From: a virus
Reading direction: 5' to 3' (one strand)
IMG/VR virus record: IMGVR_UViG_3300045988_146774
Span: 32,001 to 96,000 of that record
DNA: 64,000 bases
Shown here one piece after another: positions 1 through 64,000 of the stretch. The translations under genes were made by a program, and so were the position numbers. Numbering within the stretch: the stretch's first letter is position 1; every line of letters starts with the position of its first letter. A model generated the notes under the pieces. That model made no database searches, had not been told where the DNA came from, and worked only from the letters and a program-made list of their open reading frames with translations.

Positions 1-21
1 GGCGGAACTTCTTGCTCCGCC
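1..21 (-). terminator. possible hairpin terminator of minus-strand CDS 47..883 (cut by window edge)
   Basis: Inverted repeat GGCGGA(1-6)/TCCGCC(16-21) lies 26 nt beyond the stop of the minus-strand ORF. Any U-tract would fall outside the window. Confidence 0.25.
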
Positions 22-46
22 TTTCGAACTAAACATTTTTTTGTGA

Positions 47-883
47 CTATGCAAAGTAGTGTTTAATTACAATGTTGCTAATGCATGTTGCAAGACCACT
101 GTAATCATATGTAGTCTTACCAGATTTCTTGTCTTTCTTAACTTTGACAAGTGTGTTAACCTGACGATGGCTGAAATCGACTTTACCAGTCTTGTCGTTT
201 ACAGAAAATTTATTCTGAAAACCTTTGACATAACAATCATTCAAAAGTTTCTTATCTTCTGCCGTAAGTTTAACACGAGTCTTGTCCGTGTAAGGTGTTT
301 CAAACGGTAAGCTGAAAGTTTTCTTGATTATAGTCTCAAGCTCTTTAGACGCTGACTTATAAGCGTCCTTTACTTCTTTTGACATTACAATATTGCCGTC
401 TTCACCAGCTTTAGAATTGATATGAATCGTCTCTAAAGCATTGTAAAGTGCTTCTGATTCGAACGCTGGGATAATCGCATACTTCACAAGTTTAGAGTTA
501 TCCCATGATGCAAGGACTCTAAGAACAGTCCGTACTACATCTTTGTCATTCTTGAAATGGTCATGATTCTCTGCTGTCATTACAGAGATAACTTTATTGT
601 ATACCTCTAATGTATCAGCAGAGTTGTTCCGTGCGGTTTCAAGATTAGCCTGAGCCGTTTCGAGTTTGATTGTAAGAGCTTTTTCTTCTACTTCTTTCTG
701 CTCTGGAGTTTTATCCTTGTTATCTTTGAGGTTCACAAGCTGTTTTTCAATCCGTGAAATGTCAGTCTGTACAAGCTGGATTGTCATTTCATACTCTTCG
801 TGAGAGATTGCGCTCATAAGTTCTTCTGTCTGTTCAACTGTAGCTTTTTTGTTAAGGAAATTGATTTTTAATGTGTTTTTCAT
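47..883 (-). CDS. hypothetical protein (coiled-coil-rich N-terminus)
   Basis: 278-aa ORF. On the minus strand an AGAGGTA SD sits 5 nt before the ATG. It is the only long ORF here and diverges from the rest of the window. No family recognised. Confidence 0.6.
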   Translation of the reverse strand: MKNTLKINFLNKKATVEQTEELMSAISHEEYEMTIQLVQTDISRIEKQLVNLKDNKDKTPEQKEVEEKALTIKLETAQANLETARNNSADTLEVYNKVISVMTAENHDHFKNDKDVVRTVLRVLASWDNSKLVKYAIIPAFESEALYNALETIHINSKAGEDGNIVMSKEVKDAYKSASKELETIIKKTFSLPFETPYTDKTRVKLTAEDKKLLNDCYVKGFQNKFSVNDKTGKVDFSHRQVNTLVKVKKDKKSGKTTYDYSGLATCISNIVIKHYFA

Positions 884-1550
884 AATAATACCTCTACTTT
901 CTTCTGCTATGCAGATATGGATTAATTAGTTTAATGTGTTATGCACACTATAAAAGGGTAGACTGGTAGCGTATACCTGGATTCTACCCCTCTAACTATG
1001 TATAACTTGGTTATGCAAGCGTAAATCTAGCGGTCATGCGGATTGGTTTTACCCAACACCAAGAAGTCAGATGTTACTCTGTACTCTGCCATACTAGATA
1101 ATACTTGTATCTTTATGTGTTGTCTGGCTAGAATAAGTATGGTTATGAACTTCTAACCAAGTCAGCATTTTTTGTTAGCCGAGTTATTAATTGACTGGTT
1201 GTTTTATCTATCATTGAAGCACTACCTAGAATATACCTCTAAGTAAAACCCCTGTGGTCATTGCTACGCTGGGAACTACCCAACACTGTCATATTGACAG
1301 ACGTCCTTCGGATAATAAGTCGGAAGAACTGCACTATTTTTTCGAGACTTTGTGCGTATTGTCTACAATATTAAATTTGTAGTGGGGAAAACCTGTAATA
1401 ATACAGGAAACATTAACATTTTATTAATCATAATGATTACCCACGCAACCTATAAAGCTTATAGTCTTTAGTAGTCCTGTCTAGGACAAGATACTGTACC
1501 TAGTCTACAATACAGACTGTTTATTTAATTATTTGTGGTAATTGTTCACG

Positions 1551-1593
1551 AACTGTGATAGAATCGAATTGTGGTTACAACTCTATCACAGTT
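1551..1593. repeat. perfect 12-bp inverted repeat with 19-nt spacer
   Basis: AACTGTGATAGA (1551-1562) and TCTATCACAGTT (1582-1593) are exact reverse complements. Could be an operator or an RNA hairpin. Confidence 0.6.
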
Positions 1594-2124
1594 GTCAAAC
1601 TAGGTTATATATTCAAGATATTCTTGCTCGGATGTGAACAACTGGTACTTGTTCTCGTCCGAGATATAACCCATGTACCCAAAGGGTACTATGTAACCTT
1701 TAATCACATGATTCACCACCTTCCATATGATTGTAGGGGTTTTAACGACTTTTCCTTGTCATATTTTTCATATGTTATCATCTTCTTTTTTTAATAATTT
1801 GTGGTTGCTACCCACCTGTAAGCTATAAGTGCCATTCCGTCAATCTCTTGACTTATTTCAAGTCTAACATTTTACTTGATGTTTGTCAATATGTTTTCTT
1901 GATTTTTTGTGAAGTATCCGAGCGTTGTTAATCTTACCAGAAAATCAATTGATATATTGAATTATATCAAGTTTTGTTGTCCTCTTGATGTCTCATATAT
2001 TACAGGATATTTTTATAAATGTCAAGCGTCATTCTTGATTTTTTTCAAGTTTTTATGAAAAAACGTGTTTCTTCTATATAATGCAAAAAAAAGAAAGTTG
2101 TTCATGTAATAACTGAACAGGTAG

Positions 2125-2330
2125 AAAGATAGTTATAGTATATATTTGTATAGTTATATGTATAATATGTATTATTGCTATAATAGTAGGAATATAGATA
2201 ATATTGTATAATGTTAGTATATTGATATATGTATATGGTATATATGATGTATATGTCATAGTATATTATTATATGTATTATAGTATTATTATATAGCGTA
2301 TGGTATATGTTGTATAGTTGGTAGTGTAGT
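2125..2330. repeat. AT-rich low-complexity block (TATA/GTAT-type), candidate DNA-unwinding element
   Basis: About 200 bp made almost entirely of TA, TATG and GTAT permutations. The 61-aa minus ORF here is a composition artefact. Confidence 0.55.
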
Positions 2331-2602
2331 CGTGTGGCGCGACAGGTTGGGAACTGATTGAGATAGATTAATGTTAGTTATTGATTAATATTTATGGTTG
2401 TATTATTAATTTATTAGTGTATGTCAGGTTAGGGATTGAGCGCAGATTTGAAAAAGTGTGTATTTATGTGATAGTATAGTATGGTTATGTTATTAGTATA
2501 CTGTATTGCGGTATAGGATTGACTGCTAGACTGGATTTTTGAACATTTAGTGTGGGATTAATTTGTATATAGTTTAGCGTTTGATGTATGAATGTTTAGT
2601 AG

Positions 2603-2611
2603 TTATCCACG
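2603..2611 (+). promoter_or_regulatory. DnaA-box-like 9-mer TTATCCACG
   Basis: Matches the consensus TTATCCACA at 8 of 9 positions. Lies about 270 bp from the AT-rich block. Confidence 0.4.
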
Positions 2612-2636
2612 TAGTATAGTATAGTTTTTCACATTA

Positions 2637-2645
2637 TGTGGATAA
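2637..2645 (-). promoter_or_regulatory. DnaA-box 9-mer (TGTGGATAA on + strand, TTATCCACA on - strand)
   Basis: Exact 9 of 9 match to the DnaA-box consensus, inverted relative to the box at 2603 and 25 bp from it. Confidence 0.45.
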
Positions 2646-2885
2646 GTATATAAATGATTGTTTACTTATTAGTAATATATAAAAAAGCTATAGCACGATA
2701 TTCTGTTATAGTTTTAAGCTATAGCAACGTCTTCCCCTGTACAGGAAGTACAGAACCCTAAAAATTAATTTCCAATGAAAGAAAATTTTCATTTAGGTAT
2801 CGCTAAAATAAAAAGCCGTTCTTCCCCAGAGCAGACAACAAAAAAATTTTTATATCTATTAGAATATTTTATTTTACTAAATTTT

Positions 2886-2917
2886 CCCGTACTTTTCCCA
2901 TTTTTACGGGTTTTTTT
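2886..2917 (+). terminator. rho-independent terminator
   Basis: CCCGTA(2886-2891)/TACGGG(2905-2910) stem followed by T7. No annotated CDS upstream, so it may end a small RNA. Confidence 0.5.
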
Positions 2918-3024
2918 AGTATAGAATTTTATACTTTCACTATAAATAAAGACGGGGGTACTTAAAACTCGAACAAACGTTCGCAGTTTGCCAAGACTCA
3001 CTAGCTGATCAATCTACACACCAA

Positions 3025-3324
3025 CTCAAAAATTTCACATCCAAAATTCTTCTCCACTCTTCTCCACCAGTCTCCAAAACACCAAAAATCACCATTCAAT
3101 CCTAATCCTCAAAATATCCCTATTCTAAGCCAAAAATTACACTTCCCTCCTTTCCAACCCTTTATCGTACCCCTTATCGTAAAAACTCCCATTTTAAGCC
3201 AAAAATCACGTCTCAAACCTCAAAAATTGATCACACACTTATTCAAAAATTACTCCCACAACCAGACTTCTTCCTATTATATAAGGATTTTTTCGATATC
3301 ACTTTTCTCGTTCAAAAATCACAT
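3025..3324 (+). repeat. seven CAAAAAT(Y)nAC boxes in a G-poor stretch (iteron- or promoter-like)
   Basis: Copies start near 3027, 3083, 3131, 3200, 3221, 3244 and 3313. Two share the longer form TAAGCCAAAAATYAC. TTATCGTA occurs twice (3161-3168 and 3173-3180). Confidence 0.5.
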
Positions 3325-3417
3325 TATACATCACATCCAATCTCGCAATCTCATTCAGAGAATATATAAGAGACGCTTAAGAACTACAGATTCATAAAAA
3401 GAAACGGGGAAATAAAT

Positions 3418-4299
3418 ATGCGAAAAACAAACACAACAGAAATAGCAATGGCTGAAACATCGGAAACTAAAACAACATCAACACAGACTCCAATCGAAAT
3501 CGCACTTAAGATTGATGAAAATGGAATGACAACTGCAAGCCAGTTATATTCTTTCTTAGAATTAGATCCTTCTAATTTTTCAAGATGGTGCACTCGTAAT
3601 ATTAAAAATAATAAATTTGCTATAGAAAATACAGATTATATAGTTTTCGTCATGAAGGAAGAAAACTCATCTGGAGGCAGACCAAGAACTGACTATCATC
3701 TCACATCAGACTTTGCAAAGAAATTATCTATGACAGGCAATTCAGAAAGACATGAACAAGCCAGGGATTATTTTATTGCATGTGAACAAGGATTAAAAAT
3801 AGCCACAACCAAATTAAAATCACAACAGAACAATTTAGAACCGCTTTTTGATGCTATTACTACTCTTACGCAAACAATTGCATCCATGCAGCAAGATATT
3901 TCTTCTATCAAAAAATCATCTCAAAAGAAGAAACTTTCGGAAAAGAAATATTCTCGTTGGAAAACAAATACATTCTCAAAGTTAAATACTCTTACGCAAT
4001 ATGTAAATGAGAATTCAGACCAAACATTGCAACTGAAAGATACCATTCATATCACAATCAATGAGTTGGAAGACACATACAACATAGAACTTTCAGATTA
4101 TGTGCAGGCTTATAAATCAGAATTCAATCTTGAAACAGAACCATACGTAATAGATGTTATCAATCATTATAAAGACATCCGTGACATGTATACTCTCGTT
4201 TTAGATCATATTATGGAAAAACTAAATCTAAACACAAGAGATAAATCTACAGATAAAAATATTTTTGATATCCTTGCAGAAAATATGGCGATTGCATAA
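3418..4299 (+). CDS. phage antirepressor-like protein (AntA/AntB-type N-terminal domain)
   Basis: 293 aa. Segment GGRPRTDYHLTSDFAKKLSMTGNSERHEQARDYFIACEQ resembles the AntA/ANT antirepressor signature. The C-terminal half is paralogous to ORF 4848..5666 (KYSxW...). Confidence 0.55.
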   Translation: MRKTNTTEIAMAETSETKTTSTQTPIEIALKIDENGMTTASQLYSFLELDPSNFSRWCTRNIKNNKFAIENTDYIVFVMKEENSSGGRPRTDYHLTSDFAKKLSMTGNSERHEQARDYFIACEQGLKIATTKLKSQQNNLEPLFDAITTLTQTIASMQQDISSIKKSSQKKKLSEKKYSRWKTNTFSKLNTLTQYVNENSDQTLQLKDTIHITINELEDTYNIELSDYVQAYKSEFNLETEPYVIDVINHYKDIRDMYTLVLDHIMEKLNLNTRDKSTDKNIFDILAENMAIA

Positions 4300-4319
4300 A
4301 CAGATGCTTAAATCACATA

Positions 4320-4368
4320 AAATGACATCTAAAATCAATTCCACTATCATACCCTACCAATTTACCAC
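4320..4368 (+). repeat. about 50-bp direct repeat, copy 1 (AAATGACATC...CATACCCTACCAAtTTTACcAC)
   Basis: Imperfect copy of 4555-4603. The core CATACCCTACCAA is identical in both. Confidence 0.55.
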
Positions 4369-4467
4369 CTACCGGCATAAAGTCGCTTAAATCTCTCTCA
4401 GCTCAAAAATACTCCACAGACAGCATGTAAAGAATAATATATTACATACCAAAAAATAGACACAACA

Positions 4468-4499
4468 TAAGACAGGCAACAAAGTCTGTCTTATTTTAT
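4468..4499 (+). terminator. rho-independent terminator
   Basis: TAAGACAG/CTGTCTTA stem followed by TTTTAT. Confidence 0.55.
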
Positions 4500-4554
4500 A
4501 TCTATTAAATCACCCAAAAACACATCATTCTATATCCGCCCACCAAATCTTAAT

Positions 4555-4603
4555 AAATGACATCAATTTTAATTCAAACACCCATACCCTACCAACTTTA
4601 CAC
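4555..4603 (+). repeat. about 50-bp direct repeat, copy 2
   Basis: AAATGACATCAATTTTAATTCAAACACCCATACCCTACCAACTTTACAC, upstream of the second antirepressor paralog. Confidence 0.55.
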
Positions 4604-4847
4604 TAAGCATATAAAAATTAAAATAAGCATCAAATCATTAAGATTTTCTCCACATACACAAGTAAGAAAAATTGATTCTACTCTTCTGTTCCAGAATATA
4701 AATCGCAGAATGAAAATTACACTACAAACAATTCTCTTCACGGAGAATACTATATTGAATCGCTTTATCATTAATATCTACTCATGCAATCACAAACCGA
4801 GAAATTAAAAAATCCAAACACATACAAAAGGAAGGATAAGAAAAAAT

Positions 4848-5666
4848 ATGAAACTAAAATTAATTACAACAGAAACCTTTAATACAGTACCATGTGACTT
4901 CTATAGAAATATGAATGATGACATGTTACTTACAAGAGAACAAATTGGACAAGCATTAGAATACAAAGATCCATCCAAGGCAATTCGTAAGATTCATCTA
5001 AAACACAAGGACAGATTAGAACCATTATGCATAAGGCTGAAATTAGACAATAACCAGAATGGGGCTAACCTGTCAAAAAGCGAAGAACAAGAAAGAGTTT
5101 ATTATACGCAACGAGGAATTATGGAATTATGCAGATGGTCTAGACAACCAAAGGCTGACAAATTCATGGATTGGGCATGGGATATCATTGAATCCTACAG
5201 AAATAATACTCTCTCATCACAGAATATAGATATGAAAGCATTCACGGATATCCTTACATCATTATCCAATACACAGGCTGCAATGGCACAGACATTAAAT
5301 CTGCTCAATGAAAAGATTAATAATACAGAAGAACAACCTAGACCAAAGAGGAAATATTCTTACTGGACTTCTAAGATGTTTCCGAAGTATGAGGAATTAA
5401 TGGATTATCTTGGATATGAATCAAATGGAAAATTATATAAATATCTCTACAAAGAATTCAATGACATGTATCCAGATTATGATTTGCGTCAAGTCGCTGA
5501 TGATTATTGTTACGAGAATAAATTAGAGACATGTTTTACATTGGATGCTATTGAGCATGATAAGACAATCAGAAAATTATTTGAAAGAATGGTAGATAAT
5601 CTTTTGGAAGAATGTAGAAAAGGATATGAAGAAAGAAAATGTGATGTTATTTCTAATCATGGATAG
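4848..5666 (+). CDS. Bro-N-type antirepressor-like protein
   Basis: 272 aa, AAGGAAGGA SD. N-terminal pattern ...LLTREQIGQALEYKDPSKAIRKIH...YYTQRGIMELCRWSRQPKADKFMDWAWD resembles the Bro-N domain. The C-terminal half is paralogous to 3418..4299. Confidence 0.55.
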   Translation: MKLKLITTETFNTVPCDFYRNMNDDMLLTREQIGQALEYKDPSKAIRKIHLKHKDRLEPLCIRLKLDNNQNGANLSKSEEQERVYYTQRGIMELCRWSRQPKADKFMDWAWDIIESYRNNTLSSQNIDMKAFTDILTSLSNTQAAMAQTLNLLNEKINNTEEQPRPKRKYSYWTSKMFPKYEELMDYLGYESNGKLYKYLYKEFNDMYPDYDLRQVADDYCYENKLETCFTLDAIEHDKTIRKLFERMVDNLLEECRKGYEERKCDVISNHG

Positions 5667-5819
5667 AGAATAGATAAGAAGACAGATTGTTTGATTTATT
5701 AATCTTCAATCCAATCATAAACAATCGAATGAAAAATTACGGAGTAAATGGACGACAGTTCATTTACGGAGTATTAGTCTGTCTTCTTAAATAGTTATAT
5801 ATCTTGTTTCGGTTCGGCA

Positions 5820-5883
5820 GACGTACCCAAAGGTGACGTCAAAATTCCGATTTTTAGAAATCCGACGTACCCAAAAGTGACGT
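5820..5883 (+). promoter_or_regulatory. two 20-bp direct repeats GACGTACCCAAARGTGACGT (operator- or iteron-like)
   Basis: Copies at 5820-5839 and 5864-5883 differ at one base. They sit immediately upstream of the SD of the 5920 gene. Confidence 0.55.
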
Positions 5884-5919
5884 TTGCCGAACTCACGTAA
5901 AAAACGAAGGAGGTTTGTA

Positions 5920-6726
5920 TTGCAAAAAACAGAATACTTTACTAGATTCCCCAACGAATACATCCAGGGGGATATTAAAACGAAATTTGGAGTTAGTAGG
6001 AAATTTTATATTACTTACATTCTAATTGACAAATATAGATCCTACGAGGACTATAGTTGGATTACTATCAGAAAGGTTCTTGAATTTTATGGTTATAAAA
6101 CCACAAAAAGAAAACCAAAAGCGTTCCAAGAAATATTAGACGTTCTTGAATACATGATAAATAACAAGATGATTGTGGTAAAACAAGATTTAGACTCTAT
6201 CGGCTATGATACTGGAATAGAAATAAAAGTTATTCCAGATAATTTCGAAGCAAGAGAAAATTTTTCTAAAATCACATCGTCTCAATTAGATTTCATTATG
6301 ATGAATGAATCTAGTATCAATAAAGAGAACATATTAATGACATTTCTCTATATCAATTCTTACATATTCTTCAGACCAAAAATTAACAATGAAGAGGTGT
6401 TATATAACCCAGAAGAAAAACCGGAAGCTTTTTTCAGAAGCTTAAAAACGATGGCTGAAGATTTAAAAACATCAAAAGACAGTATAACACAATGTATTAA
6501 ATATCTAACTTCTCAATTTGGAGATATCAATCCACTTCTTATAAAAAAAGAAGTTGGAAGCATCCAACAAGATCCAAATAAGCCACCTAAAAATTTACCA
6601 AACATTTATGTCTTGAATCAGGAGGGATACGAAAAAGAAATAGAATGGGCACTTAAAAAGATGCTGAAAGCATATAATATAGATTCTTTTGGGAAATTGA
6701 AAGGTAGAAATACAAAAACAAAATAA
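5920..6726 (+). CDS. hypothetical winged-helix/HTH protein (possible replication initiator or organiser)
   Basis: ORF-track frame 5884..6726. GAAGGAGG SD at 5906-5913 favours the TTG at 5920. Function is a guess from position and helix-rich sequence only. Confidence 0.45.
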   Translation: MQKTEYFTRFPNEYIQGDIKTKFGVSRKFYITYILIDKYRSYEDYSWITIRKVLEFYGYKTTKRKPKAFQEILDVLEYMINNKMIVVKQDLDSIGYDTGIEIKVIPDNFEARENFSKITSSQLDFIMMNESSINKENILMTFLYINSYIFFRPKINNEEVLYNPEEKPEAFFRSLKTMAEDLKTSKDSITQCIKYLTSQFGDINPLLIKKEVGSIQQDPNKPPKNLPNIYVLNQEGYEKEIEWALKKMLKAYNIDSFGKLKGRNTKTK

Positions 6727-6932
6727 ATATATGGGGAATATATAAGTAGAGAGATGTCATTATAAAACAACACCTCTCATTTGGATGGCGTATGAGAATG
6801 AAAGACGGAATAGAAAAGATTCGTACCTATTTACATTTCGTTCTCATAGTTGATGCTAAAACAATTAATCTCACATCAAGAAAGGATGACCAGAGATGAA
6901 TAATTTTATAAACAAAAAGGAGAACAACAAAT

Positions 6933-7190
6933 ATGACAAACGAAACAGAAACAGTAAACTCACAGAACCATAACACATTACATATCCCAAGCCGTGAAGA
7001 ATTTCATAAGAGATATGGTGGAGAAATCCGGGGGTATGATTTTTGCACAGACTACTACCCCATTTCTATTGGACAAGATAAAGGTTCTAGAATCGCTGAA
7101 CAGATTGAAAGAGATAGAAAGCGTGAAGAGAAATTATATATGGAAGAAGCTGCTAATAAAGAAAGATGTAAAAAATATGAAGAGGAGTAA
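6933..7190 (+). CDS. hypothetical protein
   Basis: 85 aa, AAAGGAG SD upstream of the ATG. Confidence 0.5.
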   Translation: MTNETETVNSQNHNTLHIPSREEFHKRYGGEIRGYDFCTDYYPISIGQDKGSRIAEQIERDRKREEKLYMEEAANKERCKKYEEE

Positions 7191-7195
7191 GGATA

Positions 7196-7398
7196 TGGAA
7201 AATTTAGAAGAAAAGTTAGAAGTAATCAAATATGGAGATACCTATTCAAAATGTGTAGATAAAGATTGTGAAAATTGTAGTGATTTAGAAGAATGCTATT
7301 CTCGTACAAATGAAGAATTAAATGATAAATATGCAAAATCCTTGGACTATGGTGGTTTCGATTCTGCTGAAGAATTCTGGGAACAAGTATATAACTAG
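7196..7398 (+). CDS. hypothetical acidic Cys-containing protein
   Basis: In-frame ATG at 7196 with GGAGTAAGGA upstream. The longer track ORF (6994..) overlaps the previous gene and is probably an over-extension. Confidence 0.45.
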
Positions 7399-7416
7399 GT
7401 GGTGATAGGATAATAA

Positions 7417-10029
7417 ATGAGTGAATTTGGAATTAAAATAAAGAATATTGAAGCAAGCACTTTATATGAATATAACAATGGTGTCAGAGATCATTATGAA
7501 TACAAAGATGCAATGTTTACCAACAGTCTATTTAGTGATTATCTAAAAGATAACGGATTAAAAGTATGGAAAGAAGAATCTACTAGAGATATTATCTGTT
7601 TAGAATTTAATTTTGGATCAAGATCGTATGAAGAAGAAATTAATCATCTAAAAAAAGTCGCAATTAAAGCTCGTACAGAATATAAATTAGCCAAATCTTT
7701 TAAATATCAAACGCAAATTCAAAAAAAGAAAAATAAGCGTCAAAAATTATCCCAATTATTTAGAGAAGCACAATTGAATAAAGAAAAATATCTAAAGCAT
7801 ACCAAAGAAGATATTCGCACTATTTTTTATAACGATGGTGTAAATGTGGAATATATAACTAGAAAAAAGAATGGGGATATTATAAAACGAGAAACCATTC
7901 ACTACAAAATGTTATATAGAAGCACTGGAAAAGCAAAAAAAGGTTCCTGTATGTTTATATGCGATAGGCTATATAAAAAAGCTATAAAATTCTTATACAT
8001 GGGTATTAAATTGCCAAAGAAGAATTCTCCTATCGTAGAAATTAGTGCCTATGCCCCTCTTATATCTAGTGCAATAGTCGGAAAGGTAAAAATCAATCCT
8101 AAAAATATTTTAATATTAAAAGATGTCGATCGTTATTTTGATACAAAAGTTGTTGCAGTTAAAACAGATGAGAACCGGCAATGTTATGCGGAGCATATTG
8201 ATAATTATAAATTAAAAAATACTCTATTCGACGGACAAGCTCTTATAGATAGTAGTATTTTTCCAGAATGGGGAAATGGATATATCTTATTAAGACATCA
8301 TTTTTGTAAAATGGCTGCATTTAGTACGAACATCCAACAATTTTTTAAAGATTATTTTGGAGATGACTATTACTCTGCTACTGTCAAAGATATGTTTGGG
8401 AATGAACATTATGTAAAAGATATAGAATTGATAACCACAGATAATGCAATGAAGTGGTTAAAATTTGATATATCTTATGAGTATTGGTGCGAAAAAGTTT
8501 ATGAGAATAATTGCATGTTTGGAATTGTTAAGACAGCTCATGAAAGTAAACTCGGGGAAGTTCAAAGAATGAGTTATCAAATGGTCAATTGTTTAGATGA
8601 ATCTATTATGGAGAATGTAGTCAAGGAAAGTGTTGATTATGTTGAAATGCTTAAACAGAATGATGACGAATTTTTAAAGTATCTTGAAAAAAATAAGAAT
8701 TTTTCAAATGATTACGAAGTTTTAATTGCATTATGTGAGCAGAATCGAGATTTCTTAAGAAGCTCATATTTTAGAAGAAGAAAAAGAAAAATTATTGAAA
8801 ATTATGTATTAAATATGAAAAGTGGAAAACTAATACAGAATGCAGAAAATCTTGTCGTAGTTGGTTCTCCATATGCTATGCTCTTATATGCAGCAACGGG
8901 TGAGGAAAATTCTGTTGATGATGATGACACATTTTTTGTAGAATCTGGAACAGTTCAATGTTATACAGAGAGATTTAATAGTGGTGAGCATCTTGCGTTT
9001 TTTAGAAGTCCATTCAATAGTCAAAACAATTTAACATATTTACATAATACTTATCATAAAAAGTTAGATAAATATTTCAATCTTGGACGACAGTGTATTG
9101 CAATTAATATGAATGGGACTGATGCACAAGATAGAAACAATGGGATGGACATGGATTCTGATAGCGGGTATACAACCAATCAACCGGATATAGTTCAACA
9201 TGCAAAAAAATGTTATTCAGACCATCCTACTATTGTAAATCTTATTCCTAGAGATTCAAAAAAATATAATCGATCTATGGATGAATATGCATTGATTGAT
9301 AATAACCTTGCGAATTCACAATTAGATATAGGGTTGTCTAGTAATCTAGCACAAATAGCTAGAACATATTCTTGCAATTTCAATGACGAAAAATATGTAG
9401 ATTACGTTTGTATTTTAAGTGTTTTGGCTCAGGTCGCAATAGACAATGCCAAGCGTCGCTTTGATATTGATCTTGGAGATGAAATAAAACGAATCCAAAA
9501 AGATTTAAATATAAAAACAAACCTTTATCCGTCATTTTGGCTACTTATTAAAAAGAATTTCAAAAAAGACAATATAAATGAAGAATTAAAATGCCCTATG
9601 AATTATTTATATAATTTAGATTTGTCAGAGTTCCATAATTCGACTTCTACTCTTCCAATGTCACATTTTTTCAATAAGTTTGAAATGTCAAATAATATTA
9701 GAACATGTAGAAAAGTTGAAGATCTGATTGCAAAATATTCTTTAAGTCTTTATGATATTAATTCTGGAGATTCTGAAGATAATGATTATTTGTTATTGCG
9801 AAAAGATTTTGATAACTTGATTTCAGATATCCAAAAAATAAAAATATCCAAAAATTATCTAGGATTATTTTCGTGGATGATTGATCGAGCATTTAAAATT
9901 TTGCCAGGAAGTTTAAGAAATCAAAAAAGTATATCTTCTGTTCTAAATAAAAACAAACCCCTTCTTTTAAAAACTTTATACGAAGTAAATTCGTCAAATT
10001 TACTAAAATGTTTCTCAAAAAACTGTTAA
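7417..10029 (+). CDS. putative single-subunit two-barrel (YonO / beta-prime-like) DNA-dependent RNA polymerase
   Basis: 870 aa. FFR530-S-P...(48 aa)...NGM-D578-M-D580-S-D582 mirrors the beta-prime double-psi barrel pattern (NRAPTLH...NADFDGD). An upstream basic stretch, YRSTGKAKKG, is reminiscent of the beta-type barrel. No T7-type motifs seen. Size is similar to SPbeta YonO as I recall it. Confidence 0.4.
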   Translation: MSEFGIKIKNIEASTLYEYNNGVRDHYEYKDAMFTNSLFSDYLKDNGLKVWKEESTRDIICLEFNFGSRSYEEEINHLKKVAIKARTEYKLAKSFKYQTQIQKKKNKRQKLSQLFREAQLNKEKYLKHTKEDIRTIFYNDGVNVEYITRKKNGDIIKRETIHYKMLYRSTGKAKKGSCMFICDRLYKKAIKFLYMGIKLPKKNSPIVEISAYAPLISSAIVGKVKINPKNILILKDVDRYFDTKVVAVKTDENRQCYAEHIDNYKLKNTLFDGQALIDSSIFPEWGNGYILLRHHFCKMAAFSTNIQQFFKDYFGDDYYSATVKDMFGNEHYVKDIELITTDNAMKWLKFDISYEYWCEKVYENNCMFGIVKTAHESKLGEVQRMSYQMVNCLDESIMENVVKESVDYVEMLKQNDDEFLKYLEKNKNFSNDYEVLIALCEQNRDFLRSSYFRRRKRKIIENYVLNMKSGKLIQNAENLVVVGSPYAMLLYAATGEENSVDDDDTFFVESGTVQCYTERFNSGEHLAFFRSPFNSQNNLTYLHNTYHKKLDKYFNLGRQCIAINMNGTDAQDRNNGMDMDSDSGYTTNQPDIVQHAKKCYSDHPTIVNLIPRDSKKYNRSMDEYALIDNNLANSQLDIGLSSNLAQIARTYSCNFNDEKYVDYVCILSVLAQVAIDNAKRRFDIDLGDEIKRIQKDLNIKTNLYPSFWLLIKKNFKKDNINEELKCPMNYLYNLDLSEFHNSTSTLPMSHFFNKFEMSNNIRTCRKVEDLIAKYSLSLYDINSGDSEDNDYLLLRKDFDNLISDIQKIKISKNYLGLFSWMIDRAFKILPGSLRNQKSISSVLNKNKPLLLKTLYEVNSSNLLKCFSKNC

Positions 10030-10317
10030 AAATGCTGTTTTTTGTGCAGACTTAATTTATTTGATATGTAAAAAATGCCCATTTTTCAACGTTTTTCAGC
10101 AATATGCTAATGCCCCCTTATGAGGAGAAAGTGGGCAATGATGCTTGTCTAACATGTTCAAGAGTAAATTTGCGTACGAATTTCGTAATACCAACACAAT
10201 TATCCTCTCCGCTATTATTGCAAATGCGGAATATAAGTAAGCGACACGTGTATATTATTACTCCTTCATTGGAGAATATAGGGGGATGTTTTTCATCTCC
10301 CTACTAAGATTAATATA

Positions 10318-10350
10318 TTGGCGGTGGGTAAAACATCTACTGCCAATTTT
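10318..10350 (+). terminator. rho-independent terminator
   Basis: TTGGCGGT/ACTGCCAA 8-bp stem (one G-U pair) followed by TTTT. Confidence 0.5.
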
Positions 10351-10356
10351 CATATG

Positions 10357-10428
10357 CTGGCGGTAAAGGTTGGATCTTGGCGTGGCTCATAACCATGTAA
10401 AAACTCGGTTCAATTCCGGGGCTTCAGC
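10357..10428 (+). tRNA. tRNA-like sequence with CAU anticodon, possibly degenerate
   Basis: Good T-arm (CTCGG TTCAATT CCGGG) and anticodon arm (CGTGG CTCATAA CCATG). The acceptor stem pairs at only 5 of 7 positions and the D-stem is weak. Confidence 0.35.
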
Positions 10429-10437
10429 AACTTGTCT

Positions 10438-10510
10438 AGGGATATAGTTCAGTTGGTAGAACGCTTGATTTGGGATCAAGAGGTCGCACGTTCGAGTCGT
10501 GTTATTCCTA
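10438..10510 (+). tRNA. tRNA-Pro(UGG): tRNA-Pro (UGG)
   Basis: Hand-folded cloverleaf: acceptor AGGGATA/TATTCCT, D-arm GTTC-AGTTGGTA-GAAC, anticodon arm CTTGA-TTTGGGA-TCAAG, T-arm GCACG-TTCGAGT-CGTGT. Confidence 0.8.
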
Positions 10511-10516
10511 TTACTC

Positions 10517-10526
10517 CTCTCCTATT
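10517..10526 (+). promoter_or_regulatory. CTCTYCTATT motif copy
   Basis: Exact CTCTCCTATT, 7 nt after tRNA-Pro. Here it forms the 5' arm of hairpin CTCTCC...GGAGAG. Confidence 0.5.
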
Positions 10527-10538
10527 TCGGAGAGAAAA

Positions 10539-10825
10539 ATGTACGAAAGGAATGAATTACTATTAAAGAAATTAGTAAAAATGATTTAAAAACTCTAGTT
10601 GAGCGTGGAATTATTGGAAGAACTCATGTTAGATCCAATAGTTCAATCGGTGGATATCATTCTTGTGGTTTTTATGATATTGAAAAGTATAAAGACGGGA
10701 AAAAGAAAGAAAAAGGTAATAAGAATTATCTAAAAACTATTTATGCTCATATTGGAGTAGGTATTACCAGAAATCATATCTATATTGAGGATAAATATGC
10801 TGATATGGTTAATGGAATCAAGTAA
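10539..10825 (+). pseudogene. ORF with SD and ATG in one frame and an 89-codon body in the -1 frame (frameshifted gene or programmed frameshift)
   Basis: GGAGAG SD plus ATG at 10539 opens a 16-codon ORF. An 89-codon frame (10556..10825, ...ISKNDLKTLVERGIIGRTH...) has no start codon of its own and overlaps it. Confidence 0.3.
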
Positions 10826-10842
10826 ATAATACTTATAGAAAG

Positions 10843-12288
10843 GTGGTTAGTGCCATCGCTAAGAAAAAGAAAGAATCAATAAAGGTTTCATTTGTAGACT
10901 CACCTTCTTCGGAGGATGTTACAGGGAGCCTTATTTTTATATCTGCACCAAATCATAAAATTCTGGTAGATGCAGGATTACATCAAACAAATGATAGATA
11001 TGAAGATTTCTTGGTGAATAATCGAAAATATAAGGAGTTCAAACCAAAAGAAATTGATTATATTTTCCTGACCCATAATCATGCGGATCATTGCTTATTA
11101 TGCCCTAAACTTTATAAAGAAGGATGTAAAGCAAAAGTCATCGTTACAGAAGGGTCTTCTATCGTATTAAAAGATATGGCTGAAGATTGTGCAGAAATAA
11201 ATGAACGTGATGTTCTTATAATTAATAGTCAGAATGATAAAAATTATTCACCGTTATATGGATTAGATGACGTATTTAATATGATGAATTATGTATCAGA
11301 ATATGAATATGATAAGAAATTTTTCATTGATGATGAATTGTCATTTATGTTAATACCAAGTGGTCATTTGCTCGGGAGTTGTCAGGTTTTATTATTTTTA
11401 ACAGTGAATAATGTTACAAAATCCATTCTGATCACAGGCGATATTGGAAATAAAATAATTGAGAATAGGTTTGTTGGACATTATGAGCAGGTGAGGACAT
11501 GTGATTATGTAATTGCAGAGTCTACATATGGAGATAAACCAAAATTAAAGACAGGCAAAAAAGAGCGAAAAAATGATTTAGAAAAATTTAAATCTATAAT
11601 TGAGACACAGATTCATGAATTAAAAGGTCGTGTTGTAATCCCAAGCTTTGCACAATCAAGAATTCAGCAATTAGCTCTTATGATATATGAAATATATAAA
11701 GATGAAGAGTGGAAACCAAAAGTCTATATAGATTCTCCATTGTCGATTAAAATCTTCAAAGACTACGCTGAATGTTTGGTTGGTAAAGACAAAGAAGACT
11801 TTGACAAAATGTTAGAAAGTGGAATTTTTACTTTTGTGAAAGAACCAGAAGATAGTAAGGCTTTAGTGTCTAGTGATGAATCATGTTTAATTTTATCTAC
11901 AAGTGGTATGTGTCAAGTTGGAAGAATAAGACATCATTTAAAGAAATGTATTGTTGATCCAAATTCGACGGTATTATTTGTTGGATTTTCTACAGAGGGT
12001 TCGTTAGCTTCTCTGTTAAAAGACAATAAAAGGAGAAGCGTCACAATTGATCAAAAAGAATATTCATGTAGATGTTCTTCATATTCATTAAAATCAATGA
12101 GTGGACATGCGCCATTCTATCAGCTTGTAGAAAATTATACAGATATAAATTGTCAAAAAATTATATTACATCATGGGTCAGATCTTGCTAAAAAAACTTT
12201 AAAACCAGCCTTAGAAAAAGAACTGGAAAGAAAATGTAAATCAACAAGAGTTGTAATAGCAAACTCTAGCCTGAAATTTACACTCTAG
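10843..12288 (+). CDS. metallo-beta-lactamase-fold nuclease with beta-CASP-like C-terminal region
   Basis: 481 aa. HNHADH (HxHxDH) motif in FLTHNHADHC, followed by downstream MBL-type His and Asp motifs (SGHLLGS, ...ESTYG, ...HHGS). The architecture resembles RNase J, CPSF or Artemis-like enzymes. Confidence 0.65.
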   Translation: MVSAIAKKKKESIKVSFVDSPSSEDVTGSLIFISAPNHKILVDAGLHQTNDRYEDFLVNNRKYKEFKPKEIDYIFLTHNHADHCLLCPKLYKEGCKAKVIVTEGSSIVLKDMAEDCAEINERDVLIINSQNDKNYSPLYGLDDVFNMMNYVSEYEYDKKFFIDDELSFMLIPSGHLLGSCQVLLFLTVNNVTKSILITGDIGNKIIENRFVGHYEQVRTCDYVIAESTYGDKPKLKTGKKERKNDLEKFKSIIETQIHELKGRVVIPSFAQSRIQQLALMIYEIYKDEEWKPKVYIDSPLSIKIFKDYAECLVGKDKEDFDKMLESGIFTFVKEPEDSKALVSSDESCLILSTSGMCQVGRIRHHLKKCIVDPNSTVLFVGFSTEGSLASLLKDNKRRSVTIDQKEYSCRCSSYSLKSMSGHAPFYQLVENYTDINCQKIILHHGSDLAKKTLKPALEKELERKCKSTRVVIANSSLKFTL

Positions 12289-12300
12289 GAGTAGCTGCCT

Positions 12301-12552
12301 ATGAAAGATAAAAAGTTAATACCATATATATTCGGTCTTATAACTGGTGTCGTATTGTTACCGGTTACAGATGAATTATTAAATGTATTATACTCATGGA
12401 TTGAGGTTATGAAGATCAAACCATCTTCGATTATTGCAAAATGGAATGAAGAAGTCGCATCTAAAAGTGACGGGACTGAACAGACATTTGCAATAGGTTT
12501 TCAAGCACCTGATCCTGAATTAGAAGAATATTATGAAGACGAGGAAGAGTAA
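12301..12552 (+). CDS. small membrane protein with acidic tail
   Basis: 83 aa, one predicted TM segment (IPYIFGLITGVVLLPV). Confidence 0.5.
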   Translation: MKDKKLIPYIFGLITGVVLLPVTDELLNVLYSWIEVMKIKPSSIIAKWNEEVASKSDGTEQTFAIGFQAPDPELEEYYEDEEE

Positions 12553-12558
12553 TTACCA

Positions 12559-12568
12559 CTCTTCTATT
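12559..12568 (+). promoter_or_regulatory. CTCTYCTATT motif copy
   Basis: Exact CTCTTCTATT. It is the 3' arm of hairpin GAAGAGT(12544-50)/ACTCTTC(12558-64), which overlaps the preceding stop codon. Confidence 0.5.
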
Positions 12569-12620
12569 TTTGTATCCGAAATATCGGAAATTCAATGAAT
12601 TAAAAGGAGAAAAATAGATT

Positions 12621-12848
12621 ATGGCTACAAGTAAGCTTAGATTTACAAGAACTACAACAGATAAATTGACAGTAAAAGGTGGAGTGCTTTCTGAAGATTG
12701 TACTTCTATTTCATATACAGATGAGAATGATGTTGAGCAGGATATTAAAGTTGGAGATTTACTTTCAGCTTTTAAGAATGAGGTAATTGACTTTTCTGTA
12801 GCACTTAAAACAGACGAGGAGCTTGATGTTCCGGAATCCGAAGAATAA
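12621..12848 (+). CDS. hypothetical protein
   Basis: 75 aa, AAAGGAGA SD. Confidence 0.5.
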   Translation: MATSKLRFTRTTTDKLTVKGGVLSEDCTSISYTDENDVEQDIKVGDLLSAFKNEVIDFSVALKTDEELDVPESEE

Positions 12849-12856
12849 GAAGGGAT

Positions 12857-14041
12857 GTGTTTGTTATAACTTCTTATAGACGTTTTAATGGAGAAACAGA
12901 CGAAGAGCTTATCTATCGAATCACAGGTGACAAGGATAAAATAGGTTCTTGGCAGGATGTGGCAGATATATTAAATGAGCTTCTTGGTACAGAATATACC
13001 GAATCAAAATTTAGAAAGCAGAGACAGGCATTTGATAAAATGCTCGCTGCGAATAGAAATAAATTCGTAAACGATTCTGCTCAGTTAGAAGAAATACGAT
13101 TAGCTCAGAGAGAACTAGAGCGTTCAAAGATACAATTTAGAGATGAACGCAGATCTTGGCAAAAACAGAATTATATGGATAGTCGTTTCGATGAAGTAAT
13201 GGATCTTCTTATTGAAAGACTTGATAACTTTGGAAAAACAGAGTTTAGAAGTTTTCCAAGACCTTTAATTGGAACAGGGAAATCAATGATTGTATGTTTG
13301 TCCGATTTACATATTGGTCAGACATTCCATTCCACATTTGGACAATTTGATTGTCAGATTGCTAAAGAACGATTGGATAAATACTTAAGTGAAGTAATTC
13401 AAATCGGCAAAATGAATATGGTTTCTTCAGTACATATTTTCTTGCTCGGAGACAACATTAGTAACTCCTTGCATAAGACAATTGAAGTTTCAAACAAAGA
13501 AAATGTTATTGATCAGCTTAAATTAAGTATTGAATATATCACATCATTTTGTCATGAACTTACGAAACATTTCGATGATGTTTACTTAGCTTCTGCTTCT
13601 GGGAACCACTCAAGATTACAGGCAAAGGATCTTGCACAGCACAGTGAACGTTTAGATGCATTTATTGCATGGGATGTGTGCAGAGTTCTTCAGCATATAG
13701 ATGGATTTCATTCATTGCTAGATTGCAGTATTGATGATGGAATTGCCAAAGTTGATATTTATGGGAAAGATTATCTTCTTATTCATGGAGATTATGATGC
13801 TCCTACTAAACAAGGGTATATGAATCTTGCGTCAATGTGTGGATTCTTCCCGGAGAATATTTTCTGTGGACATAAGCATTTTTGTATGTATAGTCAAGAA
13901 TCGAAATTCGTGCAAAGCGGAAGCCTTGCTGGTTCTGGATGTGATTATACAATCGAAAAAAGATTAAACGGAAAACCGTCACAAATGGTTTGCATTGTTG
14001 ACGAAACTGGATTACTTAATATTAGTCCAGTCATGTTATAA
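12857..14041 (+). CDS. calcineurin-like metallophosphoesterase (SbcD/Mre11-like nuclease)
   Basis: 394 aa. Ordered motifs LSDLHIG, LLGDNIS, GNHS, IHGD and GHKH match the metallophosphoesterase signature. Confidence 0.65.
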   Translation: MFVITSYRRFNGETDEELIYRITGDKDKIGSWQDVADILNELLGTEYTESKFRKQRQAFDKMLAANRNKFVNDSAQLEEIRLAQRELERSKIQFRDERRSWQKQNYMDSRFDEVMDLLIERLDNFGKTEFRSFPRPLIGTGKSMIVCLSDLHIGQTFHSTFGQFDCQIAKERLDKYLSEVIQIGKMNMVSSVHIFLLGDNISNSLHKTIEVSNKENVIDQLKLSIEYITSFCHELTKHFDDVYLASASGNHSRLQAKDLAQHSERLDAFIAWDVCRVLQHIDGFHSLLDCSIDDGIAKVDIYGKDYLLIHGDYDAPTKQGYMNLASMCGFFPENIFCGHKHFCMYSQESKFVQSGSLAGSGCDYTIEKRLNGKPSQMVCIVDETGLLNISPVML

Positions 14042-14157
14042 AGTCGTATAACAGCCCATACTACACCCGGTATAATTCAAACTCTCGTAAATCGGAATTG
14101 TATGGGCTGTTATTATATATTTCTTGAGAAGAGATGCGACCATTAAACAGGCGTGTA

Positions 14158-14167
14158 CTCTTCTATT
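14158..14167 (+). promoter_or_regulatory. CTCTYCTATT motif copy
   Basis: Exact CTCTTCTATT followed by TTTG. It is the 3' arm of AGAAGAG...CTCTTCT pairing, 39 nt before the HU start. Confidence 0.5.
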
Positions 14168-14205
14168 TTTGTAAAAAATGATATGGAACGAAAGGAATTA
14201 ATTAA

Positions 14206-14484
14206 ATGAATAAAGTAGAATTAACAAAATCAGTTGCTACAAGAACCGGAGCAACGCAGAAAGATGCTGCTGTGTATGTAGATGCAGTTATCGAATCTAT
14301 TAAAGATGGTATGATTGAGGATGGAAAGGTTCAGATTGTTGGATTTGGAACTTTTGAAGTAAAAGAAAGAGCTGAACGTGAAGGTCGCAACCCACAGACA
14401 GGGGAAACAATGAAGATCGCAGCTTGTAAAACACCAAAATTCAAAGCTGGTAAAGCACTTAAGGATGCCGTTAACGAAGCATAA
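14206..14484 (+). CDS. hup: HU/IHF-family DNA-binding protein
   Basis: 92 aa. MNKVELTKSVA...GFGTFEVKERAEREGRNPQTGETMKIAACKTPKFKAGKALKDAV is a textbook HU sequence pattern. Confidence 0.85.
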   Translation: MNKVELTKSVATRTGATQKDAAVYVDAVIESIKDGMIEDGKVQIVGFGTFEVKERAEREGRNPQTGETMKIAACKTPKFKAGKALKDAVNEA

Positions 14485-14493
14485 TAAATTGGA

Positions 14494-15084
14494 GTGAATT
14501 ATTTGGATACTTTTACTTTTGAAAGCATTGAGGAATTTTGCGAAATGTTAGATGACGTACTTACAGATTCTACAGAAACCATTTCAGTTGTGGCGAAATA
14601 TAATGATGCAAAAGAAATTATTAAAGAACTTGTTTTATATGGATATGATTTTGGATATATTCACTTAGATTATGAATATCCAAACGAATATGAAGTTATG
14701 ATTATTAACGATCGTATTTATTGCGATAAATTAAAAAGAGATGGAGAATATATTACTTCTTGGGCAACTGCAATTTATGCAATGGAAGATGTAAATTCTA
14801 AGTGCATTTTAAGATCTTATCCTGACGCTAAAACAAAAATTCTTGTTCAGATTGAACCGGATGACGAAGAGTTAGGTGGTCATGATGATGACATTGACTG
14901 TGATATGTGTGAACACAAAGATGATTGTGATGTTAGATTCGTCAAAAACGAAGATGGTGAAGTACATGGTATGACTGTCTCAAGTTCTGATGGAGATAGA
15001 TATATTTCACATAGTATCTATTGTACAGATGCATTTGATCAGAATGAGATGCTAGATTTTCTTGCAGATATTTTTGGATTGTAA
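14494..15084 (+). CDS. hypothetical acidic protein
   Basis: 196 aa, GTG start as in the ORF track. Confidence 0.5.
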   Translation: MNYLDTFTFESIEEFCEMLDDVLTDSTETISVVAKYNDAKEIIKELVLYGYDFGYIHLDYEYPNEYEVMIINDRIYCDKLKRDGEYITSWATAIYAMEDVNSKCILRSYPDAKTKILVQIEPDDEELGGHDDDIDCDMCEHKDDCDVRFVKNEDGEVHGMTVSSSDGDRYISHSIYCTDAFDQNEMLDFLADIFGL

Positions 15085-15117
15085 GATAAATATTATTAGA
15101 AATATAGATTTTCTTAG

Positions 15118-15150
15118 GCATTATGAGCGTAAAAACTCATAGTGCTTTTT
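15118..15150 (+). terminator. rho-independent terminator
   Basis: GCATTATGAG/CTCATAGTGC stem followed by TTTTT. Confidence 0.6.
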
Positions 15151-15202
15151 GACGTGAAGTTTTCTTTTTGTGATTACACTCATGTTTTACCTTCCTTTCT
15201 TA

Positions 15203-15238
15203 GAACCTGTAGGCGTAAAAACTTATGGGTTCTTTTCT
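15203..15238 (+). terminator. second hairpin terminator
   Basis: GAACC...GGGTTC stem followed by TTTTCTT. The loop shares GCGTAAAAACT with the previous terminator. Confidence 0.45.
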
Positions 15239-15505
15239 TATGCAGCATAAATCCATGAGGTTTGGAACCTACCTGCTAAGTAGTGTGTACGTTAATTCGT
15301 ATTTGCTTCGAGTGCAATGTGCTGCGTTTTAATATTCTCTGTGGTGTTGTTTAGAGAATATATGAGTGTACTCATGATTGGTGTCGTAACTGATTGTGGG
15401 GAATTATGGAGAGATACGAAAGAAGTCATGAGCTTTCGGATAAGTGTAACCTCATTCGCACTTCTCTCCTGTTTTTTATTGAATGGGGAGAAATGAGGAA
15501 AGTTT

Positions 15506-16684
15506 ATGGGAAAACCAAGATCAATAAATTTTGATGTTAAAGATTATGATTATTGGGTTAATGAATACATACAGAAAAGTGAATTATATGGCAAACCGAT
15601 TTCTAATATGTATTTAAGAAAAGATGAATTTAATCTACCAGATTCACGATGGTATGTAAAAAATTGTCCGGATAAAACTATAACGAGTTGGTCTGAATTT
15701 ATAGATTGGTGTGGATTCATTTCAAAAGGCAAAACACCATCTAAAGAAAAAATGACGCATTTAATATATAAAATGCAAAATGAAATTGGTAGACCATTAA
15801 TGTATGATGACTTTAGAGGAATTGGTTGTTATCACCCTCCAATAAAATTTATTAATTTGTATTGGGGAACAATTAATAATATGAAGAAAGAACTTGGTTT
15901 AGAAATAATCAAAGATTCTATGTTGGATAGAAGTCTTTCAAAAGAAGAGTTTGATGCAATGATCATAGATATATGCTCTTATGTAAAAAGTGATGGTAGA
16001 AATTTTATTACAACTTCTGAAATAGACAATAATAATAATTGGCTTAATGCAGATTCTCTAAGAAAAACTTCTAAAAAATATTATAACTGTGATCTTCAAG
16101 AATTATTAAGCGAATACGATGTATCACTTGGCAAACAGGGTCGTGGAACAATTTTTAATTTTGAAGATGGAGAACATGTGACAAGTCAGTTTGAGTATAT
16201 GTTTTCAAAATATTTAAGAGAATTCGGATTGAAATATACGAAGGATTATCAGAGAGATGTTGATTATTCTTCGTTTATTTCTAAATATAATGGACGAATG
16301 AATTGTGATTATGTAATAAATATAAAAGAGAAGAAAATTTATATTGAAATAGCAGGAATTATTGAAGCTTATAAATCATATTTCTTTTCTAATAAAGCAA
16401 TAAAAGCAAGCAAATCTAAAGAGAATTATCGTCAAAAATTATTACAAAAGCAGTCTATGCTAAAAGAAAATAATCTTAATTATTTCATATTATTCCCATG
16501 TGATTTAACAAAAGAAAATGTATATGAAATATTAAATAATGATTCTGTTATGTTACGAAAAAATATAGAATCGTTTATTAAAAATAATATTGATTGGCAA
16601 AGGGTTTCTGAACGCGGAGAATTAAAGTATTTAGATGAAATTAAATGGGGACGCAATGTCATTGATTATAAAGAGGTAGTTTAG
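15506..16684 (+). CDS. free-standing homing-endonuclease-like protein (homing-endonuclease-associated repeats plus PD-(D/E)XK/Vsr-like C-terminal domain)
   Basis: 392 aa. N-terminal repeats resemble the HE-associated repeat (...YDDFRGIG...WGTINNMKKELGL). The C-terminus (TSQFEYMFSKYLREFGLKY...DYVINIKEKKIYIEIAG) is similar to the C-termini of the intron ORFs 38152.. and 51604... Confidence 0.5.
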   Translation: MGKPRSINFDVKDYDYWVNEYIQKSELYGKPISNMYLRKDEFNLPDSRWYVKNCPDKTITSWSEFIDWCGFISKGKTPSKEKMTHLIYKMQNEIGRPLMYDDFRGIGCYHPPIKFINLYWGTINNMKKELGLEIIKDSMLDRSLSKEEFDAMIIDICSYVKSDGRNFITTSEIDNNNNWLNADSLRKTSKKYYNCDLQELLSEYDVSLGKQGRGTIFNFEDGEHVTSQFEYMFSKYLREFGLKYTKDYQRDVDYSSFISKYNGRMNCDYVINIKEKKIYIEIAGIIEAYKSYFFSNKAIKASKSKENYRQKLLQKQSMLKENNLNYFILFPCDLTKENVYEILNNDSVMLRKNIESFIKNNIDWQRVSERGELKYLDEIKWGRNVIDYKEVV

Positions 16685-16708
16685 TTAATTGTACTACTTC
16701 TTTTTATT

Positions 16709-17680
16709 TTGAAAGGAAGTGGAAAGTTGGCAGAACGAAGCAAAAGAATACAGATATATGATAAAGAAAAAATGGAGCATATAAATCCAGAAACATTAAA
16801 ATTATTTCAAAAATATCAGATAGATATGTCTATTAGAGATTTATCAGAAAATAGCATACAGGCATATAATGCAGACTTAAAGCAGTGGTTCATCTTTATG
16901 TATGATAATCAATTTAATCTATCTGTTCTTGAAGCTACAGAAGATGATATTACTGAATATTATTATTGGCGAAAGCAAAAAGGCAATAATGTAAATCGCC
17001 AAAAAAGGGTCATGGCTTCAATCTCTGCATTTTATAAATTTCTCAGAAAAAAGAAACTTGTTGTAGAATCTCCTGTGGAATTTATTGATAGACCGAAAGC
17101 AGGACAACCGATTGCTGTACAAACATATCTTACAAAAGAACAAGTGCAATTAATGCGTGAAAAACTCGAAGAATATGGAGATATTCAATTGCAGTTATAT
17201 GCTTTTCTCTCACTAACTACAATGGCAAGAGTTAATGCAATTGCAAGTCTTAAATGGGATCAAGTTGATTTTGATGAAAGAATATGTAGTAACGTATTAG
17301 AAAAAGAAGGAAAAATTGTAGAATTAAGTTTCAGCAAAGAAACTAAAGAATATATGGAAAAATTGATTCAATATCGAAAAGAAAATGGTATTGATGATCA
17401 CGGTAGGTTATTTATTACTCCATATGTCACAGAAGACAAACCGATAAGAAACAGTACATTAAATGATTGGTGTAAAAAGATTGGAAATATGATAGGCGTT
17501 CCGACACTGCACCCACACGATTTTCGCCACAGCTATGCGACACTTTTAAAGAACGAGGGAGTTAGTCTTGAAGATGTATCTACTATGCTCAATCATTCTG
17601 GCACTGATGTCACGAAGAAGTTCTATATTAAGGTTGATACATCAAAAGTACGAAAACTTAAAGATAGTATTGATATTTAA
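16709..17680 (+). CDS. tyrosine recombinase / integrase (XerC/D-like)
   Basis: 323 aa. N-terminal SAM-like core-binding region, and catalytic-domain motifs ...ARVNAIASLKW..., HPHDFRHSYAT and the C-terminal ...VTKKFYIKV tyrosine region. Confidence 0.8.
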   Translation: MKGSGKLAERSKRIQIYDKEKMEHINPETLKLFQKYQIDMSIRDLSENSIQAYNADLKQWFIFMYDNQFNLSVLEATEDDITEYYYWRKQKGNNVNRQKRVMASISAFYKFLRKKKLVVESPVEFIDRPKAGQPIAVQTYLTKEQVQLMREKLEEYGDIQLQLYAFLSLTTMARVNAIASLKWDQVDFDERICSNVLEKEGKIVELSFSKETKEYMEKLIQYRKENGIDDHGRLFITPYVTEDKPIRNSTLNDWCKKIGNMIGVPTLHPHDFRHSYATLLKNEGVSLEDVSTMLNHSGTDVTKKFYIKVDTSKVRKLKDSIDI

Positions 17681-17993
17681 ATAATTTGAAAAATATTTCG
17701 CTGATGGTGGAATCAAAAAGGTTGAACAAAAGTCCCTTTCTGATTTATAAACAACAATCAAGTCATAATATTCAGGTTGTAAGGATAGCATCATATGGTG
17801 TTCTAGTTAGAGAATATTATATTGAACAAAAATCTTCGAGATTTTTACTAGGGATTGTGCTTGCACAAAACTAGATTTGAGCTTATGTTATGACTGCTAT
17901 GCGGTATGGATTTGCTGCGATCCATAAATAAAGCAGAGCGATAAAGCGGTGCTTCACTACCATTAAATGTGAACCTTTATGGAGAGTGTACTA

Positions 17994-18003
17994 CTCTCCT
18001 ATT
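17994..18003 (+). promoter_or_regulatory. CTCTYCTATT motif copy
   Basis: Exact CTCTCCTATT. It is the 3' arm of GGAGAGT(17981-87)/ACTCTCC(17993-99). The tRNA-like gene starts 3 nt later. Confidence 0.5.
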
Positions 18004-18005
18004 TT

Positions 18006-18088
18006 GGGTAGGTATGCCTAGAGGCGAGGGCAAGGCTCTGTAAAAGCCCCACAAAGAAACACCGCAGGTTCGACTCCTGCTCTGCCCA
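18006..18088 (+). tRNA. class-II-length tRNA-like gene with GUA (Tyr) anticodon and atypical variable region
   Basis: Acceptor GGGTAGG/TCTGCCC (two G-U pairs), anticodon loop CTGTAAA, T-arm GCAGG-TTCGACT-CCTGC. The 14-nt variable region (C/A only) cannot pair and the anticodon stem has an A-C mismatch. Confidence 0.45.
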
Positions 18089-18092
18089 CTAT

Positions 18093-18182
18093 GACGCATT
18101 AATCCTAAATGGTAAGGAATTAGTCTTGAAAACTAATAGTAGCCGAGTAATCGGTGTCTCTGTTCGAGTCAGAGATGCGTCG
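18093..18182 (+). tRNA. tRNA-Ser(UGA): tRNA-Ser (UGA)
   Basis: Perfect 7-bp acceptor GACGCAT/ATGCGTC, 3-bp D-stem, anticodon arm TTAGT-CTTGAAA-ACTAA, long variable arm GCCGA-GTAA-TCGGT, T-arm CTCTG-TTCGAGT-CAGAG. Confidence 0.8.
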
Positions 18183-18343
18183 TTTTTGTCATTAAAATGA
18201 CGTAAGAATGATGATAACATTCTGACTTTGGTAGCTCGTCACTGCTAATTAAAAATAAAATATTATAGTAAAGAAATAGGCATTTCATACTTTGTGTGTG
18301 GAATGGCTTTTTATTATGGAATAAATGAAAGGAAGTGATTATT

Positions 18344-19402
18344 ATGGCTAATTTACGACAATCAAAGACTGATGAAGAAATTAAAAAGCTAACTGTGAAT
18401 AATGTAAAAAAAGCATATCATGAATTGGCTATGGATTATAATCATCTTCTTGATTTAGATTATGTCTACTGTCCACATTGCGGAAAATGGAAATCTTCAA
18501 AAACTTTTTATACATCGAAGGAAACTAAAAGTGGCATAGAACATTTTGCTTGTAAAAGTTGCATTTTAGATATGTGTACAGATGTTGATAAAAATGGAAG
18601 TCGTACTGACAATAAACAAAAAACAATTGATACTTTTAGAAGATTGGATTGGAAATTTTCGGATGCTGATTATGAATCGCAATTAGATTCTTTATCAGAA
18701 GGAACAGGGGAAAAAATTAGAGCGACCGCTGCTCAACAGCTTATTGTTATGGTTCGTTCATTACCTCAATATCAGAATAAACATTGGAGTGATTCTGAAT
18801 TTGCTATTGATGATGTAGAAAATAACACAGAGGAAAATGTACGTATTGTGCAAAAGACATTACGAGCTGCAAAAAAAAGATTTGGAACAGATTATAATGA
18901 TGAAGAGTTAATGTTCTTAGAAAATGAATATCAAGATTGGATTTCAAGATATGATTGTTCCCAAAAAGCACAAGAAGAAACTTTTCAAAATTTATCAATT
19001 TTAAAATTGATGAAACGTAACGCTATAAGGAAAGGTGCTTCAACAAAAGACCTAGATTATTCCTACCAACAATGGCTTGATACTGGAAACCTCAAACCAA
19101 AACAAAATACTCTTGATACTTTTTCAGATGCACAGACAATGGGAACATTAATTCAAAAATATGAAGAAACACGCCCTCTTCCTGACGTAGATCCAGAACT
19201 TGCAGATGTAGATAAAATTGGTACATATATCGATGCGTTTTATAGAGGACATGCCTCAAAAATGTTAGGTTTAAAAAATAGATTTTCGAATATATACGAA
19301 AAAGTAATGGCTAAATATGCTGTAAAACAACCATCTTATGATGAAGAAACTGATAGTGAAATCTTATTTGATAAGATTTTTGGAAATAAAGAAGATGAAT
19401 AA
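18344..19402 (+). CDS. hypothetical zinc-ribbon protein, possible small terminase subunit (by position only)
   Basis: ATG at 18344 lies 9 nt after AAAGGAAG. CPHCG...CKSC motif. It ends 2 nt before terL. Confidence 0.35.
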   Translation: MANLRQSKTDEEIKKLTVNNVKKAYHELAMDYNHLLDLDYVYCPHCGKWKSSKTFYTSKETKSGIEHFACKSCILDMCTDVDKNGSRTDNKQKTIDTFRRLDWKFSDADYESQLDSLSEGTGEKIRATAAQQLIVMVRSLPQYQNKHWSDSEFAIDDVENNTEENVRIVQKTLRAAKKRFGTDYNDEELMFLENEYQDWISRYDCSQKAQEETFQNLSILKLMKRNAIRKGASTKDLDYSYQQWLDTGNLKPKQNTLDTFSDAQTMGTLIQKYEETRPLPDVDPELADVDKIGTYIDAFYRGHASKMLGLKNRFSNIYEKVMAKYAVKQPSYDEETDSEILFDKIFGNKEDE

Positions 19403-19404
19403 TT

Positions 19405-21180
19405 ATGGCTACTTCAAAGAAAGATAAAAAGAAATCATTACAAGAAGTATATCATGAAAAATCTGAACGTGTTTTAGAGGGTGTTGCTTACTGGGCTTCA
19501 TTTTATAGAAAAAATCCGCAAAGATTTGTACTTGAATATTTAAATGTGAAATTAAAGTTATTCCAAAAAATATTGATATACATGATGATGATAAGCACGA
19601 ATTTCATGTATATAGCCAGCCGTGGTTCTGGTAAAACATGGCTAACTTCTTTATATTGTGTTGTGCGCTGCATCTTGTACCCTGGGACAAAAATCTGTGT
19701 AGCTTCTGGGTACAAATCCCAATCGCTAGAGGTTATTCAAAAGATCAATGATGATTTTATGAAAAATTATGGTTGGGGTTCTGCTAATCTTCGATCTGAA
19801 ATATTGGAAATATCTACTTCTATTAATAATGCCCATGTTGATTTCCGAAATGGTAGTTGGATAAAAATTGTTAGTTCTAATGACTCAGCTCGCCATAACC
19901 GTGCAACGCTCATAGTTGTGGACGAATTTAGGATGGTTGATTTAAATACAATAAATACAGTTCTTAGAAAATTCTTAACAGCACCTAGACATCCTGGGTA
20001 TCTTGACAATCCCAAATATGAACATTTGCAAGAACGAAATATTGAAATGTATATGAGTTCCGCTTGGTATAAATCCCATTGGAGTTATGAAAAATTAAAA
20101 GCTTATTATGCAAATATGTTAGATGATACTAAACGTTACTTTTGTTGTGGACTTCCTTATAATTTAGCTATAAAAGAAGGTCTTTTGTCTCGTGAGCAAG
20201 TTGAAGATGAAATGTCTGAAGCTGACTTTGATCCAACCGCATTTAAAATGGAAATGGGTGCTGAATGGTTTGGGGATACGGATGGAGCTTTTTTCAAATT
20301 CGATGATATTTCTCCAAGAAGAAAAATTAAGAATTCTTTTTATCCACTTGAAATTTATCGAAATCATAAAATAAAAATCCCAGAATTGGTAACTAATGAA
20401 CGAAGAATATTGTCTGTTGACGTTGCATTATTAGCAAGCAAAAAACATAACAATGACGCAGCTGCATTAATTATAAATTCTGCTATTCCTACAGATAAAA
20501 ATGATTATATATCAAATATAGTTTATATAGAAACACATGAAGGTATGACAACTGATGAGTTGGGAATTCTTACAATGCGTTTATTCTATCAATTTAAATG
20601 CACTGATTTAGTTTTGGATACAAATGGGCAAGGTATTGGTGTTTATGATTTTATTATAAAACCTCAGTACGATGCAGATTATGGCGTTACTTATGATGCA
20701 ATGACATGTATTAATGATGATAATATGGCAGATAGATGTAAAGTCAGAGGTGCAAATAAAGTTATATGGTCTGTAAAAGCAACTGCTGATTTTAATAATA
20801 AGGCAGCATTGGCTCTTAGAGCAGGTTTTCAGAATGGTTCTATTAATCTTTTGACATCAGAATTTGAGGCTGAAGAATTAGTGAAGAAAATTAGGGGATA
20901 TTCAAAAATGTCGTCTATGGAACAATCTATGCTTAAACTTCCATATATACAGACTTCTTTGATGGTAAACGAATTGATTAATCTGGATCACGAAATAAAA
21001 GGTACAAATATTAGAATCATTGAAAGACCAGGCATGAGAAAAGACCGTTTTTCTGCATTGGAGTATAATTTTAAAATATGTCAAGATTTGGCGTTAAAAT
21101 TAAAACCAAAAAACCAGTCATCACAAGATATTTCAAAACTTTTCTCTATACGAGCACCTAAAAAGGTAACAAGATTTTAA
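19405..21180 (+). CDS. terL: terminase large subunit
   Basis: 591 aa. Walker A-like ASRGSGKTW, Walker B-like TLIVVDEF, C-terminal RNaseH-like nuclease residues (LSVDVA, LDTNGQG). Followed by a portal-sized gene. Confidence 0.85.
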   Translation: MATSKKDKKKSLQEVYHEKSERVLEGVAYWASFYRKNPQRFVLEYLNVKLKLFQKILIYMMMISTNFMYIASRGSGKTWLTSLYCVVRCILYPGTKICVASGYKSQSLEVIQKINDDFMKNYGWGSANLRSEILEISTSINNAHVDFRNGSWIKIVSSNDSARHNRATLIVVDEFRMVDLNTINTVLRKFLTAPRHPGYLDNPKYEHLQERNIEMYMSSAWYKSHWSYEKLKAYYANMLDDTKRYFCCGLPYNLAIKEGLLSREQVEDEMSEADFDPTAFKMEMGAEWFGDTDGAFFKFDDISPRRKIKNSFYPLEIYRNHKIKIPELVTNERRILSVDVALLASKKHNNDAAALIINSAIPTDKNDYISNIVYIETHEGMTTDELGILTMRLFYQFKCTDLVLDTNGQGIGVYDFIIKPQYDADYGVTYDAMTCINDDNMADRCKVRGANKVIWSVKATADFNNKAALALRAGFQNGSINLLTSEFEAEELVKKIRGYSKMSSMEQSMLKLPYIQTSLMVNELINLDHEIKGTNIRIIERPGMRKDRFSALEYNFKICQDLALKLKPKNQSSQDISKLFSIRAPKKVTRF

Positions 21181-21200
21181 GAAAGGAGGTATGGCAAAAC

Positions 21201-22769
21201 TTGAGTGAAAAAACAAAAGAACCTATTGTACAAAAGGTTTACACAAAAACAGATGAATCTGGCTATGAAGTAGAACGAAAACGAGCGCAAAAAATAAATT
21301 TTGCTAAGTTTCAGGAATTGTTGCAGAGGAATGTTACAAAAACTGTTTCTAAAACTTATACTCAATACACGAGAGATTTATTAGATCAATATGTACAATC
21401 TCCTCTTAATAATATAGATAATATTCGTGAAGTTTCTCGTTTCTTAACAAGAGTATCAATGCTTTATAAGCAGATGATATCTTATTTCTCTACTATGCCT
21501 CTTTATACATATAATATCACCCCCTTGGCAGATTATACTAAAGATTTTGATGTAGAAAAACAACTTAAAAATTATGAAAAGACATTAAAAATATTTCATC
21601 ATTTTAATATGGCAAAAGAATTGCAAAATGTGATTTCTAATACAATACGTGACGGAATGTATGTTGGATGGATGAGTGGTGACGACGAAAATGGAATTTT
21701 TCTTATGCCTTTAGATGTACAATATTGTCGTATTTATGGAAAAACTCAAGAAGGGGAATGGATAACATATTTTGATGCAGCATTTTTTGATAAATCAAAT
21801 AACAAAGATTTTATTAAAGGTGTGAACAATGATGGTGTTGGTGTGTGGGATCAAGTTTTTATTGATGGATATAATCAATATAAAACTGAAGGTAGAAACT
21901 ATGAATTTTTCCGTCTCCCACCAGAAAATACACTAACACTTATAGCAAGTACCGATGATGAATTTTATGTACCTCTTCCGTATTTCTTACCTTTATTCAA
22001 ATCCTTATTGAATCTTCTCGATACAGAAAATCTTGTTGTTGCGAAAGAAGAATTGCAGAATTACAAGTTAATTCTAAATAAAATTCCGTTACTTGATTCT
22101 GAAAACGTAGATGATTTTGCAATTAGTTTAGAACTTGTAAATCAGTTTGATCAAATGATTAAACAAATTCTTCCAGATTTAGTTGGTTGGGGAACAACAC
22201 CTTACGATTTAAGTCAAGTCATAGATTTCGAGAAATCTACTTCCGCTACTGATACAGATAACTTAAATAAAGCAATGAATAATCTTTTCGCAAATGCTGG
22301 AATTAATAAACTTATTGTAAGTTCTGGCGATTCGAGTAATGCGAATGGTATCAAATATTCAAATGCGAATGATCTTGGAAAGATTTCTGTGTACATAAGA
22401 CGAATCGAATCTTGGTTAAATTACTGGATTAAAAATCATATTACAGATGGCGTTTATTTACAGATTTTTGATCAAACACAATATAATCGAGATGATTATA
22501 TAAGTAGAATGAAGGATGCGAGTGCATTTGGTATTGGAAAAATGGATTATATGTGTGCATTAGGTGATGATCCATATGTTGCATACAACAAACTTCGGTT
22601 TGACACATTGGTTTTAAATATCAATCAATATGCTGTTCCATTTAATTCTTCATATACTCAATCATCTGATAATACAGGTGGTCATCCTGAGATTCCAGAT
22701 GATCAGTTGTCAGATGAAGGACAAGCAACTAGAGATTCTGGAAAAAATGAAGATAAAGGTAATAAATAA
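21201..22769 (+). CDS. portal protein (by position and size)
   Basis: 522 aa, immediately after terL. TTG start 11 nt after AAGGAGG. Confidence 0.55.
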   Translation: MSEKTKEPIVQKVYTKTDESGYEVERKRAQKINFAKFQELLQRNVTKTVSKTYTQYTRDLLDQYVQSPLNNIDNIREVSRFLTRVSMLYKQMISYFSTMPLYTYNITPLADYTKDFDVEKQLKNYEKTLKIFHHFNMAKELQNVISNTIRDGMYVGWMSGDDENGIFLMPLDVQYCRIYGKTQEGEWITYFDAAFFDKSNNKDFIKGVNNDGVGVWDQVFIDGYNQYKTEGRNYEFFRLPPENTLTLIASTDDEFYVPLPYFLPLFKSLLNLLDTENLVVAKEELQNYKLILNKIPLLDSENVDDFAISLELVNQFDQMIKQILPDLVGWGTTPYDLSQVIDFEKSTSATDTDNLNKAMNNLFANAGINKLIVSSGDSSNANGIKYSNANDLGKISVYIRRIESWLNYWIKNHITDGVYLQIFDQTQYNRDDYISRMKDASAFGIGKMDYMCALGDDPYVAYNKLRFDTLVLNINQYAVPFNSSYTQSSDNTGGHPEIPDDQLSDEGQATRDSGKNEDKGNK

Positions 22770-22869
22770 AATGAATTTTTATTTTGGAAAATAAATATTT
22801 TTATATGAAAAAGATACAGATTTGATAAATAATATAACCAAACAAATAACATGATCAAGAGGTGATGGC

Positions 22870-23055
22870 ATGAGAAATAATGATAATTTTATATTCACCT
22901 CGGATGAGGAAACAAGAAACAATTTATTAAGATTAGGATTTTCAGAAATTCCTTCTGGTAATTCTTTTTTTATATTTATAAACGATTCAATTTTAAAATT
23001 CGATGATACAATCCAAACAGACAAAATTGGGGTTACAAATAAGTTGATGTTTTAG
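22870..23055 (+). CDS. small hypothetical protein
   Basis: 61 aa with AGAGGTGA SD. Preferred over the overlapping minus ORF 22779..23024 because of the SD and co-orientation. Confidence 0.4.
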   Translation: MRNNDNFIFTSDEETRNNLLRLGFSEIPSGNSFFIFINDSILKFDDTIQTDKIGVTNKLMF

Positions 23056-23058
23056 CCA

Positions 23059-23068
23059 CTCTTCTATT
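23059..23068 (+). promoter_or_regulatory. CTCTYCTATT motif copy
   Basis: Exact CTCTTCTATT inside hairpin CCACTC-ttctatt-GAGTGG, 44 nt before the next start. Confidence 0.5.
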
Positions 23069-23111
23069 GAGTGGTATTTTTGTACCAAAATTTAGGAAAG
23101 GAGGTTAAAAA

Positions 23112-24887
23112 TTGAATAATCGATTACTTACATTAGAAGATTTATATGATTTCTATAGTAAGAAGAAAAAATCTTTAAAATTTAATGCAGAGAAATCTGG
23201 ATATAATATAGCAATTCAGACAAAGGCAACATTTGAAGTAAATGACGATTTATCAGAGGGATTGCTTTACGGAAAAATAAGAGCATTCCATGATTTAACA
23301 AACAACAATAAATCTCATATTGAAACAGATGTGTTGGAAGATAAAATGATGTCTATCAAAGATCGCCCAATTATGGCAGATATTGTTGACACTGGTGAAA
23401 CAGACGAAAATGGAGAGCCGATCAAAGATTTTTCTGGGCACACAATGTATTATGACGAAGATTCTGACAAAATGATTTATAAGGAAATTCCAGTTGGTCA
23501 CTTTATCAATCCTGAAAATATTCATCTGGAATATGATGAAAAACTGGATAGAAATTTTGTATGCTCTGATGTTGTTGTATATGAAGAATATACTGACACA
23601 TGTGAAATTTTGAGAAGGAGAAAAACTGTTGATTGCTCTGTAGAGCTTTGTATACGTGCAATGCATTGGGATAACACAGACAAAACTCTTCATCTCGATG
23701 ATTTCTATGTACAAGGTACAACTCTTCTTGGATCTAATGTTCTGCCCGGAATGAGTGGGAGTAAATTAACTCTTAAAGATTTTTCAGAAGAAAATAATTC
23801 GATCTTCTCTTCTATTTTGGAAGATGAACATTCAAAATTGATTGAAACTTTAGATAAATTAAATAAAACATTATCTAGTCTCAATATAGAACCAAAAACA
23901 AATCAAATCGAAAAATTTGAGAAAGGAGGAAATAAAAAGATAGATATGACGAAATTTGAAGAACTTTTAAAGAAATATAACAAAAAAACTGAAGACATAA
24001 CCTTTGAATATGAAGAATTGTCGGACGAAGAACTTGAAAAGGCATTCTCAACTGCTTTTGCTGAATCTGATAATAACGATGGAAAAGATTCTGACATTGA
24101 AGACGATGACAAGGAAACAAAAGAAAACCACTCGGAAGATGATAAGAAAGATGACACTGATTCTGATACGGATGATGAGCCGGAAAATTCCGATGAGGAT
24201 GCGACAGATGATTCTAATGACTCTGACGATGTAGATTCTGATAAAAAAGATGATGAAAAAAAAGAAAACGAGTCATGTAAAGATAAGGAAAAATATTCAA
24301 AAACTTTTGAATTGTCTCATGATGATATTCGAAGTGCACTTTATAAGTTAGTAGCACCTCTTGAAGAAACATTAAATGAATGCTATTGGATTGTATCTGT
24401 ATATGATAAGTATTTTATTTATCAGTCTTGTTATGGCAATTATTATGAACAGGAATATACGAAAGAAAATGATACAGTAGCATTATCCGGTGAACGTCAG
24501 GAGGTATTTGCCGAGTTTGTTACGACAGAAGAAAAGGCAGAACTTGATGAAATGAGAGCTAACTATTCTTCTATTTCAGAGAAGCTTTCTAAATATGAAG
24601 AAGCGGAGGAAATTGCAGATAAAATGACTGTGTTTGAGGATGCTGCTTATGAAAAATATTTGGACACAGAAGAATTTAAATCTCTTATGAAGAAAGAAAA
24701 TGTAAAGAAATTTACAAAAAAGGAATTAGCTGAAAAAGCTGACGCTGCATTTGGCAAGCTCGTTAAGACAACTAAAAACTTCTCAATGAGTGAAGAAAAA
24801 GAAAAGAAAGAAAACAAACCATCTTTCTTTGCTTTTGCAAAAGTTGAGGATGAATCATCTTTCTTGGATGGTTTATTAAAAAAATAA
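23112..24887 (+). CDS. putative scaffolding protein (possibly a prohead protease-scaffold fusion)
   Basis: 591 aa, TTG start after AAGGAGG. Globular N-terminus, very acidic D/E/K-rich centre and a coiled-coil C-terminus, located between the portal and capsid genes. Confidence 0.45.
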   Translation: MNNRLLTLEDLYDFYSKKKKSLKFNAEKSGYNIAIQTKATFEVNDDLSEGLLYGKIRAFHDLTNNNKSHIETDVLEDKMMSIKDRPIMADIVDTGETDENGEPIKDFSGHTMYYDEDSDKMIYKEIPVGHFINPENIHLEYDEKLDRNFVCSDVVVYEEYTDTCEILRRRKTVDCSVELCIRAMHWDNTDKTLHLDDFYVQGTTLLGSNVLPGMSGSKLTLKDFSEENNSIFSSILEDEHSKLIETLDKLNKTLSSLNIEPKTNQIEKFEKGGNKKIDMTKFEELLKKYNKKTEDITFEYEELSDEELEKAFSTAFAESDNNDGKDSDIEDDDKETKENHSEDDKKDDTDSDTDDEPENSDEDATDDSNDSDDVDSDKKDDEKKENESCKDKEKYSKTFELSHDDIRSALYKLVAPLEETLNECYWIVSVYDKYFIYQSCYGNYYEQEYTKENDTVALSGERQEVFAEFVTTEEKAELDEMRANYSSISEKLSKYEEAEEIADKMTVFEDAAYEKYLDTEEFKSLMKKENVKKFTKKELAEKADAAFGKLVKTTKNFSMSEEKEKKENKPSFFAFAKVEDESSFLDGLLKK

Positions 24888-24905
24888 ATAAGATAAATAA
24901 CTTTT

Positions 24906-24931
24906 AGATCGCAAATATGCGGTCTTTTTTA
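24906..24931 (+). terminator. rho-independent terminator
   Basis: AGATCGC/GCGGTCT stem followed by T6. Confidence 0.6.
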
Positions 24932-24961
24932 TTGTAAAAAATTAATCAAGGAGGAAATGCA

Positions 24962-25549
24962 ATGATTTATACAAATCTTGAAGCAAAAGAAGCAAATAAG
25001 CACGGCATGTTTGAATCAAACCATCTTCTCGCTACAGACGTGGGAGATATCTTTGATGTAGTTGTCCGTGATTCTAGTGAAAACCCAATCGATGTAGATA
25101 ATGGTGTTCCGGTTAAAATTGGAGAATTTACAGGAAATGGATATGAGGAAAGATATGCAACAATCGCAGGAGTAAAAGATGCAATTGCTGTTATTGGTTC
25201 TCCGGCAGAAGTAAAAACAGCTCTTACAACAGAACAGGGACAGGCTTACAACTATGTAAATAAAGCAGGAAAACCTGCAAAGGCATACAGAATTCAGGAT
25301 GATGAGTATCATACAGATATTTTTGCTGTAGCTGATTATCAGTTTACGACAGAATCAGCAGACAAAGTAAAAGTTGGTGCTCTTGTTACAACTGATGGAA
25401 AAGGTATGTATGTCGCACAGGAAGATAGTGCTACTGTTACTACCCTTTCAACAACTAACGGATTCATCGGAAGAGTTCATAGTATTTCAGCTGGTACATA
25501 TTACACAATGGTTCGTATTCAGGTTCTTCAGAATAAGACCGTAGCTTAA
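24962..25549 (+). CDS. head-associated structural protein (possible decoration protein)
   Basis: 195 aa, AAGGAGG SD, directly upstream of the capsid-sized gene. Assigned by position only. Confidence 0.35.
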   Translation: MIYTNLEAKEANKHGMFESNHLLATDVGDIFDVVVRDSSENPIDVDNGVPVKIGEFTGNGYEERYATIAGVKDAIAVIGSPAEVKTALTTEQGQAYNYVNKAGKPAKAYRIQDDEYHTDIFAVADYQFTTESADKVKVGALVTTDGKGMYVAQEDSATVTTLSTTNGFIGRVHSISAGTYYTMVRIQVLQNKTVA

Positions 25550-25569
25550 TTGAAAGGAGGATTAAATAA

Positions 25570-26673
25570 ATGAAAGATATTACATGTTTTAGCGCAAATG
25601 TTTTAGCACAGTTCGATAATAAATATGATAACATTCTTGAATTCAATTCACTTATGATGGATGCAAGTAATGGTATCTATGAGAAATATTCTAAGGAAGA
25701 TACTCAGACTATTCTTAGAAATCAGTTTGATAAGATTATGGGTATCAACTTCAAATCTGCTACAAATATGAAACGTAGACAGGCTTGGAGAGACCACAAC
25801 AAAGAAATTGCATCTCTTATTGAGGATGTAATTGCGGATAAAATGAATTCTGGATGGAATTCAGCAAATGCTCGTTTTATGGAGTATGTTGACGAGAGAA
25901 ATATTGCAGAAGGAGATGCTAATGAGTTCTATGTTGAAGATAATTCCCTTCTGACAGTATCTAAATTTGCTGGAAATCATCATGACTTGCTCCGTCAGTC
26001 AGTAAAACCGGGAAAGGCGTTTTCTATTGATACATCATTCTATGGAGTAAAAGTATACACAGATTTCGTACTTTTCCAGACAGGTAGAGTTGATTTCGCA
26101 GCTCTTGTAGACAAGATGTATAAAGCTATTGAAGAAAATAGATATGCTGCTCTTTACACTGCATTTATGGGAATGGACGCTTCTCTTCCGACAGATATGA
26201 AACTTGAAACAACTGCTGTTGAAGCAAGTAAAGATAATATTATTGCAAAAATCGAAGCTGTTTCTGCTGCTACTGGTAAGGACGTAATTCTTGTTGGTGC
26301 AAGACCGGCTATTCAGAAACTCCAGAACACAGTTACATATAATATGTTCTCTGATGCAATGAAGGATGAAAGAAACAAAAACGGTATTCTTGGAAACTGG
26401 GAAGGATATGAATGTCTTCCGCTTGCAAGAGTAAATAAGGCTGGCACAAGAGAAAGTGTATTCTCAACAGACGATCAGAAAAAGGTATTTATTCTTCCTG
26501 TCGATCCAGAGTTCAAACCAATTAAGAGAGTAAACGAAGGAGACGTTATGTACTACGAAACAGGTATGGATGGTCTTAAGAAAGATATGACTGTTGATGC
26601 AGAGGTAGTATATCAGGAAGGTATTGGAGTTGTAATTAACGAACTCTTTGGAGAAATTAAATTTACATCTTAA
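25570..26673 (+). CDS. major capsid protein (by position and size)
   Basis: 367 aa, AAGGAGG SD, follows the scaffold and decoration-like genes and is followed by a hairpin. Confidence 0.6.
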   Translation: MKDITCFSANVLAQFDNKYDNILEFNSLMMDASNGIYEKYSKEDTQTILRNQFDKIMGINFKSATNMKRRQAWRDHNKEIASLIEDVIADKMNSGWNSANARFMEYVDERNIAEGDANEFYVEDNSLLTVSKFAGNHHDLLRQSVKPGKAFSIDTSFYGVKVYTDFVLFQTGRVDFAALVDKMYKAIEENRYAALYTAFMGMDASLPTDMKLETTAVEASKDNIIAKIEAVSAATGKDVILVGARPAIQKLQNTVTYNMFSDAMKDERNKNGILGNWEGYECLPLARVNKAGTRESVFSTDDQKKVFILPVDPEFKPIKRVNEGDVMYYETGMDGLKKDMTVDAEVVYQEGIGVVINELFGEIKFTS

Positions 26674-26705
26674 GATAGACTAGCACATGGAGAGTGGTTT
26701 TACTA

Positions 26706-26715
26706 CTCTCCTATT
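26706..26715 (+). promoter_or_regulatory. CTCTYCTATT motif copy
   Basis: Exact CTCTCCTATT. It is the 3' arm of GGAGAGT(26689-95)/ACTCTCC(26705-11). An SD follows within 6 nt. Confidence 0.5.
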
Positions 26716-26731
26716 TTAAAGGAGAAAATGG

Positions 26732-27403
26732 ATGAAAGTATTTGAATTGGCAAAAGAATTAAATGTTACTACAAAAGAATTAATTACATTCTTTAAAGAT
26801 AACGAATATAAAGTATCTAGCCATATGCAAAAACTTGATGATGAGCTGATTGATTTTGCACGTAGTAATTTTGTAAAAAATAAATCTTCAGAAGAGGATG
26901 TTCCGGAAGAAGATAAAAAAATTGAAGTTGAAAAAGCAAACTTAACAAAATCCCATAAGACATTTAAACCAGATGAAGAAATTCCGTGCAAAAGTGTAAC
27001 ACCTTGGGAATTAAACGCAACTGGTGTAGATAAAAATACAGTTTATCATTGGGAATATTTTGGTGATATTGAATATGTAAAGTATCGTGATTTACAGGCT
27101 CTTAGAAGAACCGAATATGTAACAAGACCAGCTTTTATAATCTTGGATGAAGATATCGTAAGTCAGTGGAAACGTGAACTTGGAGATAAATATAAATATT
27201 TCAAATCAATTGATTATCCAGAAGAATATTTTGATATGAGTGATGATGAATTTGAAACTATGATAAAAGAGGCTCCAAATTGGCTTGGTGAAATTGTAAA
27301 GTCTACTGCGATGACTATGGTTCGTGCAGAAAACTATCCATCTATTAAGAAAATCCGGATTATTGATGATGTCTTAGGTACATGTATTAAAGAATTTATT
27401 TAA
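26732..27403 (+). CDS. hypothetical protein with IF2_N-like N-terminal helix motif
   Basis: 223 aa. MKVFELAKELNVTTKELITFFKDNEYKVSSHMQKLDDE resembles the IF-2 N-terminal motif. Confidence 0.45.
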   Translation: MKVFELAKELNVTTKELITFFKDNEYKVSSHMQKLDDELIDFARSNFVKNKSSEEDVPEEDKKIEVEKANLTKSHKTFKPDEEIPCKSVTPWELNATGVDKNTVYHWEYFGDIEYVKYRDLQALRRTEYVTRPAFIILDEDIVSQWKRELGDKYKYFKSIDYPEEYFDMSDDEFETMIKEAPNWLGEIVKSTAMTMVRAENYPSIKKIRIIDDVLGTCIKEFI

Positions 27404-27414
27404 GGAGGTGTATT

Positions 27415-27873
27415 ATGCCTTCTATTGAATATGACGATGTATATAAAAGAGCACTCGCTAAAATAAATGACTTAGATTTAGCAAATTATACTGAAGAAGA
27501 CTTTAGAGAATACATGAAAGAATGGTTACACTCTGCTATTTCTAAACCATATTTAAGAAAAAAATTTTCTAACTTTTCTTTTGATGACGATTTAGAAGAA
27601 ATCAATTTTTCATTAGTAGATTCAGTTGATGATAATTATGATAGTCAGTTTGTAATTTCTGCTTTAGCAAAAGGATTGATTGTGAATTATTTGCCATCAA
27701 AACTCGAAACAACTGCTAATCTTGCGATCATGATTGGTGGAAAGGAAGAAAAGAAACTTCTCGATACATACTCTAAAAATATAGAAAGGCTCGATAAGCT
27801 TAGAAAGGAATGGGAACTTGAGTTATCAAGACATTCTTATTATTTTAAAGAGTATGGTGATTCAAATGGATAA
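27415..27873 (+). CDS. head-tail joining module protein (hypothetical)
   Basis: 152 aa, AAGGAGG SD. Assigned by position. Confidence 0.45.
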   Translation: MPSIEYDDVYKRALAKINDLDLANYTEEDFREYMKEWLHSAISKPYLRKKFSNFSFDDDLEEINFSLVDSVDDNYDSQFVISALAKGLIVNYLPSKLETTANLAIMIGGKEEKKLLDTYSKNIERLDKLRKEWELELSRHSYYFKEYGDSNG

Positions 27874-28213
27874 AATAATTCATCATAAGTATGGAGAATT
27901 TAAAGATGCTCAAATAGACTATTATCAAGAAAAACTTAGAAAAAAAATATTTTGGCTTATATTATATACAGATTCAAAAACAAAAAATGATTTCGATAAT
28001 ATAGATGTTGTTAAATATCATGAAAATTTATTATTAGAAATTTCTAGTTATAATGGATTGCTAGATTTTCCTGATGATTTTGTCGAAATTATAAACTCAC
28101 TCGAATCAGCATTAAATATTTTAAAGTCAAAAGATTTTAATTTTTATAAATATCGAAAACTTGTATTAGATGCAGGTGCTTTATTAGAGCGTATGAAAGT
28201 TGGTGATGAATAA
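27866..28213 (+). CDS. hypothetical protein
   Basis: ATG at 27866 overlaps the preceding stop (ATGGATAA). The track ORF starts earlier at 27818. Confidence 0.45.
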   Translation: MDKIIHHKYGEFKDAQIDYYQEKLRKKIFWLILYTDSKTKNDFDNIDVVKYHENLLLEISSYNGLLDFPDDFVEIINSLESALNILKSKDFNFYKYRKLVLDAGALLERMKVGDE

Positions 28214-29502
28214 TGTCATCAGTGTACGACTTTTATAAAAGAAAAATGAATATTCCGTCTTCTAGTGGTCACACAAATTTAACGCTTGGAGACAAACTAA
28301 AATCAGATTCAGATAAAGTTATGGAACTAACTTGGAATAACGATATTCAAGCGAAAAGATGTTATATTTATGATTATCTTCATGATGATCAGCCAGAGAA
28401 AAATATTGGAATGACATATGAAAATACGACTAAAACTGCTATCGATGCAAAAATTTTAATATCAACTTATGGTTCTATTTCAAAAGATCTTCCAACTTTG
28501 CAATGTCAATTCAAACCAAGTCAGAAAGAAAATTTTACAGAAGATGATGAATTATTCTATATGGAAACATATAGGAAGAAATATCATTTAGATGATATTT
28601 TTGTAGGAATGTATCTTGACGTTCCGGATAAAAGGGGCGTTTATCATAGACATCTGATATGTATGAAAGATGTTGAGCAAAATTTTCAGAAGTATTTTAT
28701 TTTGCCATGTGACCACAAGCTTCAGTGGATACAGCAAAAAGGGGAAGTAAGATACAAAAGAAATATGTGGTGTGTCTTAAGAACACAGAGTTCGTACAAT
28801 TCAGGAATTTGGACTGATAGATATTTCTCAGACCAACAAAATCAGGAATTATTATTTATTCCAACGAATGATGTATCTGATACTATTACATACATTTCTG
28901 AAAAAAATGATAAAAATCAAAGAATTATTCTTGATGTTCCTAATTATTCAATTGATAATTGGACTCCTAATACATGGATTGTATCCAAGGTAGAACGGAT
29001 TAATATCAAAGGAAGAACAAAACTTACTTTATATCAAACTCCGTTTAATAGTCACGTAGATTATATCGAAAAGGATAATAATGGAATTATTGTTGGCATG
29101 TGGGCAAATTATTTTGACTCAAACATTTCTCCGTCAGATCCAGATGATATATCTACTCCTCTTCCGTCTCCTGGAACAAATGTAATAGCAGACATTACGG
29201 CATCATCTTACTCTATAAAAGTTGGAGGAACTTATAAAACTATCACATTGAATTTATCTGATGATTCGAAAGATATAACAAAAGATTTCGAAGAAGCTCA
29301 ATTTGAATGGAGATTTCTTGTTGGGTCTATTGACATTAAAGATTTTATTATTAAAAAGGATATTTCTTTTAACAAACTTAAAATCAAATTTATTGATGAT
29401 CCAAAATATATTGGAGAAATAATGACAATTTCTTGTGAGATTTTTAGAGAAGATATTGGATACATTCATAGTAATAAATGTCAAATAGAAATTACAAGTT
29501 AG
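28213..29502 (+). CDS. structural-module hypothetical protein
   Basis: 429 aa, ATGA start/stop overlap with the preceding gene. Confidence 0.5.
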   Translation: MSSVYDFYKRKMNIPSSSGHTNLTLGDKLKSDSDKVMELTWNNDIQAKRCYIYDYLHDDQPEKNIGMTYENTTKTAIDAKILISTYGSISKDLPTLQCQFKPSQKENFTEDDELFYMETYRKKYHLDDIFVGMYLDVPDKRGVYHRHLICMKDVEQNFQKYFILPCDHKLQWIQQKGEVRYKRNMWCVLRTQSSYNSGIWTDRYFSDQQNQELLFIPTNDVSDTITYISEKNDKNQRIILDVPNYSIDNWTPNTWIVSKVERINIKGRTKLTLYQTPFNSHVDYIEKDNNGIIVGMWANYFDSNISPSDPDDISTPLPSPGTNVIADITASSYSIKVGGTYKTITLNLSDDSKDITKDFEEAQFEWRFLVGSIDIKDFIIKKDISFNKLKIKFIDDPKYIGEIMTISCEIFREDIGYIHSNKCQIEITS

Positions 29503-29514
29503 GAGGTTTATATA

Positions 29515-30147
29515 ATGAAAATGATTTCAAAAACGGATCTCCTTGATAAGCTTAAGGCGTATATAAAAACACCAGACAATGACACTATTCGCTATAAGAA
29601 AAAAATAGAGAAAATGTTAATGTGTTGCCCCGAATTATTATATGCGTTAAATGAAAAGAAATTAGAATCAGAATTATTTGATGAAGATGGGAATTTGAAA
29701 TGGGACGCTGAAACAGGAGAACCATTAGGAGAATGGGATAAGTATTTTGGAAGTGATTCCAATATACGCCCGTTTTTATTTATACCTGATACACAGACAG
29801 AAGCAAAACATTATGTGTGCTATCAAGTAGGTTTTACAAATACTCCAAAATATAACACTATTGAAAAATACAACACTATTACTTTTACTATTTTTGTGCA
29901 TGGTGATGACCGTATAGACAAACTTACCGGCATTCCAAGACATGATTTGATCGCTGCAATTATACAGGAACAAATTAATTGGACAAATCTATTTGGAACG
30001 AAATGCAAAATTGTTTCAGACAAAGAAAGTATGACAGATACGGATTATATTGTTAGAACTTTTGTGTTAGAAACCGTGTCCATGAACTCTATTACCAAAA
30101 CAGAAAATGGCTCAACGAAAATTGTTAATAATATCGGTAAAATATAA
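29515..30147 (+). CDS. structural-module hypothetical protein
   Basis: 210 aa, TAGGAGG SD. Confidence 0.5.
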   Translation: MKMISKTDLLDKLKAYIKTPDNDTIRYKKKIEKMLMCCPELLYALNEKKLESELFDEDGNLKWDAETGEPLGEWDKYFGSDSNIRPFLFIPDTQTEAKHYVCYQVGFTNTPKYNTIEKYNTITFTIFVHGDDRIDKLTGIPRHDLIAAIIQEQINWTNLFGTKCKIVSDKESMTDTDYIVRTFVLETVSMNSITKTENGSTKIVNNIGKI

Positions 30148-30956
30148 TGAATGACAATTTTGAATCTATATATGATTTTGATGAGCTTAAAATGTTTTTT
30201 GGAAAAGATTATTGGGTTACAGATAAAATAAAAATATCTCAACCGACAATAGGACAAATAGTTGATTTCGGAGATGCAGATTTTTATTCAGTCGTGAATA
30301 AATTATGTGCCAATCCAACATCATATCGGCTATTTTTATGGAAGAATGGAATTGATTGGAACGAGCTAACAGAATATCAATTATTCTGTTTTTTAATTAA
30401 AACAATTACGCCAGATCAATCATACTTATTGTTTGGAGATTTGAATTTATCATGGTTTGAAGTAATACATGATTCAGAAAAACAGGCAGATATTTTAATA
30501 TATGTTCCAAGAAATGAAAATGGTGAGGTTCAGAATTTTGATTATGACGAAGCAATCATAATTGATGAATTTGTATATACAAAAATAGTGAATTATATAA
30601 GGTGTATGTTTAATATATATCCCAAAGTCGAGCGAGCAAAAAATAAAGCAACAAAAGAAGCTATGATTTGGGAAGAAGAAGAAAAATTAAAATTACAAGA
30701 ATTAAAAAAAGAAAAAGAAGATAGAAAAAAATCTTTTTTATTGCCACTTATATCGTCACTTGTCAATCATCCTGGCTTTAAATATAAAACAAATGAGTTA
30801 GAAAACATTGGAATTGTACAATTTATGGATTCGGTTAAACGTTTGTCTATATATGAAAATGCCATTGCTCTTTTGCATGGAAGTTTTAGCGGTATGATAG
30901 ACGTTAGTGGCATAGATAAAAGTGCATTTGATTGGATGAGAGATCTCAACAAATAG
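30147..30956 (+). CDS. structural-module hypothetical protein
   Basis: 269 aa, ATAATGA overlap with the preceding gene. Confidence 0.5.
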   Translation: MNDNFESIYDFDELKMFFGKDYWVTDKIKISQPTIGQIVDFGDADFYSVVNKLCANPTSYRLFLWKNGIDWNELTEYQLFCFLIKTITPDQSYLLFGDLNLSWFEVIHDSEKQADILIYVPRNENGEVQNFDYDEAIIIDEFVYTKIVNYIRCMFNIYPKVERAKNKATKEAMIWEEEEKLKLQELKKEKEDRKKSFLLPLISSLVNHPGFKYKTNELENIGIVQFMDSVKRLSIYENAIALLHGSFSGMIDVSGIDKSAFDWMRDLNK

Positions 30957-30971
30957 TTGAGGTCTTTTTTA
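30941..30971 (+). terminator. rho-independent terminator
   Basis: AGATCTCAA/TTGAGGTCT 9-bp stem (stop codon in the loop) followed by T6. Confidence 0.6.
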
Positions 30972-31002
30972 TTGCAAAAAAATAATTAAGGAGGAAATTA
31001 TA

Positions 31003-31800
31003 ATGGCTTTTAAATTAGATGATATCGTAATCGACCGTATTCAGATTGCTATTGCTGAGAAAACAGATGGAACACCACTGTATACTCTGACACAGCTTTC
31101 AGAAGCAACGATTGAGACAACAGCAGAATCAAAAGAAGCTAAATCAGCAGAAGGTTCGCTGATTAAGAAATTCTATCAGGGTAAGGCTGGTACATTTACA
31201 GCTAAAAATGCAATGATTAACCTTAATGTTATTGGTGCTGCTTCTGGTAATGATAAGATTGTTGCTGATACAAGTAATATGATTCAGATGCCGAAAATTG
31301 TCATTGTTAAGAAAGGACAGACAAGCATTAAGCTTGTAGACGGTACAAATCAGACACTTGTGACTGGAACAGTAAAAGTAAATGCTCTTGGAAACAACGG
31401 TGCTATGGGAAAATCTTACAAACTTGGTTCCGGTGAAGCTAGTGCAACAGATTTTAAACTTGAAGGAGACGTATTAACACTTCCTGTAGATGATACAGCA
31501 GATCGTTTTGTAGTTAAATTTGAAAGAAAAGTTGCTAACGCTGTAAAAGTGCTTAATGCATCTGATAAGTTCCCTGGAACTGTAAAACTTACTCTTAAGG
31601 CACTCGCAGTTGATCCTTGTGAGCCAGACACATTAAGAGCTTGCTATATTATTATTCCATCATTCCAGGTATCTCCTGAGTTGAGTATTACTTTATCAAC
31701 AGAAGGAACTCTGGATTATAAGGGTGATATGCAGATTTCTTACTGTTCAGCAGACAAAGAACTGTATAGTGTAGTAATGTGCGGAGACGATGAGGAGTAA
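31003..31800 (+). CDS. major tail (tube) protein, by position and expression signals
   Basis: 265 aa, AAGGAGG SD, flanked by terminators. The sequence is Ala/Thr/Gly-rich and looks beta-type. Confidence 0.5.
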   Translation: MAFKLDDIVIDRIQIAIAEKTDGTPLYTLTQLSEATIETTAESKEAKSAEGSLIKKFYQGKAGTFTAKNAMINLNVIGAASGNDKIVADTSNMIQMPKIVIVKKGQTSIKLVDGTNQTLVTGTVKVNALGNNGAMGKSYKLGSGEASATDFKLEGDVLTLPVDDTADRFVVKFERKVANAVKVLNASDKFPGTVKLTLKALAVDPCEPDTLRACYIIIPSFQVSPELSITLSTEGTLDYKGDMQISYCSADKELYSVVMCGDDEE

Positions 31801-31804
31801 TCTT

Positions 31805-31838
31805 GGAGACATAATATTTATGTCTCCTCTTTAATTGG
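31805..31838 (+). terminator. hairpin terminator (3' arm ends in the motif variant CTCCTCTTTA)
   Basis: GGAGACAT/ATGTCTCC stem followed by TCTTTAATT. Confidence 0.45.
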
Positions 31839-31846
31839 AGGATTAA

Positions 31847-32203
31847 ATGAGTACAAAAAATAATAGAACGTGCTGCATTTGTCGAAAGATATACTCGTAC
31901 TGTCCAGTATGCAATTCAGAAGATTATAACAAACCTACATGGTATTTTATTTTCCATGATGAGAATTGTAAAAAAATCTATGAAGTTTGTACAGATTATA
32001 GAGATAAAAAAATTTCTCCAAAAGAAGCATTTGATAAATTATCAAAGCTAGATCTTTCTGATTTAGATAATTTTGAAAAAGTTACAAAGAAACAGATCGA
32101 AGAGATTTTTAACTCTCAAAAATCTGCCACAAAAAACACTGCATCAAAAAAGTCAAAAATTGATACCAGTGCAGCAAAAGAAAATAATAAGCCAGTAAAT
32201 TAA
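31847..32203 (+). CDS. zinc-ribbon hypothetical protein
   Basis: 118 aa. CCICRK...CPVC and ...HDENC motifs. Confidence 0.5.
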   Translation: MSTKNNRTCCICRKIYSYCPVCNSEDYNKPTWYFIFHDENCKKIYEVCTDYRDKKISPKEAFDKLSKLDLSDLDNFEKVTKKQIEEIFNSQKSATKNTASKKSKIDTSAAKENNKPVN

Positions 32204-32209
32204 TTATAT

Positions 32210-32249
32210 AGGGAATATATCAATTATGCTGGTATGTTCCCTATTTTTT
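32210..32249 (+). terminator. rho-independent terminator
   Basis: AGGGAA...TTCCCT stem followed by ATTTTTT. Confidence 0.5.
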
Positions 32250-32277
32250 ACGCTTAATAAGGATTGAAAGGATTAAT

Positions 32278-32505
32278 ATGGATTTTGAAATTAGTAAAAT
32301 TAATGGTAAGAAATATCTTCTCAAAGATGTGTGTAGAATAAAAGATCCGAAGCAATATAAGTTGTATATTAAGCATGATGTATATCCTATTGATATGTAT
32401 ACAACTCTTGATATGGATACAGGCGAAGATAAACTAATAATGTTGTTTTCAAGAGAAGAAAGTAGACCATTATATCTATTATGGAAGAATCATGAATTAA
32501 AATGA
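32278..32505 (+). CDS. hypothetical protein
   Basis: 75 aa. Its TGA stop overlaps the next ATG (ATGA). Confidence 0.45.
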   Translation: MDFEISKINGKKYLLKDVCRIKDPKQYKLYIKHDVYPIDMYTTLDMDTGEDKLIMLFSREESRPLYLLWKNHELK

Positions 32506-32741
32506 AAAAATACAAAGAAAAAGAGAGTAAAAAATATGTAATCGCAGATTTATCAGAAAAGACAAATTACCTTTTTTCTAATAGAAATGGGAATTATAGT
32601 TTTATTGATAATATTGCAGCGTGTACAAAATTTTTAAATAAAACTATTGCAGAAGACTTATGCAACGAATGTATGAGAAATTGCGGTGTGCAATTAGTTG
32701 TTGTGCCTCTGTTGATTACATACGAGCTGATAGAGGAATAG
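32502..32741 (+). CDS. hypothetical protein
   Basis: 79 aa, translationally coupled to the preceding ORF. Confidence 0.45.
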   Translation: MKKYKEKESKKYVIADLSEKTNYLFSNRNGNYSFIDNIAACTKFLNKTIAEDLCNECMRNCGVQLVVVPLLITYELIEE

Positions 32742-32832
32742 GTTGCTAAAGACAATTAACATAAAAGTAAATGACATACCTGTGAGGACGAATTGGATGT
32801 GAACAAAGAACAATAGTCAGGAAGGTCTACTA

Positions 32833-32842
32833 CTCTCCTATT
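32833..32842 (+). promoter_or_regulatory. CTCTYCTATT motif copy
   Basis: Exact CTCTCCTATT, 16 nt before the holin start codon. Confidence 0.5.
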
Positions 32843-32857
32843 CAGATTGGAGAAATT

Positions 32858-33160
32858 ATGAAAAAATTGAATTTAAAAGGTGTTACATCTGAAGCGGTAG
32901 CCGGTGTATTAATTTTAATCGTAGCACTTGTAAATGCCGTGTTACAAATGTTTGGATATAATACGCTTCCGATTGCTGATGCTGATGTTTCAGAAATTGT
33001 TTCTACTGTATTCTTAATTGGGGCTACATTATATAATACATGGAAAAACCGCAATATAAGTTCTGCTAGTCAGACAGGTCAGAAAGTTGTAGATGCGATT
33101 AAATCTGGAGAATTGCTTGCTGATGAAGTAGAAGAATTATTGGCGAAAGTTCGTAAGTAG
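32858..33160 (+). CDS. holin (SPP1 / phi-LC3 / XhlB-like family)
   Basis: 100 aa, two TM segments. The TWKNRNISSAS motif after TM2 matches the (W)KNN-x-T/S signature of this holin family. Confidence 0.65.
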   Translation: MKKLNLKGVTSEAVAGVLILIVALVNAVLQMFGYNTLPIADADVSEIVSTVFLIGATLYNTWKNRNISSASQTGQKVVDAIKSGELLADEVEELLAKVRK

Positions 33161-33183
33161 TCAGAAAGGTATGGTGCTTATGA

Positions 33184-33786
33184 ATGGATGCAATCAGACC
33201 AATTATGGAAATTGATTATGTTAAATTAATTACACAATTATGTTTAATTATTATTGGACTTAATTATTTCATACCTATTTGTAAAAATCTGTTTTTTAAA
33301 ATACTTGGAATTGAAACAAAATTTCAACGTGAAAAGAAAGAACAAAAAAATTTACTAGAAGAAACTGTGCAGAAAGTAACAGAATTAAGTGATAAATTTA
33401 ATAAAGCTTCAAATAATACAGATCATTTGTTTGAAGAAAAATTGGTTAAATTTTATACTCCGTACAGGCAACAGTCTATGGACATTCAGAAAGATTTGAA
33501 AGAATCTATAGATCTTTTAACAAAAGCAGATATTACAAGATCAGAACAAATTGAGTCTTTGATGGTTGGCACAAAGGAGTTGCTAGGAGATACCATAGAT
33601 AAAAAGTATGAAAAATATATCCGTTTAAAAGGTATCCCTTCTGATGAAGTTGACGAATTTAATTCTGTTTACGAGGCATATCGGAAGCTTAAGGGCAATC
33701 ACAACAGAGAGAAAAAGTATAATTATGTAACAAATAATTTACCAATTATACCAGTAACAACTTTATATAATAATGATCAAGAATAA
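33184..33786 (+). CDS. membrane-anchored coiled-coil protein
   Basis: 200 aa, N-terminal TM (ITQLCLIIIGLNYFIPI). Adjacent to the holin. Function unknown. Confidence 0.45.
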   Translation: MDAIRPIMEIDYVKLITQLCLIIIGLNYFIPICKNLFFKILGIETKFQREKKEQKNLLEETVQKVTELSDKFNKASNNTDHLFEEKLVKFYTPYRQQSMDIQKDLKESIDLLTKADITRSEQIESLMVGTKELLGDTIDKKYEKYIRLKGIPSDEVDEFNSVYEAYRKLKGNHNREKKYNYVTNNLPIIPVTTLYNNDQE

Positions 33787-33952
33787 ACTAACAATGAATG
33801 ACCGGTTTCAAGCGAAGCCGGTCAATTAAATGTCTTTGCCATATATGTTCAGTCATATGGCAAGGGCATTTTTAATTGGGGAGTAGACCAGACTGAACAC
33901 TACTCTCCTGCTCTTATGAAAGGAATGATAAATTATTAAATTAACTTTAGAT

Positions 33953-34363
33953 ATGGATGTTATAGATAAATATAATGCATATTATTTTTCTCAACATCCA
34001 AGGGCAAAAAAGAAACAAATAGAACATCCGTACCATCCGTCAATAAATGTTTGGAGTATAAAACCGAGAATACAAATGAACGCATTAAAACAAACTTGGA
34101 AGCAATTTATAATGTGGTGGATAAAAGATTTAGGTTATGAAAATCTTGGGTTAGACAATGTTGAAATTGAATATGACATTTATCATCCTACAAAACGAAG
34201 GACTGATCCAGATAATTATTCACCAAAATTTATACATGATGGATTTGTTGAATCTGGTTTTTTAGTAGATGATGACAGAGAACATTTACATAGTTTGACT
34301 ATCCGATGTCATGTGGATAAAGATAATCCAAGGACAGAAATAAATATTATAGAAAAGAAATAG
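33953..34363 (+). CDS. rusA: RusA-like Holliday junction resolvase
   Basis: 136 aa. RRTDPDNYSPKFIHDGFVESGFLVDDDREH matches the RusA D-x-DN...K...D...DD pattern. Confidence 0.55.
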   Translation: MDVIDKYNAYYFSQHPRAKKKQIEHPYHPSINVWSIKPRIQMNALKQTWKQFIMWWIKDLGYENLGLDNVEIEYDIYHPTKRRTDPDNYSPKFIHDGFVESGFLVDDDREHLHSLTIRCHVDKDNPRTEINIIEKK

Positions 34364-34377
34364 ATAACTGTTTACTT

Positions 34378-34387
34378 CTCTTCTATT
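34378..34387 (+). promoter_or_regulatory. CTCTYCTATT motif copy
   Basis: Exact CTCTTCTATT, 15 nt after the rusA-like stop and 52 nt before the next start. Confidence 0.5.
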
Positions 34388-34438
34388 TGGTGATACTCTA
34401 AGAATACAAAATCATAAAGTATTCAAGGAGGTCTTACT

Positions 34439-34789
34439 ATGGCAAGAGGCAAACGTAAGGTTGCGGAAAGAGATTATGAAAAACTAATTTCTTCGACAAA
34501 AGAATGTATTGAGAAACTTGAAACGAAATCTGTAGAGATTAGAGAAGAATTAAAATCTAAAAAAGATGAATTAAAAAAGCTCGAAAAGGATTTCAAAAGT
34601 TATAAGATTCAGAAAGCCGAAGAAGAAAAGCGTCAACAGACACAAGAACTTGCCAAATTACTCATGGAGTCTTGTTTGAGTTTAGACGAAATTAAAGAAA
34701 AACTTGTTAAGAATACTAAAAAGAAAACAGAAAAAGCAGAAAACGTTAAGTCTGTTGAGAAAACAGATGAACAAAAAGAAACTGCATAG
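34439..34789 (+). CDS. Lys/Glu-rich coiled-coil protein
   Basis: 116 aa, AAGGAGG SD. Confidence 0.5.
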   Translation: MARGKRKVAERDYEKLISSTKECIEKLETKSVEIREELKSKKDELKKLEKDFKSYKIQKAEEEKRQQTQELAKLLMESCLSLDEIKEKLVKNTKKKTEKAENVKSVEKTDEQKETA

Positions 34790-34871
34790 ATATAGAGAAT
34801 ATATAAGAGTCTGGAAACAGGCTCTTATTTTTGTGTAGAAAATTATGGAATAAAAGGAGATTGAATATTTT

Positions 34872-35522
34872 ATGAAAAAGACAGAACTGAAAATCAAAGA
34901 TATCATTACACTCAAAGACAAGATTCGTGCAATCGAGGCAATTTCAGATTCTTGTTTTGTAGATGGGGATTACACTCCTTACTTCTTAGAAAGTAATACC
35001 ATTGAATATATGGCTATTTATTTTATTGAAGGATTTGAATTAGAAGCCGGTGATGATTTATATAGTCTTATTATGGGTGATTCAGAATTCAATTCTCTCA
35101 TCATGAAATTTTTCTGGAATGAAGATTTGACCGATGAAGAAAATCAGAAAAATATGGAATACATTTCTATTCAGAATTTCGTATCAAAGAATGTCGCCAC
35201 AATTGTCGATTATAGAAAACAGCGAATGATTCATTGTGCTGATATTAAAGAGAATCTTTTCAAATCATTAGATGAAATTGGAGAATCTATCGTGCAGATT
35301 AATGATAACCTTGCTCTCGCTGCTAAACCAGTTTTAGAGAATCCATATTTTGCTAAGAAAGCAATTAGTGTTTTAAGTAAACTGGATGCAAAAGATGTTG
35401 TTAATAAAGAAGCGATTGTTGATATTGTAATGGATGTTGCAAAGAAAAGTGGTGCTTTTAGAAAACCGAAAAATCCGAAAAAAGACTTGCATGTTGTTGA
35501 AAATGAACAGAAAACAAAATAG
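34872..35522 (+). CDS. hypothetical protein (possible tail chaperone by position)
   Basis: 216 aa, AAAGGAGA SD. Confidence 0.45.
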   Translation: MKKTELKIKDIITLKDKIRAIEAISDSCFVDGDYTPYFLESNTIEYMAIYFIEGFELEAGDDLYSLIMGDSEFNSLIMKFFWNEDLTDEENQKNMEYISIQNFVSKNVATIVDYRKQRMIHCADIKENLFKSLDEIGESIVQINDNLALAAKPVLENPYFAKKAISVLSKLDAKDVVNKEAIVDIVMDVAKKSGAFRKPKNPKKDLHVVENEQKTK

Positions 35523-35534
35523 ATAAAATGTTTA

Positions 35535-35569
35535 AATCCTCTGGCAGTTATATGTCAGGGGATTTTTTA
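35535..35569 (+). terminator. rho-independent terminator
   Basis: AATCCTCTG/CAGGGGATT 9-bp stem followed by T5. Confidence 0.6.
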
Positions 35570-35581
35570 ATTTGAGGTGAT

Positions 35582-36043
35582 ATGATGGGAAACCCATTTT
35601 TTGAGATTGCTAATAAACTGAGAAAAGCACCGAACGAAATATGTAATATAGCAATTCCAAAATTACAACCGGATGCAGATCAATCATTGCAAAGGGCTAT
35701 AGATAATTATTATAGCTTTTGGGGTGGAGTTATGTATTCACGAACAGGTAATTTTAGAAACTGGACTGCGAAATTACAACATAACGGCGGTGGAAATTGT
35801 TCATTAATTTTAGATAATGGAGCCATGAGCGATTATCATTCAATTATTGGTGGGAGTCCATTGACACAAGAAGGCGCAATGCAACTTATGTTCAAGGGTG
35901 GTGAACATGGTCATGGAAGATTCCAAGCCGGTGTTTCTACTCCACCTCATGATTTAGTAGAACGAGATGTTCAAAGTGGATTTAATGGAAAATTATCAAT
36001 TTATATAAACCAGGCGATTGATCAAGTCCTGGGTAGTTTATAG
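35582..36043 (+). CDS. hypothetical protein
   Basis: 153 aa, GAGGTGA SD. Confidence 0.5.
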   Translation: MMGNPFFEIANKLRKAPNEICNIAIPKLQPDADQSLQRAIDNYYSFWGGVMYSRTGNFRNWTAKLQHNGGGNCSLILDNGAMSDYHSIIGGSPLTQEGAMQLMFKGGEHGHGRFQAGVSTPPHDLVERDVQSGFNGKLSIYINQAIDQVLGSL

Positions 36044-36054
36044 GAGGTGATCGT

Positions 36055-37983
36055 TTGGCACAAGACGTATTAGATTTTAAAGTCAATATAGAAACAGAGA
36101 ATGCTGCTACTAAAATGGAAACTCTTGGTACTATGTATGACGAAATCAAAAATAAAATGGAGAAAGATAAAATTACTCCACAAATTGATTTATCGAAGGT
36201 CAAATCACAAGTCAAAGAGGTTCAAAATTTATTTTCAAATGCTGGAAAAGGCTCTGGCAAAAAGATAGATCTTTCTAATTTATTTACGGTTGATCCAAAA
36301 TCTTTTGATAAGGCAATGAGTTCTTTCTTCTCAAAAATGGATAAACAAATGAAGAGTCGTGCTTCCAAAGTAAGTAAAGATCAATCTGATCTTGCTAAAT
36401 TAATGGCAGCTGACAAAGCAAGTTCTTATCCGTATGCAGATGAGTTAAATGCCAAGAATCAAAAGCTTCTGAGACAATATTCTCGGCAAAATGTTTCCGG
36501 AGAAGATAGGAAGAATTTAGAGACTGCCATGAATCTTCAAGCACAAGTAGAGACATATCAGAAGCGAATGGCAAAAAGTATTTCGGATAATAATTTAGAA
36601 GCTGCAATTGCCGATTATGATAAATGGGCTTCATCTGTTGAGCAGTTAAATTCCGTATTGTCCATTCTTGGTAATACAATGGAAAAATCATTAGATACTT
36701 CTGCTGTTGATACCGCTATTTCTAAAGTCGAAAAATATAGAGACAGTCTGAAGAATGTTAGTGATGAGCAAAATAAAATGCTTGATAAAGTTACCAATAT
36801 GTACAATCAAGAAGGACTGACTCGAAGTGAAAAAATCAATGCGGACAAAGAGTTTCAGCAAGTTAAAAATGAGATCGCACATCAGAATAAATTAGCTGAA
36901 ATTCAAAGGGAAGCTTATTCTGGTAAATATTCTCTCACTTCTGCTAAGGCAGATACTTTCTTATCCAGATACAATGGACAAAGCTCTGAAGTTTTAAATA
37001 GAGCAAGGGCTGAGTTGGCTGAATATAAGAAAATATCTGAAGAGGTTGTTGCTCTATCTGATAAGAAGATTAAGGGAGAATTAATTGATACTTCCGGACT
37101 TGAAGAAAGTAAAGTTAAATTAGAAGAATGTGGCGAACGAATGAAGAATGTTCTCGAAGAAGTTCGTGTCGCTGAAAGTAAAACTCTTGATCCAAAGATA
37201 GCAACTTCTTCTGCTAACAGCGTTCAGAAGTATATGAATGACAATACAAAAGCTTTAAAGAAATATAAAGCTGAGTTTGAATCTGTCAGAGATATGTATA
37301 AGAACGCCACTACTGTTGGTGAAAAAAATACAGCGGATGTTGAATTTAAAAGATTGAAGTCTGCTGTTTCTGCTGAAGGATTGAATGGAAAAGGCTTATT
37401 CGGAAACTTAAGACAATCTTTTTCACAGTTATCTAAATTCAGCGGTGTTTGGGCTATGGCTCAAGGTGCTGTTGTTGATATTCCGAGACAAATTATGTCT
37501 GCTGTGACAGAAATTAATTCTGCACAGATTGAATTGAGAAAAGTTAGCAGTGCATCTGATAGTCAGTTGTCACAGTATTGGAATCAAGCTGCGGAAAGTG
37601 CCAAAAAATATGGTGCTACTGTTAGTGATGTTATTAGTAGCACTGCGGATTGGTCAAAACAGGGATATGGTCTAGATGATGCTAAGAAACTTTCTGATAT
37701 CACAACCTTGTATCAGAAAGTTGGAGACAATATGACGCAAGAAACTGCTTCGCAGAGTTTGGTTTCTACATTACAAGGTTTTAATATGCAAGCTGATCAA
37801 GCTGAATCTATTGTTGATAAGTCCAATGAGGTGGCAAACAATTATGCAATAGGATCAGATGGTATTGGAGAAGCTTTGCAGAGAAGTGCTGCATCATTTA
37901 ATGCTGCACACACAGATATTTCAAAGTCAATTGCTTTGATTACTGGAACCAATACAACACTTCAAGACCCGCAACGTGTCGGT
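36055..37983 (+). CDS. tape measure protein, exon 1
   Basis: TTG start after TAGGAGGTGA. Coiled-coil N-terminus, then a TP901-type TMP core (...AQIELRKVSS...GSDGIGEALQRSAA...LQDPQRVG). The frame degenerates into junk plus a stop after 37983. Confidence 0.75.
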
Positions 37984-38151
37984 TGTAAACATATTGCCGA
38001 CTATTACAGTAATGTAATAAAAATAAAAGTGGCTATATCGGTTAATGTCCAGAAGTGGACAAGACCGAGGAAAGACTTGTATATTTTCGAAGCATATCAA
38101 TTAGGAAGGGTATGCTTTTATTAATTATAAAATTAAAATTAAGGAGATAAA

Positions 38152-39075
38152 ATGCCAAGAAAAGGTAGTAAAACTGGATATACGATAAAATGTGAAAATT
38201 GTGGAAAAGAAATATATCAAACAAAAACTCAGTACAATAGAGCAAAGCATCATTTTTGTAGTAATAAATGTCAAAAGGATTTTCAACATAGACAACTATA
38301 TGAAAATAGAAAATGTCCGATATGTGGCTCCTTATTTGAAATAAGCAAGAAATCAAAACAAAAATTTTGTTCAACTAAATGTCAGAATGAATGGCAGAAA
38401 ACAAATACTGGTGAAAATAATGTTAGATTTAAAGGTTCTATCTGTAATTGCGATTGGTGTAATAAAAGGATAACAATTGGAAAGTCAAATATGGAAAGAT
38501 TTTCTAATCATTTTTGTTCTAATAAATGTAGACAAGCATGGTACTCAAATATTTATTCACAAAATGATACATGGAAAGAAGAATCTAGAATTCGAGCAGT
38601 TAAACTTTTAGAAGAAAGAAAAATAGATACAAATACAAAACCACAGATTATAATAAATAACTTGCTTGATGAATTGCAAATAAATTATATAAATGAAAAA
38701 AATTTGAAATATTATTCATTAGATAATTATTTAAAAGATAATAATTTGGCAATTGAAGTTATGGGAGATTTTTGGCATACCAATCCAATTGTGTATAATG
38801 AATTCCCATCAAAAGAAATACAAATAAAGAGAATATCAAAAGATAAAGCAAAACATACATATATTAAAAAATATTTTGACTATGAAATTTTATATTTATG
38901 GGAAAGTGATATTTATAAAAACTTGAACGTATGTAAAAAATTAATACAAAAATATATAAAAGAAAATGATCATTTACAAAATTATCATTCTTTCAATTAT
39001 CATATCGAAAATAATAATCTTATTTTAAATTCAAAAATAATTTACCCATATTTTGAAAAAGAATTAGTAGCATAG
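38152..39075 (+). CDS. intron-encoded putative homing endonuclease (3 FCS-type zinc fingers plus PD-(D/E)XK / Vsr-like domain)
   Basis: 307 aa, AAGGAGA SD. Three CxxC...FCSxKC repeats. C-terminus ...LAIEVMGDFWHTNP... resembles Vsr/DUF559-type nucleases. Confidence 0.6.
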   Translation: MPRKGSKTGYTIKCENCGKEIYQTKTQYNRAKHHFCSNKCQKDFQHRQLYENRKCPICGSLFEISKKSKQKFCSTKCQNEWQKTNTGENNVRFKGSICNCDWCNKRITIGKSNMERFSNHFCSNKCRQAWYSNIYSQNDTWKEESRIRAVKLLEERKIDTNTKPQIIINNLLDELQINYINEKNLKYYSLDNYLKDNNLAIEVMGDFWHTNPIVYNEFPSKEIQIKRISKDKAKHTYIKKYFDYEILYLWESDIYKNLNVCKKLIQKYIKENDHLQNYHSFNYHIENNNLILNSKIIYPYFEKELVA

Positions 39076-39170
39076 ACTAATGCCTAATCATTTGGTTATG
39101 TGAAAAAGAAAATATACAAGAATCCGTAACGACTGTAACACTTTATATGGTAACATATAAAGTTTCGCCA

Positions 39171-39180
39171 CTCTCCTATT
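39171..39180 (+). promoter_or_regulatory. CTCTYCTATT motif copy (inside intron 1)
   Basis: Exact CTCTCCTATT. Part of hairpin TCCTAT-taat-ATAGGA between the R-like and S-like elements. Confidence 0.45.
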
Positions 39181-39344
39181 AATATAGGATGAAGATCCAG
39201 TCTGAACTGTCAATAGACACTTCTATGAATTATTTCATAGTCGCCACGCTATAACTTAATGAAACGTGGGAATTAGCCAGAAATGACTAATCGCTATATT
39301 TAATATAGTCAGTACCATCTCACAAATGGGAAAGTAACAGGAAG

Positions 39345-39954
39345 AATATGTGGAAAACGGTTAGCGCAAGATTGCGTGGTTCAGAATCTGAACTTAGTGC
39401 TATGGGTGAAGACACAGATGGTCTTGTAACCTCTACATCTAAGCTTCAGGCAAAAGTCAAAGCACTTACTGGTGGCTTTGACATTATGAAAGATAAAGAT
39501 ACATATAAAGATATCTATGATATTGTAGTTGGAATTGGTGAAGCATTTCCAAAGATGAATGACATAAATCGTGCTAGTTTGCTTGAACTTTTAGCAGGGA
39601 AAAACCAGTCAAATGCCCTCGCAGCAGCACTTCAGAACGTTGATGTGATAAAGAAGGCTTACAACACGGCTGCCAATGAATCAGAAGGATCTGCCGAAAA
39701 AGAATTTGACAATTATAAAAAATCGATCGATTATTCTATTCAAAATTTTAAGGCGCAGTTCCAATCTTTCTCATCATCCTTAGTATCATCTGACTTTGTA
39801 AAAGGAATTGTTGATAGTGGATCATCGGCACTTAATATCATTACGCAACTCATAGATAAAGTAGGCTTATTGAAAACTGCCTTCGCTACATTCGCTGGCG
39901 TAAAACTTTTCAAAAACTTAGATTTGTTTTATCTAAACTGGTCACTTCATACAT
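39345..39954 (+). CDS. tape measure protein, exon 2 (3' boundary uncertain: 39908 or 39954)
   Basis: Continues the TMP core (NMWKTVSARLRGSESEL...LLELLAGKNQSNALAAAL...). Has no SD of its own. Its frame stops at 39954-56, just before a group I core. Confidence 0.7.
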
Positions 39955-40310
39955 AAGAATATAACGAAAATGGTGTTGTAAACAAGTGTGTGTTGTTAAC
40001 GTTTTAAAATTAGGAAGATTAATTGCTGGGAAGCCTAATGCTTAATGAGCTACAACATAGTCGGAAACGGCAAGTGTGAATGCGACGAAAGTAGAAAAAA
40101 TCATTAAGATGACATATGGTGAAATAAAAGGCATCGGGAAGATGCTCCTAAGTGTCTAGTATAAGGGCAAAGGTTATAATAACCGACTAACTGATCAGCA
40201 ACGCACTGTTATAGAGAATATATAGCTGTATAGCAGGACGCTCAGAGACTACCGATCTTCGAAGTCAATATGACCTTACAGTATTGACTTATAATGTATA
40301 GTCCAAGAAA
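39955..40310 (+). ncRNA. group I intron 2 catalytic core (P, Q, R and S elements all present)
   Basis: P AATTGCTGGGAAGCC (40021-35), Q CTGATCAGCAAC (40191-202), R GCTCAGAGACTACC (40240-53, versus consensus GTTCAGAGACTACA), P8 AGTCAATA/TATTGACT, S AATGTATAGTCC (40293-304, versus AAGATATAGTCC). Candidate P1: CATACAT(39948-54) with GTGTGTG(39986-92). Confidence 0.7.
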
Positions 40311-40642
40311 CAATATATGTTTTGTTATTACATATTCAAATAAAATAACACGATGCCTTCTATCCCATCGTTATTGGCAATGGATAGAGAATAAATAACT
40401 ATAAACAATAATGGAGATTAGAAAAATATCTAATCTCCAAAATATAATATCGTGTCTCAGACCAGTCATAGTTTGAGATGCATATATTATAAGATATTTT
40501 CCGATTTCTGTAAATGGATTATGGAGAATATACAATTAGCTTACAGAAAGTGAGTGGCAATCCCCAACGGAGCTTGTGATGGCTCCGAAGGGTTTTCTTA
40601 AAAAGGAGGAAATTAATGGAATGATTCACAAATTCAAGTTAA

Positions 40643-40840
40643 TTATTTATTATGTAGTGTGAACATACTATGTGACATCATTTTAGCAATTGCCTTAGCT
40701 TTTTCATCACTGATGTCATCCTTAAAAGCGATAAGGAAAACAGCAATAATTTTAGAAATCTCATGAAGAGAAACATAAAGCATAAACGGAATCACTAAAT
40801 AGATGTTGTTTAAAAGAATTCCAAAAAATTCTTTCAACAC
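40643..40840 (-). CDS. small hydrophobic protein (cargo island)
   Basis: 65 aa with GGAGGG SD on the minus strand (the TTG at 40837 is the likelier start). Two hydrophobic segments. Lies downstream of the Spo0A-C-like gene. Confidence 0.5.
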   Translation of the reverse strand: MLKEFFGILLNNIYLVIPFMLYVSLHEISKIIAVFLIAFKDDISDEKAKAIAKMMSHSMFTLHNK

Positions 40841-41009
40841 TACCCTCCTTTCTGTAAGATTAATTATCTTATTGGAAAATCAGGCAGAATAGCCCATTAG
40901 ATTTCCATCGTGCCATTGTCTTACACTGGCACTACCACGTAAAGATATGGTTACGAAAATCCGTGGAACTAAGCATATTGTGGTCATATGCTGATTTTGT
41001 AACAAATAC

Positions 41010-41018
41010 ATTATACCA
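41010..41018 (-). promoter_or_regulatory. extended -10 element TGgTATAAT (minus strand)
   Basis: Reverse complement of ATTATACCA, about 170 nt upstream of the 40840 start. Confidence 0.35.
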
Positions 41019-41071
41019 TTTTGTCAAAATTTGGAAATCCAGAACATACATTCAGAAAATAAATTAAACGG

Positions 41072-41410
41072 CTAATTGTATAAATTTCGGATTTTATCTT
41101 TATATGCAAAAGCAAGCGCACCTAGAAATTGTGCATTTGATGGACATTTGTTTGGAATATAACCGAATATTGGTTTTAGAATATCTTTTTGTTCATTAAA
41201 AAGATGTCGCACGACTGTACGAATGTTTGATTCTACGACCATTGTAGATGTATGGAATTTCTTTGCAATGGAAGGATATATGTCTTTTGTGATAAGATAT
41301 ATCTCATCATCTTCCACTTCGTTAATTAATTCAATCGCATATTTGATATATCGGTATCCTTTGTACCTCCGACTTATGCGACAGATGAATAAAAAGTCAT
41401 CAATTTTCAT
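41072..41410 (-). CDS. stand-alone Spo0A C-terminal (DNA-binding) domain protein, no receiver domain
   Basis: About 112 aa from the ATG at 41410 (GAGGTGA SD). KGYRYIKYAIELI...ITKDIYPSIAKKFHTSTMVVESNIRTVVRHLF...FGY...PSNAQFLGALA parallels Spo0A-C (HIKGYLYLREAI...[32 protein letters not shown]...FGYT...PTNSEFIA). Confidence 0.7.
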   Translation of the reverse strand: MKIDDFLFICRISRRYKGYRYIKYAIELINEVEDDEIYLITKDIYPSIAKKFHTSTMVVESNIRTVVRHLFNEQKDILKPIFGYIPNKCPSNAQFLGALAFAYKDKIRNLYN

Positions 41411-41443
41411 ATAAATCACCTCATAAGTAAAAGATGCATTAAT

Positions 41444-41471
41444 AATATACCATATTTAGCATACATTTCAA
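41444..41471 (-). promoter_or_regulatory. sigma-A-type promoter for the Spo0A-C-like gene (TTGAAA, 16 nt spacer, TGgTATATT)
   Basis: Minus strand: -35 TTGAAA (41471-66) and extended -10 TGGTATATT (41452-44). Confidence 0.4.
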
Positions 41472-41514
41472 GATGTGACGTGCTAAGATTGTGTTAAGAT
41501 ATTAGTGTTAAATG

Positions 41515-41521
41515 TGTCGAA
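41515..41521 (+). promoter_or_regulatory. consensus 0A box TGTCGAA
   Basis: Exact match to the Spo0A-box consensus TGNCGAA. It lies in the 390-bp divergent region between the Spo0A-C-like gene and the TA locus. Confidence 0.3.
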
Positions 41522-41591
41522 TGGCAAAAATCACAATAAAACTATTATATTTTTGTGTATTATTTGTGTAGCATTTTCCCCATGGAACGGG

Positions 41592-41597
41592 TATAAT
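41592..41597 (+). promoter_or_regulatory. -10 box TATAAT upstream of the antitoxin-repeat RNA
   Basis: Perfect TATAAT 34 nt before the first RNA repeat. No convincing -35 seen. Confidence 0.35.
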
Positions 41598-41630
41598 ATA
41601 AGCAAGAAAACAAAAGTTTTCTTATATACG

Positions 41631-41752
41631 TTTCACAATGTACGCCAAAGAAACATTGTATTTTGAGACAAACGTACTTCGCAATGTGTACCGAATTACA
41701 TTGTATTTTGAGACAAATTCCTTTCACAATGTAGGACAAAGAAACATTGTAG
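41631..41752 (+). ncRNA. type III antitoxin-like RNA: about 2.6 tandem repeats of 44-47 nt
   Basis: Repeat 1 is 41631-41677, repeat 2 is 41678-41721, and partial repeat 3 starts at 41722. Each has an ACAATGT...ACATTGT hairpin and a shared TATTTTGAGACAAA tail. They sit directly upstream of a terminator and a ToxN-like ORF. Confidence 0.7.
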
Positions 41753-41753
41753 A

Positions 41754-41787
41754 GGAGTGGTTCTGTTTAACAGATCACTCCTTTTTT
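41754..41787 (+). terminator. rho-independent terminator between the RNA repeats and the toxin gene
   Basis: GGAGTG/CACTCC stem followed by T6, as in the toxIN-type architecture. Confidence 0.65.
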
Positions 41788-41803
41788 GATACATAGGAGA
41801 AAA

Positions 41804-42349
41804 ATGAAAGAACATGCTTTATATTTTGGGAAAAATGAGTATTATGAAATAATCAGAAGGAATGGTGGAACATGGAATGATTCAAAGGAAAGACCAATTG
41901 TATGTTTGATGAAATCCATAGAACACGAAAAGTTATATTGGGCTATTCCAGTTGGTAATTATTATCATAGAAATGAAGCTGCACGAGAAAGATTAGAAAA
42001 ATATCTTGGAAAAGATAAAAAGAATATACAATCTTGTTTTTATCATGTTGGAAATACAAATGAAAAATCTATTTTCTTTATAAGTGATGTTATACCTATT
42101 ACTGACAAATATATAGAACGGGAATATTTGAATAAAACAAGAAAGGTTCATGAGATAAAAAATAAAAAATTGTTAAATGAATTGGAGTATAAACTTAGTC
42201 GTATATTATCGTTTGAAAACAATAAACCAAATTATTTCCGTCAACACATTACAGACATTAAAACTTATCTGTTAGAAGAATTGAGACAGGAAGAATTACA
42301 ATCTCAAGAAGAAAACACAGAAGAACAAATCCAAGAATCAGAGCAGTAA
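41804..42349 (+). CDS. type III toxin (ToxN/AbiQ/CptN-like endoribonuclease)
   Basis: 181 aa from the ATG at 41804 (AGGAGA SD). N-terminal pattern Y-x-x-x-EYY...ERPIVCLMKS...LYWAIPVG resembles ToxN/AbiQ (RPY-hydrophobic run...Y(F)APLSS). The genomic context (repeats plus terminator) is diagnostic. Confidence 0.6.
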   Translation: MKEHALYFGKNEYYEIIRRNGGTWNDSKERPIVCLMKSIEHEKLYWAIPVGNYYHRNEAARERLEKYLGKDKKNIQSCFYHVGNTNEKSIFFISDVIPITDKYIEREYLNKTRKVHEIKNKKLLNELEYKLSRILSFENNKPNYFRQHITDIKTYLLEELRQEELQSQEENTEEQIQESEQ

Positions 42350-42365
42350 TCACACTGCTCTTTTA
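42340..42365 (+). terminator. rho-independent terminator
   Basis: AGAGCAG/CTGCTCT stem followed by TTTT, overlapping the toxin stop codon. Confidence 0.6.
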
Positions 42366-42400
42366 TTATGTCAAAAATAAAGAGTAGAGAAAATTTTACC

Positions 42401-42410
42401 CTCTTCTATT
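42401..42410 (+). promoter_or_regulatory. CTCTYCTATT motif copy (inside the cargo island)
   Basis: Exact CTCTTCTATT, 52 nt after the toxin stop. Confidence 0.45.
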
Positions 42411-42443
42411 CTACCACTTATATCCACAATCTTTACATTCAAA

Positions 42444-42720
42444 CTAACTACGTGCTGTTTTACTAAATATTCCAAGCAACCCTACTCCTACTGCTTTTGA
42501 TGCTGCGGAGATACGTTTGATATTTGTAAAATTGCATGTTGGGCAAGTTATTTGTGTGTTTGATTGTTGGCTTGAGGATTGATGTTGGGTGGATGTCGCA
42601 TTCCCTTTTACAGTACTCATTCTGTTTTCGTAGGTTTTTTCTGAAAATTGAAAACCGCCAAATTTATTAGCCAGAATACAGTAATATTACTAAATACAAT
42701 ACAATAGATTTATTTTTCAT
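42444..42720 (-). pseudogene. frameshifted fragment paralogous to the C-terminal half of CDS 43789..44325
   Basis: Minus-strand translation ...KFGGFQFSEKTYENRMSTVKGN...ITCPTCNFTNIKRISAASKAVGVGLLGIFSK... parallels ...KYGGNQFSECAYRH...VTCPYCKSTNTKKISAVSRAGSILGFGLFSK.... An upstream 17-codon ORF (ATG at 42720) is in another frame. Confidence 0.5.
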
Positions 42721-42738
42721 TTTGATATAAATAAAAAA

Positions 42739-42976
42739 AGAATAATACAATAAATAGACTCATCTCAGGTGCTAGACCACCAGGTGCATCAGTGAAATAA
42801 CGCAATTTACTATTATCTAGATGGTAAAGAACGCCAATGCTCACAAACATATTCCAGTCTACCGAAGCGGACTCTCGTATATTCGTGAACGTGTACTGGT
42901 TTCAGCACATTATACGTCATATAGCAATCACCTCCAAGATACACCCTTGAGATGAGCCTGTTTATTGTATTATTCT
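42739..42976. repeat. 29-bp inverted repeats (27/29 match) flanking a 180-bp segment
   Basis: Left arm 42739-42767 (AGAATAATACAATAAATAGACTCATCTCA) and right arm 42948-42976 (TGAGATGAGCCTGTTTATTGTATTATTCT). Confidence 0.6.
42813..42920 (-). CDS. 35-aa micro-ORF with strong SD, enclosed by the inverted repeats
   Basis: GGAGGTG SD 8 nt before the ATG. Peptide MTYNVLKPVHVHEYTRVRFGRLEYVCEHWRSLPSR. Below the ORF-track size cutoff. Confidence 0.35.
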   Translation of the reverse strand: MTYNVLKPVHVHEYTRVRFGRLEYVCEHWRSLPSR

Positions 42977-42984
42977 ATATTATT

Positions 42985-43677
42985 TTATTTGTTTTTATTT
43001 AATAATTTTTCTGCTTTTTCAAGTTCATATTTATTATGTATAGAACTTATTAATGCCTTTAAGAAACTTTTCATTTGCTCTATGTCGTATTCGGGATGTT
43101 TCACCATGTAATGTGTTTCGTCGTTTCCAAGCCACGTGGCTGCATTCGCTAATTTTTGTATAGGTTCAAATTCGATTTTTTGGCAACATTTTTCCAATCG
43201 GCATTCTCCAATAGCTTCTTTGGTTAGATTTTGTTCTTGTTGTAAATAGTCTTTCACAAGAAATTCAAGAGCTTTTCTGTAACCTGTGCCGGCTATTGTA
43301 AGCAAACCTTGTCTTTCACATTCACACGCCTCAGAAAATATTTTTGTAAAATCTGGATATTTGTCTTTAATATCTTGAGGAATTGAACTTTCTTCAATCT
43401 CTTTCGGATATGGATATCTAACATCTTTTTCAACATTTTTCAAACTACTTTTCATGTGATATAGAGATACATAATATTGTTTACAATTTGTACAATACCA
43501 AACTGCAAATAAAAGAGGCTTCTCCTTTTCATTGAAAGATCTAATTAAACATCCGTTTGCATATTCTGGTTTTCCAGACTTATGACATATTGGACATGTT
43601 GGTTCGATTTCTACAGAACTTGAAACTTTCGCATTTTCAATTTGTTTCGAATCAAATAATTTTATATCAACATTCAT
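42985..43677 (-). CDS. zinc-ribbon plus DUF4145-like helical domain protein
   Basis: 230 aa. CPICH...CTNC zinc ribbon. The C-terminal ...FSEACECERQGLLTIAGTGYRKALEFLVKDYL...ATWLGNDETHY... resembles DUF4145. Confidence 0.5.
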   Translation of the reverse strand: MNVDIKLFDSKQIENAKVSSSVEIEPTCPICHKSGKPEYANGCLIRSFNEKEKPLLFAVWYCTNCKQYYVSLYHMKSSLKNVEKDVRYPYPKEIEESSIPQDIKDKYPDFTKIFSEACECERQGLLTIAGTGYRKALEFLVKDYLQQEQNLTKEAIGECRLEKCCQKIEFEPIQKLANAATWLGNDETHYMVKHPEYDIEQMKSFLKALISSIHNKYELEKAEKLLNKNK

Positions 43678-43788
43678 TTATTGTCACATCCATTAACCTT
43701 ATACATAAAATTATATATTAATTGCTTTTTATTGTATATACGGAACTAATGTTTTGGTAATTTTTACCATAATTGATACATAAAGCTG

Positions 43789-44325
43789 TTAGAAATCACT
43801 ATTGCAATTGTTACAATGCCATTCTTTTCCCAATTTCTTAGAGAACAATCCAAATCCAAGGATTGATCCTGCTCTGCTTACTGCTGATATTTTTTTAGTG
43901 TTTGTAGATTTACAGTATGGGCAAGTTACCTGAGTTATGTGTTGCTGTTGGATGGACTGGTGTTGGTGGGTGGATTGATTTTTATTTTCTTGTTTTATTA
44001 AACTCAATCTATGACGATATGCACATTCAGAAAATTGATTACCGCCATATTTTTTTGAGAGAATGATATCATAATCATTTTCATTGTCCATATTGTTGAT
44101 AAAATCATTCATGGTTTCTTTTGTAATAATTGTTTTTATATTACAAAAGCGACATTTTTTGTCGGCGTTTAATTCATCGCTTGAGTATATCATTGCACAT
44201 TTTGGACAGATATAAATATAGTCATCTGCTTCTAAATTTGAACTTAAAGGGTATCCACACTGATTGCATTCTTTAGCATAATTACTAATTTCTTTCCCAC
44301 ATTCAGGACACTTTATTAATGCCAT
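43789..44325 (-). CDS. multi-zinc-ribbon protein
   Basis: ATG at 44325 with GGAGG SD (the track ORF starts at 44370). Motifs CPECG...CNQCG, CPKC...CRFC, CPYC...CNNC. Confidence 0.55.
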   Translation of the reverse strand: MALIKCPECGKEISNYAKECNQCGYPLSSNLEADDYIYICPKCAMIYSSDELNADKKCRFCNIKTIITKETMNDFINNMDNENDYDIILSKKYGGNQFSECAYRHRLSLIKQENKNQSTHQHQSIQQQHITQVTCPYCKSTNTKKISAVSRAGSILGFGLFSKKLGKEWHCNNCNSDF

Positions 44326-44360
44326 ATTATTTCCTCCGAACAATCTTATAAATTTATTTA

Positions 44361-44390
44361 AGTATATCATGAATTGTAAAAGTATGCCAA
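44361..44390 (-). promoter_or_regulatory. sigma-A-type promoter (TTGGCA, 18 nt spacer, TATACT) for the minus-strand cargo operon
   Basis: Minus strand: -35 at 44390-85 and -10 at 44366-61. It abuts the start of TMP exon 3. Confidence 0.4.
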
Positions 44391-47300
44391 TAATTTTATA
44401 TTCATTATGCAGTTTAAAGACTTAGGAAGTTTATTTGATAGTTTTGGAGAACTTAATTTTAAACATGCAAGTAAAGCCTCTTCTTTTGCGGATTTGGATG
44501 GAATAGATAAAAACACTATAAAAGGTTTGTTTAAAATAGATAACAATGATATTAGTGATTTTACAATGGCTCAAATTCAGGCAAAAGCAAGTACGATGGG
44601 ACTTACTGAGTCATTAACAGATGAATTAATGGCTATGTCAAAAGACGCTGATTTTACAGCCAAAGCAAAAGTCGGTAAAGTAACTTGGGGGGAAGCACTA
44701 AAAGAAGGTTCAACAAATGCGGATCAAATAGGGAAAGCATTAATGAAATCTTCCGATGTTTCCGATAAAGCAAAGAAAAAATTATCGGAAGTTTATGATA
44801 AATTTGGAAGTGGAAGTCAAGTATATCAAAAACAGATAGAAAATATTATAAATGGTGCAAATGGTTTAGATGATATTTCTGGTAAATTTACAACTCTTGG
44901 GGCTGATGTCCAAAAATCTACTGGAATGTTCGAATCCGCTGGTAATATTATCAAAGGATTCTTTGCATCAATAAAAGGGTATATTCCTATTCTTGCTGTT
45001 GCCGGAACAGCTTTCGCAGCGTTTAAACTTTGGGACTATTCTCAAACTGGATATACTAGAGCTAAAGAGAAAGCAGAAACTTCAGCTTCTACTTTTTCAG
45101 AAGATAAATCTAATCTCCAATCTCTTCAACAAGAACTTGATACAACAAAGAGTAAAATTGAAGAACTCAATGCTACAAAAGAACAGAATGGTGGATTGTC
45201 TCTTACTGATGAAGCGGAGTTATCTAGACTTGAACAAGAAAATGCCCAGTTGGAGCGTAAGGTCGCAATTCAGAAACAGCTCACAGAAATTTCCGCACAG
45301 GCTGCTTCAAGTGACGCTCGAAAAGCTGCCAATACTGCCCAAACATATTGGGATCATCTTAAAGAGAAAAATGGCGGAGGATTTTTTGGAACGCTAAAAT
45401 CTATTCCTGAATATTTTGCTACAAAACGTGAAGAAAAAGATGGAAAAGTTTATCTCACTAAGGAGAAAAATACTTGGGAAAAAGAAAATGGTGGTAAAGG
45501 AAATACCACTCTTGAAAATCAAACAAAAGCCAATATTAAAACGCTCAAAGATTACCAAAGTCAATTAGAAGATATTGAAACTCAACTTGGAAGTTCTGAT
45601 TTGACAAAAGGAGAAAGAAAAAGTCTCCAAAAACAGCAAAAAGAACTTAGTGAAAATATTGCTGATACAAAGCAGACTTTATCTACACAGACAGACCAAC
45701 TTCAGCAGTGGATTGATGCTTCATATGGGGCAGATGGAAAACTTGAGTCTGGAGCATCTAAATATGTAGATAATTGGAATAAAATCATTAACGATGTTAA
45801 CAATACTATCGGGCAAAAGACCAAAACACAAATTGACGCAAGTAATTTAGATACTTACTTCAACTCTTCTTCTGGTTCTGCTATGAAAGAATATTTGGAG
45901 AATATTGTTGAGGAAGGCGGATCTGCTCAAGATGCACTTGACGCATTTAGAGAGTCCGGAATGCGTCTCAAAGATATTGATGTTTCAGAAAATGGATTTC
46001 TTACATATTTTGAAGATGTAAAACGTCAGGCAGAGGAAGCAAAGCAAGCTGCGGAAGATTATTCCGCTTCTGTTTCAGATGTAGAATCTGCAACTGAATC
46101 TGCAAATCAGGACAAAGATTGGTCTACTATCCAAAGTGCTTATAAGGCTGCAAAGGAATCATTGAAAGAAGGCAAAACTGGAACCGATGATTTTCAGACT
46201 ATGGCAAAATTCCTTAACTCCAATGCGGTAAAGAAATATGCAGAGCAAGGCGGTAAATATACTGCTGATGCTTATCAGAAAGCTTTCCAAGAGGCAATGG
46301 GAACAGCCGATAGATGGTTTGGTGATGATGAAGCCACTAGTATGAAGAATTTCGTCAATGACTTCAAAAATAAAGGATTGTGGGATGTCTCTACTGACGC
46401 AATGGGTCTTTGGGATATCAAAACAAACTTTAATACAACTGCTGAAGCTGCTGACAAGTTTGGAATGAGTGTTGAATCCGTAGAAACAATGTTGCATGGT
46501 CTTGAAGCCTATGGATATGACTTTAGTGACATTATGTTTTCTGCTGAAGGTCTTGATGAATATAAGACAGCTCTTGACGGGATTAAATCTACATATGATG
46601 AAATGACGGATGGTGCTGCTAAAGATAGACTTGGATCATTGATTGATAGTTTTGAATCTGAATATGATAAATTCCAAAATGGAGATTTAAAGAATCTTAC
46701 AAAGGATCAGATTGTTAAAATTAAATTTGAGTATGATTTATCTCAAGTTGAGCAAAAAACTCAAGAGTTGATTGATCAAGCTGCAAACAGTGGCTCTAAT
46801 AATGATTTAGCCGGAGCAATAGTTTCTCAGAAAAAAGAGCGTGATTTATTAGAGGGACGGACGAAATATACAAAAGATTCTGATGAAGGGTATTCATATT
46901 CTTATGATCAGATTGATAAGCTCCAACAAAAAATGACTGGCGCAACAAAGACAGAACGAGCAGAGATTAATAAGCAAATTCTTGCATATCAAGAAATGCA
47001 AAATAATTTTCAGAAATACAGACTTGATGGTGGAGATTTAAATTGGAATGATTATTTGGATACTCCTTCTGCTACCGCTGCTTTTGATGAGATTATTAAA
47101 AAAGGTCTTATGACAAAAGACCAACTCAAAGATTTGTTTGGAGAAAAAGCAACTTATGAGATTGATGCAAAGCTCAACGACGATAATCTCCAAAGCAAAT
47201 TAAAGAAGCTTAAATCTGGTGAAAGCATTACTTTTAAAGCAGATGTTGGCGATATTGAGACTGATGTAGAGGCTGTAAAAAATGAAGACGGTACGGTAAC

Positions 47301-50300
47301 ATACACAGCAAATATTGGTGGAGTCCCAAAAGAAGTAAATAAAATTGCCGACGCTGAAGGCAAGATTCATTATACTGCTGATTTTGATGGTTCGAAGGAA
47401 TGGCTTGAGAACAATCTTAAAAAAGAAGAAACAATTACATTCAAAGCTGACGTTGCTGGGGTTACACAAGATATCCAAGCTTATAAAGACGAAGACGGTA
47501 CAATTCATTATTATAGTGTTTTAGACAATGGAACACGCAAAGAACTAGAACAACATAAAAATGAAGACGGTACAATTACCTATACTACTACTGCTGACAC
47601 TTCTGGTGTGGAAAAAGCGACCAAGAAAGCTAAGGAAAATGCTGAAAAGAATAAAATCGAATTAGAGATTACTGCAAAAGATACCAATCTTGTAGATAAA
47701 TATATACAAGAAAAACAGAAAAGTGACGCAGCGAAATCAAAACTATCAGATTCTGAAGCTGTACATGGTAATGTAGATAGTCGTGATCGTCCAATGATTT
47801 ATTGGGACAAAGAAAACCTTAAATCTAATAAATCTGCTCTTAAGAGTTGGGGGCAGAATCCAAAGGATTTAAAAGGATCTTATTCTACTGTCATGGGCGG
47901 AAGTGATGAATTTCAAGGTGTAGAAATTGCATATACTCCTGTGCTGAAGACTGGTGATGGAAAAGGTGAAGTTATCAGCAAAAACACAATGAGTAAGTAT
48001 ATTAACACTCTCATTGATCAAGCAAAATCCGCTGGTGACGGAAATTGGACTACTGAAGATTTATTAAAATTAGATTCTGAAGGTTTATTAGTCGACGGGA
48101 AGAAAATTTCTAATATGATTGCAGATGTTGGTGACACTGCCAAAGAAACCGGCGAAAAGATGCATGATATAGATGATTCTCTTTATTCCGAAGAATATGC
48201 AAAATACTGGGATGAAATTTCTGAAAAGGCTGAAAAGGCTAATATGTCCGTCGAGGATTATGTCAATACAGTTGCTTCTACTAGCGTAACATCAGATAAT
48301 CTTGTAACAAAAGATAATGGATTTGATAAAGTTGTTGAAAACGCAAAGAATGCTGTCGAGACATTAAAAGGGCTTGGTAATGAGAATCTTAAGTTAGATT
48401 TTGATTTTAAAACTACTAATCTTACAGATATAGAAAATCAAATTCAGCAAGCAAAGAGTAATCTTGATCAGTTTAAGAATGATGACGGTACTGTTAATAT
48501 GTCAATCAATGGAGCACAAGAAGCAGTTACAATTCTTGAGACATTGATTCAGCAAAAACAGCAAGCCTCTAATCCTGTAATAATGGAAGTAAGCACAAGT
48601 GGACTTGATTCCGGAGTATCTGGTGCGGTTTCAAAATTAAAGGAGTATCAAAATGCCTTAAACCAGCTTAATACTCTTAATGAATTAAAAACTGCCGGGG
48701 TACAAATTGATGATTCTCAAATATCTGATGCCGAGGATAAAGTAAATGGCTTATTTGATGAAATTCAGAAAGCTTCTGAAAAAGGTCAATTTAAAATAAA
48801 TGCCGATGTTTCTGTAGATTCATCTTCACAAGAAAAGCTACAGTCAGACCTTAAAAACATGACTCCGGAGATTAAAGCAAAAATTACTGCGGATGATTCT
48901 GACACAAAGAAAGATGGCAAGACTACTGAAGCAAAAGTAAATTACAAAAAAGGATCACAAGAAAAACCAAGTCCTAAAAATGCCAAAGTTAATTACAAAA
49001 AAGGTTCTCAGGCAAAGCCTAGTCCAAAGAACGCAAAAGTTAACTATAAAAAGGGTAGCCAGGCTAAACCAAGTCCTAAAAATGCCAAAGTTAATTACAA
49101 AAAAGGTTCTCAGGCAAAGCCGACATCTCCTAAAACAGCAACAGTTAACTATAAACTTGGTACAGTTGCAAAACCACCTGCTGTAACAGTTAAAGTTAAT
49201 TACGATACTTCTGGTGCACCTAAAGTTCTTGGAACAGCGCATGTAAAAGGATCTACTGGTGGTTTATATCCTATTCCACAATTATCAAGACGTGCACTGG
49301 CAAGCGGAACATTGTCTGATTCCTCATGGTTGAAAGATAGATGGAAAACGAAAGACTCTGAAATGGCTTTGGTTGGGGAGGTCGGACAGGAACTTGTAGT
49401 TTCTGGAAACAGATGGTACACCGTCGGTGATAATGGTGCGGAATTTGCTCATATTCCTGCCAAATCAATCGTATTCAATTCTAAGCAGACTGAAGAGCTG
49501 TTGAAAAAAGGGTTTACTAATTCTAGAGGCAAAGGCAATATATCATTACCTGGAACAGAAGCATTTGCATCTGGTACTGCTTACAGGTTAGGCAGCGGAG
49601 CCTCTTCTACTACAAATGCTAAGAAAAAAACTTCGTCTGGAACCAAATCCTACGGAACTTCAAAAGCGAAATCAAGCTCTGGTTCAAACACAAAATCCAA
49701 TTCCAATTCAAATCCTGATTCATCTGAATCAGCAGAAAAATCTGAAGAATTATTAGATTGGATTGAAACTCTGCTTTCAAGGACTTCTAGATTGACAGAG
49801 TTAGCCACAAGTGCTGTTGATCGTGCGGTCGGATTGGCTAATAAGCAGAATGCACTTGTAGATGCGGTTACAAAAACTCAGAATGAAATCACTACAAACC
49901 AAAATGCAGCGAATAAATATTTTGCTCAAGCAAATTCTCTTGGTCTTGCTCAAGGATATGTCGACAAGATTAAAAATGGTACTCTTGATATTGAATCAAT
50001 TACTGATGATAATCTTAAAGATAAAATCTCTAAGTACAAAGATTACTATGAGAAAGGCTTGTCTGCTCAAGATAAAGTCCTCGACCTTCAAGACAAACTT
50101 AATGAACTCTACCAGAAACGATTGGAAATCATAGAAAAAGAATATGATACTATCGTTGAGGTAAACGATTCATTAAAGGATATGCTTGATGCTAAAATTA
50201 GTTACAACTCTGCTTATGGCGTAGCAAATGACAATCAAGATAATATAGATAGTATCAATAAGTCTATCAAAGCACAAGAAGATACTATCAATCAGCTTAC

Positions 50301-51287
50301 TAAAAAGCTTGATGCATATCAGAAGGAAGTTAATTCTCAGATTACTTCCGGGACATTGAAGAAAGGTTCTGAAGATTATAGGTCTGCACAGAAAAATCTT
50401 AATGATTTTACGGCAAATATTTATAAAGCATCACAAGAACTTATCGAGTTACGGGATAAACTTGTACAGTTAAGAGCTGATGCAATTCAGACGATTATTG
50501 ATACGTTCAAAAGACGTTCTGATAAATTGGATAAGTATACTTCTCTTCTTGAAGCTAAAGATGAAACTGTACCAGAATCAGTATATCAGGAAAGACTGGA
50601 TAACAACAATGACACAATTCGTAAGAACCAAGAAGCCAGAGCCATTTGGCTAAAACGACAAGCAACCGAAGATGTAAATTCGGACAACTATAAGAAATAT
50701 GCTGAGGAAATCCAGAAACTTGATGAATCCACTCTTGACCTTATGAAAGACAACGAAGATTTAAAGAACTCTATCTATTCTCTCAGAATCAAAAATCTGG
50801 AAGATGCCATCAAAGGTTATGATGATTTGGAAACTGAGTTAAAAGGATTCAGAGATCTTTTAAATGACGATGCTTTCTTAGATAAAAAGGGTGGAATCAC
50901 AGATGAAGGATTGGCTCAGATTACTCTTCTCTCTCAGAGTATCGGAAATGCAAAACAGAAAATTTCTGACCTCACAACCGGACTTCAGAAAGTAAAAGAA
51001 CTTTATGATAATGGTGTTATCTCACTTAAAGAATATAACGAAAAATCTGCGGAATATCGCAAAGAACTTCAGTCTTCTACAAGTGATGTAAAATCTTATC
51101 AGAAGAGTTTGACTGATTTATATCAGAATGCTTTGAAAACAGAAGTGGATGCACTTCAAAAAGTCATAGATAAAAGAAAGTCGGCACAGACCGCCCTTGC
51201 TTCATATTACGATTTTCAAAAAAAAGTTACATCTCAAACAAATGATGTAAACAGCTTAAAAGCTCAAATTGCAGCACTCGAAGGGGT
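44387..51287 (+). CDS. tape measure protein, exon 3 (5' boundary uncertain: in-frame acceptor candidates after G44386, G44412 or G44419)
   Basis: A 2301-aa ORF with no SD before its first ATG (44407). TM segments, long coiled coils, EDGT(I/V)xY modules, 17-aa tandem repeats and the LVGEVGQELV motif. The frame degenerates after 51287. Confidence 0.75.
48931..49230 (+). repeat. in-frame 51-nt (17-aa) tandem repeats AKVNYKKGSQ(A/E)KPSPKN, 4 copies plus 2 degenerate
   Basis: Read directly from the protein (KVNYKKGSQEKPSPKNAKVNYKKGSQAKPSPKNAKVNYKKGSQAKPSPKNAKVNYKKGSQAKPTSPKTATVNYKLGTVAKPPAVTVKVNY) and from the nucleotide sequence. Confidence 0.85.
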
Positions 51288-52989
51288 AACATTATTTGCC
51301 CTATTTGTTTAATTGCTGGAACGCCCTTAGAGCTACATATACTACAACGAATACATGAAATAAGGTAAATCGTGAATGTTAAAAAATATGTAGATTGGGT
51401 AATCAGCAGCGAAATTCCGAACAGGAATACGTTCAACGACTAGGTAGGATGAGTGTACTACCGTAGGATCGCAAGCGATTGGCGATTCGAAAAATACAAA
51501 CTGTTTATTAATTAAATATAGAATTCATAAATCACGTTGAGATATACGTGATTTTTTAGTGTGCGAATTTATTTAAAGAGAATAAAAGAAATGGAGGTGA
51601 AATATGCTAGTACCTAATCAAAAAGTTGAGGTATGCTGGAATAATACAACAAAAAAACATTATATGGAATTGGGATATGAATTTACAAAAATCAGAGATA
51701 AATTTCTTGTAAATGTTGAAGATTTAACACCTCATTCCGGAGAACAAATAAGCGTAATTTGTGATTACTGTGGCAATCAAAAAATGACAACATTCAATGA
51801 TTATAATTGTTCTATTAAAAAATATCCATATAAATATTCTTGTTCAGAATGCATCCCAGTAAAACAAAAAGAAATTAGAGGAAATAAATATAAAGGAAAA
51901 TATTTTAACGTATTTGTCAATAAATGTATTGAGAATAATTGTGTTCCAATTTCAACTATTGATGATTATCAAAATGCATATTCTAAGCTATATTTTATTT
52001 GTAGTAAACACGGACAACAATGTATAACTTATAATAGCATTAAGGCTGGGTCTTGGTGTATAGAATGTGGACATGATAAAGGGGCAAAAAAGATTGCAAC
52101 GCCAATAGATAAAGTAATTAAAATAGTTGAATCAAAAAATAATAATAAAATTATTAATCCAGAAGAGTACATAAATTTTAGCACTTCTAATCTTCTTATT
52201 AGATATGGATGCTGTGGAAAAGTTTCAACTACTTCATTGAACTCGTTAGAGAATAGTGATGGTCTATGCTATGATTGTGGACAAAAGAAAGCAAAAGAAC
52301 ATATAAAATTATCTATGGAAGAAGTAACAAAACGGATAAATTCTGTTAACAATAATAAATTGTTAAATCCAAGTGAATATATTGACAATTCTACAATTAA
52401 TTTAAAGATATTATGTGGAGAATGTAATAAAAATATTTTTATAACAAGCTTGGCTAATTATGAATATAATCAAAAAATACGTTGTGGAACATGTTCTCAG
52501 AGGATAAGCGTCCCGGAAAGAACAACACGAAATATTTTAGAAAAATATGATATAAAGTATCTTCCAGAATACAAATTCAAAGATTGTAAAGACAAAAGAC
52601 CACTGCCATTTGATTTTTATCTTCCAGAATATAATATTTTAATAGAATTAGATGGGGAGCATCACTATCATCCTAAATGGGGTGATGAGCAGTTGAAATA
52701 TATTCAAAATCATGATAAAATGAAAAACGAATATTGCGAAAATAATAATATCACTTTAATTCGAATTCCATTTTGGGAGTTTGATAATCTTGAAAAAATT
52801 CTTATAGAAAAACTTAATCTTCCACAAATCGTGGACATAGAATTATCCAATGGTCGAATTTTTAAATACAAAGCACACAAACCAAAAGAATAATTAATAA
52901 ATAGAAGATATAGTCTAATCTCATATGAAAGTATGAGGAGAGTTATACTACTCTCTCACTTATGTAGCGAATAAGTGAAAAGATAAATG
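51288..52989 (+). mobile_element. group I intron 3 (with endonuclease ORF in the P8 region)
   Basis: P1: exon GGGGT(51283-87) pairs with GCCCT(51298-302). P AATTGCTGGAACGCC (51311-25), Q AATCAGCAGC (51401-10), R GTTCAACGACTAGG (51431-44), S AAGATATAGTC (52905-15), P7 GACTA/TAGTC. Ends in G52989. Joining gives ...AALEG-V-NDAATLAKKK in frame. Confidence 0.8.
51604..52893 (+). CDS. intron-encoded putative homing endonuclease (four zinc-ribbon repeats plus PD-(D/E)XK / Vsr-like domain)
   Basis: 429 aa, GGAGGTG SD. Repeated CxxC...CxxC units. C-terminus ...SVPERTTRNILEKYDIKY...FDFYLPEYNILIELDGEHHY... resembles DUF559/Vsr-type nucleases. Confidence 0.6.
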   Translation: MLVPNQKVEVCWNNTTKKHYMELGYEFTKIRDKFLVNVEDLTPHSGEQISVICDYCGNQKMTTFNDYNCSIKKYPYKYSCSECIPVKQKEIRGNKYKGKYFNVFVNKCIENNCVPISTIDDYQNAYSKLYFICSKHGQQCITYNSIKAGSWCIECGHDKGAKKIATPIDKVIKIVESKNNNKIINPEEYINFSTSNLLIRYGCCGKVSTTSLNSLENSDGLCYDCGQKKAKEHIKLSMEEVTKRINSVNNNKLLNPSEYIDNSTINLKILCGECNKNIFITSLANYEYNQKIRCGTCSQRISVPERTTRNILEKYDIKYLPEYKFKDCKDKRPLPFDFYLPEYNILIELDGEHHYHPKWGDEQLKYIQNHDKMKNEYCENNNITLIRIPFWEFDNLEKILIEKLNLPQIVDIELSNGRIFKYKAHKPKE

Positions 52990-54517
52990 AAATGATGCTG
53001 CAACACTTGCAAAGAAAAAGAAGTTAGAACAACAGCTTAAAGATGCACAGGAAACACTCGATGATACTAAGCGTGACCATCGTAATGACCTCATCTCCAA
53101 AGGTTACGACAAGATATCTGATGACCTCAATCAGATGCTCGAAGATACCGAATATGAAATCTCACACAATGCTGATAAGCAGAATGAAATCATCCAGAGT
53201 ATGCTTAATAAGCAAGTTGGAATGTATCAGGAAGCCTACAGCAAAATCAATTCTATCATCAAGAACACTGGTTGGGTTGGAAGCAATGACTTCAATAACA
53301 ATCAGTCTCAGATGTCATCTCAGACAGGTGCACAGAATCAAGCGTCTAACGCATCTCAATCTCAGCAGACAGCAAACAGCAAACCATCTAGTTCTGCATC
53401 CGGCACAGATACAAGCGGAATCAAAGATAATTCTTCAGAGAACAATAAGATAACTGAAAATATTATGAAGCCTGAAAATACAACAAACAGACCTGTTGCA
53501 GAGCTTAAAGTATCCAAGTCATCAGTATCTATTGAAGAAGGAAAGTCTACTTCTGTTACTACGAAAATCAGACCGAATGATGCTGCCAATAAGAAATTAT
53601 CTTGGAAGTCAAGTAATACTGCTATTGCTACAGTATCAAATGGAACGATTAGTGGTAAGAAGCCGGGTTCATGTCAGGTAACAGTATCTACCACTGATGG
53701 ATCTGGAATTTCTAAGACTATTGCTGTTACCGTTACAAAGAAGCCAGATCCTCCGAAACCAGCACAGAGCAACACAAATAAATCTGGTGGAGATGGAGTA
53801 CCTAGAGTTGGTGATGTTGTAACATTTAATGGAAAATATTACTACGATTCTTGGGGAAAAAGACCTGCCGGAAGTTTATATTCTGGTGTCAAGAATGGTG
53901 TTGTAATTGATAGCTATTCTAGCAGAGAATATGGCGGAAGTGCTAGATATACAGGAGATCTTAAAGTTCATATCAAATCTAGGGATGGAAGATATGGAGA
54001 TTTGGGATGGGTAAGATTAAGTCAGATTAGCGGATATGCGAAAGGTACTCCGGGAGTTGACAGAGATCAAATTGCCATTGTGGATGAAGAAGGTCGTGAA
54101 CTTCAGATTCCTAATGGTAAAGGTGGAAGAATCACAAAGCTTGAAAAAGGCACTGGTGTAATTCCACATACTGCAACCGAAAAACTCATGGCTCTTTCTG
54201 AACAGCTTGATAACAATGGAAACATGGTTATTAATGGTAGAACGATTGAAGAGTATGTTAATGATATGGCTAATATGCAGAGTATTGCTGTGCCAGATTT
54301 CAGTGATGTTACTGCTTCTGTCGTTAGTCAGTTAGAAGGCAAAGGTATGGGTAATGTGACGGTTGAGAATCATTATGATTCGTTGTTGACTGTAGAGGGT
54401 AATGTTGACAAAGATGCATTGCCTGGATTAGAAGATATTCTTAAGAGATCGTATGAATACACGTCTAAGCAGATGGTCAAAGAACTTCGAAAAGGCGGTA
54501 TGCAGATTCGGAGATAA
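52990..54517 (+). CDS. tape measure protein, exon 4 (Big_2-like Ig domain and C-terminal region)
   Basis: The frame is open from 52991 with no SD or ATG until 53135. Contains VSKSSVSIEEGKSTSVTTKIRPNDAANKKLSWKSSNTAIATVS...GSCQVTVST (Big_2-like). Confidence 0.75.
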
Positions 54518-54544
54518 TTAAGAGGGAGCAGTGTCACAACTGCT

Positions 54545-54554
54545 CTCTTCTATT
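54545..54554 (+). promoter_or_regulatory. CTCTYCTATT motif copy
   Basis: Exact CTCTTCTATT at the 3' side of an imperfect hairpin (AGAGGGAGCAG...CTGCTCTCTTCT), just after the TMP stop. Confidence 0.5.
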
Positions 54555-54583
54555 ATATAAAAATATGAAAGGATGTGAGAGAT

Positions 54584-55588
54584 ATGGCAAAACAATTTAG
54601 TGATTTCTCATTTTGTGGAAAAAGAATAAGTGATTTACTAAATATAAAATATATATCTGTGGAATATGATTCCGACCCGTCAAAATCACTTGGACTTGAG
54701 CGTGATATGCAAAAGGGTGAATCAACAAGATATCGCATAGAACCAAACTATTTCTATGATACATGGTCTGCTCCATTAGAGTTTGATTTACATATTTTAA
54801 AAGATACGTGTAAATATCAAACACAGACAGAAATGGAAATTACAAAGAGTGAATTAAGAGAAATAACCAGATGGCTAACATCTTCTCATTATCCTGAATG
54901 GATTAGATTCTCAGATGAAGATGGTAATTTAGAAGAATGGCGATATAAAGGATGGTTTTCAAATGTAGAAACGTTTGTAGCTTATGGAACAGTATACGGA
55001 TTAAAGTTGCATTTTAAATGTACTACTTCATTTGCATGGACGGATGTAATAACAAATTCTTGTGCATGTACAACATATAAAAATATGTTAGTCAAAAATG
55101 ATGGGGATGATTTGAACGATTACTCCTACCCTACCATTAGAATTCATCCAACGAAAGATGAAGAAATTTTTATATGTAATGAGAGTGATTACACATTATT
55201 AGAGAACGGTAAAATATCTGTTGCAAGTGATGATGTCTTTAACACCATTATTGATAAGGCTGAAAATTATGCGAAGTTGAATGGATACGATTTAGAATAT
55301 ACAGGCAAAGGTGCTTTTAATATTGTTTCTATTTGCAATGATACAGGAGTTCAATTTAAACTCATTAATAATTATGGTTGCGAAACATTGTGTACTGTTT
55401 TCTATAACACCGATACAAAAGAATACAAAATAATTTCTGGTGGATTTATGTATATGAAAGTATACAAAGATTTGGATGTGGTTATTGACTGTAAAAATAT
55501 GACTATTGAAGATTCTATTGGACGCATGGTTACATATGATAAACTTGGAATTTCAGATATTGGATATATGTATTGGTTATATCATTAG
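54584..55588 (+). CDS. distal tail protein (Dit-like), by position
   Basis: ATG at 54584 (the track has GTG at 54575). It is the first gene after the TMP. The N-terminal F-x-F-x-G-x-x-x-S pattern is typical of siphovirus tail component proteins. Confidence 0.45.
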   Translation: MAKQFSDFSFCGKRISDLLNIKYISVEYDSDPSKSLGLERDMQKGESTRYRIEPNYFYDTWSAPLEFDLHILKDTCKYQTQTEMEITKSELREITRWLTSSHYPEWIRFSDEDGNLEEWRYKGWFSNVETFVAYGTVYGLKLHFKCTTSFAWTDVITNSCACTTYKNMLVKNDGDDLNDYSYPTIRIHPTKDEEIFICNESDYTLLENGKISVASDDVFNTIIDKAENYAKLNGYDLEYTGKGAFNIVSICNDTGVQFKLINNYGCETLCTVFYNTDTKEYKIISGGFMYMKVYKDLDVVIDCKNMTIEDSIGRMVTYDKLGISDIGYMYWLYH

Positions 55589-55680
55589 AATACAATCCAT
55601 TGTGTTATGACAATAACCTTCAGATTACATTCTCTAATATGATTCAAAGCAGATCATATTTTATTGGAGGGATATTATAT

Positions 55681-56937
55681 ATGGCTGAAAAAGGAAAGAA
55701 AATGATAGGGTCATATGATGTAAAAGTGCCGGAAGATACTGATGTGATACTTGGCTATGATAAGACGACAAATAAAGTTAAAAACTTTAAATTTTCTGGA
55801 ATATGGACATGGATCGTTTCAAAGCTTAAAGGAGAATCTATTTCAGATTTAAATACAACAAATAAAACTGTGGTTGGGGCAATCAAGGAAGTAAACAATC
55901 CGACTTTTACAACAGCAACTTCTAGGATAAATATAAATAGTGGAGAATCACAGTCCATTATTATGGGGAAGGTAAAAAAATGGTTGGCTGATTTAGGTAC
56001 GGCTGCTTTTTGTTCTGTTGTAAATAATCTTACTACTACTGCTGAAGGAAGTGTATTGGATGCTAGGCAGGGGAAAAACTTAAGTGATGCATTAACTAAG
56101 CTGAATACTTTAATGGGAAGTACAGACATATCCGGCATTGGTGGTGGAACCGTAACCGGAGCAATTAATGAATTAAATAGCAATTTAAAAAAAAATAATC
56201 CAACATTTTCATCAAGTCCATACAAGGATAAAACGATAGTAGCATTTGGTGATAGTATCATTGCTGGCTGGGGATGGAAAGAGGGAACAGGAATCATCCA
56301 GCCGTTAAAAGAAAAGTACCAGGATGCTACGTGGATCAATAAGGCTGAATCCGGGGCGAATATGGCAGTAACATCCAGTCCGGCACATACACCGATTGTT
56401 AATCAGATTACATCGTACACGGGTGCTGCGGATGCGATAATTTTCGACGGTGGCGTGAACGATAAGAATAATGGGCTTCCTATCGGATCGATTGAGACTA
56501 ATTATGATGCATCATATAACACAAGTACATTCTGCGGTGCATTGGAAAGATCATTGCAATACATCATGGACAGGTATCCTCTGGCGGTTAAATTATATAT
56601 TATTCCACACAGCTTCGCAAAAGACAACTCTTACGTGGACAGTATCTATTCAAAAGCGATTGAAATCTGTGATAAATGGAATATGCCATATCTGGATATG
56701 CGTGTATACTCACAAATCGCTATGACATCGGTGAATAAAGGCAAATATACTTACAACCCAAACAGTAAGAAAGGTGACGGTGTGCATCCGAACGAAACAT
56801 GGTATCGTACATTCTACTGTCCAGTAATCGACCAGGCATTACAGAATCTGGGAATAGGATATATTACAGCGTCTGTCGCACCGACCGTTATAGCGGTTCA
56901 TACATTAACGAGATTATGCAAGAGAAAGGAGACATAG
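55681..56937 (+). CDS. tail fibre / tail-associated protein with C-terminal SGNH (GDSL) hydrolase domain
   Basis: ATG at 55681 after GGAGGG. Fibre-like repeats (TVVGAIKEVN, TVTGAINELN). SGNH blocks FGDSIIAGWG, GGVNDKNN and GDGVHPNE. Confidence 0.7.
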   Translation: MAEKGKKMIGSYDVKVPEDTDVILGYDKTTNKVKNFKFSGIWTWIVSKLKGESISDLNTTNKTVVGAIKEVNNPTFTTATSRININSGESQSIIMGKVKKWLADLGTAAFCSVVNNLTTTAEGSVLDARQGKNLSDALTKLNTLMGSTDISGIGGGTVTGAINELNSNLKKNNPTFSSSPYKDKTIVAFGDSIIAGWGWKEGTGIIQPLKEKYQDATWINKAESGANMAVTSSPAHTPIVNQITSYTGAADAIIFDGGVNDKNNGLPIGSIETNYDASYNTSTFCGALERSLQYIMDRYPLAVKLYIIPHSFAKDNSYVDSIYSKAIEICDKWNMPYLDMRVYSQIAMTSVNKGKYTYNPNSKKGDGVHPNETWYRTFYCPVIDQALQNLGIGYITASVAPTVIAVHTLTRLCKRKET

Positions 56938-57240
56938 ATGAGAATATTACAGTTTAAGGTGAACAGCCAGAGTCTTAGCAAAGACGGAGATTTCTCTGGT
57001 ATTGTAGCTGGTACGAAAGGCTATCTGTACACAGCATATAACTTCGATTCGGAATGAGACGGTTGCAAGAAAGCAGCCGTCTTTTCAAGATGCGACAAAG
57101 AATATCCTGTACCGATTGTGAACGCCCGCTGTGCCGTACCAGATGAAATAACAGAATATAAACGTTGGAAGGTGTATCTGGTCGGCGTGAAAGACGGATA
57201 CAAGATTACGACAAATGAAGTGGAGGTGAGACAGTCATGA
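56938..57240 (+). other. 100-codon reading frame interrupted by an in-frame TGA at 57055-57057
   Basis: AAGGAGA SD plus ATG at 56938. 39 codons, then TGA, then 60 more open codons in the same frame. The frame ends at a TGA that overlaps the next ATG (ATGA). The second part has no internal start. Confidence 0.5.
57058..57085 (+). other. 9-bp stem-loop starting immediately after the in-frame TGA (terminator, SECIS or readthrough element are all possible)
   Basis: GACGGTTGC(57058-66)/GCAGCCGTC(57073-81), loop AAGAAA, followed by TTTT. Confidence 0.5.
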
Positions 57241-58181
57241 CATTAGAAGAAGCGTTATCAGCTTCGGAAGTAAATGACACAGGTGCTGACGAAGTTATTA
57301 CCATCGACAACGACCTAAGAAAAATCACCATACCTGCAAGCATCACTCTTCTTGGTGTGGTATCAGATGAAAATGTGCAAACATTACATTTCCAGATGCC
57401 GAAAACCTATAAAGGACTTGACCTGTCGGAGTTTGCTATTCGCATCAACTACATGAATGCAAATAATGTCGGTGATACATACGCTGTGGATGATAGCGAA
57501 ATCTCAGGTGAAAGTATCGTATTCACATGGACAGTTGGACGTGTGGCATGTATGTATAAGGGAAATACAAAATTCATAATCTGTCTTAAGAAAAAGGACA
57601 CTTCTGGCAATGTGCTGAAAGAATTTAACACATCGTTGACGAGTCTTCCGGTATTGGAAGGACTTGAAACAACCGAAGCTGTTGTTGCTGAAAATCCAGA
57701 CATCATCGAGCAGATACTCACGAAGATTGAAAAGCTGACGCAAATATCACCAGAAGATATTGCCAGTGCGGTGTCTGCCTATATGGAAGCAAATCCTATA
57801 GACATCCCAGACACTCTTCCCAATCCACAAGCTCTAACCATAAAATACGGCAACAAAACCCACACATACGATGGAAACGAAGCCCTTGCAATCACAATCG
57901 AGACAGGTGGTATAGAGCGTATCGAAAAACTTGCTACAGACACCACAGTAACCTTAGAGCCTAACAAACTCTATGTATTCCCAGAGATGGAGTCGCTTAC
58001 TTACACTATAGCCGAGGGCACAGGAGAGATACATTTCATTTTTAAATCTGGTGCAACAGCTACAAGGGTGGTACATCCATCCAATGTCAATATCGGAAAC
58101 TTTTCGGTCGAGAGCAACAAGGTATATGAGGTATCAATTTTAGAGGGATTACTTACATCCCAGAATTGGAGTGTGAGCTGA
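57237..58181 (+). CDS. tail fibre / baseplate-associated protein (BppU-N-like N-terminus suspected)
   Basis: 314 aa. N-terminal pattern ITIDNDLRKITIP...LGVVSDENVQTLHFQMPKTYKGLDLSEF...INYMNANN... resembles upper-baseplate or fibre anchor domains. Confidence 0.4.
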   Translation: MTLEEALSASEVNDTGADEVITIDNDLRKITIPASITLLGVVSDENVQTLHFQMPKTYKGLDLSEFAIRINYMNANNVGDTYAVDDSEISGESIVFTWTVGRVACMYKGNTKFIICLKKKDTSGNVLKEFNTSLTSLPVLEGLETTEAVVAENPDIIEQILTKIEKLTQISPEDIASAVSAYMEANPIDIPDTLPNPQALTIKYGNKTHTYDGNEALAITIETGGIERIEKLATDTTVTLEPNKLYVFPEMESLTYTIAEGTGEIHFIFKSGATATRVVHPSNVNIGNFSVESNKVYEVSILEGLLTSQNWSVS

Positions 58182-58642
58182 TGGAACGGAGAAGGACATT
58201 GGGAAATGAGGTGGAAAGTGTGATGAGTGAAGAATATGAGCTTGTCGGTACTGCAAGCATAACGGAAGAAACGGCTACTGTAGAAATACAGTTGAGCAAA
58301 CCTTGCACAGATTTGTATATGTTTTGTGAGAATTTAAAAGCAACGGCTAATTCACAATTAATTATTGGTATAGGTAATAACAATACTATATCAGGTACAA
58401 ATAGTGAATTATCAGCAAATGTACAAAATACCATTCAGCATATACGAAAGATAGGAAAGACGTGGATGAGGACGGGAAATAATCATGCGCAGTATCCATT
58501 ATCTACTGCCGCGTCAACAATGTATACTGCAAAAATAAATGCAAATAAGCAAATGCCAGAACAAATTTCTACAATTACATTACTAGCAAATGTGGGCAGT
58601 GCTAAAATCGTATCTGGCACTATAGAAATCTACGGGAGGTAG
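58181..58642 (+). CDS. tail-module paralog 1 (MxRRR...GR family)
   Basis: ATG at 58181 overlaps the upstream stop (TGATG). 153 aa. Shares the N-terminal M-x-RRR and the C-terminal I-x-GR with the next two genes. Confidence 0.55.
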   Translation: MERRRTLGNEVESVMSEEYELVGTASITEETATVEIQLSKPCTDLYMFCENLKATANSQLIIGIGNNNTISGTNSELSANVQNTIQHIRKIGKTWMRTGNNHAQYPLSTAASTMYTAKINANKQMPEQISTITLLANVGSAKIVSGTIEIYGR

Positions 58643-58650
58643 CAGTTGAC

Positions 58651-58716
58651 ATGAAATACAGAATAAAACACAATCTTGTCAGTCAGTCAGTCAGTCAGTC
58701 AGTCAGCGGATCATAA
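58651..58716 (+). CDS. 21-codon leader ORF containing (GTCA)7
   Basis: GGGAGG SD 11 nt upstream. Peptide MKYRIKHNLVSQSVSQSVSGS, then TAA at 58714, which is 40 nt before the paralog 2 start. Confidence 0.4.
   Translation: MKYRIKHNLVSQSVSQSVSGS
58678..58705 (+). repeat. tetranucleotide microsatellite (GTCA)7
   Basis: 28 nt of perfect GTCA repeats, read directly. Confidence 0.95.
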
Positions 58717-58755
58717 GCTAGCTGATTCGCTCCTGTCAAGTTGGGCGGTGGAATT

Positions 58756-59223
58756 ATGAACCGCCGGAGAACAATGCTTATGAATGGACAGGAGGAAGAT
58801 GGAATGAAAGAATGGGGTGAATTGCTGAATGAAAGCAAAGAAGTAACAGACCAAAAGACTGTAGAATTTAATCTTGCTAATGCTGAAAAACATGAGGAAT
58901 ATTGGATATACATACAGATAGAAAAGCATACCGGAGCAGAACAATGTAAAGGTAATTGTAAACCGATAATAAACGGAGCATGGATTGGATATTACAGTTT
59001 TAATGTGGATTTCTCGGGAGACCAGTATGTATCGTATCATATTTGGACAAATCCAATAAGTGTGTTGGAAATGTCGAAAGGTATGAGTAAGCCACAGTTT
59101 AATACTGTACAAATATTAAGACAGATAGAAGCTATTGGAAATGAAACAGGTACAGGAAAATTCGCATTAGAATTTCCAGCAAATTATACGGGAAAGATAA
59201 CAGCAAAAATACTCGGTAGATAG
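58756..59223 (+). CDS. tail-module paralog 2
   Basis: ATG at 58756 (MNRRRTML...KILGR). Only a weak, too-close SD (GGTGGAATT). Confidence 0.55.
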   Translation: MNRRRTMLMNGQEEDGMKEWGELLNESKEVTDQKTVEFNLANAEKHEEYWIYIQIEKHTGAEQCKGNCKPIINGAWIGYYSFNVDFSGDQYVSYHIWTNPISVLEMSKGMSKPQFNTVQILRQIEAIGNETGTGKFALEFPANYTGKITAKILGR

Positions 59224-59238
59224 GAGGTTGAAATAAAA

Positions 59239-59298
<60 letters not shown>

Positions 59299-59341
59299 CT
59301 GATTCTAAATCCTGTGTCAAGTCTGAGATTGCCGTGGGAAT

Positions 59342-59800
59342 ATGTTGAGGCGGCGAATGATGATGGCAAAGGCACAGGAGGTAGAAGAGATGAAAGAATG
59401 GAAAACATTAGATACCGTTGTTCTGGAAGAAGATGCGAAAATTATTACAGTCAAAATTCCAGATGCAAATGAAATAATAGTACTATTCTGTGGGAGAGAG
59501 AACAACGGTGATGATAGCATAAGTGGCACAGGAGTGGGGTCTGATGGACTAAGAATAAATAATAAAGGAGTATCAAATTATCCATTGACATATCTGAGGA
59601 AAGCAGGAAGTGAATATTATACAAAGATTACAGCGGAAATTATAAATGGATTTTTGGATGGAACAATATCAAAAAAAGGAAATAATGAACTTGTAGGATT
59701 TCAAAATCTTTTGACGAATGTAGAATCCATAAAAGAAATATCGCTCGTTACGAACAATTTATTCAAAACAGGCAGTAAAGTAATGGTATTATATCGTTAG
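59342..59800 (+). CDS. tail-module paralog 3
   Basis: 152 aa (MLRRRMMM...VLYR). Weak SD (GTGGGAAT). Confidence 0.55.
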   Translation: MLRRRMMMAKAQEVEEMKEWKTLDTVVLEEDAKIITVKIPDANEIIVLFCGRENNGDDSISGTGVGSDGLRINNKGVSNYPLTYLRKAGSEYYTKITAEIINGFLDGTISKKGNNELVGFQNLLTNVESIKEISLVTNNLFKTGSKVMVLYR

Positions 59801-59820
59801 ATAAGGAGTTGATACAAAAA

Positions 59821-60471
59821 ATGTATGCAAAATTACAATACGGATTCTTGCGCAGTGCACCGAAGACGATTGCGTTTGATGGCAAGACGATAAACAATCC
59901 ATTGCCGGAAGAACTGGAACAGTTAGGATATAAACAGGTGGTGTACACAGATATGCCTACTGGGGTAACAGATGGCAAGCACTGGGAATCTGGATGGACG
60001 GAAGAAGAGAATGCGATTAGGCAGGTGTGGAAATTTGTGGACGATTACGACTTAGAGCAAATCAGAGCTCTTAAGAAAAGTGAAATTTCAGAATCTTGTG
60101 AACAGACAATTTACAATGGAATTGATGTTGAAATGTCTACAGGAACACAACACTTCTCTCTCACTGAAAAAGATCAAATTAATATATTCGGATTACAAGC
60201 AACTATTGAATCCGGTCAAACACAGATTGAATATCACAGTGATGGTAATCCTTGTATATACTATAGTGTTGAAGATATTCAGAAATTAATTGCTGCTGCA
60301 ATGGGATTCGTAAAATATAACACTACATATTGCAATAGCTTAAATGTATGGATTAGCAAAGAAACGAATGCGCAGACAATTAGCGAAATGTATTATGGAA
60401 TGGAAATTCCAGAAGAACATCAATCAGAAGTTCTTAAGAACTATATTAGAATTAAAGCAAAAGATTTGTAA
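59821..60471 (+). CDS. tail-fibre-associated protein with DUF4376-like segment
   Basis: ATG at 59821 after AAGGAG (the track has TTG at 59809). ...LEQIRALKKSEISESCEQTIYNGIDVEMSTGTQHFSLTEKDQINIFGL... resembles DUF4376. Confidence 0.4.
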   Translation: MYAKLQYGFLRSAPKTIAFDGKTINNPLPEELEQLGYKQVVYTDMPTGVTDGKHWESGWTEEENAIRQVWKFVDDYDLEQIRALKKSEISESCEQTIYNGIDVEMSTGTQHFSLTEKDQINIFGLQATIESGQTQIEYHSDGNPCIYYSVEDIQKLIAAAMGFVKYNTTYCNSLNVWISKETNAQTISEMYYGMEIPEEHQSEVLKNYIRIKAKDL

Positions 60472-60492
60472 AAGAGGGCGGTTACTACTGCC

Positions 60493-60502
60493 CTCTTCTA
60501 TT
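60493..60502 (+). promoter_or_regulatory. CTCTYCTATT motif copy
   Basis: Exact CTCTTCTATT. It is the 3' arm of AGAGGGC(60473-79)/GCCCTCT(60490-96), 18 nt before the next start. Confidence 0.5.
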
Positions 60503-60519
60503 AATAAAAAGGAGGTCAC

Positions 60520-60819
60520 ATGGAAACTTTTGATACAACATCCGTTTCTGGACTTCTCGGAGAAACAATAACATGCGGTCATGTGACTTGTACTGAAACC
60601 GCAACATTAAGGTTAAATAATACAATTAAAATAGCCGATAATTATGTATATCAGATAGTTATTAAATCTGCTGCTACATCAAACATTGTATTAAAAATCG
60701 GCACACAATCTTTTAATCTCGCCTCTACTACTTCGTGGCAAAGATTAATTCAGAAATTTACAATTGAAAACAATAATACAAATTACATAGATTTAATATT
60801 CTCTCCGGTCAGAATTTAA
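60520..60819 (+). CDS. truncated paralog of the N-terminal domain of the following fibre gene
   Basis: 99 aa. ...ITCGHVTCTETATLRLNNTIK...TSWQRLIQKF...YIDLIFSP parallels ...IQCGHLTCDEISTLRLNDVLK...PTWQKFVNKF...YIELTFPP of ORF 60958... Confidence 0.5.
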   Translation: METFDTTSVSGLLGETITCGHVTCTETATLRLNNTIKIADNYVYQIVIKSAATSNIVLKIGTQSFNLASTTSWQRLIQKFTIENNNTNYIDLIFSPVRI

Positions 60820-60957
60820 TCAAAGGGCAGACCAAATTGGAATGAAAATTTCATCCGAAAATGTGATGTCAAAAGTGCCCATTTTAAGGGCTTTTTTGAG
60901 ATCGCATTTTTTGTGATTTCTGTAAATTATTAACTTTTCACTCAAGGAGGTGATTTT

Positions 60958-62535
60958 ATGTACAAGATGGAACAAACAACCACATATGATGATAATCTTG
61001 ACGAAATTCAGTGCGGACATCTTACTTGTGACGAAATAAGTACGCTTCGTTTGAATGATGTCTTAAAAGAGTCAGGAAAATACATTTTTCAAACAAAAAT
61101 GAAATCCAAGTCCTCTTCTGCTGTTGTTTTATCTATAACAAATCAAGAATGTACTTTTAATACAACTCCAACATGGCAGAAGTTCGTAAATAAATTTGAC
61201 AGTATTGATACAACGACTCGAAAATATATAGAACTTACTTTTCCGCCTGGTGAATATTGGTTTTATCATACAAAACTTGAAGTCGGCTCTGTTCCTACTG
61301 TTTGGTCAGAAGCTACAGAAGACATTAATTATAAGCTTACAACTATATATTCTCAATTCACTCAAAGGGCTGATGGTATAGAAGCAGTTGTTGGTCAAAA
61401 GCAAGATGCAAATATTACATCCGTTAGATATATTCGTGATTGGCTGGATGGAAATAATGTTGACAACAAGAACTATTGGGGTGAAATTAACGTAATTACG
61501 CATGATGGAGAAAATGTATTAGATAGTTCTCTTATTAGATTGCAAGCGAAAAACGAAGCTTTAAGTACAATAATGATTAATGATATAGAAAGAATTAAAG
61601 ATGGAACATTGTCATCTTACACAATTGATAGTGATGGGAATACTGTATATCATTATTCAGAAGATGACTATGTTATCAACACCGGGAAAGCATGTATCGA
61701 AATTGATCTTGGTCAAATATATAATGATATCGACTATATTCGCATATGGCATAGATTCGCTGACGGTAAATTCGTTTTTAATCATAAACTCCAAACTTCT
61801 ATAGATGGTGTCACATGGGTAACATTATATGACAGCAGTATAACTGGTGGATATGAAGAATCTGTTGATGGTAAATTATACTATCTAAACGAATCTAATA
61901 TCATTTCTTCCATGAACAAATTAAGCATGACACTTAACGAAACAAGGTCACAATTATCTGATACTTCTGGTAATTTAAGTACATTGACACAAACAGTAAA
62001 AGGAATCAATGAGACTGTTTCTAAAAACTATGAAGATGCAAATAGTGCATTGGTAAAATTACGGGAAGATTTGAATGCAAAGATATCAGAAACAGAAAAG
62101 GCATTGGCTAACTTCCGAATTGAAGCAGGTAATATATATGCAACCGCTGAATCAGTGGATAAAAATAATAATAAATTAGCGTCATTAATCCAACAGAGTT
62201 CTAATGGATGGGAAGCTTTATTTGCCGAACTTAATATGGGTGAAAACAAAGGTAAATATAATATTCAGACAAATATCACGCTTAACAAAAATGGTATAAC
62301 AGTTACCAACCCAATTACAGGACAAACCACACAAATGACGATCGATCAATTTTGTGGATTATATCATGGAGAAAAAGTATTCTGGATAGATAAAGATACA
62401 ACGAAAACACGAAGGTTGCTGTGTGAAAAAGGATGGGATACTGATTATATCAAAATGACGACGAATGCATATAAGTATGCTAATGGAACAGTTGTAAAAG
62501 GAGTTGCATTTGTTAAGTCTGGAGGTACAAGTTAA
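60958..62535 (+). CDS. tail fibre / receptor-binding protein with galactose-binding-like (discoidin-type) domain
   Basis: 525 aa, AAGGAGGTGA SD. YHTKLEVGSVPTVWSEATED fibre motif. The central segment ...IDYIRIWHRFADGKFVFNHKLQTSIDGVTWVTLYDS resembles an F5/8-type-C-like domain. Coiled-coil C-terminal part. Confidence 0.55.
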   Translation: MYKMEQTTTYDDNLDEIQCGHLTCDEISTLRLNDVLKESGKYIFQTKMKSKSSSAVVLSITNQECTFNTTPTWQKFVNKFDSIDTTTRKYIELTFPPGEYWFYHTKLEVGSVPTVWSEATEDINYKLTTIYSQFTQRADGIEAVVGQKQDANITSVRYIRDWLDGNNVDNKNYWGEINVITHDGENVLDSSLIRLQAKNEALSTIMINDIERIKDGTLSSYTIDSDGNTVYHYSEDDYVINTGKACIEIDLGQIYNDIDYIRIWHRFADGKFVFNHKLQTSIDGVTWVTLYDSSITGGYEESVDGKLYYLNESNIISSMNKLSMTLNETRSQLSDTSGNLSTLTQTVKGINETVSKNYEDANSALVKLREDLNAKISETEKALANFRIEAGNIYATAESVDKNNNKLASLIQQSSNGWEALFAELNMGENKGKYNIQTNITLNKNGITVTNPITGQTTQMTIDQFCGLYHGEKVFWIDKDTTKTRRLLCEKGWDTDYIKMTTNAYKYANGTVVKGVAFVKSGGTS

Positions 62536-62542
62536 TTTTTAT

Positions 62543-62568
62543 GAGAGGTTTAATTACCTCTCTTTTTT
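62543..62568 (+). terminator. rho-independent terminator
   Basis: GAGAGGT/ACCTCTC stem followed by T6. Confidence 0.65.
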
Positions 62569-62592
62569 AATTTAGAAAGATGAGGTGATTGA

Positions 62593-64000
62593 ATGGCAAG
62601 TGGTTCATGGACATTTGGGACAAGGAATAGTTATATTCAAGGATGGGTTAATTGGTCTTCTTCAAGCAATGGATCCTCTGCGAATAGTTCAAATGTTAGC
62701 GTAGCTGTATATTTTAGAAGAACAAATTATGGATATACAAGTTACGGAAAAGTTAACACATATTGTGTAATCAATGGTGGCAGCCAGAAAAACGAAACTG
62801 GTTTTTCGGTGTCGATGTCTGATCCAAACAAATGGATATTGGTATATGCAAAAAATTGGACGGTTGGACACAATTCGGATGGCTCTAAGCAGATTAATAT
62901 TCGTGTTTGGGGAAATGGTAACTTTTCTATTGGTTCGTATGATACGAATAAAACTGTGACATTAGACAAAATTCCAAGATATACATCTATCAAAACTTGG
63001 TCTGTTGCTGAAGTTGGAAAAACATACGCTAAAATGAATTGGGGAACAGCGGATACGGTAGACTGGGTAAGAGTATATCTTAATGACTCTTCTCAATGGA
63101 CTGATAATCCTGGCTCTGTTAATGGGACTTCTGGTTCATTTGTTTATACTGGAGCTGCATCTTCCGGTGCAAGTATACCAAGCGTAAGTACATTAAAACC
63201 GGGAACGACATATAAACTTAAATGTTGGGTAAAAAGAAAAGATTCTCAATTGAGTACGACTTCTTCCAATATTGAATTTACTACAAAATCTGTAGCTTCA
63301 ATTTCTAACTTGAATGAAGGATTTTCTTACAATATAGGAGACGATCTTAATTTAACATTTGATAATTCTTCTGAAAACAAATCATGGTTAGCTTTTTATA
63401 TAAAAGATGAATCTGATAACTGGGAAGAAATTTTAAAAACAGACGAAGTTATTCAAGCGAATTCGTATACATGGCAGTTGTCAAATTATGCTTCTATCTT
63501 CTATTCCAAACTTCCAAACGATAATTCTAAGAAATGTAAAATTGAATGTGGAACAACAATTACAGAAAATAAACAAACTATAAGTTGTATCTCAAGTAAA
63601 TTTGTAGGTACTATCAATGTTAAAAATTCTAATCCAGTATTTACAGATTTTAATTATGGCGACGAAGACACCTCTACGCAAGCTGTATTAGGCAATAAAA
63701 CATACATGATAAAAAACTATGGCTCAATGAAAGTAAGAATCCCAGTTGCTAAAAAAGCAGTTGCTAAAAATGGAGCCTCGATAATTAAATATATAATATC
63801 TGTTGATGGAGTTGCTATTGATTCGTATGAGAAAAAGTATAGCGATAGTTCAGAAATTTTGTGCGAGCTTGGTAAATATAACATAGATGGAATTGGAACA
63901 ATTAGTATTTATGCTATTGATTCAAGAGGTAATGTTTCTGATACAGTTAAAAAATCTTTTACTGTATTACCATATTCTCTTCCTCGATTTTCTGTAATTA
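62593..64000 (+). CDS. tail protein with DUF859-like N-terminus and FN3-like repeats (partial, runs off the window)
   Basis: GAGGTGA SD plus ATG at 62593. I checked the frame codon by codon from 63001 to the window end and it stays open. It is not in the ORF track because there is no stop. MASGSWTFGT...SSANSSNVSVAVYFRR...HNSDGSKQINIRVWG resembles siphovirus DUF859. Confidence 0.6.
   Translation, partial: MASGSWTFGTRNSYIQGWVNWSSSSNGSSANSSNVSVAVYFRRTNYGYTSYGKVNTYCVINGGSQKNETGFSVSMSDPNKWILVYAKNWTVGHNSDGSKQINIRVWGNGNFSIGSYDTNKTVTLDKIPRYTSIKTWSVAEVGKTYAKMNWGTADTVDWVRVYLNDSSQWTDNPGSVNGTSGSFVYTGAASSGASIPSVSTLKPGTTYKLKCWVKRKDSQLSTTSSNIEFTTKSVASISNLNEGFSYNIGDDLNLTFDNSSENKSWLAFYIKDESDNWEEILKTDEVIQANSYTWQLSNYASIFYSKLPNDNSKKCKIECGTTITENKQTISCISSKFVGTINVKNSNPVFTDFNYGDEDTSTQAVLGNKTYMIKNYGSMKVRIPVAKKAVAKNGASIIKYIISVDGVAIDSYEKKYSDSSEILCELGKYNIDGIGTISIYAIDSRGNVSDTVKKSFTVLPYSLPRFSVI

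Follow-up and report, generated by a model that had tools for sequence, protein, structure and literature searches.

In the 64,000-nt window analysed here (positions 32,001 to 96,000 of the IMG/VR record IMGVR_UViG_3300045988_146774), four plus-strand ORFs, all present in the ORF listing, appear to be the exons of a single tape measure protein (TMP) gene of an SPbeta-like phage of gut Firmicutes, separated by three group I introns. We put the probability of this reading, which was also that of the initial annotation and is supported by the continuity of the exons in homologues, at roughly 0.7. A long late transcript would be made across the TMP region. The internal guide sequence of each ribozyme would pair with the 3' end of the preceding exon (P1, including a U·G at the splice junction) and the same guide region with the start of the downstream one (P10), the intron would be excised ending in G, and the ligated 10.9-kb message would be translated into a 3,637-aa TMP. 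Introns 1 and 3 would each carry an endonuclease gene with its own Shine-Dalgarno (SD) sequence in a peripheral stem-loop (P6 and P8, respectively), and intron 2 an exchangeable block of accessory genes with expression of their own between its core and its 3' splice site.

Exons and junctions of the tape measure gene

Exon 1 (36055..37983, + strand) has 643 codons and a TTG start, with the SD AGGAGGTGA 7 nt upstream. Exon 2 (39345..39923, +; 193 codons) holds the remainder of the PhageMin_Tail domain and a hydrophobic segment, exon 3 (44410..51287, +; 6,878 nt), with no SD upstream, is collinear with the C-terminal portions of uninterrupted TMPs, and exon 4 (52990..54517, +; 508 codons plus stop) carries a Big_2 domain. 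The exons are intact across 10.9 kb, with no frameshifts, and the length of the joined product falls within the 3,630-3,660 aa originally predicted. That length had been considered unusual, but it is not exceptional in the clade, as uninterrupted ORFs for the TMP reach 4,216 and 4,230 aa in relatives. It had also been stated that only the first ORF had an SD and a start codon, but the other three also have starts, in-frame ATGs at 39348, 44407 and 53135 (AGGAAG upstream of the first is mildly SD-like). The alignments show the predicted exons 2 and 4 to begin upstream of the ATGs at 39348 and 53135.

When compared with uninterrupted TMPs, the spliced product gives single HSPs crossing aa 643, 836 and 3129. 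Only profile positions 2-122 of PF10145 (PhageMin_Tail) are found by Pfam in the unjoined first ORF, and joining 37983 to 39345 regains positions 2-200/201 in one stretch (59.3 vs 48.3 bits), which bears out the proposal that joining at intron 1 restores the TMP core. The homologues agree: exon 1 ends where homology ends in ca. 57 intron-free relatives, and intron-free homologues read through this junction as ...DP(D/E)KVGNMW(K/R)TVSARLRG.... At junction 3, homologues have ...ALSGVNNES... vs ALEG-V-NDAA in the window, and P0121, P0124 and P0152, like L069, L072, L077 and L045, match ...ALEG-V-NDAATLAKKK; the boundaries of intron 3 keep the frame, as had been claimed. The presence of this intron is polymorphic; in L001 and L003 exons 3 and 4 are a single ORF without it. 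Both junctions align gap-free with the uninterrupted TMPs of relatives, and their predicted position is confirmed to the residue by these intron-free homologues. Junction 2 is weaker, its alignment passing through hydrophobic sequence of low similarity, and we based the 3' boundary of exon 2 on homology with relatives at the KN[LIV][GDS] site together with P1/P10 pairing. Metagenome and viral contigs yielded no copy of junction 2 that was either spliced or free of the intron. The peptides predicted to cross the three junctions are VGNMWK, NLDQFK and AQIAALEGVNDAATLAK.

Introns 1 and 3 and their endonuclease genes

Intron 1 (37984..39344, +; 1,361 nt, terminal G at 39344) and intron 3 (51288..52989, +; 1,702 nt, IA2-like, terminal G at 52989) lie exactly where the initial annotation had placed them. 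In the former, GTCGGT at 37978-83 pairs with the guide sequence GCCGAC at 37996-38001, next to a P10 strand at 37989-95, and P4/P5 (38037-38069), a P6 stem (38076-88 with 39108-20), an R-like (39125-35) and an S-like element (39302-12) follow. In the latter, GGGGT (51283-87) pairs with the guide sequence GCCCT (51298-302), the P10 strand is at 51290-97, and P, Q and R lie within 51311-51444 (51311-25, 51401-10 and 51431-44), followed by a P8 stem (51504-14 with 52891-901), S (52905-15) and P9, P9.1 and P9.2 hairpins; P, Q, R and S are all as first located. To test the splice sites we scanned for P1 and P10 pairings without prior bias, and the sites proposed earlier were the unique best for both introns, at 13 bp (next best 9-11), the top solutions being a 6-bp P1 with U·G plus a 7-bp P10 in intron 1 and a 5-bp P1 plus an 8-bp P10 in intron 3. 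The MFE z-scores were -6.6 for the RNA of intron 1 with its ORF deleted and -6.75 for intron 3.

The homing-endonuclease-like ORF of intron 1 (38152..39075, +; 307 aa) sits in the P6 loop, bracketed by a stem of 13 bp, and that of intron 3, a homing endonuclease ORF (51604..52893, +; 429 aa), in the P8 loop behind a stem of 11 bp. Zinc-ribbon repeats and a nuclease-like C-terminus were found in the first, with treble-clef matches and hits to phrog_1271 (8e-13) and to the PADLOC 'homing endonuclease' (4e-5); it has its own SD (AAGGAG), and GC falls to 19-28%. The second matches phrog_559 (4e-49), phrog_9084 'homing endonuclease' (2e-29) and PADLOC CxxC_PD-DEXK (2.5e-5), and has the SD GGAGGTGA; with its zinc ribbon and PD-(D/E)XK-like domain it is, by Pfam, not HNH like the Twort I-TwoI. 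Over 107 nt, intron 3 shares 80% identity with the Twort nrdE intron 2 (AF485080), which carries an endonuclease gene too, although the host gene is another one and the Twort splicing is validated, whereas here it is predicted. Homologous introns occupy the intron-1 site in L023, L064 and others. Judged by their sequences, introns 1 and 3 are ordinary mobile phage group I introns, with intron-free alleles in relatives.

Intron 2, its core and its cargo

Of intron 2 (39924..44409, +; 4,486 nt, terminal G at 44409) the initial annotation gave only the core, the elements of which are exactly as located then (P 40021-35, Q 40193-202, R 40240-53, S 40293-304). The boundaries, absent from it, we now place between 39923 and 39924 and between 44409 and 44410, and the element turns out to be not compact but 4.5 kb long, a core followed by a multi-gene cargo island. 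The ribozyme core (39934..40345, +) is complete within the first ca. 420 nt, with the guide sequence at 39934-43, P3 at 40014-20 with 40254-60, P8 at 40262-71 with 40281-90 and a P9 hairpin after S, and the 3' splice site is 4 kb beyond. P10 is formed by UAAACUG (39934-40) and CAGUUUA (44410-16), and P1 (GAU/GUC with U·G) has just 3 exon base pairs in the window. The P3-P5 region shares 74% identity with the Brochothrix A9 nrd intron, scored by RF00028 at E = 3e-7, and core stability is about that of shuffled sequence (MFE z = -1.0). The search with the Rfam Intron_gpI model (RF00028) that had been suggested as a check gave no match to introns 1, 2 and 3, including a 521-nt search of the intron-2 core, nor any in seven relatives. 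This does not refute the intron reading, for in a control RF00028 likewise failed to recover the Twort nrdE introns, which are validated by experiment. Besides the short P1 and the core stability, what speaks against splicing of intron 2 is that a plus-strand terminator-like hairpin (42340-42361) and opposite-strand genes separate its core from the 3' splice site, and that no significant long-range pairing that would bring the two together was found.

The cargo (ca. 4 kb) comprises at least five genes, on both strands. A Spo0A_C-like DNA-binding protein (41072..41419, -; 115 aa; PF08769 at 1e-20), also found in L003, is followed by a putative CptI antitoxin RNA (41631..41751, +), a 45-nt x 2.7 tandem repeat detected by tandem repeat finder that matches RF02920 (Rfam Fusobacteriales-1) at 73.5 bits and has a hairpin plus T-run after it, and by a CptN-like type III toxin (41804..42349, +), after which comes the terminator-like hairpin; its match to NF047359 (9.6e-17, 61 bits) is below the NCBIfam cut-off of 90. 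Then come a DUF4145 / phrog_1305 protein (42985..43677, -; 230 aa), similar to cargo in L020, L021 and L027, and an antisense double zinc-ribbon protein (43789..44325, -) that adjoins the 3' splice site, a second, truncated copy of which is at 42444-42620 (-). Most introns at this TMP position retain the zinc-ribbon gene; L064 has it although its intron is only 890 nt long. A 45-nt repeat is also that of CptI of Eubacterium rectale, and tandem repeats, terminator and CptN-like toxin gene together resemble the CptIN type III systems, although the predicted locus here is within a phage intron and the toxin scores 61 vs 90 bits (PMC3401426, PMC4627078). The cargo may thus include a CptIN toxin-antitoxin pair and other accessory or defence genes.

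Many independent contigs, 90-200 kb in size, show the same TMP architecture, and in some 40-44 gut-phage loci the upstream part of the TMP (A), the ribozyme core, 0.9-9 kb of variable cargo and the downstream part (B) come in that order. In L003-L006 the core is 97% identical, although the cargo differs. P1 and P10 differ in sequence among relatives yet stay paired, as in L010 (P1 CUGAGU/GCUCAG, P10 8 bp), L021 (compensatory CUGAAU/GUUCAG, 6 bp), L024 (GUCGGU/GCCGAC, 9 bp), the L029 family (P1 3 bp, P10 12-14 bp, unique in 20 kb) and L086 (4 bp and 11 bp, unique). Compensatory changes at this site are seen in P1, the P1 extension, P6 and P7, and the stop codon past the 5' splice site varies (TAA vs CAA).

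Alternative readings and known systems

It would also be possible, if rather unlikely, that introns 1 and 3 splice and the middle interruption does not, leaving the TMP as two polypeptides, A (846 aa, ending with the TAA at 39954) and B (starting with the ATG at 44407), with the core after A as a relic or in another role and the cargo as an intergenic island. These would end ...KNLDLFYLNWSLHT and begin MQFKDLG..., respectively. Exon 3 begins just after this ATG, so independent translation is possible in this particular phage; a sigma-70-like TTGTAA-17-TATATT is closely upstream, the intron-2 P1 is weak in the window, RF00028 has no match, there is a terminator-like hairpin within the island, and A and B are annotated as two genes by gene callers throughout. 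The relatives argue otherwise. None has an SD ahead of B, and several lineages have no B start codon (TAG before CUU in L042, ACG in L021, L036, L049 and L050, CAG in L040), yet a G always precedes B. Besides, the guide region pairs with the very beginning of B through a P10 of 9-14 bp that is unique in the 20-kb loci, P1 and P10 change in a compensatory manner, the core is 97-98% conserved though the cargo around it is replaced, and A plus B are collinear with single TMPs elsewhere.

We know of no trans-splicing group I introns in phages, and consider it very unlikely that exon 2 with the core, and the 3' tail with exon 3, are transcribed apart, as the cargo terminators and antisense genes prevent one continuous transcript, and come together through base pairs. 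The plus-strand terminator-like site, the convergent genes and a promoter-like site near exon 3 would fit, as would the precedent of the mitochondrial ND5-717 intron, processed from a small permuted transcript and not from a full-length one (PMC6545197). However, apart from P10 no significant complementarity links the intron 3' tail to the core region, only ca. 80 nt of non-coding tail precede exon 3 and these are shared with the start region of the antisense gene, and the predicted promoter would initiate transcription at exon 3 itself. Hardly credible, in our view, is that nothing is spliced, and that nuclease genes and the island split the TMP into four polypeptides, like the free-standing homing endonucleases that split some T4-like genes, or that the gene is dead in a decaying prophage. 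The nuclease genes in interruptions 1 and 3, the missing covariance-model match and the chance ATGs of the ORFs agree with this, but exons 2 and 4 reach upstream of their ATGs and have no proper starts, the non-coding flanks show extensive structure and canonical P1/P10/P-Q-R-S elements, and an intact, frameshift-free reading frame over 10.9 kb and an architecture that recurs in independent contigs speak against it. We infer instead that splicing occurs at all three introns, intron 2 splicing in cis across its cargo.

In the T4 td, nrdB and sunY introns the endonuclease ORF is looped from P6 or lies 3' of the core, with one same-strand ORF in ca. 1 kb in total. The P6 location is that of the intron-1 ORF and the 3'-of-core location that of the intron-2 cargo, although intron 2 has at least five genes, on both strands, in 4.5 kb. 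Landthaler and Shub reportedly described three introns in Twort orf142, a precedent for three self-splicing introns in one phage gene. The initial annotation thus over-rated the rarity of three introns in a structural gene, all the more as Tourasse and Kolsto (2008; PMC2504315) had already described TMP introns at three sites (TMP-IVS1, IVS2 and IVS3) in prophages of the Bacillus cereus group. These are also IA1/IA2-type introns, in frame and at several sites of one prophage TMP; their presence varies by strain, different introns fit one site via P1/P10, a stop codon comes soon past the 5' splice site, and endonuclease genes are in peripheral loops. In contrast, they are compact, with at most one endonuclease gene and no multi-gene island or antisense genes, and belong to lambda01-like prophages of Bacillus instead of SPbeta-like gut phages (PMC2504315). 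Comparable to intron 2 in its cargo is the giant hexacoral ND5-717, a many-kb group I intron that encloses several unrelated, independently functional genes and raises the same question of how far-apart splice sites meet; it differs in being mitochondrial and 18-19 kb long, with core mitochondrial genes in P8, whereas intron 2 has variable accessory genes 3' of P9 (PMC6545197).

TMP introns and phage genes with three introns are therefore already known. What appears to be new is a multi-gene cargo intron in a phage, common to many gut phages, for which we found no earlier description. Intron 2, with its exchangeable cargo downstream of the core, would act as a tolerated cargo site within an essential structural gene.

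A tape measure gene in four probable exons

Between 36055 and 54517 the + strand of the window carries four long ORFs separated by three inserts, read by the initial annotation as one tail tape measure protein (TMP) gene split by three group I introns. Our analysis confirms the observation and supports and sharpens this interpretation, with splicing inferred from the sequence. ORF 1 starts at a TTG (36055) preceded by an SD (AGGAGGTGA), and within it Pfam finds only profile positions 2-122 of PhageMin_Tail (PF10145), i.e., the first 60% of the domain. When 37983 is joined to 39345 the domain runs in one stretch (2-200 of 201) and its score rises from 48.3 to 59.3 bits. The exons as defined here (36055-37983, 39345-39923, 44410-51287, and 52990-54514, all on the + strand) sum to exactly 3,637 codons, inside the predicted range of about 3,630-3,660 aa. 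The spliced product would be a very long, coiled-coil-rich protein containing PF10145, encoded after the tail chaperone genes and before the distal tail genes. It matches PHROG TMP families and is collinear with annotated TMPs, e.g., that of Brevibacillus phage Sundance, and in the close relative L003 the TMP lies beside YomU/YomW-type tail genes. We infer that the four pieces are one TMP, for which the predicted junction-spanning peptides would be VGNMWK, NLDQFK, and AQIAALEGVNDAATLAK. The length of the protein had been considered unusual, but the predicted 3,637 aa is normal for the clade, in which uninterrupted TMPs reach 4,216-4,230 aa. Exon 3 contains four to five tandem copies of the peptide KVNYKKGSQ(E/A)KPSPKNA (ca. 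48930-49200), visible as self-similar blastn matches. Upstream of the tail module there are three tRNA genes (10438-10510, 18006-18088, and 18093-18182), two of them with long variable arms.

We scanned, without bias, all U/G site pairs with adjacent P1 and P10 strands, and the boundaries originally proposed for intron 1 (37984-39344) and intron 3 (51288-52989) came out as the unique best solutions, with the P1 helices that had been proposed. Both introns end in G. In intron 1, P1 is GUCGGU/GCCGAC (6 bp, U·G at the 5' splice site), P10 is ACAUAUU/AAUAUGU (7 bp, its strand directly 5' of the P1 strand), and a 13-bp P6 (38076-88 with 39108-20) encloses a nuclease ORF. In intron 3 the P1 is GGGGU/GCCCU (5 bp, again with U·G), P10 is CAUUAUUU/AAAUGAUG (8 bp, in the same position relative to P1), and the nuclease ORF is enclosed by an 11-bp P8 (51504-14 with 52891-901). 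The MFE z-scores of the ORF-deleted RNAs are -6.6 (intron 1) and -6.75 (intron 3), and both contain a conserved catalytic core with P/Q/R/S or similar elements. Those of intron 3 are near-consensus, as initially noticed; its ORF-deleted MFE fold recovers P1, P4, P5, P6, P7, P7.1, P7.2, P8, and P9-P9.2, and it shares 80% identity over 107 nt with the I-TwoI-containing intron of Twort nrdE and 71% identity with a Pseudomonas phage intron annotated as Intron_gpI. Intron 1 is less canonical (P3-P6 plus R/S-like elements); its RNA had no relatives among GenBank phages by blastn and none in databases outside this phage clade, within which homologues occupy the same TMP site in L023, L064, and other related loci. 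These features support the identification of introns 1 and 3 as group I introns, presumably self-splicing. Inteins and group II introns were ruled out, as the inserts are out of frame, full of stops, and devoid of reverse transcriptase.

The ORF of intron 1 (38152-39075, +, in the P6 stem) matches phrog_1271 at 8e-13 and is classified by PADLOC as a homing endonuclease, and that of intron 3 (51604-52893, +, in the P8 stem) matches phrog_559 at 4e-49 and phrog_9084 ("homing endonuclease") at 2e-29 and is a PADLOC CxxC_PD-DEXK. No Pfam nuclease domain was found above threshold in either. Both have their own start signals, sit in a peripheral loop, and belong to a known endonuclease family, features expected of intron-encoded homing endonucleases.

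Removal of introns 1 and 3 restores the conserved reading frame exactly, and intron-free alleles were found for both. Among GenBank phages (tblastn), annotated TMPs including that of Sundance cross junction 1 in one piece with no indel, and homologues in the protein database read ...LQDP(D/E)KVGNMW(K/R)TVSARLRGSE... at this point, matching the predicted junction. An exon-2 profile retrieved 80 related IMG/VR loci; roughly 57 of them show no additional bases at junction 1, and in roughly 28 an insert of 1.3-2.3 kb sits there or close by. The uninterrupted TMP ORFs of L045, L048, L063, L069, L072, L075, and L077 align with the spliced product in single HSPs that run across its residues 643, 836, and 3129, and in their later portions these ORFs follow exons 3 and 4 collinearly. 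Three intron-free homologues (P0121, P0124, and P0152) span junction 3, and P0152 reads ...ALSGVNNES... where the window would read ...ALEG|V|NDAA..., split valine codon included. L003 (91-96% nucleotide identity) is without introns 1 and 3 of the window, and there exons 3 and 4 make up a single ORF of 2,792 aa; the same exons form one 2,722-aa ORF in the more distant L001. Megablast of the whole region found no close relatives among GenBank phages. L001 (MT835469.1), the closest there, is interrupted by one intron a few codons 3' of our junction 1 and by a further one inside the exon-2 equivalent, at a site empty in the window. These introns (20613-22271 and 22500-24585) each carry an endonuclease gene related to that of our intron 3, and no P1/P10 could be resolved for them.

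The initial annotation had proposed a cmsearch with the Rfam model Intron_gpI (RF00028). It gave no match in the whole window or its sub-regions, at gathering score or at E <= 10, none on a 521-nt slice of the intron-2 core, and none on seven relatives. As control, the ORF-less Pa_WF01 intron was found at 82.5 bits and neither of the experimentally validated Twort nrdE introns was; the Brochothrix A9 nrd introns scored 39 bits, below the gathering score. Because the same search misses the validated Twort introns, its sensitivity is low and the negative result carries little weight.

The second intron and its cargo

Intron 2 (39924-44409) had been credited with a core of its own. A candidate group I core lies directly 3' of exon 2, with P3, P4, P6, P7, P8, and P9 in canonical order and a P7 that covaries among relatives, although RF00028 does not match it and its MFE z-score is only -1.0. 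The helices are P3 GAAGAUU/GAUCUUC, P4 UUGCUGG/UCAGCAA, a P5 extension, P6, P7 GACUA/UAGUC, a 10-bp P8, and a P9 hairpin. The P3-P5 part is 74% identical to an A9 nrd intron, to which the RF00028 score of 39 bits belongs, the core itself being unscored by the model. Homology places the 5' splice site at 39923 (...KNLD|) and the 3' splice site at 44409, the only in-frame solution. P10 would be UAAACUG (39934-40) with CAGUUUA (44410-16), 7 bp, the terminal G is 44409, and P1 is a weak GAU/GUC of 3 bp with U·G. In L003 the 16 nt that surround the 3' splice site are kept, P10 target included, and the exon diverges downstream.

Other solutions were tried and rejected. The pair 39862|44426 (10 + 7 bp), first favoured by a naive P1/P10 scan, would cut out a hydrophobic segment that is conserved; L003 shares the guide region and yet does not keep this P10, and decoy windows score similarly. 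An intron ending soon after the core, with a short 3' exon, was dropped, since in the relatives the 3' splice site falls where the TMP piece that follows the insert begins (B-part; A-part for the piece before it). No significant helix closing the cargo loop was found. A long-range pairing of the loop UUAUUGGC(A) (40369-77) with GCCAAUAA (44387-94) lacked significance when compared with cargo-derived nulls (61/200); the complementarity is conserved in L003, and no comparable helix was seen in other families. An exact search with the spliced junction-2 sequence returned two chance matches in unrelated genes of metagenome contigs and none in viral contigs.

From P9 to the 3' splice site there are ca. 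4.06 kb with at least five genes, so intron 2 is not a compact ribozyme. These ca. 4 kb hold genes on both strands, starting with a small ORF (40643-40840, -) and a Spo0A_C-like gene (41072-41419, -). At the edge of the cargo, directly 3' of the core, L003 lacks 540 nt (40501-41042) that in the window include a 65-aa ORF on the - strand; this is a small indel whose flanks are 94-95% identical. A 45-nt repeat follows in 2.7 tandem copies (41631-41751, +; Rfam Fusobacteriales-1, 73.5 bits), then a hairpin with a T-run and a CptN-like ORF (41804-42349, +; NF047359 at 9.6e-17, 61 bits, below the curated cut-off of 90). Such an order is that of the CptIN type III toxin-antitoxin, with a toxin profile match that stays below cut-off, and the CptI of E. 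rectale also has a 45-nt repeat. What Rfam lists as a cis-regulatory motif, "Fusobacteriales-1", corresponds here to the tandem repeat, behind which come the terminator hairpin and the CptN-like gene (41624-42361 in all). Because of this toxin-antitoxin architecture the motif is probably the CptI antitoxin RNA. The remaining genes are all on the - strand: a zinc-ribbon remnant (42444-42620), which is a truncated second copy, a DUF4145 protein (42985-43677), and a double zinc-ribbon protein (43789-44325) that begins right next to the 3' splice site.

The same site in related phages

The order of A-part, ribozyme core, variable island, and B-part recurs in L003-L006, L001, L010-L012, and about 40 IMG/VR loci, with 0.9-9 kb between A and B. 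Cargo found in relatives includes GmrSD_N (13 loci), DUF3800, DUF2513, PemK, a trypsin-like peptidase, and ANT/Bro antirepressors. In most lineages the antisense zinc-ribbon gene, with its conserved C-terminal motif CPxCGS..KIS..FGLxS..C.NCGYKW, adjoins the 3' splice site; this is so even in L064 (11031-11351, -), whose intron is only 890 nt. The ribozyme cores of the lineages that bear it cannot be aligned by blastn, and no informative homologues of the protein were found.

At the conserved KN[LIV][GDS]| site, P1 and P10 vary in sequence between lineages and their pairing is kept. Overall, P1 measures 3-7 bp and P10 6-14 bp, with compensatory changes and unique matches. P1 is CUGAGU/GCUCAG in L010 (P10 UGUGCAAG/CUUGCACA, 8 bp), CUGAAU/GUUCAG, a compensatory change, in L021 (P10 6 bp), CUGGGU/GCUCAG in L040 (P10 UGUGUAAG/CUUGCACA, 8 bp), and GUCGGU/GCCGAC in L024 (P10 9 bp). 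It has 7 bp in L050 and 6 bp in L047, where P10 has 10 and 6 bp, respectively. Where P1 is as short as GGU/GCC (L029, L033, L036, and L049), the P10 of 12-14 bp is the sole such match in 20 kb; with GGGU/GCCC (L086 and L092) it has 11 bp and is unique, and with GAU/GUC (L064) it has 9 bp. A G always stands directly before exon B. Since MAFFT misaligned the cores of different phages beyond P5, helices were compared by anchored search. In alignments made within families, compensatory changes affect P1, the P1 extension, P6, P7, and P9-type hairpins, with few broken pairs, and the P7 covariation involves L064 and L036 (in L064 GAACA/UGUUC vs. GACUA/UAGUC in the window).

Annotation of these abundant gut phages routinely divides the TMP among two to five separate genes, interspersed with "HNH endonucleases". 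Thomasclavelia phage TR-TP1 (L009, PQ571309) is annotated at 4674-11190 as TMP, HNH endonuclease, TMP, HNH endonuclease, and its first gap contains sequence 76% identical to our intron-2 core; here a TMP split by introns has probably been recorded as several genes. Two further loci (L047, 19416-19694; L032, 19900-20178) have sequences like the cores of our introns 2 and 3 inside the B-part, and would therefore have extra TMP introns at sites empty in the window.

Proposed splicing across the cargo

We give a probability of roughly 60% to the following reading of the site. In a large clade of SPbeta-like gut (pro)phages this TMP intron site would act as a safe harbour for exchangeable multi-gene islands of 3-9 kb devoted to defence or competition (type III TA, GmrSD-like, PemK, DUF3800, DUF4145, antirepressors), with the antisense zinc-ribbon gene beside the 3' splice site and the exons joined across the cargo by long-range cis- or trans-splicing. 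Intron 2 would most likely be cis-spliced from a long late transcript, which we favour because the guide sequence, the P10 target, and the terminal G are all conserved and covarying. Problems for cis-splicing are the weak P1 of the window, the terminator-like hairpin on the + strand (42340-61) and the antisense genes inside the intron, and the lack of a significant closing helix. Splicing in trans, with the two parts on separate transcripts, appears distinctly improbable to us.

Synthesis of the A- and B-parts as separate proteins, as the usual gene calls would have it, is somewhat less improbable and still unlikely. ORF 2 does end in a TAA in the window, which is CAA in L003, and exon 3 has no SD. 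The codon before B is a stop in L042 (TAG|CUU), ACG in L021, L036, L049, and L050, and CAG in L040, so that B has no start codon in any of these loci. That there is no splicing at all, or that the gene is dead, we regard as very improbable.

Three introns in one phage gene are known from Twort. The initial annotation had considered such a number unusual in a structural gene, but TMP genes of Bacillus cereus group prophages have group I introns at three sites, with different introns adapted to one site (PMC2504315). Because TMP introns and three-intron phage genes have these precedents, introns 1 and 3 are new members of an already known kind, and it is the cargo-bearing intron 2 that stands apart. 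In the literature searched, the only group I intron described as containing several unrelated genes is that of hexacoral mitochondria (ND5-717), with the cargo in P8 and removal by back-splicing (PMC6545197), and nothing comparable to intron 2 was found on phage introns with cargo, morons, or defence genes. Like ND5-717, intron 2 carries several genes; unlike it, the cargo lies 3' of P7'/P9 and not in P8, so it is not a member of that type.

If our reading is true, intron 2 would be without known precedent among viruses and bacteria as an intron with multi-gene cargo, and its interest lies in the cargo together with the wide distribution. Once the introns are recognised, the actual protein can be read off, and from it the tail length to be expected. 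A mechanistic question is also posed, namely how a group I core would reach a 3' splice site at a distance of 4-9 kb. Contigs of Blautia, Dorea, and Ruminococcus contain related prophages, so a test is feasible provided that such strains grow in culture and their prophages can be induced. If intron 2 splices, a self-splicing intron would allow an essential structural gene to accommodate kilobases of foreign genes in either orientation, linking ribozyme introns with phage accessory and defence-gene hotspots and providing a mechanism for a hotspot inside a gene.

What the first reader, a model, noticed from the sequence alone, without database searches (positions are those of the whole stretch)
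39909..44412. 4.5 kb interruption of the tape measure gene: a complete group I core followed by a bidirectional multi-gene cargo island
Exon 2 stops at 39954. TMP coding resumes only near 44400, with no SD there.

The first 400 nt of the gap hold a full group I core (P, Q, R and S, ending at P7' near 40304). Introns 1 and 3 reach their 3' splice sites 75-145 nt after S. Here about 4.1 kb follow instead, containing:
- a minus-strand Spo0A-C-only gene and a small membrane protein;
- a plus-strand type III TA locus;
- a minus-strand operon (multi-zinc-ribbon protein, zinc-ribbon/DUF4145 protein, IR-flanked micro-ORF, decayed paralog fragment), each unit with its own promoters and terminators.

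The gap is flanked by an imperfect direct repeat that encodes the same peptide motif: TTCAAAAACTTAGATTTGTTTT (39909-30, FKNLDLF) and TTTAAAGACTTAGGAAGTTTATTT (44413-36, FKDLGSLF).

Two readings fit. Either the intron carries a defence or host-manipulation island in a 3' peripheral region and still splices, or the island landed in the intron and broke the TMP. I am not aware of multi-gene, bidirectional cargo described inside a group I intron.

The splice sites are ambiguous by eye. The 5' candidates are U39908 or U39954; the latter has a 7-bp P1 with GTGTGTG at 39986-92. The 3' candidates follow G44386, G44412 or G44419.
Basis: partly seen in the sequence, partly recalled or inferred. Interest (0 to 1): 0.88.

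Follow-up and report, generated by a model that had tools for sequence, protein, structure and literature searches.

The report
Defence-gene island inside a phage intron

Summary
The tape measure (TMP) reading frame breaks at 39923/39954 and resumes at 44410. A group I core fills 39924-40304.

Comparison with about 100 related loci favours "island inside an intron that still splices".
- The intron's guide sequence pairs with the end of exon 2 (P1, U39923·G39941) and with the first 7 nt of the downstream frame (P10, 44410-16). Three unrelated guide sequences in relatives each match their own downstream frame.
- That frame has no ribosome-binding site. In many relatives it has no start codon, only a conserved G (ωG, G44409).
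- One relative has an uninterrupted TMP of at least 3572 codons, colinear with both halves.
- The core covaries strongly: 38 of 94 pairs show compensatory changes.
- A pseudoknot after the core presents a loop (40370-79) complementary to 44385-94, 15 nt before the 3' splice site.

Relatives carry 1.2-7.1 kb at this site. The minimal form holds only an antisense zinc-ribbon gene. Larger forms add GmrSD, ToxN/CptN, Lamassu-like, MazF and other genes.

The closest known architecture is the IStron. Splicing itself is inferred, not shown.

The parts
39348..39923 (+). It ends ...AAA AAC TTA GAT (FKNLD); the 5' splice site follows U39923.
   Evidence: Hundreds of TMP homologues lose similarity exactly after KN(L/F/V/I)(D/G). 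In P1, the U·G pair is present in 12 of 12 lineages.
39924..44409 (+). Group I intron, 4486 nt: ribozyme at the 5' end, island in the middle, ωG (G44409) at the 3' end.
   Evidence: The 7-mer G+CAGTTT occurs once downstream of the core in the window, at the first codon of the 2300-codon frame.
39921..39943 (+). P1 hairpin with the internal guide sequence. Exon pairs: G39921-C39943, A39922-U39942, U39923·G39941. Intron extension: 39924-29 with 39935-40.
   Evidence: Compensatory changes among relatives: GAU/GUC, GGU/GCU, UAGAU/GUCUA, UGGAU/GUCCA, AUAGGU/GCUUAU.
39934..39940 (+). The 5' part of the guide sequence (UAAACUG). It forms P10 with exon 3 nucleotides 44410-44416 (CAGUUUA).
   Evidence: In L009 and L098 the pair is AAGCUG/CAGCUU. 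Types B and C use different guides that match their own exon 3.
39948..39992 (+). P2 (39948-54 / 39986-92) with an inner stem (39961-66 / 39974-79).
   Evidence: The alifold consensus predicts it. Helices 1-2 are 98-100% paired, with 7 compensatory pairs.
40014..40304 (+). Catalytic core: P3, P4, extended P5 domain, P6, P7, P3', P8, P7' (R element 40240-53, S element 40293-304).
   Evidence: The P4-P5 part is about 75% identical to sequence that splits the RNR gene of Brochothrix phage A9. Rfam RF00028 does not detect the core.
40305..40389 (+). 3' domain: an AU-rich P9-like hairpin, then an H-type pseudoknot (S1 40351-55 / 40366-70; S2 40357-65 / 40382-89). The linker of the pseudoknot is the left arm, GUUAUUGGCA, at 40370-79.
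   Evidence: S1 and S2 are fully paired in 8 lineages with different sequences. G·U pairs are allowed only on the + strand.
40643..40840 (-). 65-aa hydrophobic ORF. It lies in module 40501-41042, which close relatives L001 and L033 lack.
   Evidence: No family hit.
41072..41419 (-). Spo0A C-terminal (DNA-binding) domain-only protein, 115 aa.
   Evidence: Pfam PF08769 at 1.2e-20. TIGR02875 matches the C-terminal part only.
41624..41751 (+). cptI-like antitoxin RNA array: 45-nt unit x 2.7, each unit holding a hairpin.
   Evidence: Rfam RF02920 at 73.5 bits; TRF.
41786..42349 (+). CptN-family type III toxin, 187 aa.
   Evidence: NCBIfam NF047359 at 9.6e-17, which is below its curated cut-off. PDB 4RMO CptN at 4.5e-7.
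42340..42361 (+). Terminator-like hairpin on the + strand after cptN. A cis pre-mRNA must read through it.
42444..42620 (-). 58-aa remnant paralogous to the C-terminal zinc-ribbon module of the 178-aa protein.
   Evidence: tblastn: 45% identity over residues 85-175.
42727..42988 (.). 41-nt imperfect inverted repeats flanking 180 nt. Function unknown.
42985..43677 (-). 230-aa zinc-ribbon plus DUF4145 protein.
   Evidence: phrog_1305 at 4.4e-38. Pfam DUF4145 at 4e-4, below its cut-off.
43789..44325 (-). Conserved intron-resident multi-zinc-ribbon protein, 178 aa from M16 of the listed ORF (SD GGAGG at 44333-37). It is the last gene before the 3' splice site and runs antisense.
   Evidence: It occupies this position in all A-type loci. 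It is the only gene in the 1.2-1.3 kb introns L098 and L099 and lies in the 1.7 kb gap of L100. Only Cys, Pro, Gly and Ser columns are invariant. No fold match.
44361..44390 (-). Sigma-A-type promoter of the zinc-ribbon gene: TTGGCA, 18 nt, TGnTATACT.
   Evidence: The -35 and -10 boxes are conserved in relatives.
44385..44394 (+). Right arm, UGCCAAUAAU. It is complementary to the left arm at 40370-79 and overlaps the -35 box on the other strand.
   Evidence: Bridge helix: 83% of cells paired against 29-44% when slid. Pairs next to the invariant UUGG/CCAA core take AU, GC, UA and CG forms. Single-sequence matches are not significant on their own.
44410..51302 (+). TMP exon 3, starting CAG TTT AAA GAC (QFKDLGSLF...). 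It runs to the next group I intron at about 51303.

Best explanation
Positions 39924-44409 are one group I intron in the tape measure gene of an SPbeta-like phage or prophage of gut Lachnospiraceae.

**Layout.**
- The whole ribozyme (P1-P8, then a P9-like hairpin and a pseudoknot) lies in the first ~470 nt.
- About 4 kb of accessory genes follow.
- They sit in the loop of a long-range helix. That helix forms between the pseudoknot linker (40370-79) and a box 15 nt upstream of the 3' splice site (44385-94).

**Proposed mechanism.** During late transcription the plus strand is read through the island.
1. The guide sequence holds exon 2 through P1 (U39923·G39941).
2. The bridge helix and an unusually long P10 (7 bp here, up to 9 bp in relatives) bring ωG44409 and exon 3 to the core.
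3. The two transesterifications join ...FKNLD to QFKDLGSLF..., giving a TMP of about 3590 aa.

**Island genes.** They have their own promoters and are presumably expressed from the prophage or early in infection. They include CptIN, a Spo0A-C protein, a DUF4145 protein and a zinc-ribbon protein. In relatives the island also carries GmrSD, ToxN, Lamassu-like, MazF and PD-T4-2 genes. The intron therefore works as a phenotypically silent docking site for exchangeable defence or moron cassettes.

**Shown versus inferred.** Shown: the sequence features, their conservation and their covariation. Inferred: that splicing occurs, that it occurs in cis, and that the bridge helix acts at the RNA level.
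For: 1. **Three unrelated guide sequences each match both exons.**
   - Type A: P1 GAU/GUC and variants; P10 UAAACUG/CAGUUUA.
   - Type B: P1 GUCGGU/GCCGAC; P10 UUUGAAUGU/ACAUUCAAA, with a C-G to U-A swap in L021.
   - Type C: P1 CUGAGU/GCUCAG; P10 GUGCAAG/CUUGCAC.
   - In nearly every locus that is long enough, G plus the reverse complement of the guide falls on the first codon of a frame of 900 to 2300 codons. This holds 1.2-7.1 kb downstream.
2. **The downstream frame cannot start on its own.** It has no SD. The preceding codon is ATG, TTG, TCG, ACG or CCG, so only the G is conserved. In L009, 39 conserved codons precede the first start-type codon.
3. **Uninterrupted homologues exist.** L079 has a single frame of at least 3572 codons, colinear with both halves. 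The Brevibacillus phage Sundance TMP continues 1440 aa past the equivalent point.
4. **Homologues break at one residue.** The best-scoring TMP-N homologues examined (of 1875 found) end within 0-40 residues of KNxD/G, with unrelated read-through tails. This is the signature of an insertion at one point.
5. **The core is under structural selection**.
6. **The 3' domain is structured RNA.** The pseudoknot and bridge helix show compensatory changes and plus-strand G·U pairs.
7. **Minimal forms exist.** The 1.2-1.3 kb introns L098 and L099 hold only the core plus the antisense zinc-ribbon gene, and L100 has a 1.7 kb gap of the same layout. The island is therefore an expansion of an ordinary ORF-bearing intron.
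8. **The architecture has a precedent.** In IStrons the cargo lies after P9.2, is enclosed by a 6-10 bp IR stem, and the 3'SS follows shortly after (PMC4227781).
Against: - There is no transcript or protein evidence.
- Rfam RF00028 does not detect this core, even at E<=10 on 551 nt, and finds nothing in six relatives at gathering score.
- The exon part of P1 is only 3 bp in the window.
- A terminator-like hairpin (42340-61) and three convergently transcribed units lie in the path of a cis pre-mRNA.
- In any single sequence the bridge match is no better than chance in this A/T-rich context: 95 to 884 of 2000 shuffles reach it.
- The invariant core of the bridge is also the -35 box of the zinc-ribbon promoter. 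Part of the conservation therefore has another explanation.
- No intron-less or ORF-less allele was found to define the homing site.
Confidence: 0.75

Rival explanations
1. Bipartite (trans) splicing. The 5' RNA (exon 2, core and left arm) and a separately made 3' RNA (right arm, ωG and exon 3) associate through the bridge helix and P10. The 3' RNA could be a read-through transcript from the cptIN promoter. The exons are then ligated in trans.
For: - The bridge (9-10 bp) plus the long P10 (7-9 bp) give 16-19 intermolecular pairs.
- Plus-strand terminator-like sites and convergent genes lie inside the island.
- Natural split or permuted group I introns exist in organelles (PMC6545197).
Against: - The minimal 1.2-1.3 kb introns with the same arms need no trans step.
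- No conserved plus-strand promoter precedes the right arm. The only candidate, at 44374-44402, scores 9 of 12 and would start transcription at the splice site itself.
- The island's gene content, and hence any internal promoter, differs between relatives.
Confidence: 0.1
2. The TMP is genuinely split into two polypeptides, TMP-N and a 2750-aa C-terminal protein. The ribozyme is a relic or only cleaves the transcript. The downstream frame is translated by non-canonical or internal initiation.
For: - Gene callers annotate two genes in every relative.
- The window, L001, L007 and L033 do have ATG two codons before the conserved FK motif.
- Genes split by mobile insertions are known in T4-like phages (from memory).
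Against: - No locus has an SD.
- TCG, ACG or CCG replaces the ATG in many lineages, while the next 20-64 codons stay conserved.
- A relic ribozyme would not keep 97.6% pairing with 38 compensatory pairs, nor guide sequences that track both exons.
- The uninterrupted homologue has the same total length.
Confidence: 0.07
3. DNA-level removal. The arms (TTATTGGCA ... TGCCAATAA) are terminal inverted repeats of a mobile DNA island, with the zinc-ribbon protein as its recombination factor. The island is excised, or only ever inserted, at the DNA level. The expressed copy then carries a small ordinary intron.
For: - Inverted repeats bound the variable DNA and co-vary. Protein-recognised TIRs would co-vary too.
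- The zinc-ribbon gene always accompanies them.
- IStron ORF modules can be excised between their IRs (PMC4227781).
- Some islands hold 2-3 zinc-ribbon gene copies (L013, L030).
Against: - No transposase, recombinase or nuclease signature appears in the zinc-ribbon protein: only Cys, Pro, Gly and Ser columns are invariant, and there is no fold match.
- No other island gene of the window shows one either.
- The left arm sits inside a pseudoknot whose stems tolerate G·U only on the plus strand.
- No arm-to-arm deleted form occurs among about 100 loci, including virome-derived contigs.
- The arms are not at the ends of the variable DNA. The conserved zinc-ribbon gene lies inside them.
Confidence: 0.05
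4. The island destroyed the intron, and the locus is a decaying prophage with a non-functional TMP.
For: - L007 shows decay downstream, with a Tn7-like insertion in ORF2.
- Rfam does not recognise the core.
Against: - Exon 3 stays open for 2300 codons in an A/T-rich genome, and for 900-2300 codons in dozens of diverged relatives.
- The architecture recurs in four ribozyme lineages and in 90-200 kb viral contigs.
Confidence: 0.03

Closest known systems
IStrons (CdISt1, BcISt1 and others): group I intron / IS200-IS605 or IS607 chimeras of Clostridia, Fusobacteria and Bacilli (PMC4227781, PMC3984707)
   Same: - The complete ribozyme sits at the 5' end.
- Foreign genes are embedded in the 3' domain after the P9 elements.
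- The gene region is enclosed by a short inverted-repeat stem (6-10 bp in group A).
- Only a short tail separates the stem from the 3' splice site.
- The hosts are Firmicutes.
   Different: - The cargo here is not an IS. No TnpA, TnpB or serine recombinase was found.
- The cargo is 1 to about 7 genes on both strands and reaches intron lengths of 7.1 kb, against at most 2.6 kb and forward-strand ORFs in IStrons.
- The element occupies one fixed site in a phage structural gene, rather than many genomic sites.
- It keeps a conserved antisense zinc-ribbon gene.
- The core lacks the P7.1/P7.2 hairpins described for IStrons.
Phage T4 nrdD (sunY) intron with I-TevII ORF ('remote 3' splice junction', Michel et al. 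1992, recalled from memory; ORF position noted in PMC3984707)
   Same: The catalytic core lies wholly upstream of the ORF. The 3' splice junction is far from the core and is brought back by base pairing of the 3'-terminal segment.
   Different: The T4 intron carries one sense-strand homing-endonuclease gene, with about 0.8 kb between core and 3'SS. Here 4 kb separates core and 3'SS (up to about 6.6 kb in relatives), the cargo is non-HEG, and the docking loop is presented by a pseudoknot.
Hexacoral / corallimorph mitochondrial ND5-717 giant group I intron (PMC6545197)
   Same: It is a group I intron that carries many unrelated genes (18-19 kb) in a peripheral loop and is still removed precisely.
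   Different: [quoted passage not shown] Here the cargo is accessory or defence genes after P9 in a linear phage transcript.
Group I introns in prophage tape measure genes of the Bacillus cereus group (PMC2504315)
   Same: The host gene class is the same: several group I introns per TMP gene. The window has three.
   Different: Those are ordinary introns, with or without one endonuclease ORF, and carry no accessory-gene island.
Defence-system hotspots of P2/P4-like prophages (bioRxiv 10.1101/2021.01.21.427644)
   Same: A fixed position in a phage genome where unrelated anti-phage systems replace one another between close relatives.
   Different: Those hotspots are intergenic. This one lies inside the coding sequence of an essential late gene and depends on RNA splicing to be harmless.

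Membership tests
Group I intron | P1 helix between the 5' exon end and an internal guide sequence, with a U·G wobble at the 5' splice site | tested here: met
   U39923·G39941. The U·G pair is present in 12 of 12 A-type lineages. The neighbouring pair is AU in 8 and GC in 4. Types B and C have their own P1.
Group I intron | Conserved core helices P3-P8, with the P3/P7 pseudoknot and P/Q/R/S sequence elements | tested here: met
   All helices are located. 97.6% of cells are paired and 38 of 94 pairs are compensatory. R is GCUCAGAGACUACC and S is AAUGUAUAGUCC.
Group I intron | 3' splice site after a conserved G (ωG), with P10 pairing of the 3' exon to the guide sequence | tested here: met
   G44409 is conserved while the rest of the codon varies. 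P10 is 7-9 bp with covariation within type A and across types A, B and C.
Group I intron | Match to the curated covariance model (Rfam RF00028) | tested here: not met
   No hit at E<=5 on 16.5 kb or at E<=10 on 551 nt. No hit in six relatives at gathering score. The undoubted intron 3 of the same gene also scores only 37.8 bits, below the gathering score of 50. The ~150-nt P5 extension is a likely cause.
Group I intron | Guanosine-dependent self-splicing and exon ligation | not testable with these tools
   This needs an in vitro splicing assay or RT-PCR.
IStron | IS200/IS605- or IS607-type transposase genes (ORF A / ORF B) as the embedded component | tested here: not met
   No transposase, TnpB or recombinase family appears among the window's island proteins, nor among 75 cargo clusters from 29 introns. 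The only related hit is a weak match to a TnpB-type zinc-ribbon domain.
IStron | Cargo inserted after the P9 subdomains and enclosed by an inverted-repeat stem close to the 3' end | tested here: met
   Left arm 40370-79 and right arm 44385-94, with the 3'SS 15 nt further on. The description of IStrons is taken from PMC4227781.
IStron | Dispersed multi-copy insertion at many genomic sites next to a short target motif | tested here: not met
   All ~100 copies found lie at one homologous TMP codon. However, every locus was retrieved by TMP similarity, so copies elsewhere were not searched for.
Type III toxin-antitoxin, CptIN family (cargo gene pair) | CptN-like endoribonuclease toxin preceded by a tandem array of antitoxin RNA repeats | tested here: met
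   NF047359 at 9.6e-17 (61 bits, below the curated cut-off of 90) and PDB 4RMO at 4.5e-7. A 45-nt x 2.7 repeat array lies 35 nt upstream. Activity was not tested.
Homing endonuclease (as identity of the conserved intron ORF) | LAGLIDADG, GIY-YIG, HNH, His-Cys, PD-(D/E)xK or EDxHD catalytic motif | tested here: not met
   The zinc-ribbon family has only Cys, Pro, Gly and Ser invariant columns. It has no nuclease family hit and no fold match better than E=0.16.

The most novel reading that the evidence does not exclude
The element is a new class of chimeric mobile element: a group I ribozyme plus a cargo-carrying module. The module consists of the antisense zinc-ribbon gene, its promoter and the inverted arms, and it actively captures and exchanges defence cassettes. 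The ribozyme has evolved a dedicated pseudoknot 'docking loop' and a long P10 so that it can splice across at least 7 kb, possibly in two pieces. Phages would thus use self-splicing introns in essential genes as protected, horizontally exchangeable defence-island carriers.
Probability: 0.25. Interest if true: 0.9.

Novelty: new variant of a known kind. Interest (0 to 1): 0.8.

Why it matters
**A new location for phage defence islands.** If splicing is confirmed, these would be the largest group I introns I know of in bacteria or phages: 4.5 kb here and up to 7.1 kb in relatives. They would also be the first I know of with bidirectional, multi-gene, non-mobility cargo. Phage defence or moron islands would then have a location nobody looks in, namely the inside of an essential structural gene made harmless by RNA splicing.

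**Practical consequence for annotation.** Gene callers currently split these tape measure genes in two. All 120 top homologues listed in the protein database are truncated at the splice site. The cargo is therefore annotated as intergenic morons.

**Testable RNA questions.**
- How does a ribozyme find a 3' splice site 4-7 kb away? The candidates are the pseudoknot docking loop, a 7-9 bp P10, and read-through of internal terminators and convergent transcription.
- Does splicing efficiency couple expression of the island to tail assembly?

**Wider reach.** The family is widespread in human-gut Lachnospiraceae phages, so it may also be a useful source of new defence genes.

Tried and rejected
**Rejected splice sites and helices**
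- 5'SS at U39954 with P1 CATACAT/GTGTGTG. Close relatives have C at 39954, and the helix covaries as an internal stem, so it is P2.
- 5'SS at U39908 joined to G44412 (VKL|FKDLG). The guide sequence pairs with GAU39923, and P10 starts at C44410.
- Hairpin UUAGAU/AUCUAA as P1. It is not conserved in L009 or L026, has an A-U pair at the splice site, and is in the wrong order relative to P10.
- Flanking direct repeat as a target-site duplication. It is absent in A2-type relatives.

**Searches with negative or uninformative results**
- Rfam searches for the core: nothing.
- PADLOC on the window's six island proteins: nothing.
- megablast of 16 kb against GenBank phages: nothing.
- tblastn against phages: only weak TMP hits. 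These did lead to the uninterrupted Sundance TMP.
- RNAduplex of intron tails against intron heads: dominated by A/T-rich noise.
- Per-sequence shuffling test of the bridge: not significant. The argument for the bridge therefore rests on positional consistency and compensatory changes only.
- Intron-less junction patterns in IMG/VR: none. The one hit is a chance match.
- AF2 model (pLDDT 74) and Foldseek for the zinc-ribbon protein: no informative match.
- Literature searches for prior descriptions: none found in the held library. The library lacks most subscription-journal papers.

Full report
**1. What is in the window**

The plus strand carries a tape measure (TMP) gene in pieces.
- Exon 1 starts at 36055.
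- An endonuclease-bearing intron follows (ORF 38152-39075).
- Exon 2 is the ORF 39348-39956.
- A gap follows.
- A 2301-codon frame starts at 44407 and ends in another group I intron. Rfam RF00028 gives 37.8 bits at 51303-51501, below the gathering score.

- A Spo0A_C-only gene, 41072-41419(-), 1.2e-20.
- A 65-aa hydrophobic ORF.
- A type III TA locus. Its RNA part is 45-nt x 2.7 repeats, which is Rfam RF02920 at 73.5 bits. Its toxin is of the CptN family (NCBIfam 1e-16, PDB 4RMO 4.5e-7).
- A DUF4145/phrog_1305 protein.
- A multi-zinc-ribbon protein, plus a C-terminal fragment of a paralogue.
- 41-nt inverted repeats.

No SD precedes 44407.

**2. The TMP breaks at one exact residue in the relatives examined**

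I searched 5.8 billion proteins with exon 1 tail + exon 2 + the head of the downstream frame. This returned 1875 TMP homologues. None of the best 120 crosses the gap. Those matching the upstream part end 0-40 residues after the motif (F/I)KN(L/F/V/I)(D/G), with unrelated tails. Several tails are read-through of sequence homologous to the window's 39924 onward. Conservation that stops at a single residue is what an insertion at a fixed point produces.

Fetched contigs show the same layout in 90-200 kb SPbeta-like phages and prophages of Lachnospiraceae, Ruminococcus and Blautia, with YonB/YomW/YomU Pfam hits upstream. The layout is TMP-N, then 1.2-7.1 kb of variable genes, then a very long frame.

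**3. The two halves belong to one protein**

- Contig L079 carries an uninterrupted frame of at least 3572 codons. It aligns with TMP-N (46% identity) and, further on, with the downstream frame (27-39%).
- The annotated 2528-aa TMP of Brevibacillus phage Sundance continues 1440 residues past the equivalent point.
- The predicted spliced window protein is 643+192+2297+~455 aa, matching L079 in length.

**4. The ribozyme**

By eye and by RNAalifold, the first 381 nt after 39923 fold into P1, P2, P3, P4, an extended P5 domain, P6, P7, P8 and P7'. Canonical R (GCUCAGAGACUACC) and S (AAUGUAUAGUCC) elements are present, and S ends at 40304.

On ten distinct relatives:
- 97.6% of 932 cells are paired, and 38 of 94 pairs show compensatory changes.
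- The covariation score is 0.384, against 0.204 in column shuffles (0 of 500 reach it) and 0.06-0.07 for slid controls.

The P4-P5 segment is about 75% identical to sequence splitting the ribonucleotide reductase gene of Brochothrix phage A9, and to similar unannotated gaps in other Herelleviridae.

Against this, the Rfam group I model does not report this core at any threshold tried. I attribute that to the ~150-nt P5 insertion and to the model's known weakness. It also scores the gene's third intron below threshold. It remains a failed test and is recorded as such.

**5. The splice sites**

Group I introns choose their splice sites with one guide sequence. Its 3' part pairs with the 5' exon (P1, U·G at the site). 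Its 5' part pairs with the 3' exon (P10).

In the window, 39934-39943 (UAAACUG-GUC) does both.
- G39941·U39923, U39942-A39922 and C39943-G39921 form the exon part of P1.
- UAAACUG pairs with C44410-A44416 (CAGUUUA) to form P10.

Relatives vary coherently.
- P1 is GAU/GUC, GGU/GCU, UAGAU/GUCUA, UGGAU/GUCCA or AUAGGU/GCUUAU.
- P10 becomes CAGCUU/AAGCUG in L009 and L098.

Two other ribozyme lineages at the same TMP position use unrelated guides that again match both of their exons.
- Type B: GUCGGU/GCCGAC with ACAUUCAAA/UUUGAAUGU, and a C-G to U-A swap in L021.
- Type C: CUGAGU/GCUCAG with CUUGCAC/GUGCAAG.

An automatic search for G plus the reverse complement of the guide found it at the first codon of a 900-2300-codon frame in nearly every locus long enough.

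The nucleotide before the 3' exon is always G. The codon it sits in is ATG, TTG, TCG, ACG or CCG. It is therefore ωG, not a start codon. In L009 the first 39 codons of exon 3 precede any start-type codon, yet they are conserved.

The mature junction is ...GVKLFKNLD|QFKDLGSLFDSF....

**6. How the distant 3' splice site may be brought back**

After P7', A-type introns share a module: a hairpin, then an H-type pseudoknot.
- In the window, S1 is 40351-55 / 40366-70 and S2 is 40357-65 / 40382-89.
- Both stems pair fully in eight lineages with different sequences.
- They include G·U pairs that would be mismatches on the other strand.

The linker of the pseudoknot (GUUAUUGGCA, 40370-79) is complementary to UGCCAAUAAU (44385-94), 15 nt upstream of ωG. 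The same two homologous positions pair in every A-type lineage: UUUUGGUA/UACCAAAA, UGUUGGA/UCCAACA, AAUUGGC/GCCAAUU, and so on.

For this helix alone:
- 83% of cells pair, against 29-44% when slid.
- Covariation is 0.291, against 0.117 in shuffles (0 of 500 reach it).

There are three caveats.
- The UUGG/CCAA core never varies.
- The right arm is also the -35 box of the zinc-ribbon gene's promoter on the other strand (TTGGCA-18-TGnTATACT).
- In any one A/T-rich sequence a 7-9 bp match is not significant.

I therefore treat the bridge as well supported but not proven. The layout is the one described for IStrons: cargo after P9.2, enclosed by a 6-10 bp IR stem (PMC4227781).

**7. The island**

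The minimal introns L098 and L099 (1317 and 1236 nt) contain only the ribozyme, the arms and one antisense gene, a homologue of the window's 178-aa zinc-ribbon protein. A 42%-identical homologue sits the same way in a 1.7 kb gap in another phage lineage. This gene is the last gene before the 3' splice site in all A-type loci.

Its family has 166 hits, with only Cys, Pro, Gly and Ser invariant columns. It has no nuclease or recombinase signature, and the AF2 model has no informative fold match. Its role is unknown.

Everything else is inserted between the left arm and this gene, and it is mosaic even among close relatives. The window's 40501-41042 module is absent from L001 and L033. The CptIN module is replaced in L033.

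A census of 29 distinct introns (75 protein clusters) gave:
- GmrSD_N/NsnA (5)
- PD-T4-2_A (4)
- REase_II (3)
- ToxN/AbiQ (2)
- PDC-S45 (2)
- LmuA/LmuB (Lamassu)
- PemK/MazF (2)
- SocA_Panacea
- DUF3800 and DUF2513
- Spo0A_C

The site is therefore a defence and accessory-gene hotspot.

**8. Mechanism proposed, and its weak points**

The best reading (0.75) is cis-splicing of a 4486-nt intron whose island is looped out of a peripheral helix. The island genes are expressed from their own promoters.

The weak points are these.
- No RNA or protein data.
- Only 3 exon base pairs in the window's P1.
- A plus-strand terminator-like hairpin after cptN (42340-61), and convergent transcription units that late transcription must cross.
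- No intron-less allele found.

The rivals are listed with their tests in the Rival explanations section:
- assembly from two RNAs (0.10)
- a truly split gene (0.07)
- DNA-level excision between the arms (0.05)
- a dead gene (0.03)

**9. Comparison with what is known**

- Group I introns in TMP genes are known (PMC2504315).
- Cores with a remote 3' junction are known: T4 nrdD/sunY (from memory) and IStrons (PMC4227781, PMC3984707).
- Multi-gene cargo is known in hexacoral mitochondria (PMC6545197).

What I did not find described is a phage or bacterial group I intron with all of the following:
- several non-mobility genes on both strands
- lengths of 4-7 kb
- service as an exchangeable defence-island site
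- a conserved antisense zinc-ribbon gene and a pseudoknot docking loop

It fails the defining IStron test (no IS genes), so I file it as a new variant of ORF-bearing group I introns with IStron-like architecture, not as an IStron.

**10. Verdict**

- Observation: confirmed.
- Interpretation: the 'still splices' branch is favoured, with corrected splice sites.
- Novelty: new variant of a known kind.
- Interest: 0.8, conditional on experimental proof of exon ligation.

Noticed in passing
window 37990-39345 and 51303-53134: The same TMP gene holds two more group I introns with endonuclease ORFs. The ORF at 38152-39075 matches phrog_1271 (HNH). The ORF at 51604-52893 matches phrog_559 (HNH) at 4e-49. 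Intron 1 is absent from the close relative L001/P0013, which has a continuous 862-aa exon 1 + exon 2. Only intron 3 gets a (sub-threshold) Rfam hit.
   Followed up: partly
L027/L030/L071 (after exon-2 residue 125), L033/L082/L083 (residue 76), L034/L085-L087/L089 (residue 84): Relatives carry additional insertions of 0.5-2 kb at other positions inside exon 2. The TMP of this phage group is therefore a mosaic of intron sites.
   Followed up: no
L020, L028, L021, L031 (type B); L015, L050 (type C); L007, L013 (type A2): At least four different ribozyme lineages occupy the same TMP codon. Each has its own guide sequence, a remote 3' splice site and an island. This suggests repeated invasion or core replacement at one site.
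   Followed up: partly
L056 ~1680-1720 and L091 ~11880-11935 (780-920 nt into the intron): Type B introns contain an inverted copy of their own 3' junction (..UUUUUGAAUGU|CAUACUAUA..CUGUUUGAGGAU). It is complementary to the last 9 intron nt, the first exon nt and an upstream UCCUCAAACA box. It may be the type B counterpart of the bridge, or a DNA-level inverted duplication.
   Followed up: partly
window 41624-41751: Rfam RF02920 'Fusobacteriales-1' is typed as cis-regulatory. Here it is a tandem array directly upstream of a CptN-family toxin, so the family looks like a type III (CptI-like) antitoxin RNA.
   Followed up: partly
window 42727-42767 / 42948-42988: 41-nt, 85% complementary inverted repeats enclose 180 nt between the zinc-ribbon fragment and the DUF4145 gene. 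The arrangement is inverton-like or MITE-like. No invertase gene is nearby.
   Followed up: no
L007 16209-17929: In the Ruminococcus sp. genome GCA_041405285.1 the downstream TMP frame is cut short next to Tn7-like genes (TnsB, TniB Pfam hits). This copy is probably a decaying prophage.
   Followed up: no
L013 13522-14549 and 17000-17578; L030 12443-13470 and 15921-16469: Some islands hold two or three copies or fragments of the zinc-ribbon gene. This hints that islands grow by tandem addition of modules that each end in this gene.
   Followed up: no
window 10438-10510, 18006-18088, 18093-18182: Three tRNA genes lie upstream in the window, consistent with a large phage genome.
   Followed up: no
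L036 (GenBank MT835469.1, unannotated 176 kb 'Bacteriophage sp.'): A public phage record shows the same architecture: TMP exons separated by two endonuclease-bearing introns, then a ~3.6 kb gap with a DUF3800-like ORF, then a 2729-codon frame. It carries no annotation.
   Followed up: partly

Follow-up and report, generated by a model that had tools for sequence, protein, structure and literature searches.

A gene at 41072-41410 on the minus strand of the analyzed DNA, a 64,000-nucleotide stretch of a viral record hereafter called the window, encodes a genuine and complete Spo0A C-terminal effector domain without a receiver. The explanation that we tentatively favor is that its product acts as a signal-independent transcription factor of the Spo0A fold, predicted to autoregulate through four repeats located upstream of its own promoter. 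Its markers identify the replicon as that of an SPbeta-like phage, probably one of gut Clostridia. Encoded in the window are tape-measure pieces, 4 tRNAs, and a large terminase that shares 46-47% identity with the SPbeta and phi3T terminases. The Spo0A_C gene lies in a counter-oriented accessory island between tape-measure gene pieces and a 2301-aa ORF (44407-51312). Homologues were found in metagenome assemblies (a Hadza gut sample among them) and in human faecal phage records, and an effector-domain-only Spo0A is found here on a gut phage genome. At the nucleotide level, none of 50,697 phage records matched the island, and a protein search recovered only five unannotated faecal phage contigs with 32-39% identity. 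The features of the gene and its upstream region are as follows.

41072..41410, minus strand: Spo0A_C gene, encoding a 112-aa effector-domain-only protein (PF08769, 1LQ1/1FC3, AlphaFold, Foldseek, RBS)
41444..41471, minus strand: sigma-A-type promoter driving the Spo0A_C gene, TTGAAA, 16-nt spacer, extended -10 TGgTATATT (promoter scan)
41480..41521, minus strand: four same-orientation 8-mers, candidate operator array, at about -84 to -43 of the predicted start site

The longest form of the ORF (41072-41419, minus strand) begins at a GTG and encodes 115 aa, whereas translation realistically starts at the ATG of position 41410, with an RBS (GAGGTG) 6 nt upstream, giving 112 aa. The sequence-only reading, an earlier inspection made without database searches, had aligned this ORF with the Spo0A effector domain over its whole length, and both profile and structure comparisons bear this out. 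The 112-aa protein matched Pfam Spo0A_C (PF08769) with E = 1.1e-20 and 74 bits (gathering cut-off 25), residues 5-100 aligning with profile positions 3-101 of 104, and it matched the Spo0A C-domain chains 1LQ1 (E = 7e-9) and 1FC3 (E = 1e-7) in the PDB. Its AlphaFold model (pLDDT 90.5) has seven helices, and in a Foldseek search of the PDB a probability of 1.00 was obtained only for 1FC3 and 1LQ1 (TM 0.72-0.77, rmsd 2.4-2.7 A). The claim that the protein has no phosphoacceptor receiver likewise held: no receiver domain was found in the ORF, which reaches 115 aa at most, and none is encodable, since the reading frame is closed shortly before the start and promoter DNA occupies the 5' flank. Against the NCBIfam Spo0A equivalog TIGR02875, the protein scored 43.3 bits, below the 200-bit cut-off, with a match confined to model positions 161-252 of 262 and the N-terminal receiver (REC) part absent.

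The Spo0A_C family of this protein comprises 1959 clusters at 50% identity. Among the best 150 of these, most are stand-alone proteins of 105-170 aa, and the nearest relatives of the window protein are found among them, whereas receiver-containing Spo0A proteins are more distant (only about E = 1e-9). Membership in a large, old stand-alone Spo0A_C family is the best explanation; a freshly captured or truncated host spo0A was considered and rejected on these same grounds. Species-representative genomes contained only relatives with 34-43% identity, in metagenome-assembled genomes (MAGs) of Lachnospiraceae and other Clostridia, and distant members occupy ordinary chromosomal contexts in Lachnospiraceae MAGs. 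Some relatives carry 2-5 Spo0A_C domains per chain. The window protein also matched the PHROG 24603 profile (E = 3.4e-17), a PHROG without functional annotation.

True Spo0A proteins share a 12-residue recognition-helix signature, exact in 113/120 clusters with 4 further single-change variants. The recognition helix of the window protein spans residues 56-73 and reads ...TSTMVVESNIRTVVRHLF..., and the signature itself reads MVVESNIRTVVR, with 4/12 residues kept. The HTH scaffold is retained, E60 and R64 corresponding to E213 and R217 of Spo0A, and the alignment places a Ser at the position of Arg214. Zhao et al. reportedly identified E213, R214, and R217 as base-contacting residues in 2002; presumably, two of these three positions (E213 and R217) are thus kept here, the third, Arg214, being Ser. 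A search of the accessible literature for a published list of the base-contacting residues of Spo0A found none, PMC3485338 giving only the contacted bases, which are G2, C4, and G5 of the 0A box. Among 13 clade members with at least 71% identity, the recognition helix was the most variable segment of the protein (15/18 variable columns versus 29/85 elsewhere; Fisher p = 1.6e-4), a pattern that would fit changing DNA specificity and not mimicry of an invariant host site. The position of Arg214 is occupied by S, K, H, or P within this clade, whereas other members of the stand-alone family mostly read E-R-x-I-R, with R in 117/175. Given this prevalence of E-R-x-I-R, the ancestral proteins of the stand-alone family probably bound DNA in a 0A-like way, and such binding may persist in the window protein in a weakened form.

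Upstream of the gene, the promoter described in the sequence-only reading (41471-41444) was recovered by the scan with 10/12 matches plus the TG and is nearly invariant in 13/14 aligned loci. The TGTCGAA noted upstream of it is also present, at 41515-41521 on the plus strand, but its interpretation as a meaningful 0A box fared poorly. The motif is not enriched in the 64-kb window (5 found versus 6.43 expected), and about 0.02 occurrences would be expected by chance in the intergenic region of 206 bp, which makes its presence there no more than a 2% event judged post hoc. The homologous site is kept in 19/21 related loci, and it reads a perfect TGTCGAA in just five of those 19 (L021-L023, L028, and L037, whose entire spacer equals that of the window), the remaining loci having TGTCTAA, TGTCAAA, TGTCGGG, TGTAAAA, or TGACGAA. 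At this conserved site, located at about -110, TGTC is retained in most loci and G5 is free, being replaced by C, A, or T, which fits a reader without Arg214. The box does lie upstream of the gene, as had been stated, but the spacer is common to two divergent transcription units and the box sits at the junction of separately mobile modules, so that it is not the gene's own in any exclusive sense.

The distal member of the 8-mer array includes this TGTCGAA. Read on the minus strand, the four 8-mers are TTCGACAC, TTTAACAC, CTTAACAC, and CTTAGCAC, with start-to-start spacings of 9, 14, and 11 nt, and positions 41480-41500 form an 11-nt tandem repeat. This direct-repeat cluster, just upstream of the -35 of the Spo0A_C gene, is unique in the 64-kb window: TTARCAC pairs 2-8 nt apart occur twice, both within the array, compared with 0.0 in 50 shuffles. 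Enrichment of ACACA-type k-mers was modest (p about 6e-4 before correction for many k-mers). Comparison of recognition-helix types with the upstream repeats across loci gave no clean covariation, and any such correlation could be accounted for by tight linkage anyway. Conservation, for its part, cannot single out the repeats because the whole 100-bp module is near-invariant among relatives.

On the other side of the spacer, the divergent neighbor is a putative CptIN type III toxin-antitoxin cassette, with the following features.

41553..41570, minus strand: two TACACAA direct repeats, 11 nt apart, adjoining or overlapping the -35 of the divergent cassette promoter
41592..41597, plus strand: putative -10 box TATAAT of the cptI/cptN promoter, with a weak -35 (read from the sequence)
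About 41607-41626: conserved 5' stem-loop, after the cassette -10
41624..41751, plus strand: cptI-like antitoxin RNA, a 45-nt unit repeated 2.7 times in tandem (Tandem Repeats Finder)
41751..41787, plus strand: intrinsic terminator separating the repeats from the toxin gene, with a hairpin of 14-15 bp and then a TTTTTT run
41804..42349, plus strand: predicted CptN-family type III toxin gene, 181 aa (NCBIfam CptIN, PDB 4RMO)
42340-42361: terminator after cptN (scan)

This opposite-strand locus was absent from the account given by the sequence-only reading. The 45-nt tandem repeats stand directly 5' of the toxin gene on the same strand and are followed by a terminator, which is the CptIN arrangement. 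They matched Rfam RF02920 (Fusobacteriales-1) with 73.5 bits (gathering score 52.1); a literature search on "Fusobacteriales-1" found nothing. RNA folding gave -18.1 kcal/mol and z = -5.05 for the hairpin at 41751-41787. The 181-aa protein matched NCBIfam CptIN over its full length (E = 8.7e-17), but with 61 bits, below the 90-bit cut-off, and it matched the CptN structure 4RMO in the PDB with E = 4.3e-7; Pfam and PADLOC searches with it gave no match. These scores identify it as a CptN homologue and not an equivalog. The cassette promoter was not listed by the simple promoter scan, and the cassette-promoter block does not vary between loci that differ in their cargo. The 11-nt repeat with TACACAA is conserved in all loci and belongs to the cassette module.

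The Spo0A_C gene travels together with its promoter and the repeats as a single module, the boundary of which falls at 41521. The gene and the cassette promoter are divergent and adjacent in 27/29 gene-carrying loci, the two exceptions being L018, which lacks the arrangement, and L026, a short contig that does not show the arrangement. The cargo of the cassette slot is of at least five unrelated types, including CptIN, ToxIN, and PBECR4. Clear antitoxin-type repeat arrays were seen only in the window and L010 among the loci compared, and an Rfam search with the other cargo leaders gave no match. The identical cptIN cassette, including its TACACAA repeats and its promoter (the latter 100% identical), is present in L040 and L041, which have no Spo0A_C gene nearby.

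Downstream of the Spo0A_C gene, a separate unit was delineated.

40643..41037, minus strand: separate downstream unit, with promoter, structured leader, and 65-aa hydrophobic protein
41037-41010, minus strand: downstream promoter, TTTCCA, 16 nt, TGgTATAAT (scan)
41010-40841, minus strand: structured leader of about 170 nt, the last hairpin of which pairs with the RBS

The leader folds with an MFE of -51.6 kcal/mol (z = -4.29) into 39 pairs, 5 of which have changes on both sides, and it gave no match in Rfam. The ORF at 40643-40840 (minus strand) had been described as a small two-TM protein. It exists, and two TM segments are plausible, but by hydropathy only one span is clear (approximately residues 5-24); the second (approximately residues 29-40) is short and not certain.

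In the model that we tentatively prefer, the Spo0A_C protein would bind the array upstream of its own promoter (four repeats in one orientation, at about -84 to -43) in the head-to-tail manner of Spo0A, and the apparent 0A box would simply be the distal member of the repeat array. Binding would autoregulate the Spo0A_C gene, probably positively, since the helix that follows the recognition helix retains D76 and F82-G83-Y84 and the corresponding helix of Spo0A, next to its recognition helix, contacts sigma-A. The DNA specificity would be related to the 0A box but shifted, with TGT(C) kept and G5 no longer read. We infer the repeat binding and the sign of regulation, and the same applies to any further phage or host targets.

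A different proposal, in outline that of the sequence-only reading and of Schwartz et al. (2023), is that the receiver-less domain would bind 0A boxes of the host chromosome without phosphorylation and switch on or block the Spo0A regulon, altering sporulation, biofilm, or stationary-phase programmes to the phage's advantage, the upstream TGTCGAA then reflecting Spo0A-like autoregulation. We consider this unlikely, a possible but less likely reading than autoregulation through the repeats. Several points speak for it: the protein is a complete, phage-borne effector domain with a true Spo0A_C fold, isolated Spo0A DNA-binding domains do bind their targets without phosphorylation (PMC3485338), and the equivalents of E213, R217, T194/K195, T207, and N249 are kept. 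A perfect or 6/7 0A-like box also recurs in relatives at the conserved position of about -110, SPbeta-type phages infect endospore formers, and distant protein relatives occur in Lachnospiraceae. However, the recognition helix has diverged to 4/12 signature residues, with Ser for Arg214, and changes faster within the clade than any other part of the protein, whereas a host target would be invariant. Moreover, the perfect box is neither conserved nor enriched, and G5, which is about 10-fold important for Spo0A binding (PMC3485338), is missing from the site in most relatives.

Alternatively, the site could serve as a sensor for the host, phosphorylated host Spo0A binding the 0A-like box and neighboring degenerate boxes to switch one or both parts of the prophage island, Spo0A_C gene and CptIN cassette, when the host enters stationary phase or sporulation, with the phage protein competing or cooperating with it. 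The location between two divergent promoters, the conservation of TGTC at the same position in most loci, and the frequent degeneracy of boxes in real Spo0A targets (PMC3485338) are all compatible with such a role, which we nevertheless regard as quite improbable: few related loci (5/19) have a perfect box, the box straddles the module junction, a single box would turn up by chance in 206 bp about 2% of the time, and L040 and L041 carry the identical cassette promoter without the site. We give similarly little credence to a dedicated regulator that would repress or activate the divergent promoter of whichever toxin fills the slot. The divergent adjacency in 27/29 loci with at least five unrelated cargo types and the TACACAA repeats over the cassette promoter would suit it, but the Spo0A_C protein is not required for the cassette, because an identical cassette occurs without the gene in L040 and L041. 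We also know of no protein regulator in the type III systems characterized so far, in which the ratio of RNA to toxin is presumably set by the internal terminator.

Autoregulation through the repeats thus remains our preferred reading. A bolder extension of it, which we regard as rather improbable, is that the clade consists of rapidly diversifying Spo0A-fold regulators whose DNA-reading helix changes like that of phage immunity repressors, each hard-wired to autoregulatory repeats, and that these would mark a fixed SPbeta-like slot for swapped, promoter-equipped toxin or abortive-infection cassettes.

Should the shared spacer be a site of action for the Spo0A_C protein or for host Spo0A, prophage-encoded abortive infection would be coupled to the Spo0A state of the host, and to our knowledge a link of sporulation control with phage defence has not been described before. 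If phage Spo0A_C proteins do bind host 0A boxes, phages could override the sporulation decision in gut Clostridia, which, if true, would affect the persistence and transmission of spore formers. A "spo0A" annotation is insufficient: the changes seen here affect the 0A-box-reading residues, and at least the window clade is best treated as a Spo0A-fold regulator of unassigned specificity. A compact test system is at hand in the 112-aa protein with its natural helix variants and in the promoter of 100 bp with its four repeats. The case also points to a slot in which temperate gut phages gather type III toxin-antitoxin cassettes.

The six-helix C-terminal fold with its HTH is shared with B. subtilis Spo0A (1LQ1, 1FC3; TIGR02875) at TM 0.72-0.77, and the equivalents of G172, T194/K195, Y198/P199, E213, R217, F236-G237-Y238, and P247/N249 are conserved. 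The direct repeats upstream of a sigma-A promoter also resemble the layout of Spo0A-activated promoters. Unlike Spo0A, the window protein lacks a receiver, is about 30% identical, and has MVVESNIRTVVR as its signature helix, with Arg214 as Ser. It resembles the stand-alone and tandem-array Spo0A_C proteins of Clostridia (PHROG 24603) in size and domain, its nearest relatives outside the clade being 35-46% identical, but most of these read E-R-x-I-R (R in 117/175), whereas S, K, H, or P takes the place of R in the window clade. The neighboring cassette shares 45-nt RNA repeats (the form of CptI), a terminator, and a CptN-like toxin gene with CptIN of Eubacterium rectale (4RMO; PMC4627078); it differs in its distant toxin, below the NCBIfam equivalog cut-off, its 2.7 repeats, and its phage-borne location in a cassette slot adjoining a Spo0A_C gene. 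The idea of a receiver-less phage spo0A is itself already published and not new: Schwartz et al. (2023, mBio; PMC10294663) describe 29 gut-virome spo0A homologues with the effector domain only and propose signal-independent action on sporulation, as the sequence-only reading did. Those genes, like the one described here, carry Spo0A_C without a receiver on gut phage genomes, and recognition-helix divergence, target sites, and genomic context are not addressed in the passages of PMC10294663 that were consulted. The window gene stands apart in its diverged, hypervariable helix and as the constant companion of a slot for exchangeable toxin cassettes, located among SPbeta-like tail genes.

The longest open frame on the minus strand spans 41072-41419, and its GTG at 41419 falls within GAGGTG, the Shine-Dalgarno sequence. 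The ATG at 41410 is therefore the true start, giving the 112-aa product proposed in the sequence-only reading. This protein matches the Pfam Spo0A_C family (PF08769) along its entire length (E = 1.1e-20; 74 bits, gathering score 25), and its only PDB sequence matches are the Spo0A C-domain entries 1LQ1 and 1FC3. An AlphaFold model built from 22 sequences (mean pLDDT 90.5, seven helices) retrieved only 1FC3 and 1LQ1 chains from the PDB at a Foldseek probability of 1.00 (TM 0.72-0.77). The locus leaves no room for a receiver domain, so that the assignment to a Spo0A effector domain lacking a receiver is borne out. A promoter scan also recovered the promoter already suggested for the gene, which is almost unchanged across related loci, these being closely related enough to limit what conservation shows.

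Features of the Spo0A_C gene and its upstream region
41072-41410, minus strand: Spo0A_C gene
41471-41444, minus strand: promoter of the Spo0A_C gene, from the promoter scan (TTGAAA, 16 nt, TGgTATATT)
41515-41521: 0A box, TGTCGAA
41521-41480, minus strand: four same-orientation 8-mers, TTCGACAC, TTTAACAC, CTTAACAC and CTTAGCAC
41522-41626: conserved promoter block of ~100 bp (TACACAA twice, TATAAT, 5' stem-loop)
41592-42361, plus strand: complete CptIN-like type III toxin-antitoxin locus, divergent from the Spo0A_C gene
41631-41751, plus strand: cptI-like 45-nt repeat, 2.7 copies (Rfam match 41624-41750)
41804-42349, plus strand: CptN-family toxin ORF, 181 aa

Downstream of the gene, within 40841-41037 on the minus strand, a conserved promoter drives a ~170-nt leader that has an unusually low folding energy (-51.6 kcal/mol, z = -4.29), contains five pairs with compensatory changes between two sequence variants and has no Rfam match. 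Its last hairpin pairs with the ribosome-binding site of a 65-aa hydrophobic ORF (40643-40840). On the plus strand, a promoter-like site (40625-40653) would give a transcript antisense to the 3' part of this ORF. Both a type I toxin-antitoxin pair and a cis-regulatory RNA of a new kind are possible readings.

The window is phage DNA: it encodes four tRNAs, its terminase shares 46-47% identity with the enzymes of SPbeta, phi3T and the Goe11-14 phages, and the SPbeta-specific Pfam families YomU, YomV, YomW and YonG are present on related contigs. Relatives came from metagenome assemblies, one being a Hadza gut sample, and include a 122-kb IMG/VR contig; phage-record matches were from human faecal samples only. 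The Spo0A_C gene lies in an island in which the majority of genes are oriented opposite to the tail genes.

Phage and island features
19405-21180: large terminase
36055-38124 and 39348-39956, plus strand: tape-measure pieces
38152-39075, plus strand: HNH or treble-clef endonuclease ORF, 307 aa
~40000-44400: 4.4-kb island with the Spo0A_C gene, flanked by the tape-measure pieces on one side and a 2301-aa ORF on the other
42985-43677, minus strand: zinc-ribbon and DUF4145 protein, 230 aa (PHROG 1305, 'DNA binding protein', E = 4e-38)
43789-44370, minus strand: double zinc-ribbon protein, 193 aa

Both zinc-ribbon genes were found again in the island's relatives. The tape-measure region (36055-39956, plus strand) is fragmented into a 689-aa first piece with a PhageMin_Tail domain, the endonuclease ORF as second item and a 202-aa piece aligning to the middle of tape-measure profiles. 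It is split differently in relatives (649 aa in L001; 399, 238 and 253 aa in L004; a NUMOD1 ORF in L007), which suggests homing-endonuclease or intron insertions.

A HMMER search of the full library (E up to 0.001) returned 1959 clusters at 50% identity, the best 150 of which are mostly stand-alone proteins of 105-170 aa; receiver-containing proteins enter only at about E = 1e-9. Distant relatives occupy ordinary chromosomal neighbourhoods in Lachnospiraceae MAGs. In three MAG loci from Lachnospiraceae and other Clostridia (L012, L013, L015), stand-alone Spo0A_C proteins 38-43% identical to the window protein lie in a conserved chromosomal neighbourhood that is not prophage-like, with 393-aa MerR-like and sugar-nucleotidyltransferase genes nearby, and the stand-alone family thus extends beyond phages. 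Given its size, form, chromosomal members and distance from receiver proteins, this is a family of old, diverse regulators that did not originate by recent truncation of a host gene. Several members carry 2-5 tandem domains per chain. In P0020 (416 aa) and P0021 (849 aa), both from the library search, one chain holds 3-5 such domains, and the last domain of P0020 has a near-canonical Spo0A helix; on tandem 0A boxes, such chains might behave like Spo0A oligomers joined covalently head to tail. Schwartz et al. (2023, mBio; PMC10294663) describe 29 spo0A homologues in gut viromes and already propose signal-independent action as possible, which makes the central idea of the sequence-only reading, a phage copy forcing or blocking host sporulation, a rediscovery. 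Literature searches turned up no experimental study building on it.

A search with the B. subtilis C-domain gave 120 Spo0A clusters; one 12-residue recognition-helix signature is present in 113 of them, and four more differ by one residue. The corresponding helix of the window protein, MVVESNIRTVVR, retains E213 and R217 but has Ser for R214, with S210, R211 and H218 also changed. The base-contacting residues of Spo0A are reportedly E213, R214 and R217, a result attributed to Zhao et al. 2002. Arginine occupies the R214 position in 117 of 175 other stand-alone domains, and S, K, H or P within the window clade. Across 13 clade sequences (at least 71% identity), 15 of 18 helix columns vary, compared with 29 of 85 in the rest of the domain (Fisher p = 1.6e-4). 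The part most conserved in true Spo0A is the least conserved here, as expected under changing DNA specificity. In C. difficile Spo0A, every residue that contacts DNA is retained, and the box bound is the same (PMC3485338).

The 0A box is present as first described, but its significance is not confirmed: the window contains 5 copies of TGTCGAA against 6.4 expected, and the fifth base, G5, varies among loci. A homologous site lies ~110 nt 5' of the start codon in related loci, of which 21 were compared, followed by loci fetched via the CptN protein. On the gene's strand, it reads TTCGACA in L021-L023, L028 and the window, TTAGACA in L001-L006, TTTGACA in L007-L009, L024, L025 and L027, CCCGACA in L019 and L020, and TTTTACA in L010; among the 21, it is absent from L018 and L026. 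Of the CptN-fetched loci, L037 shares the window's spacer and hence the perfect box, and L036 has the 6/7 variant TGACGAA. Across these loci, TGTC is conserved in most, but G5 is free. When G5 is mutated, the affinity of C. difficile Spo0A falls ~10-fold (PMC3485338). In addition, the four 8-mers begin with this box and form an array at roughly -84 to -43 relative to the inferred start site. The window contains 14 copies of TTARCAC (16.6 expected), three of them grouped at the array, and close pairs number 2 against 0.0 in shuffles.

The spacer is shared with the divergent CptIN-like unit, which the earlier reading had missed. Its repeats match Rfam RF02920 'Fusobacteriales-1' (73.5 bits against a gathering score of 52.1) and are followed by a strong hairpin and TTTTTT, forming a terminator. 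Rfam classes RF02920 as cis-regulatory; the family could in fact represent CptI, the antitoxin RNA of type III systems, and its name retrieved no papers in a literature search. The 181-aa ORF aligns along its whole length with the NCBIfam toxin model for CptIN (E = 8.7e-17, with a score under the equivalog cut-off) and also matches E. rectale CptN (4RMO; E = 4.3e-7); the ORF's exact product is present on 367 contigs. In related phages, the slot behind the conserved promoter carries differing cargo.

Slot cargo in related loci
L010: ToxN toxin with 35-nt repeats
L021, L022: other ToxN genes
L027: second CptN type, 25% identical
L007-L009: PBECR4 nuclease-like protein
L001-L006, L028: unrelated 196-aa protein

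Further loci carry other proteins. The promoter block recurs in L001-L010, L019-L028 and L035-L042, upstream of at least five unrelated cargo genes at one slot (CptN, the second CptN type, ToxN, PBECR4 and the 196-aa protein) in related phages, a pattern suggestive of a hotspot that takes up toxin or defence cassettes equipped with a promoter. An identical cptIN cassette occurs without any Spo0A_C gene in L040 and L041, at another place in other phages, with identity starting at 41521, the final base of the box. Judged from these boundaries, 41072-41521 is a single module made up of the Spo0A_C gene together with its promoter and the repeat array, and the cassette promoter is independent of the Spo0A_C protein.

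We tentatively favour, at somewhat short of even confidence, a Spo0A-fold protein that would be signal-independent for want of a receiver, would bind the direct repeats 5' of its own promoter and would thereby autoregulate its gene, with a specificity akin to the 0A box yet shifted. Activation is a plausible sign, as the array sits where Spo0A sits at activated promoters and the helix after the recognition helix retains D76 and F82-G83-Y84. The gene is a true receiver-less Spo0A_C on a phage. Mimicry of host Spo0A is rather unlikely, because the family is old and mostly stand-alone, R214 has been lost from a helix otherwise near-invariant in Spo0A, and that helix is hypervariable within the clade. 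On these grounds, we argue that the clade is not a faithful mimic, and the interpretation given in the sequence-only reading has partial support.

Sensing of host Spo0A at the box is improbable, the perfect form being kept in only a minority of related loci. We rate just as low a dedicated controller of the toxin cassette, which shares the spacer and occurs elsewhere without the gene. Autoregulation, mimicry, sensing and cassette control are not mutually exclusive.

The neighbouring cassette resembles CptIN of E. rectale, whose CptI repeat unit is likewise 45 nt (PMC4627078). The Spo0A_C protein itself is of a kind already published, to which the present locus adds a recognition helix that is both diverged and hypervariable, together with a fixed place beside a toxin-cassette slot.
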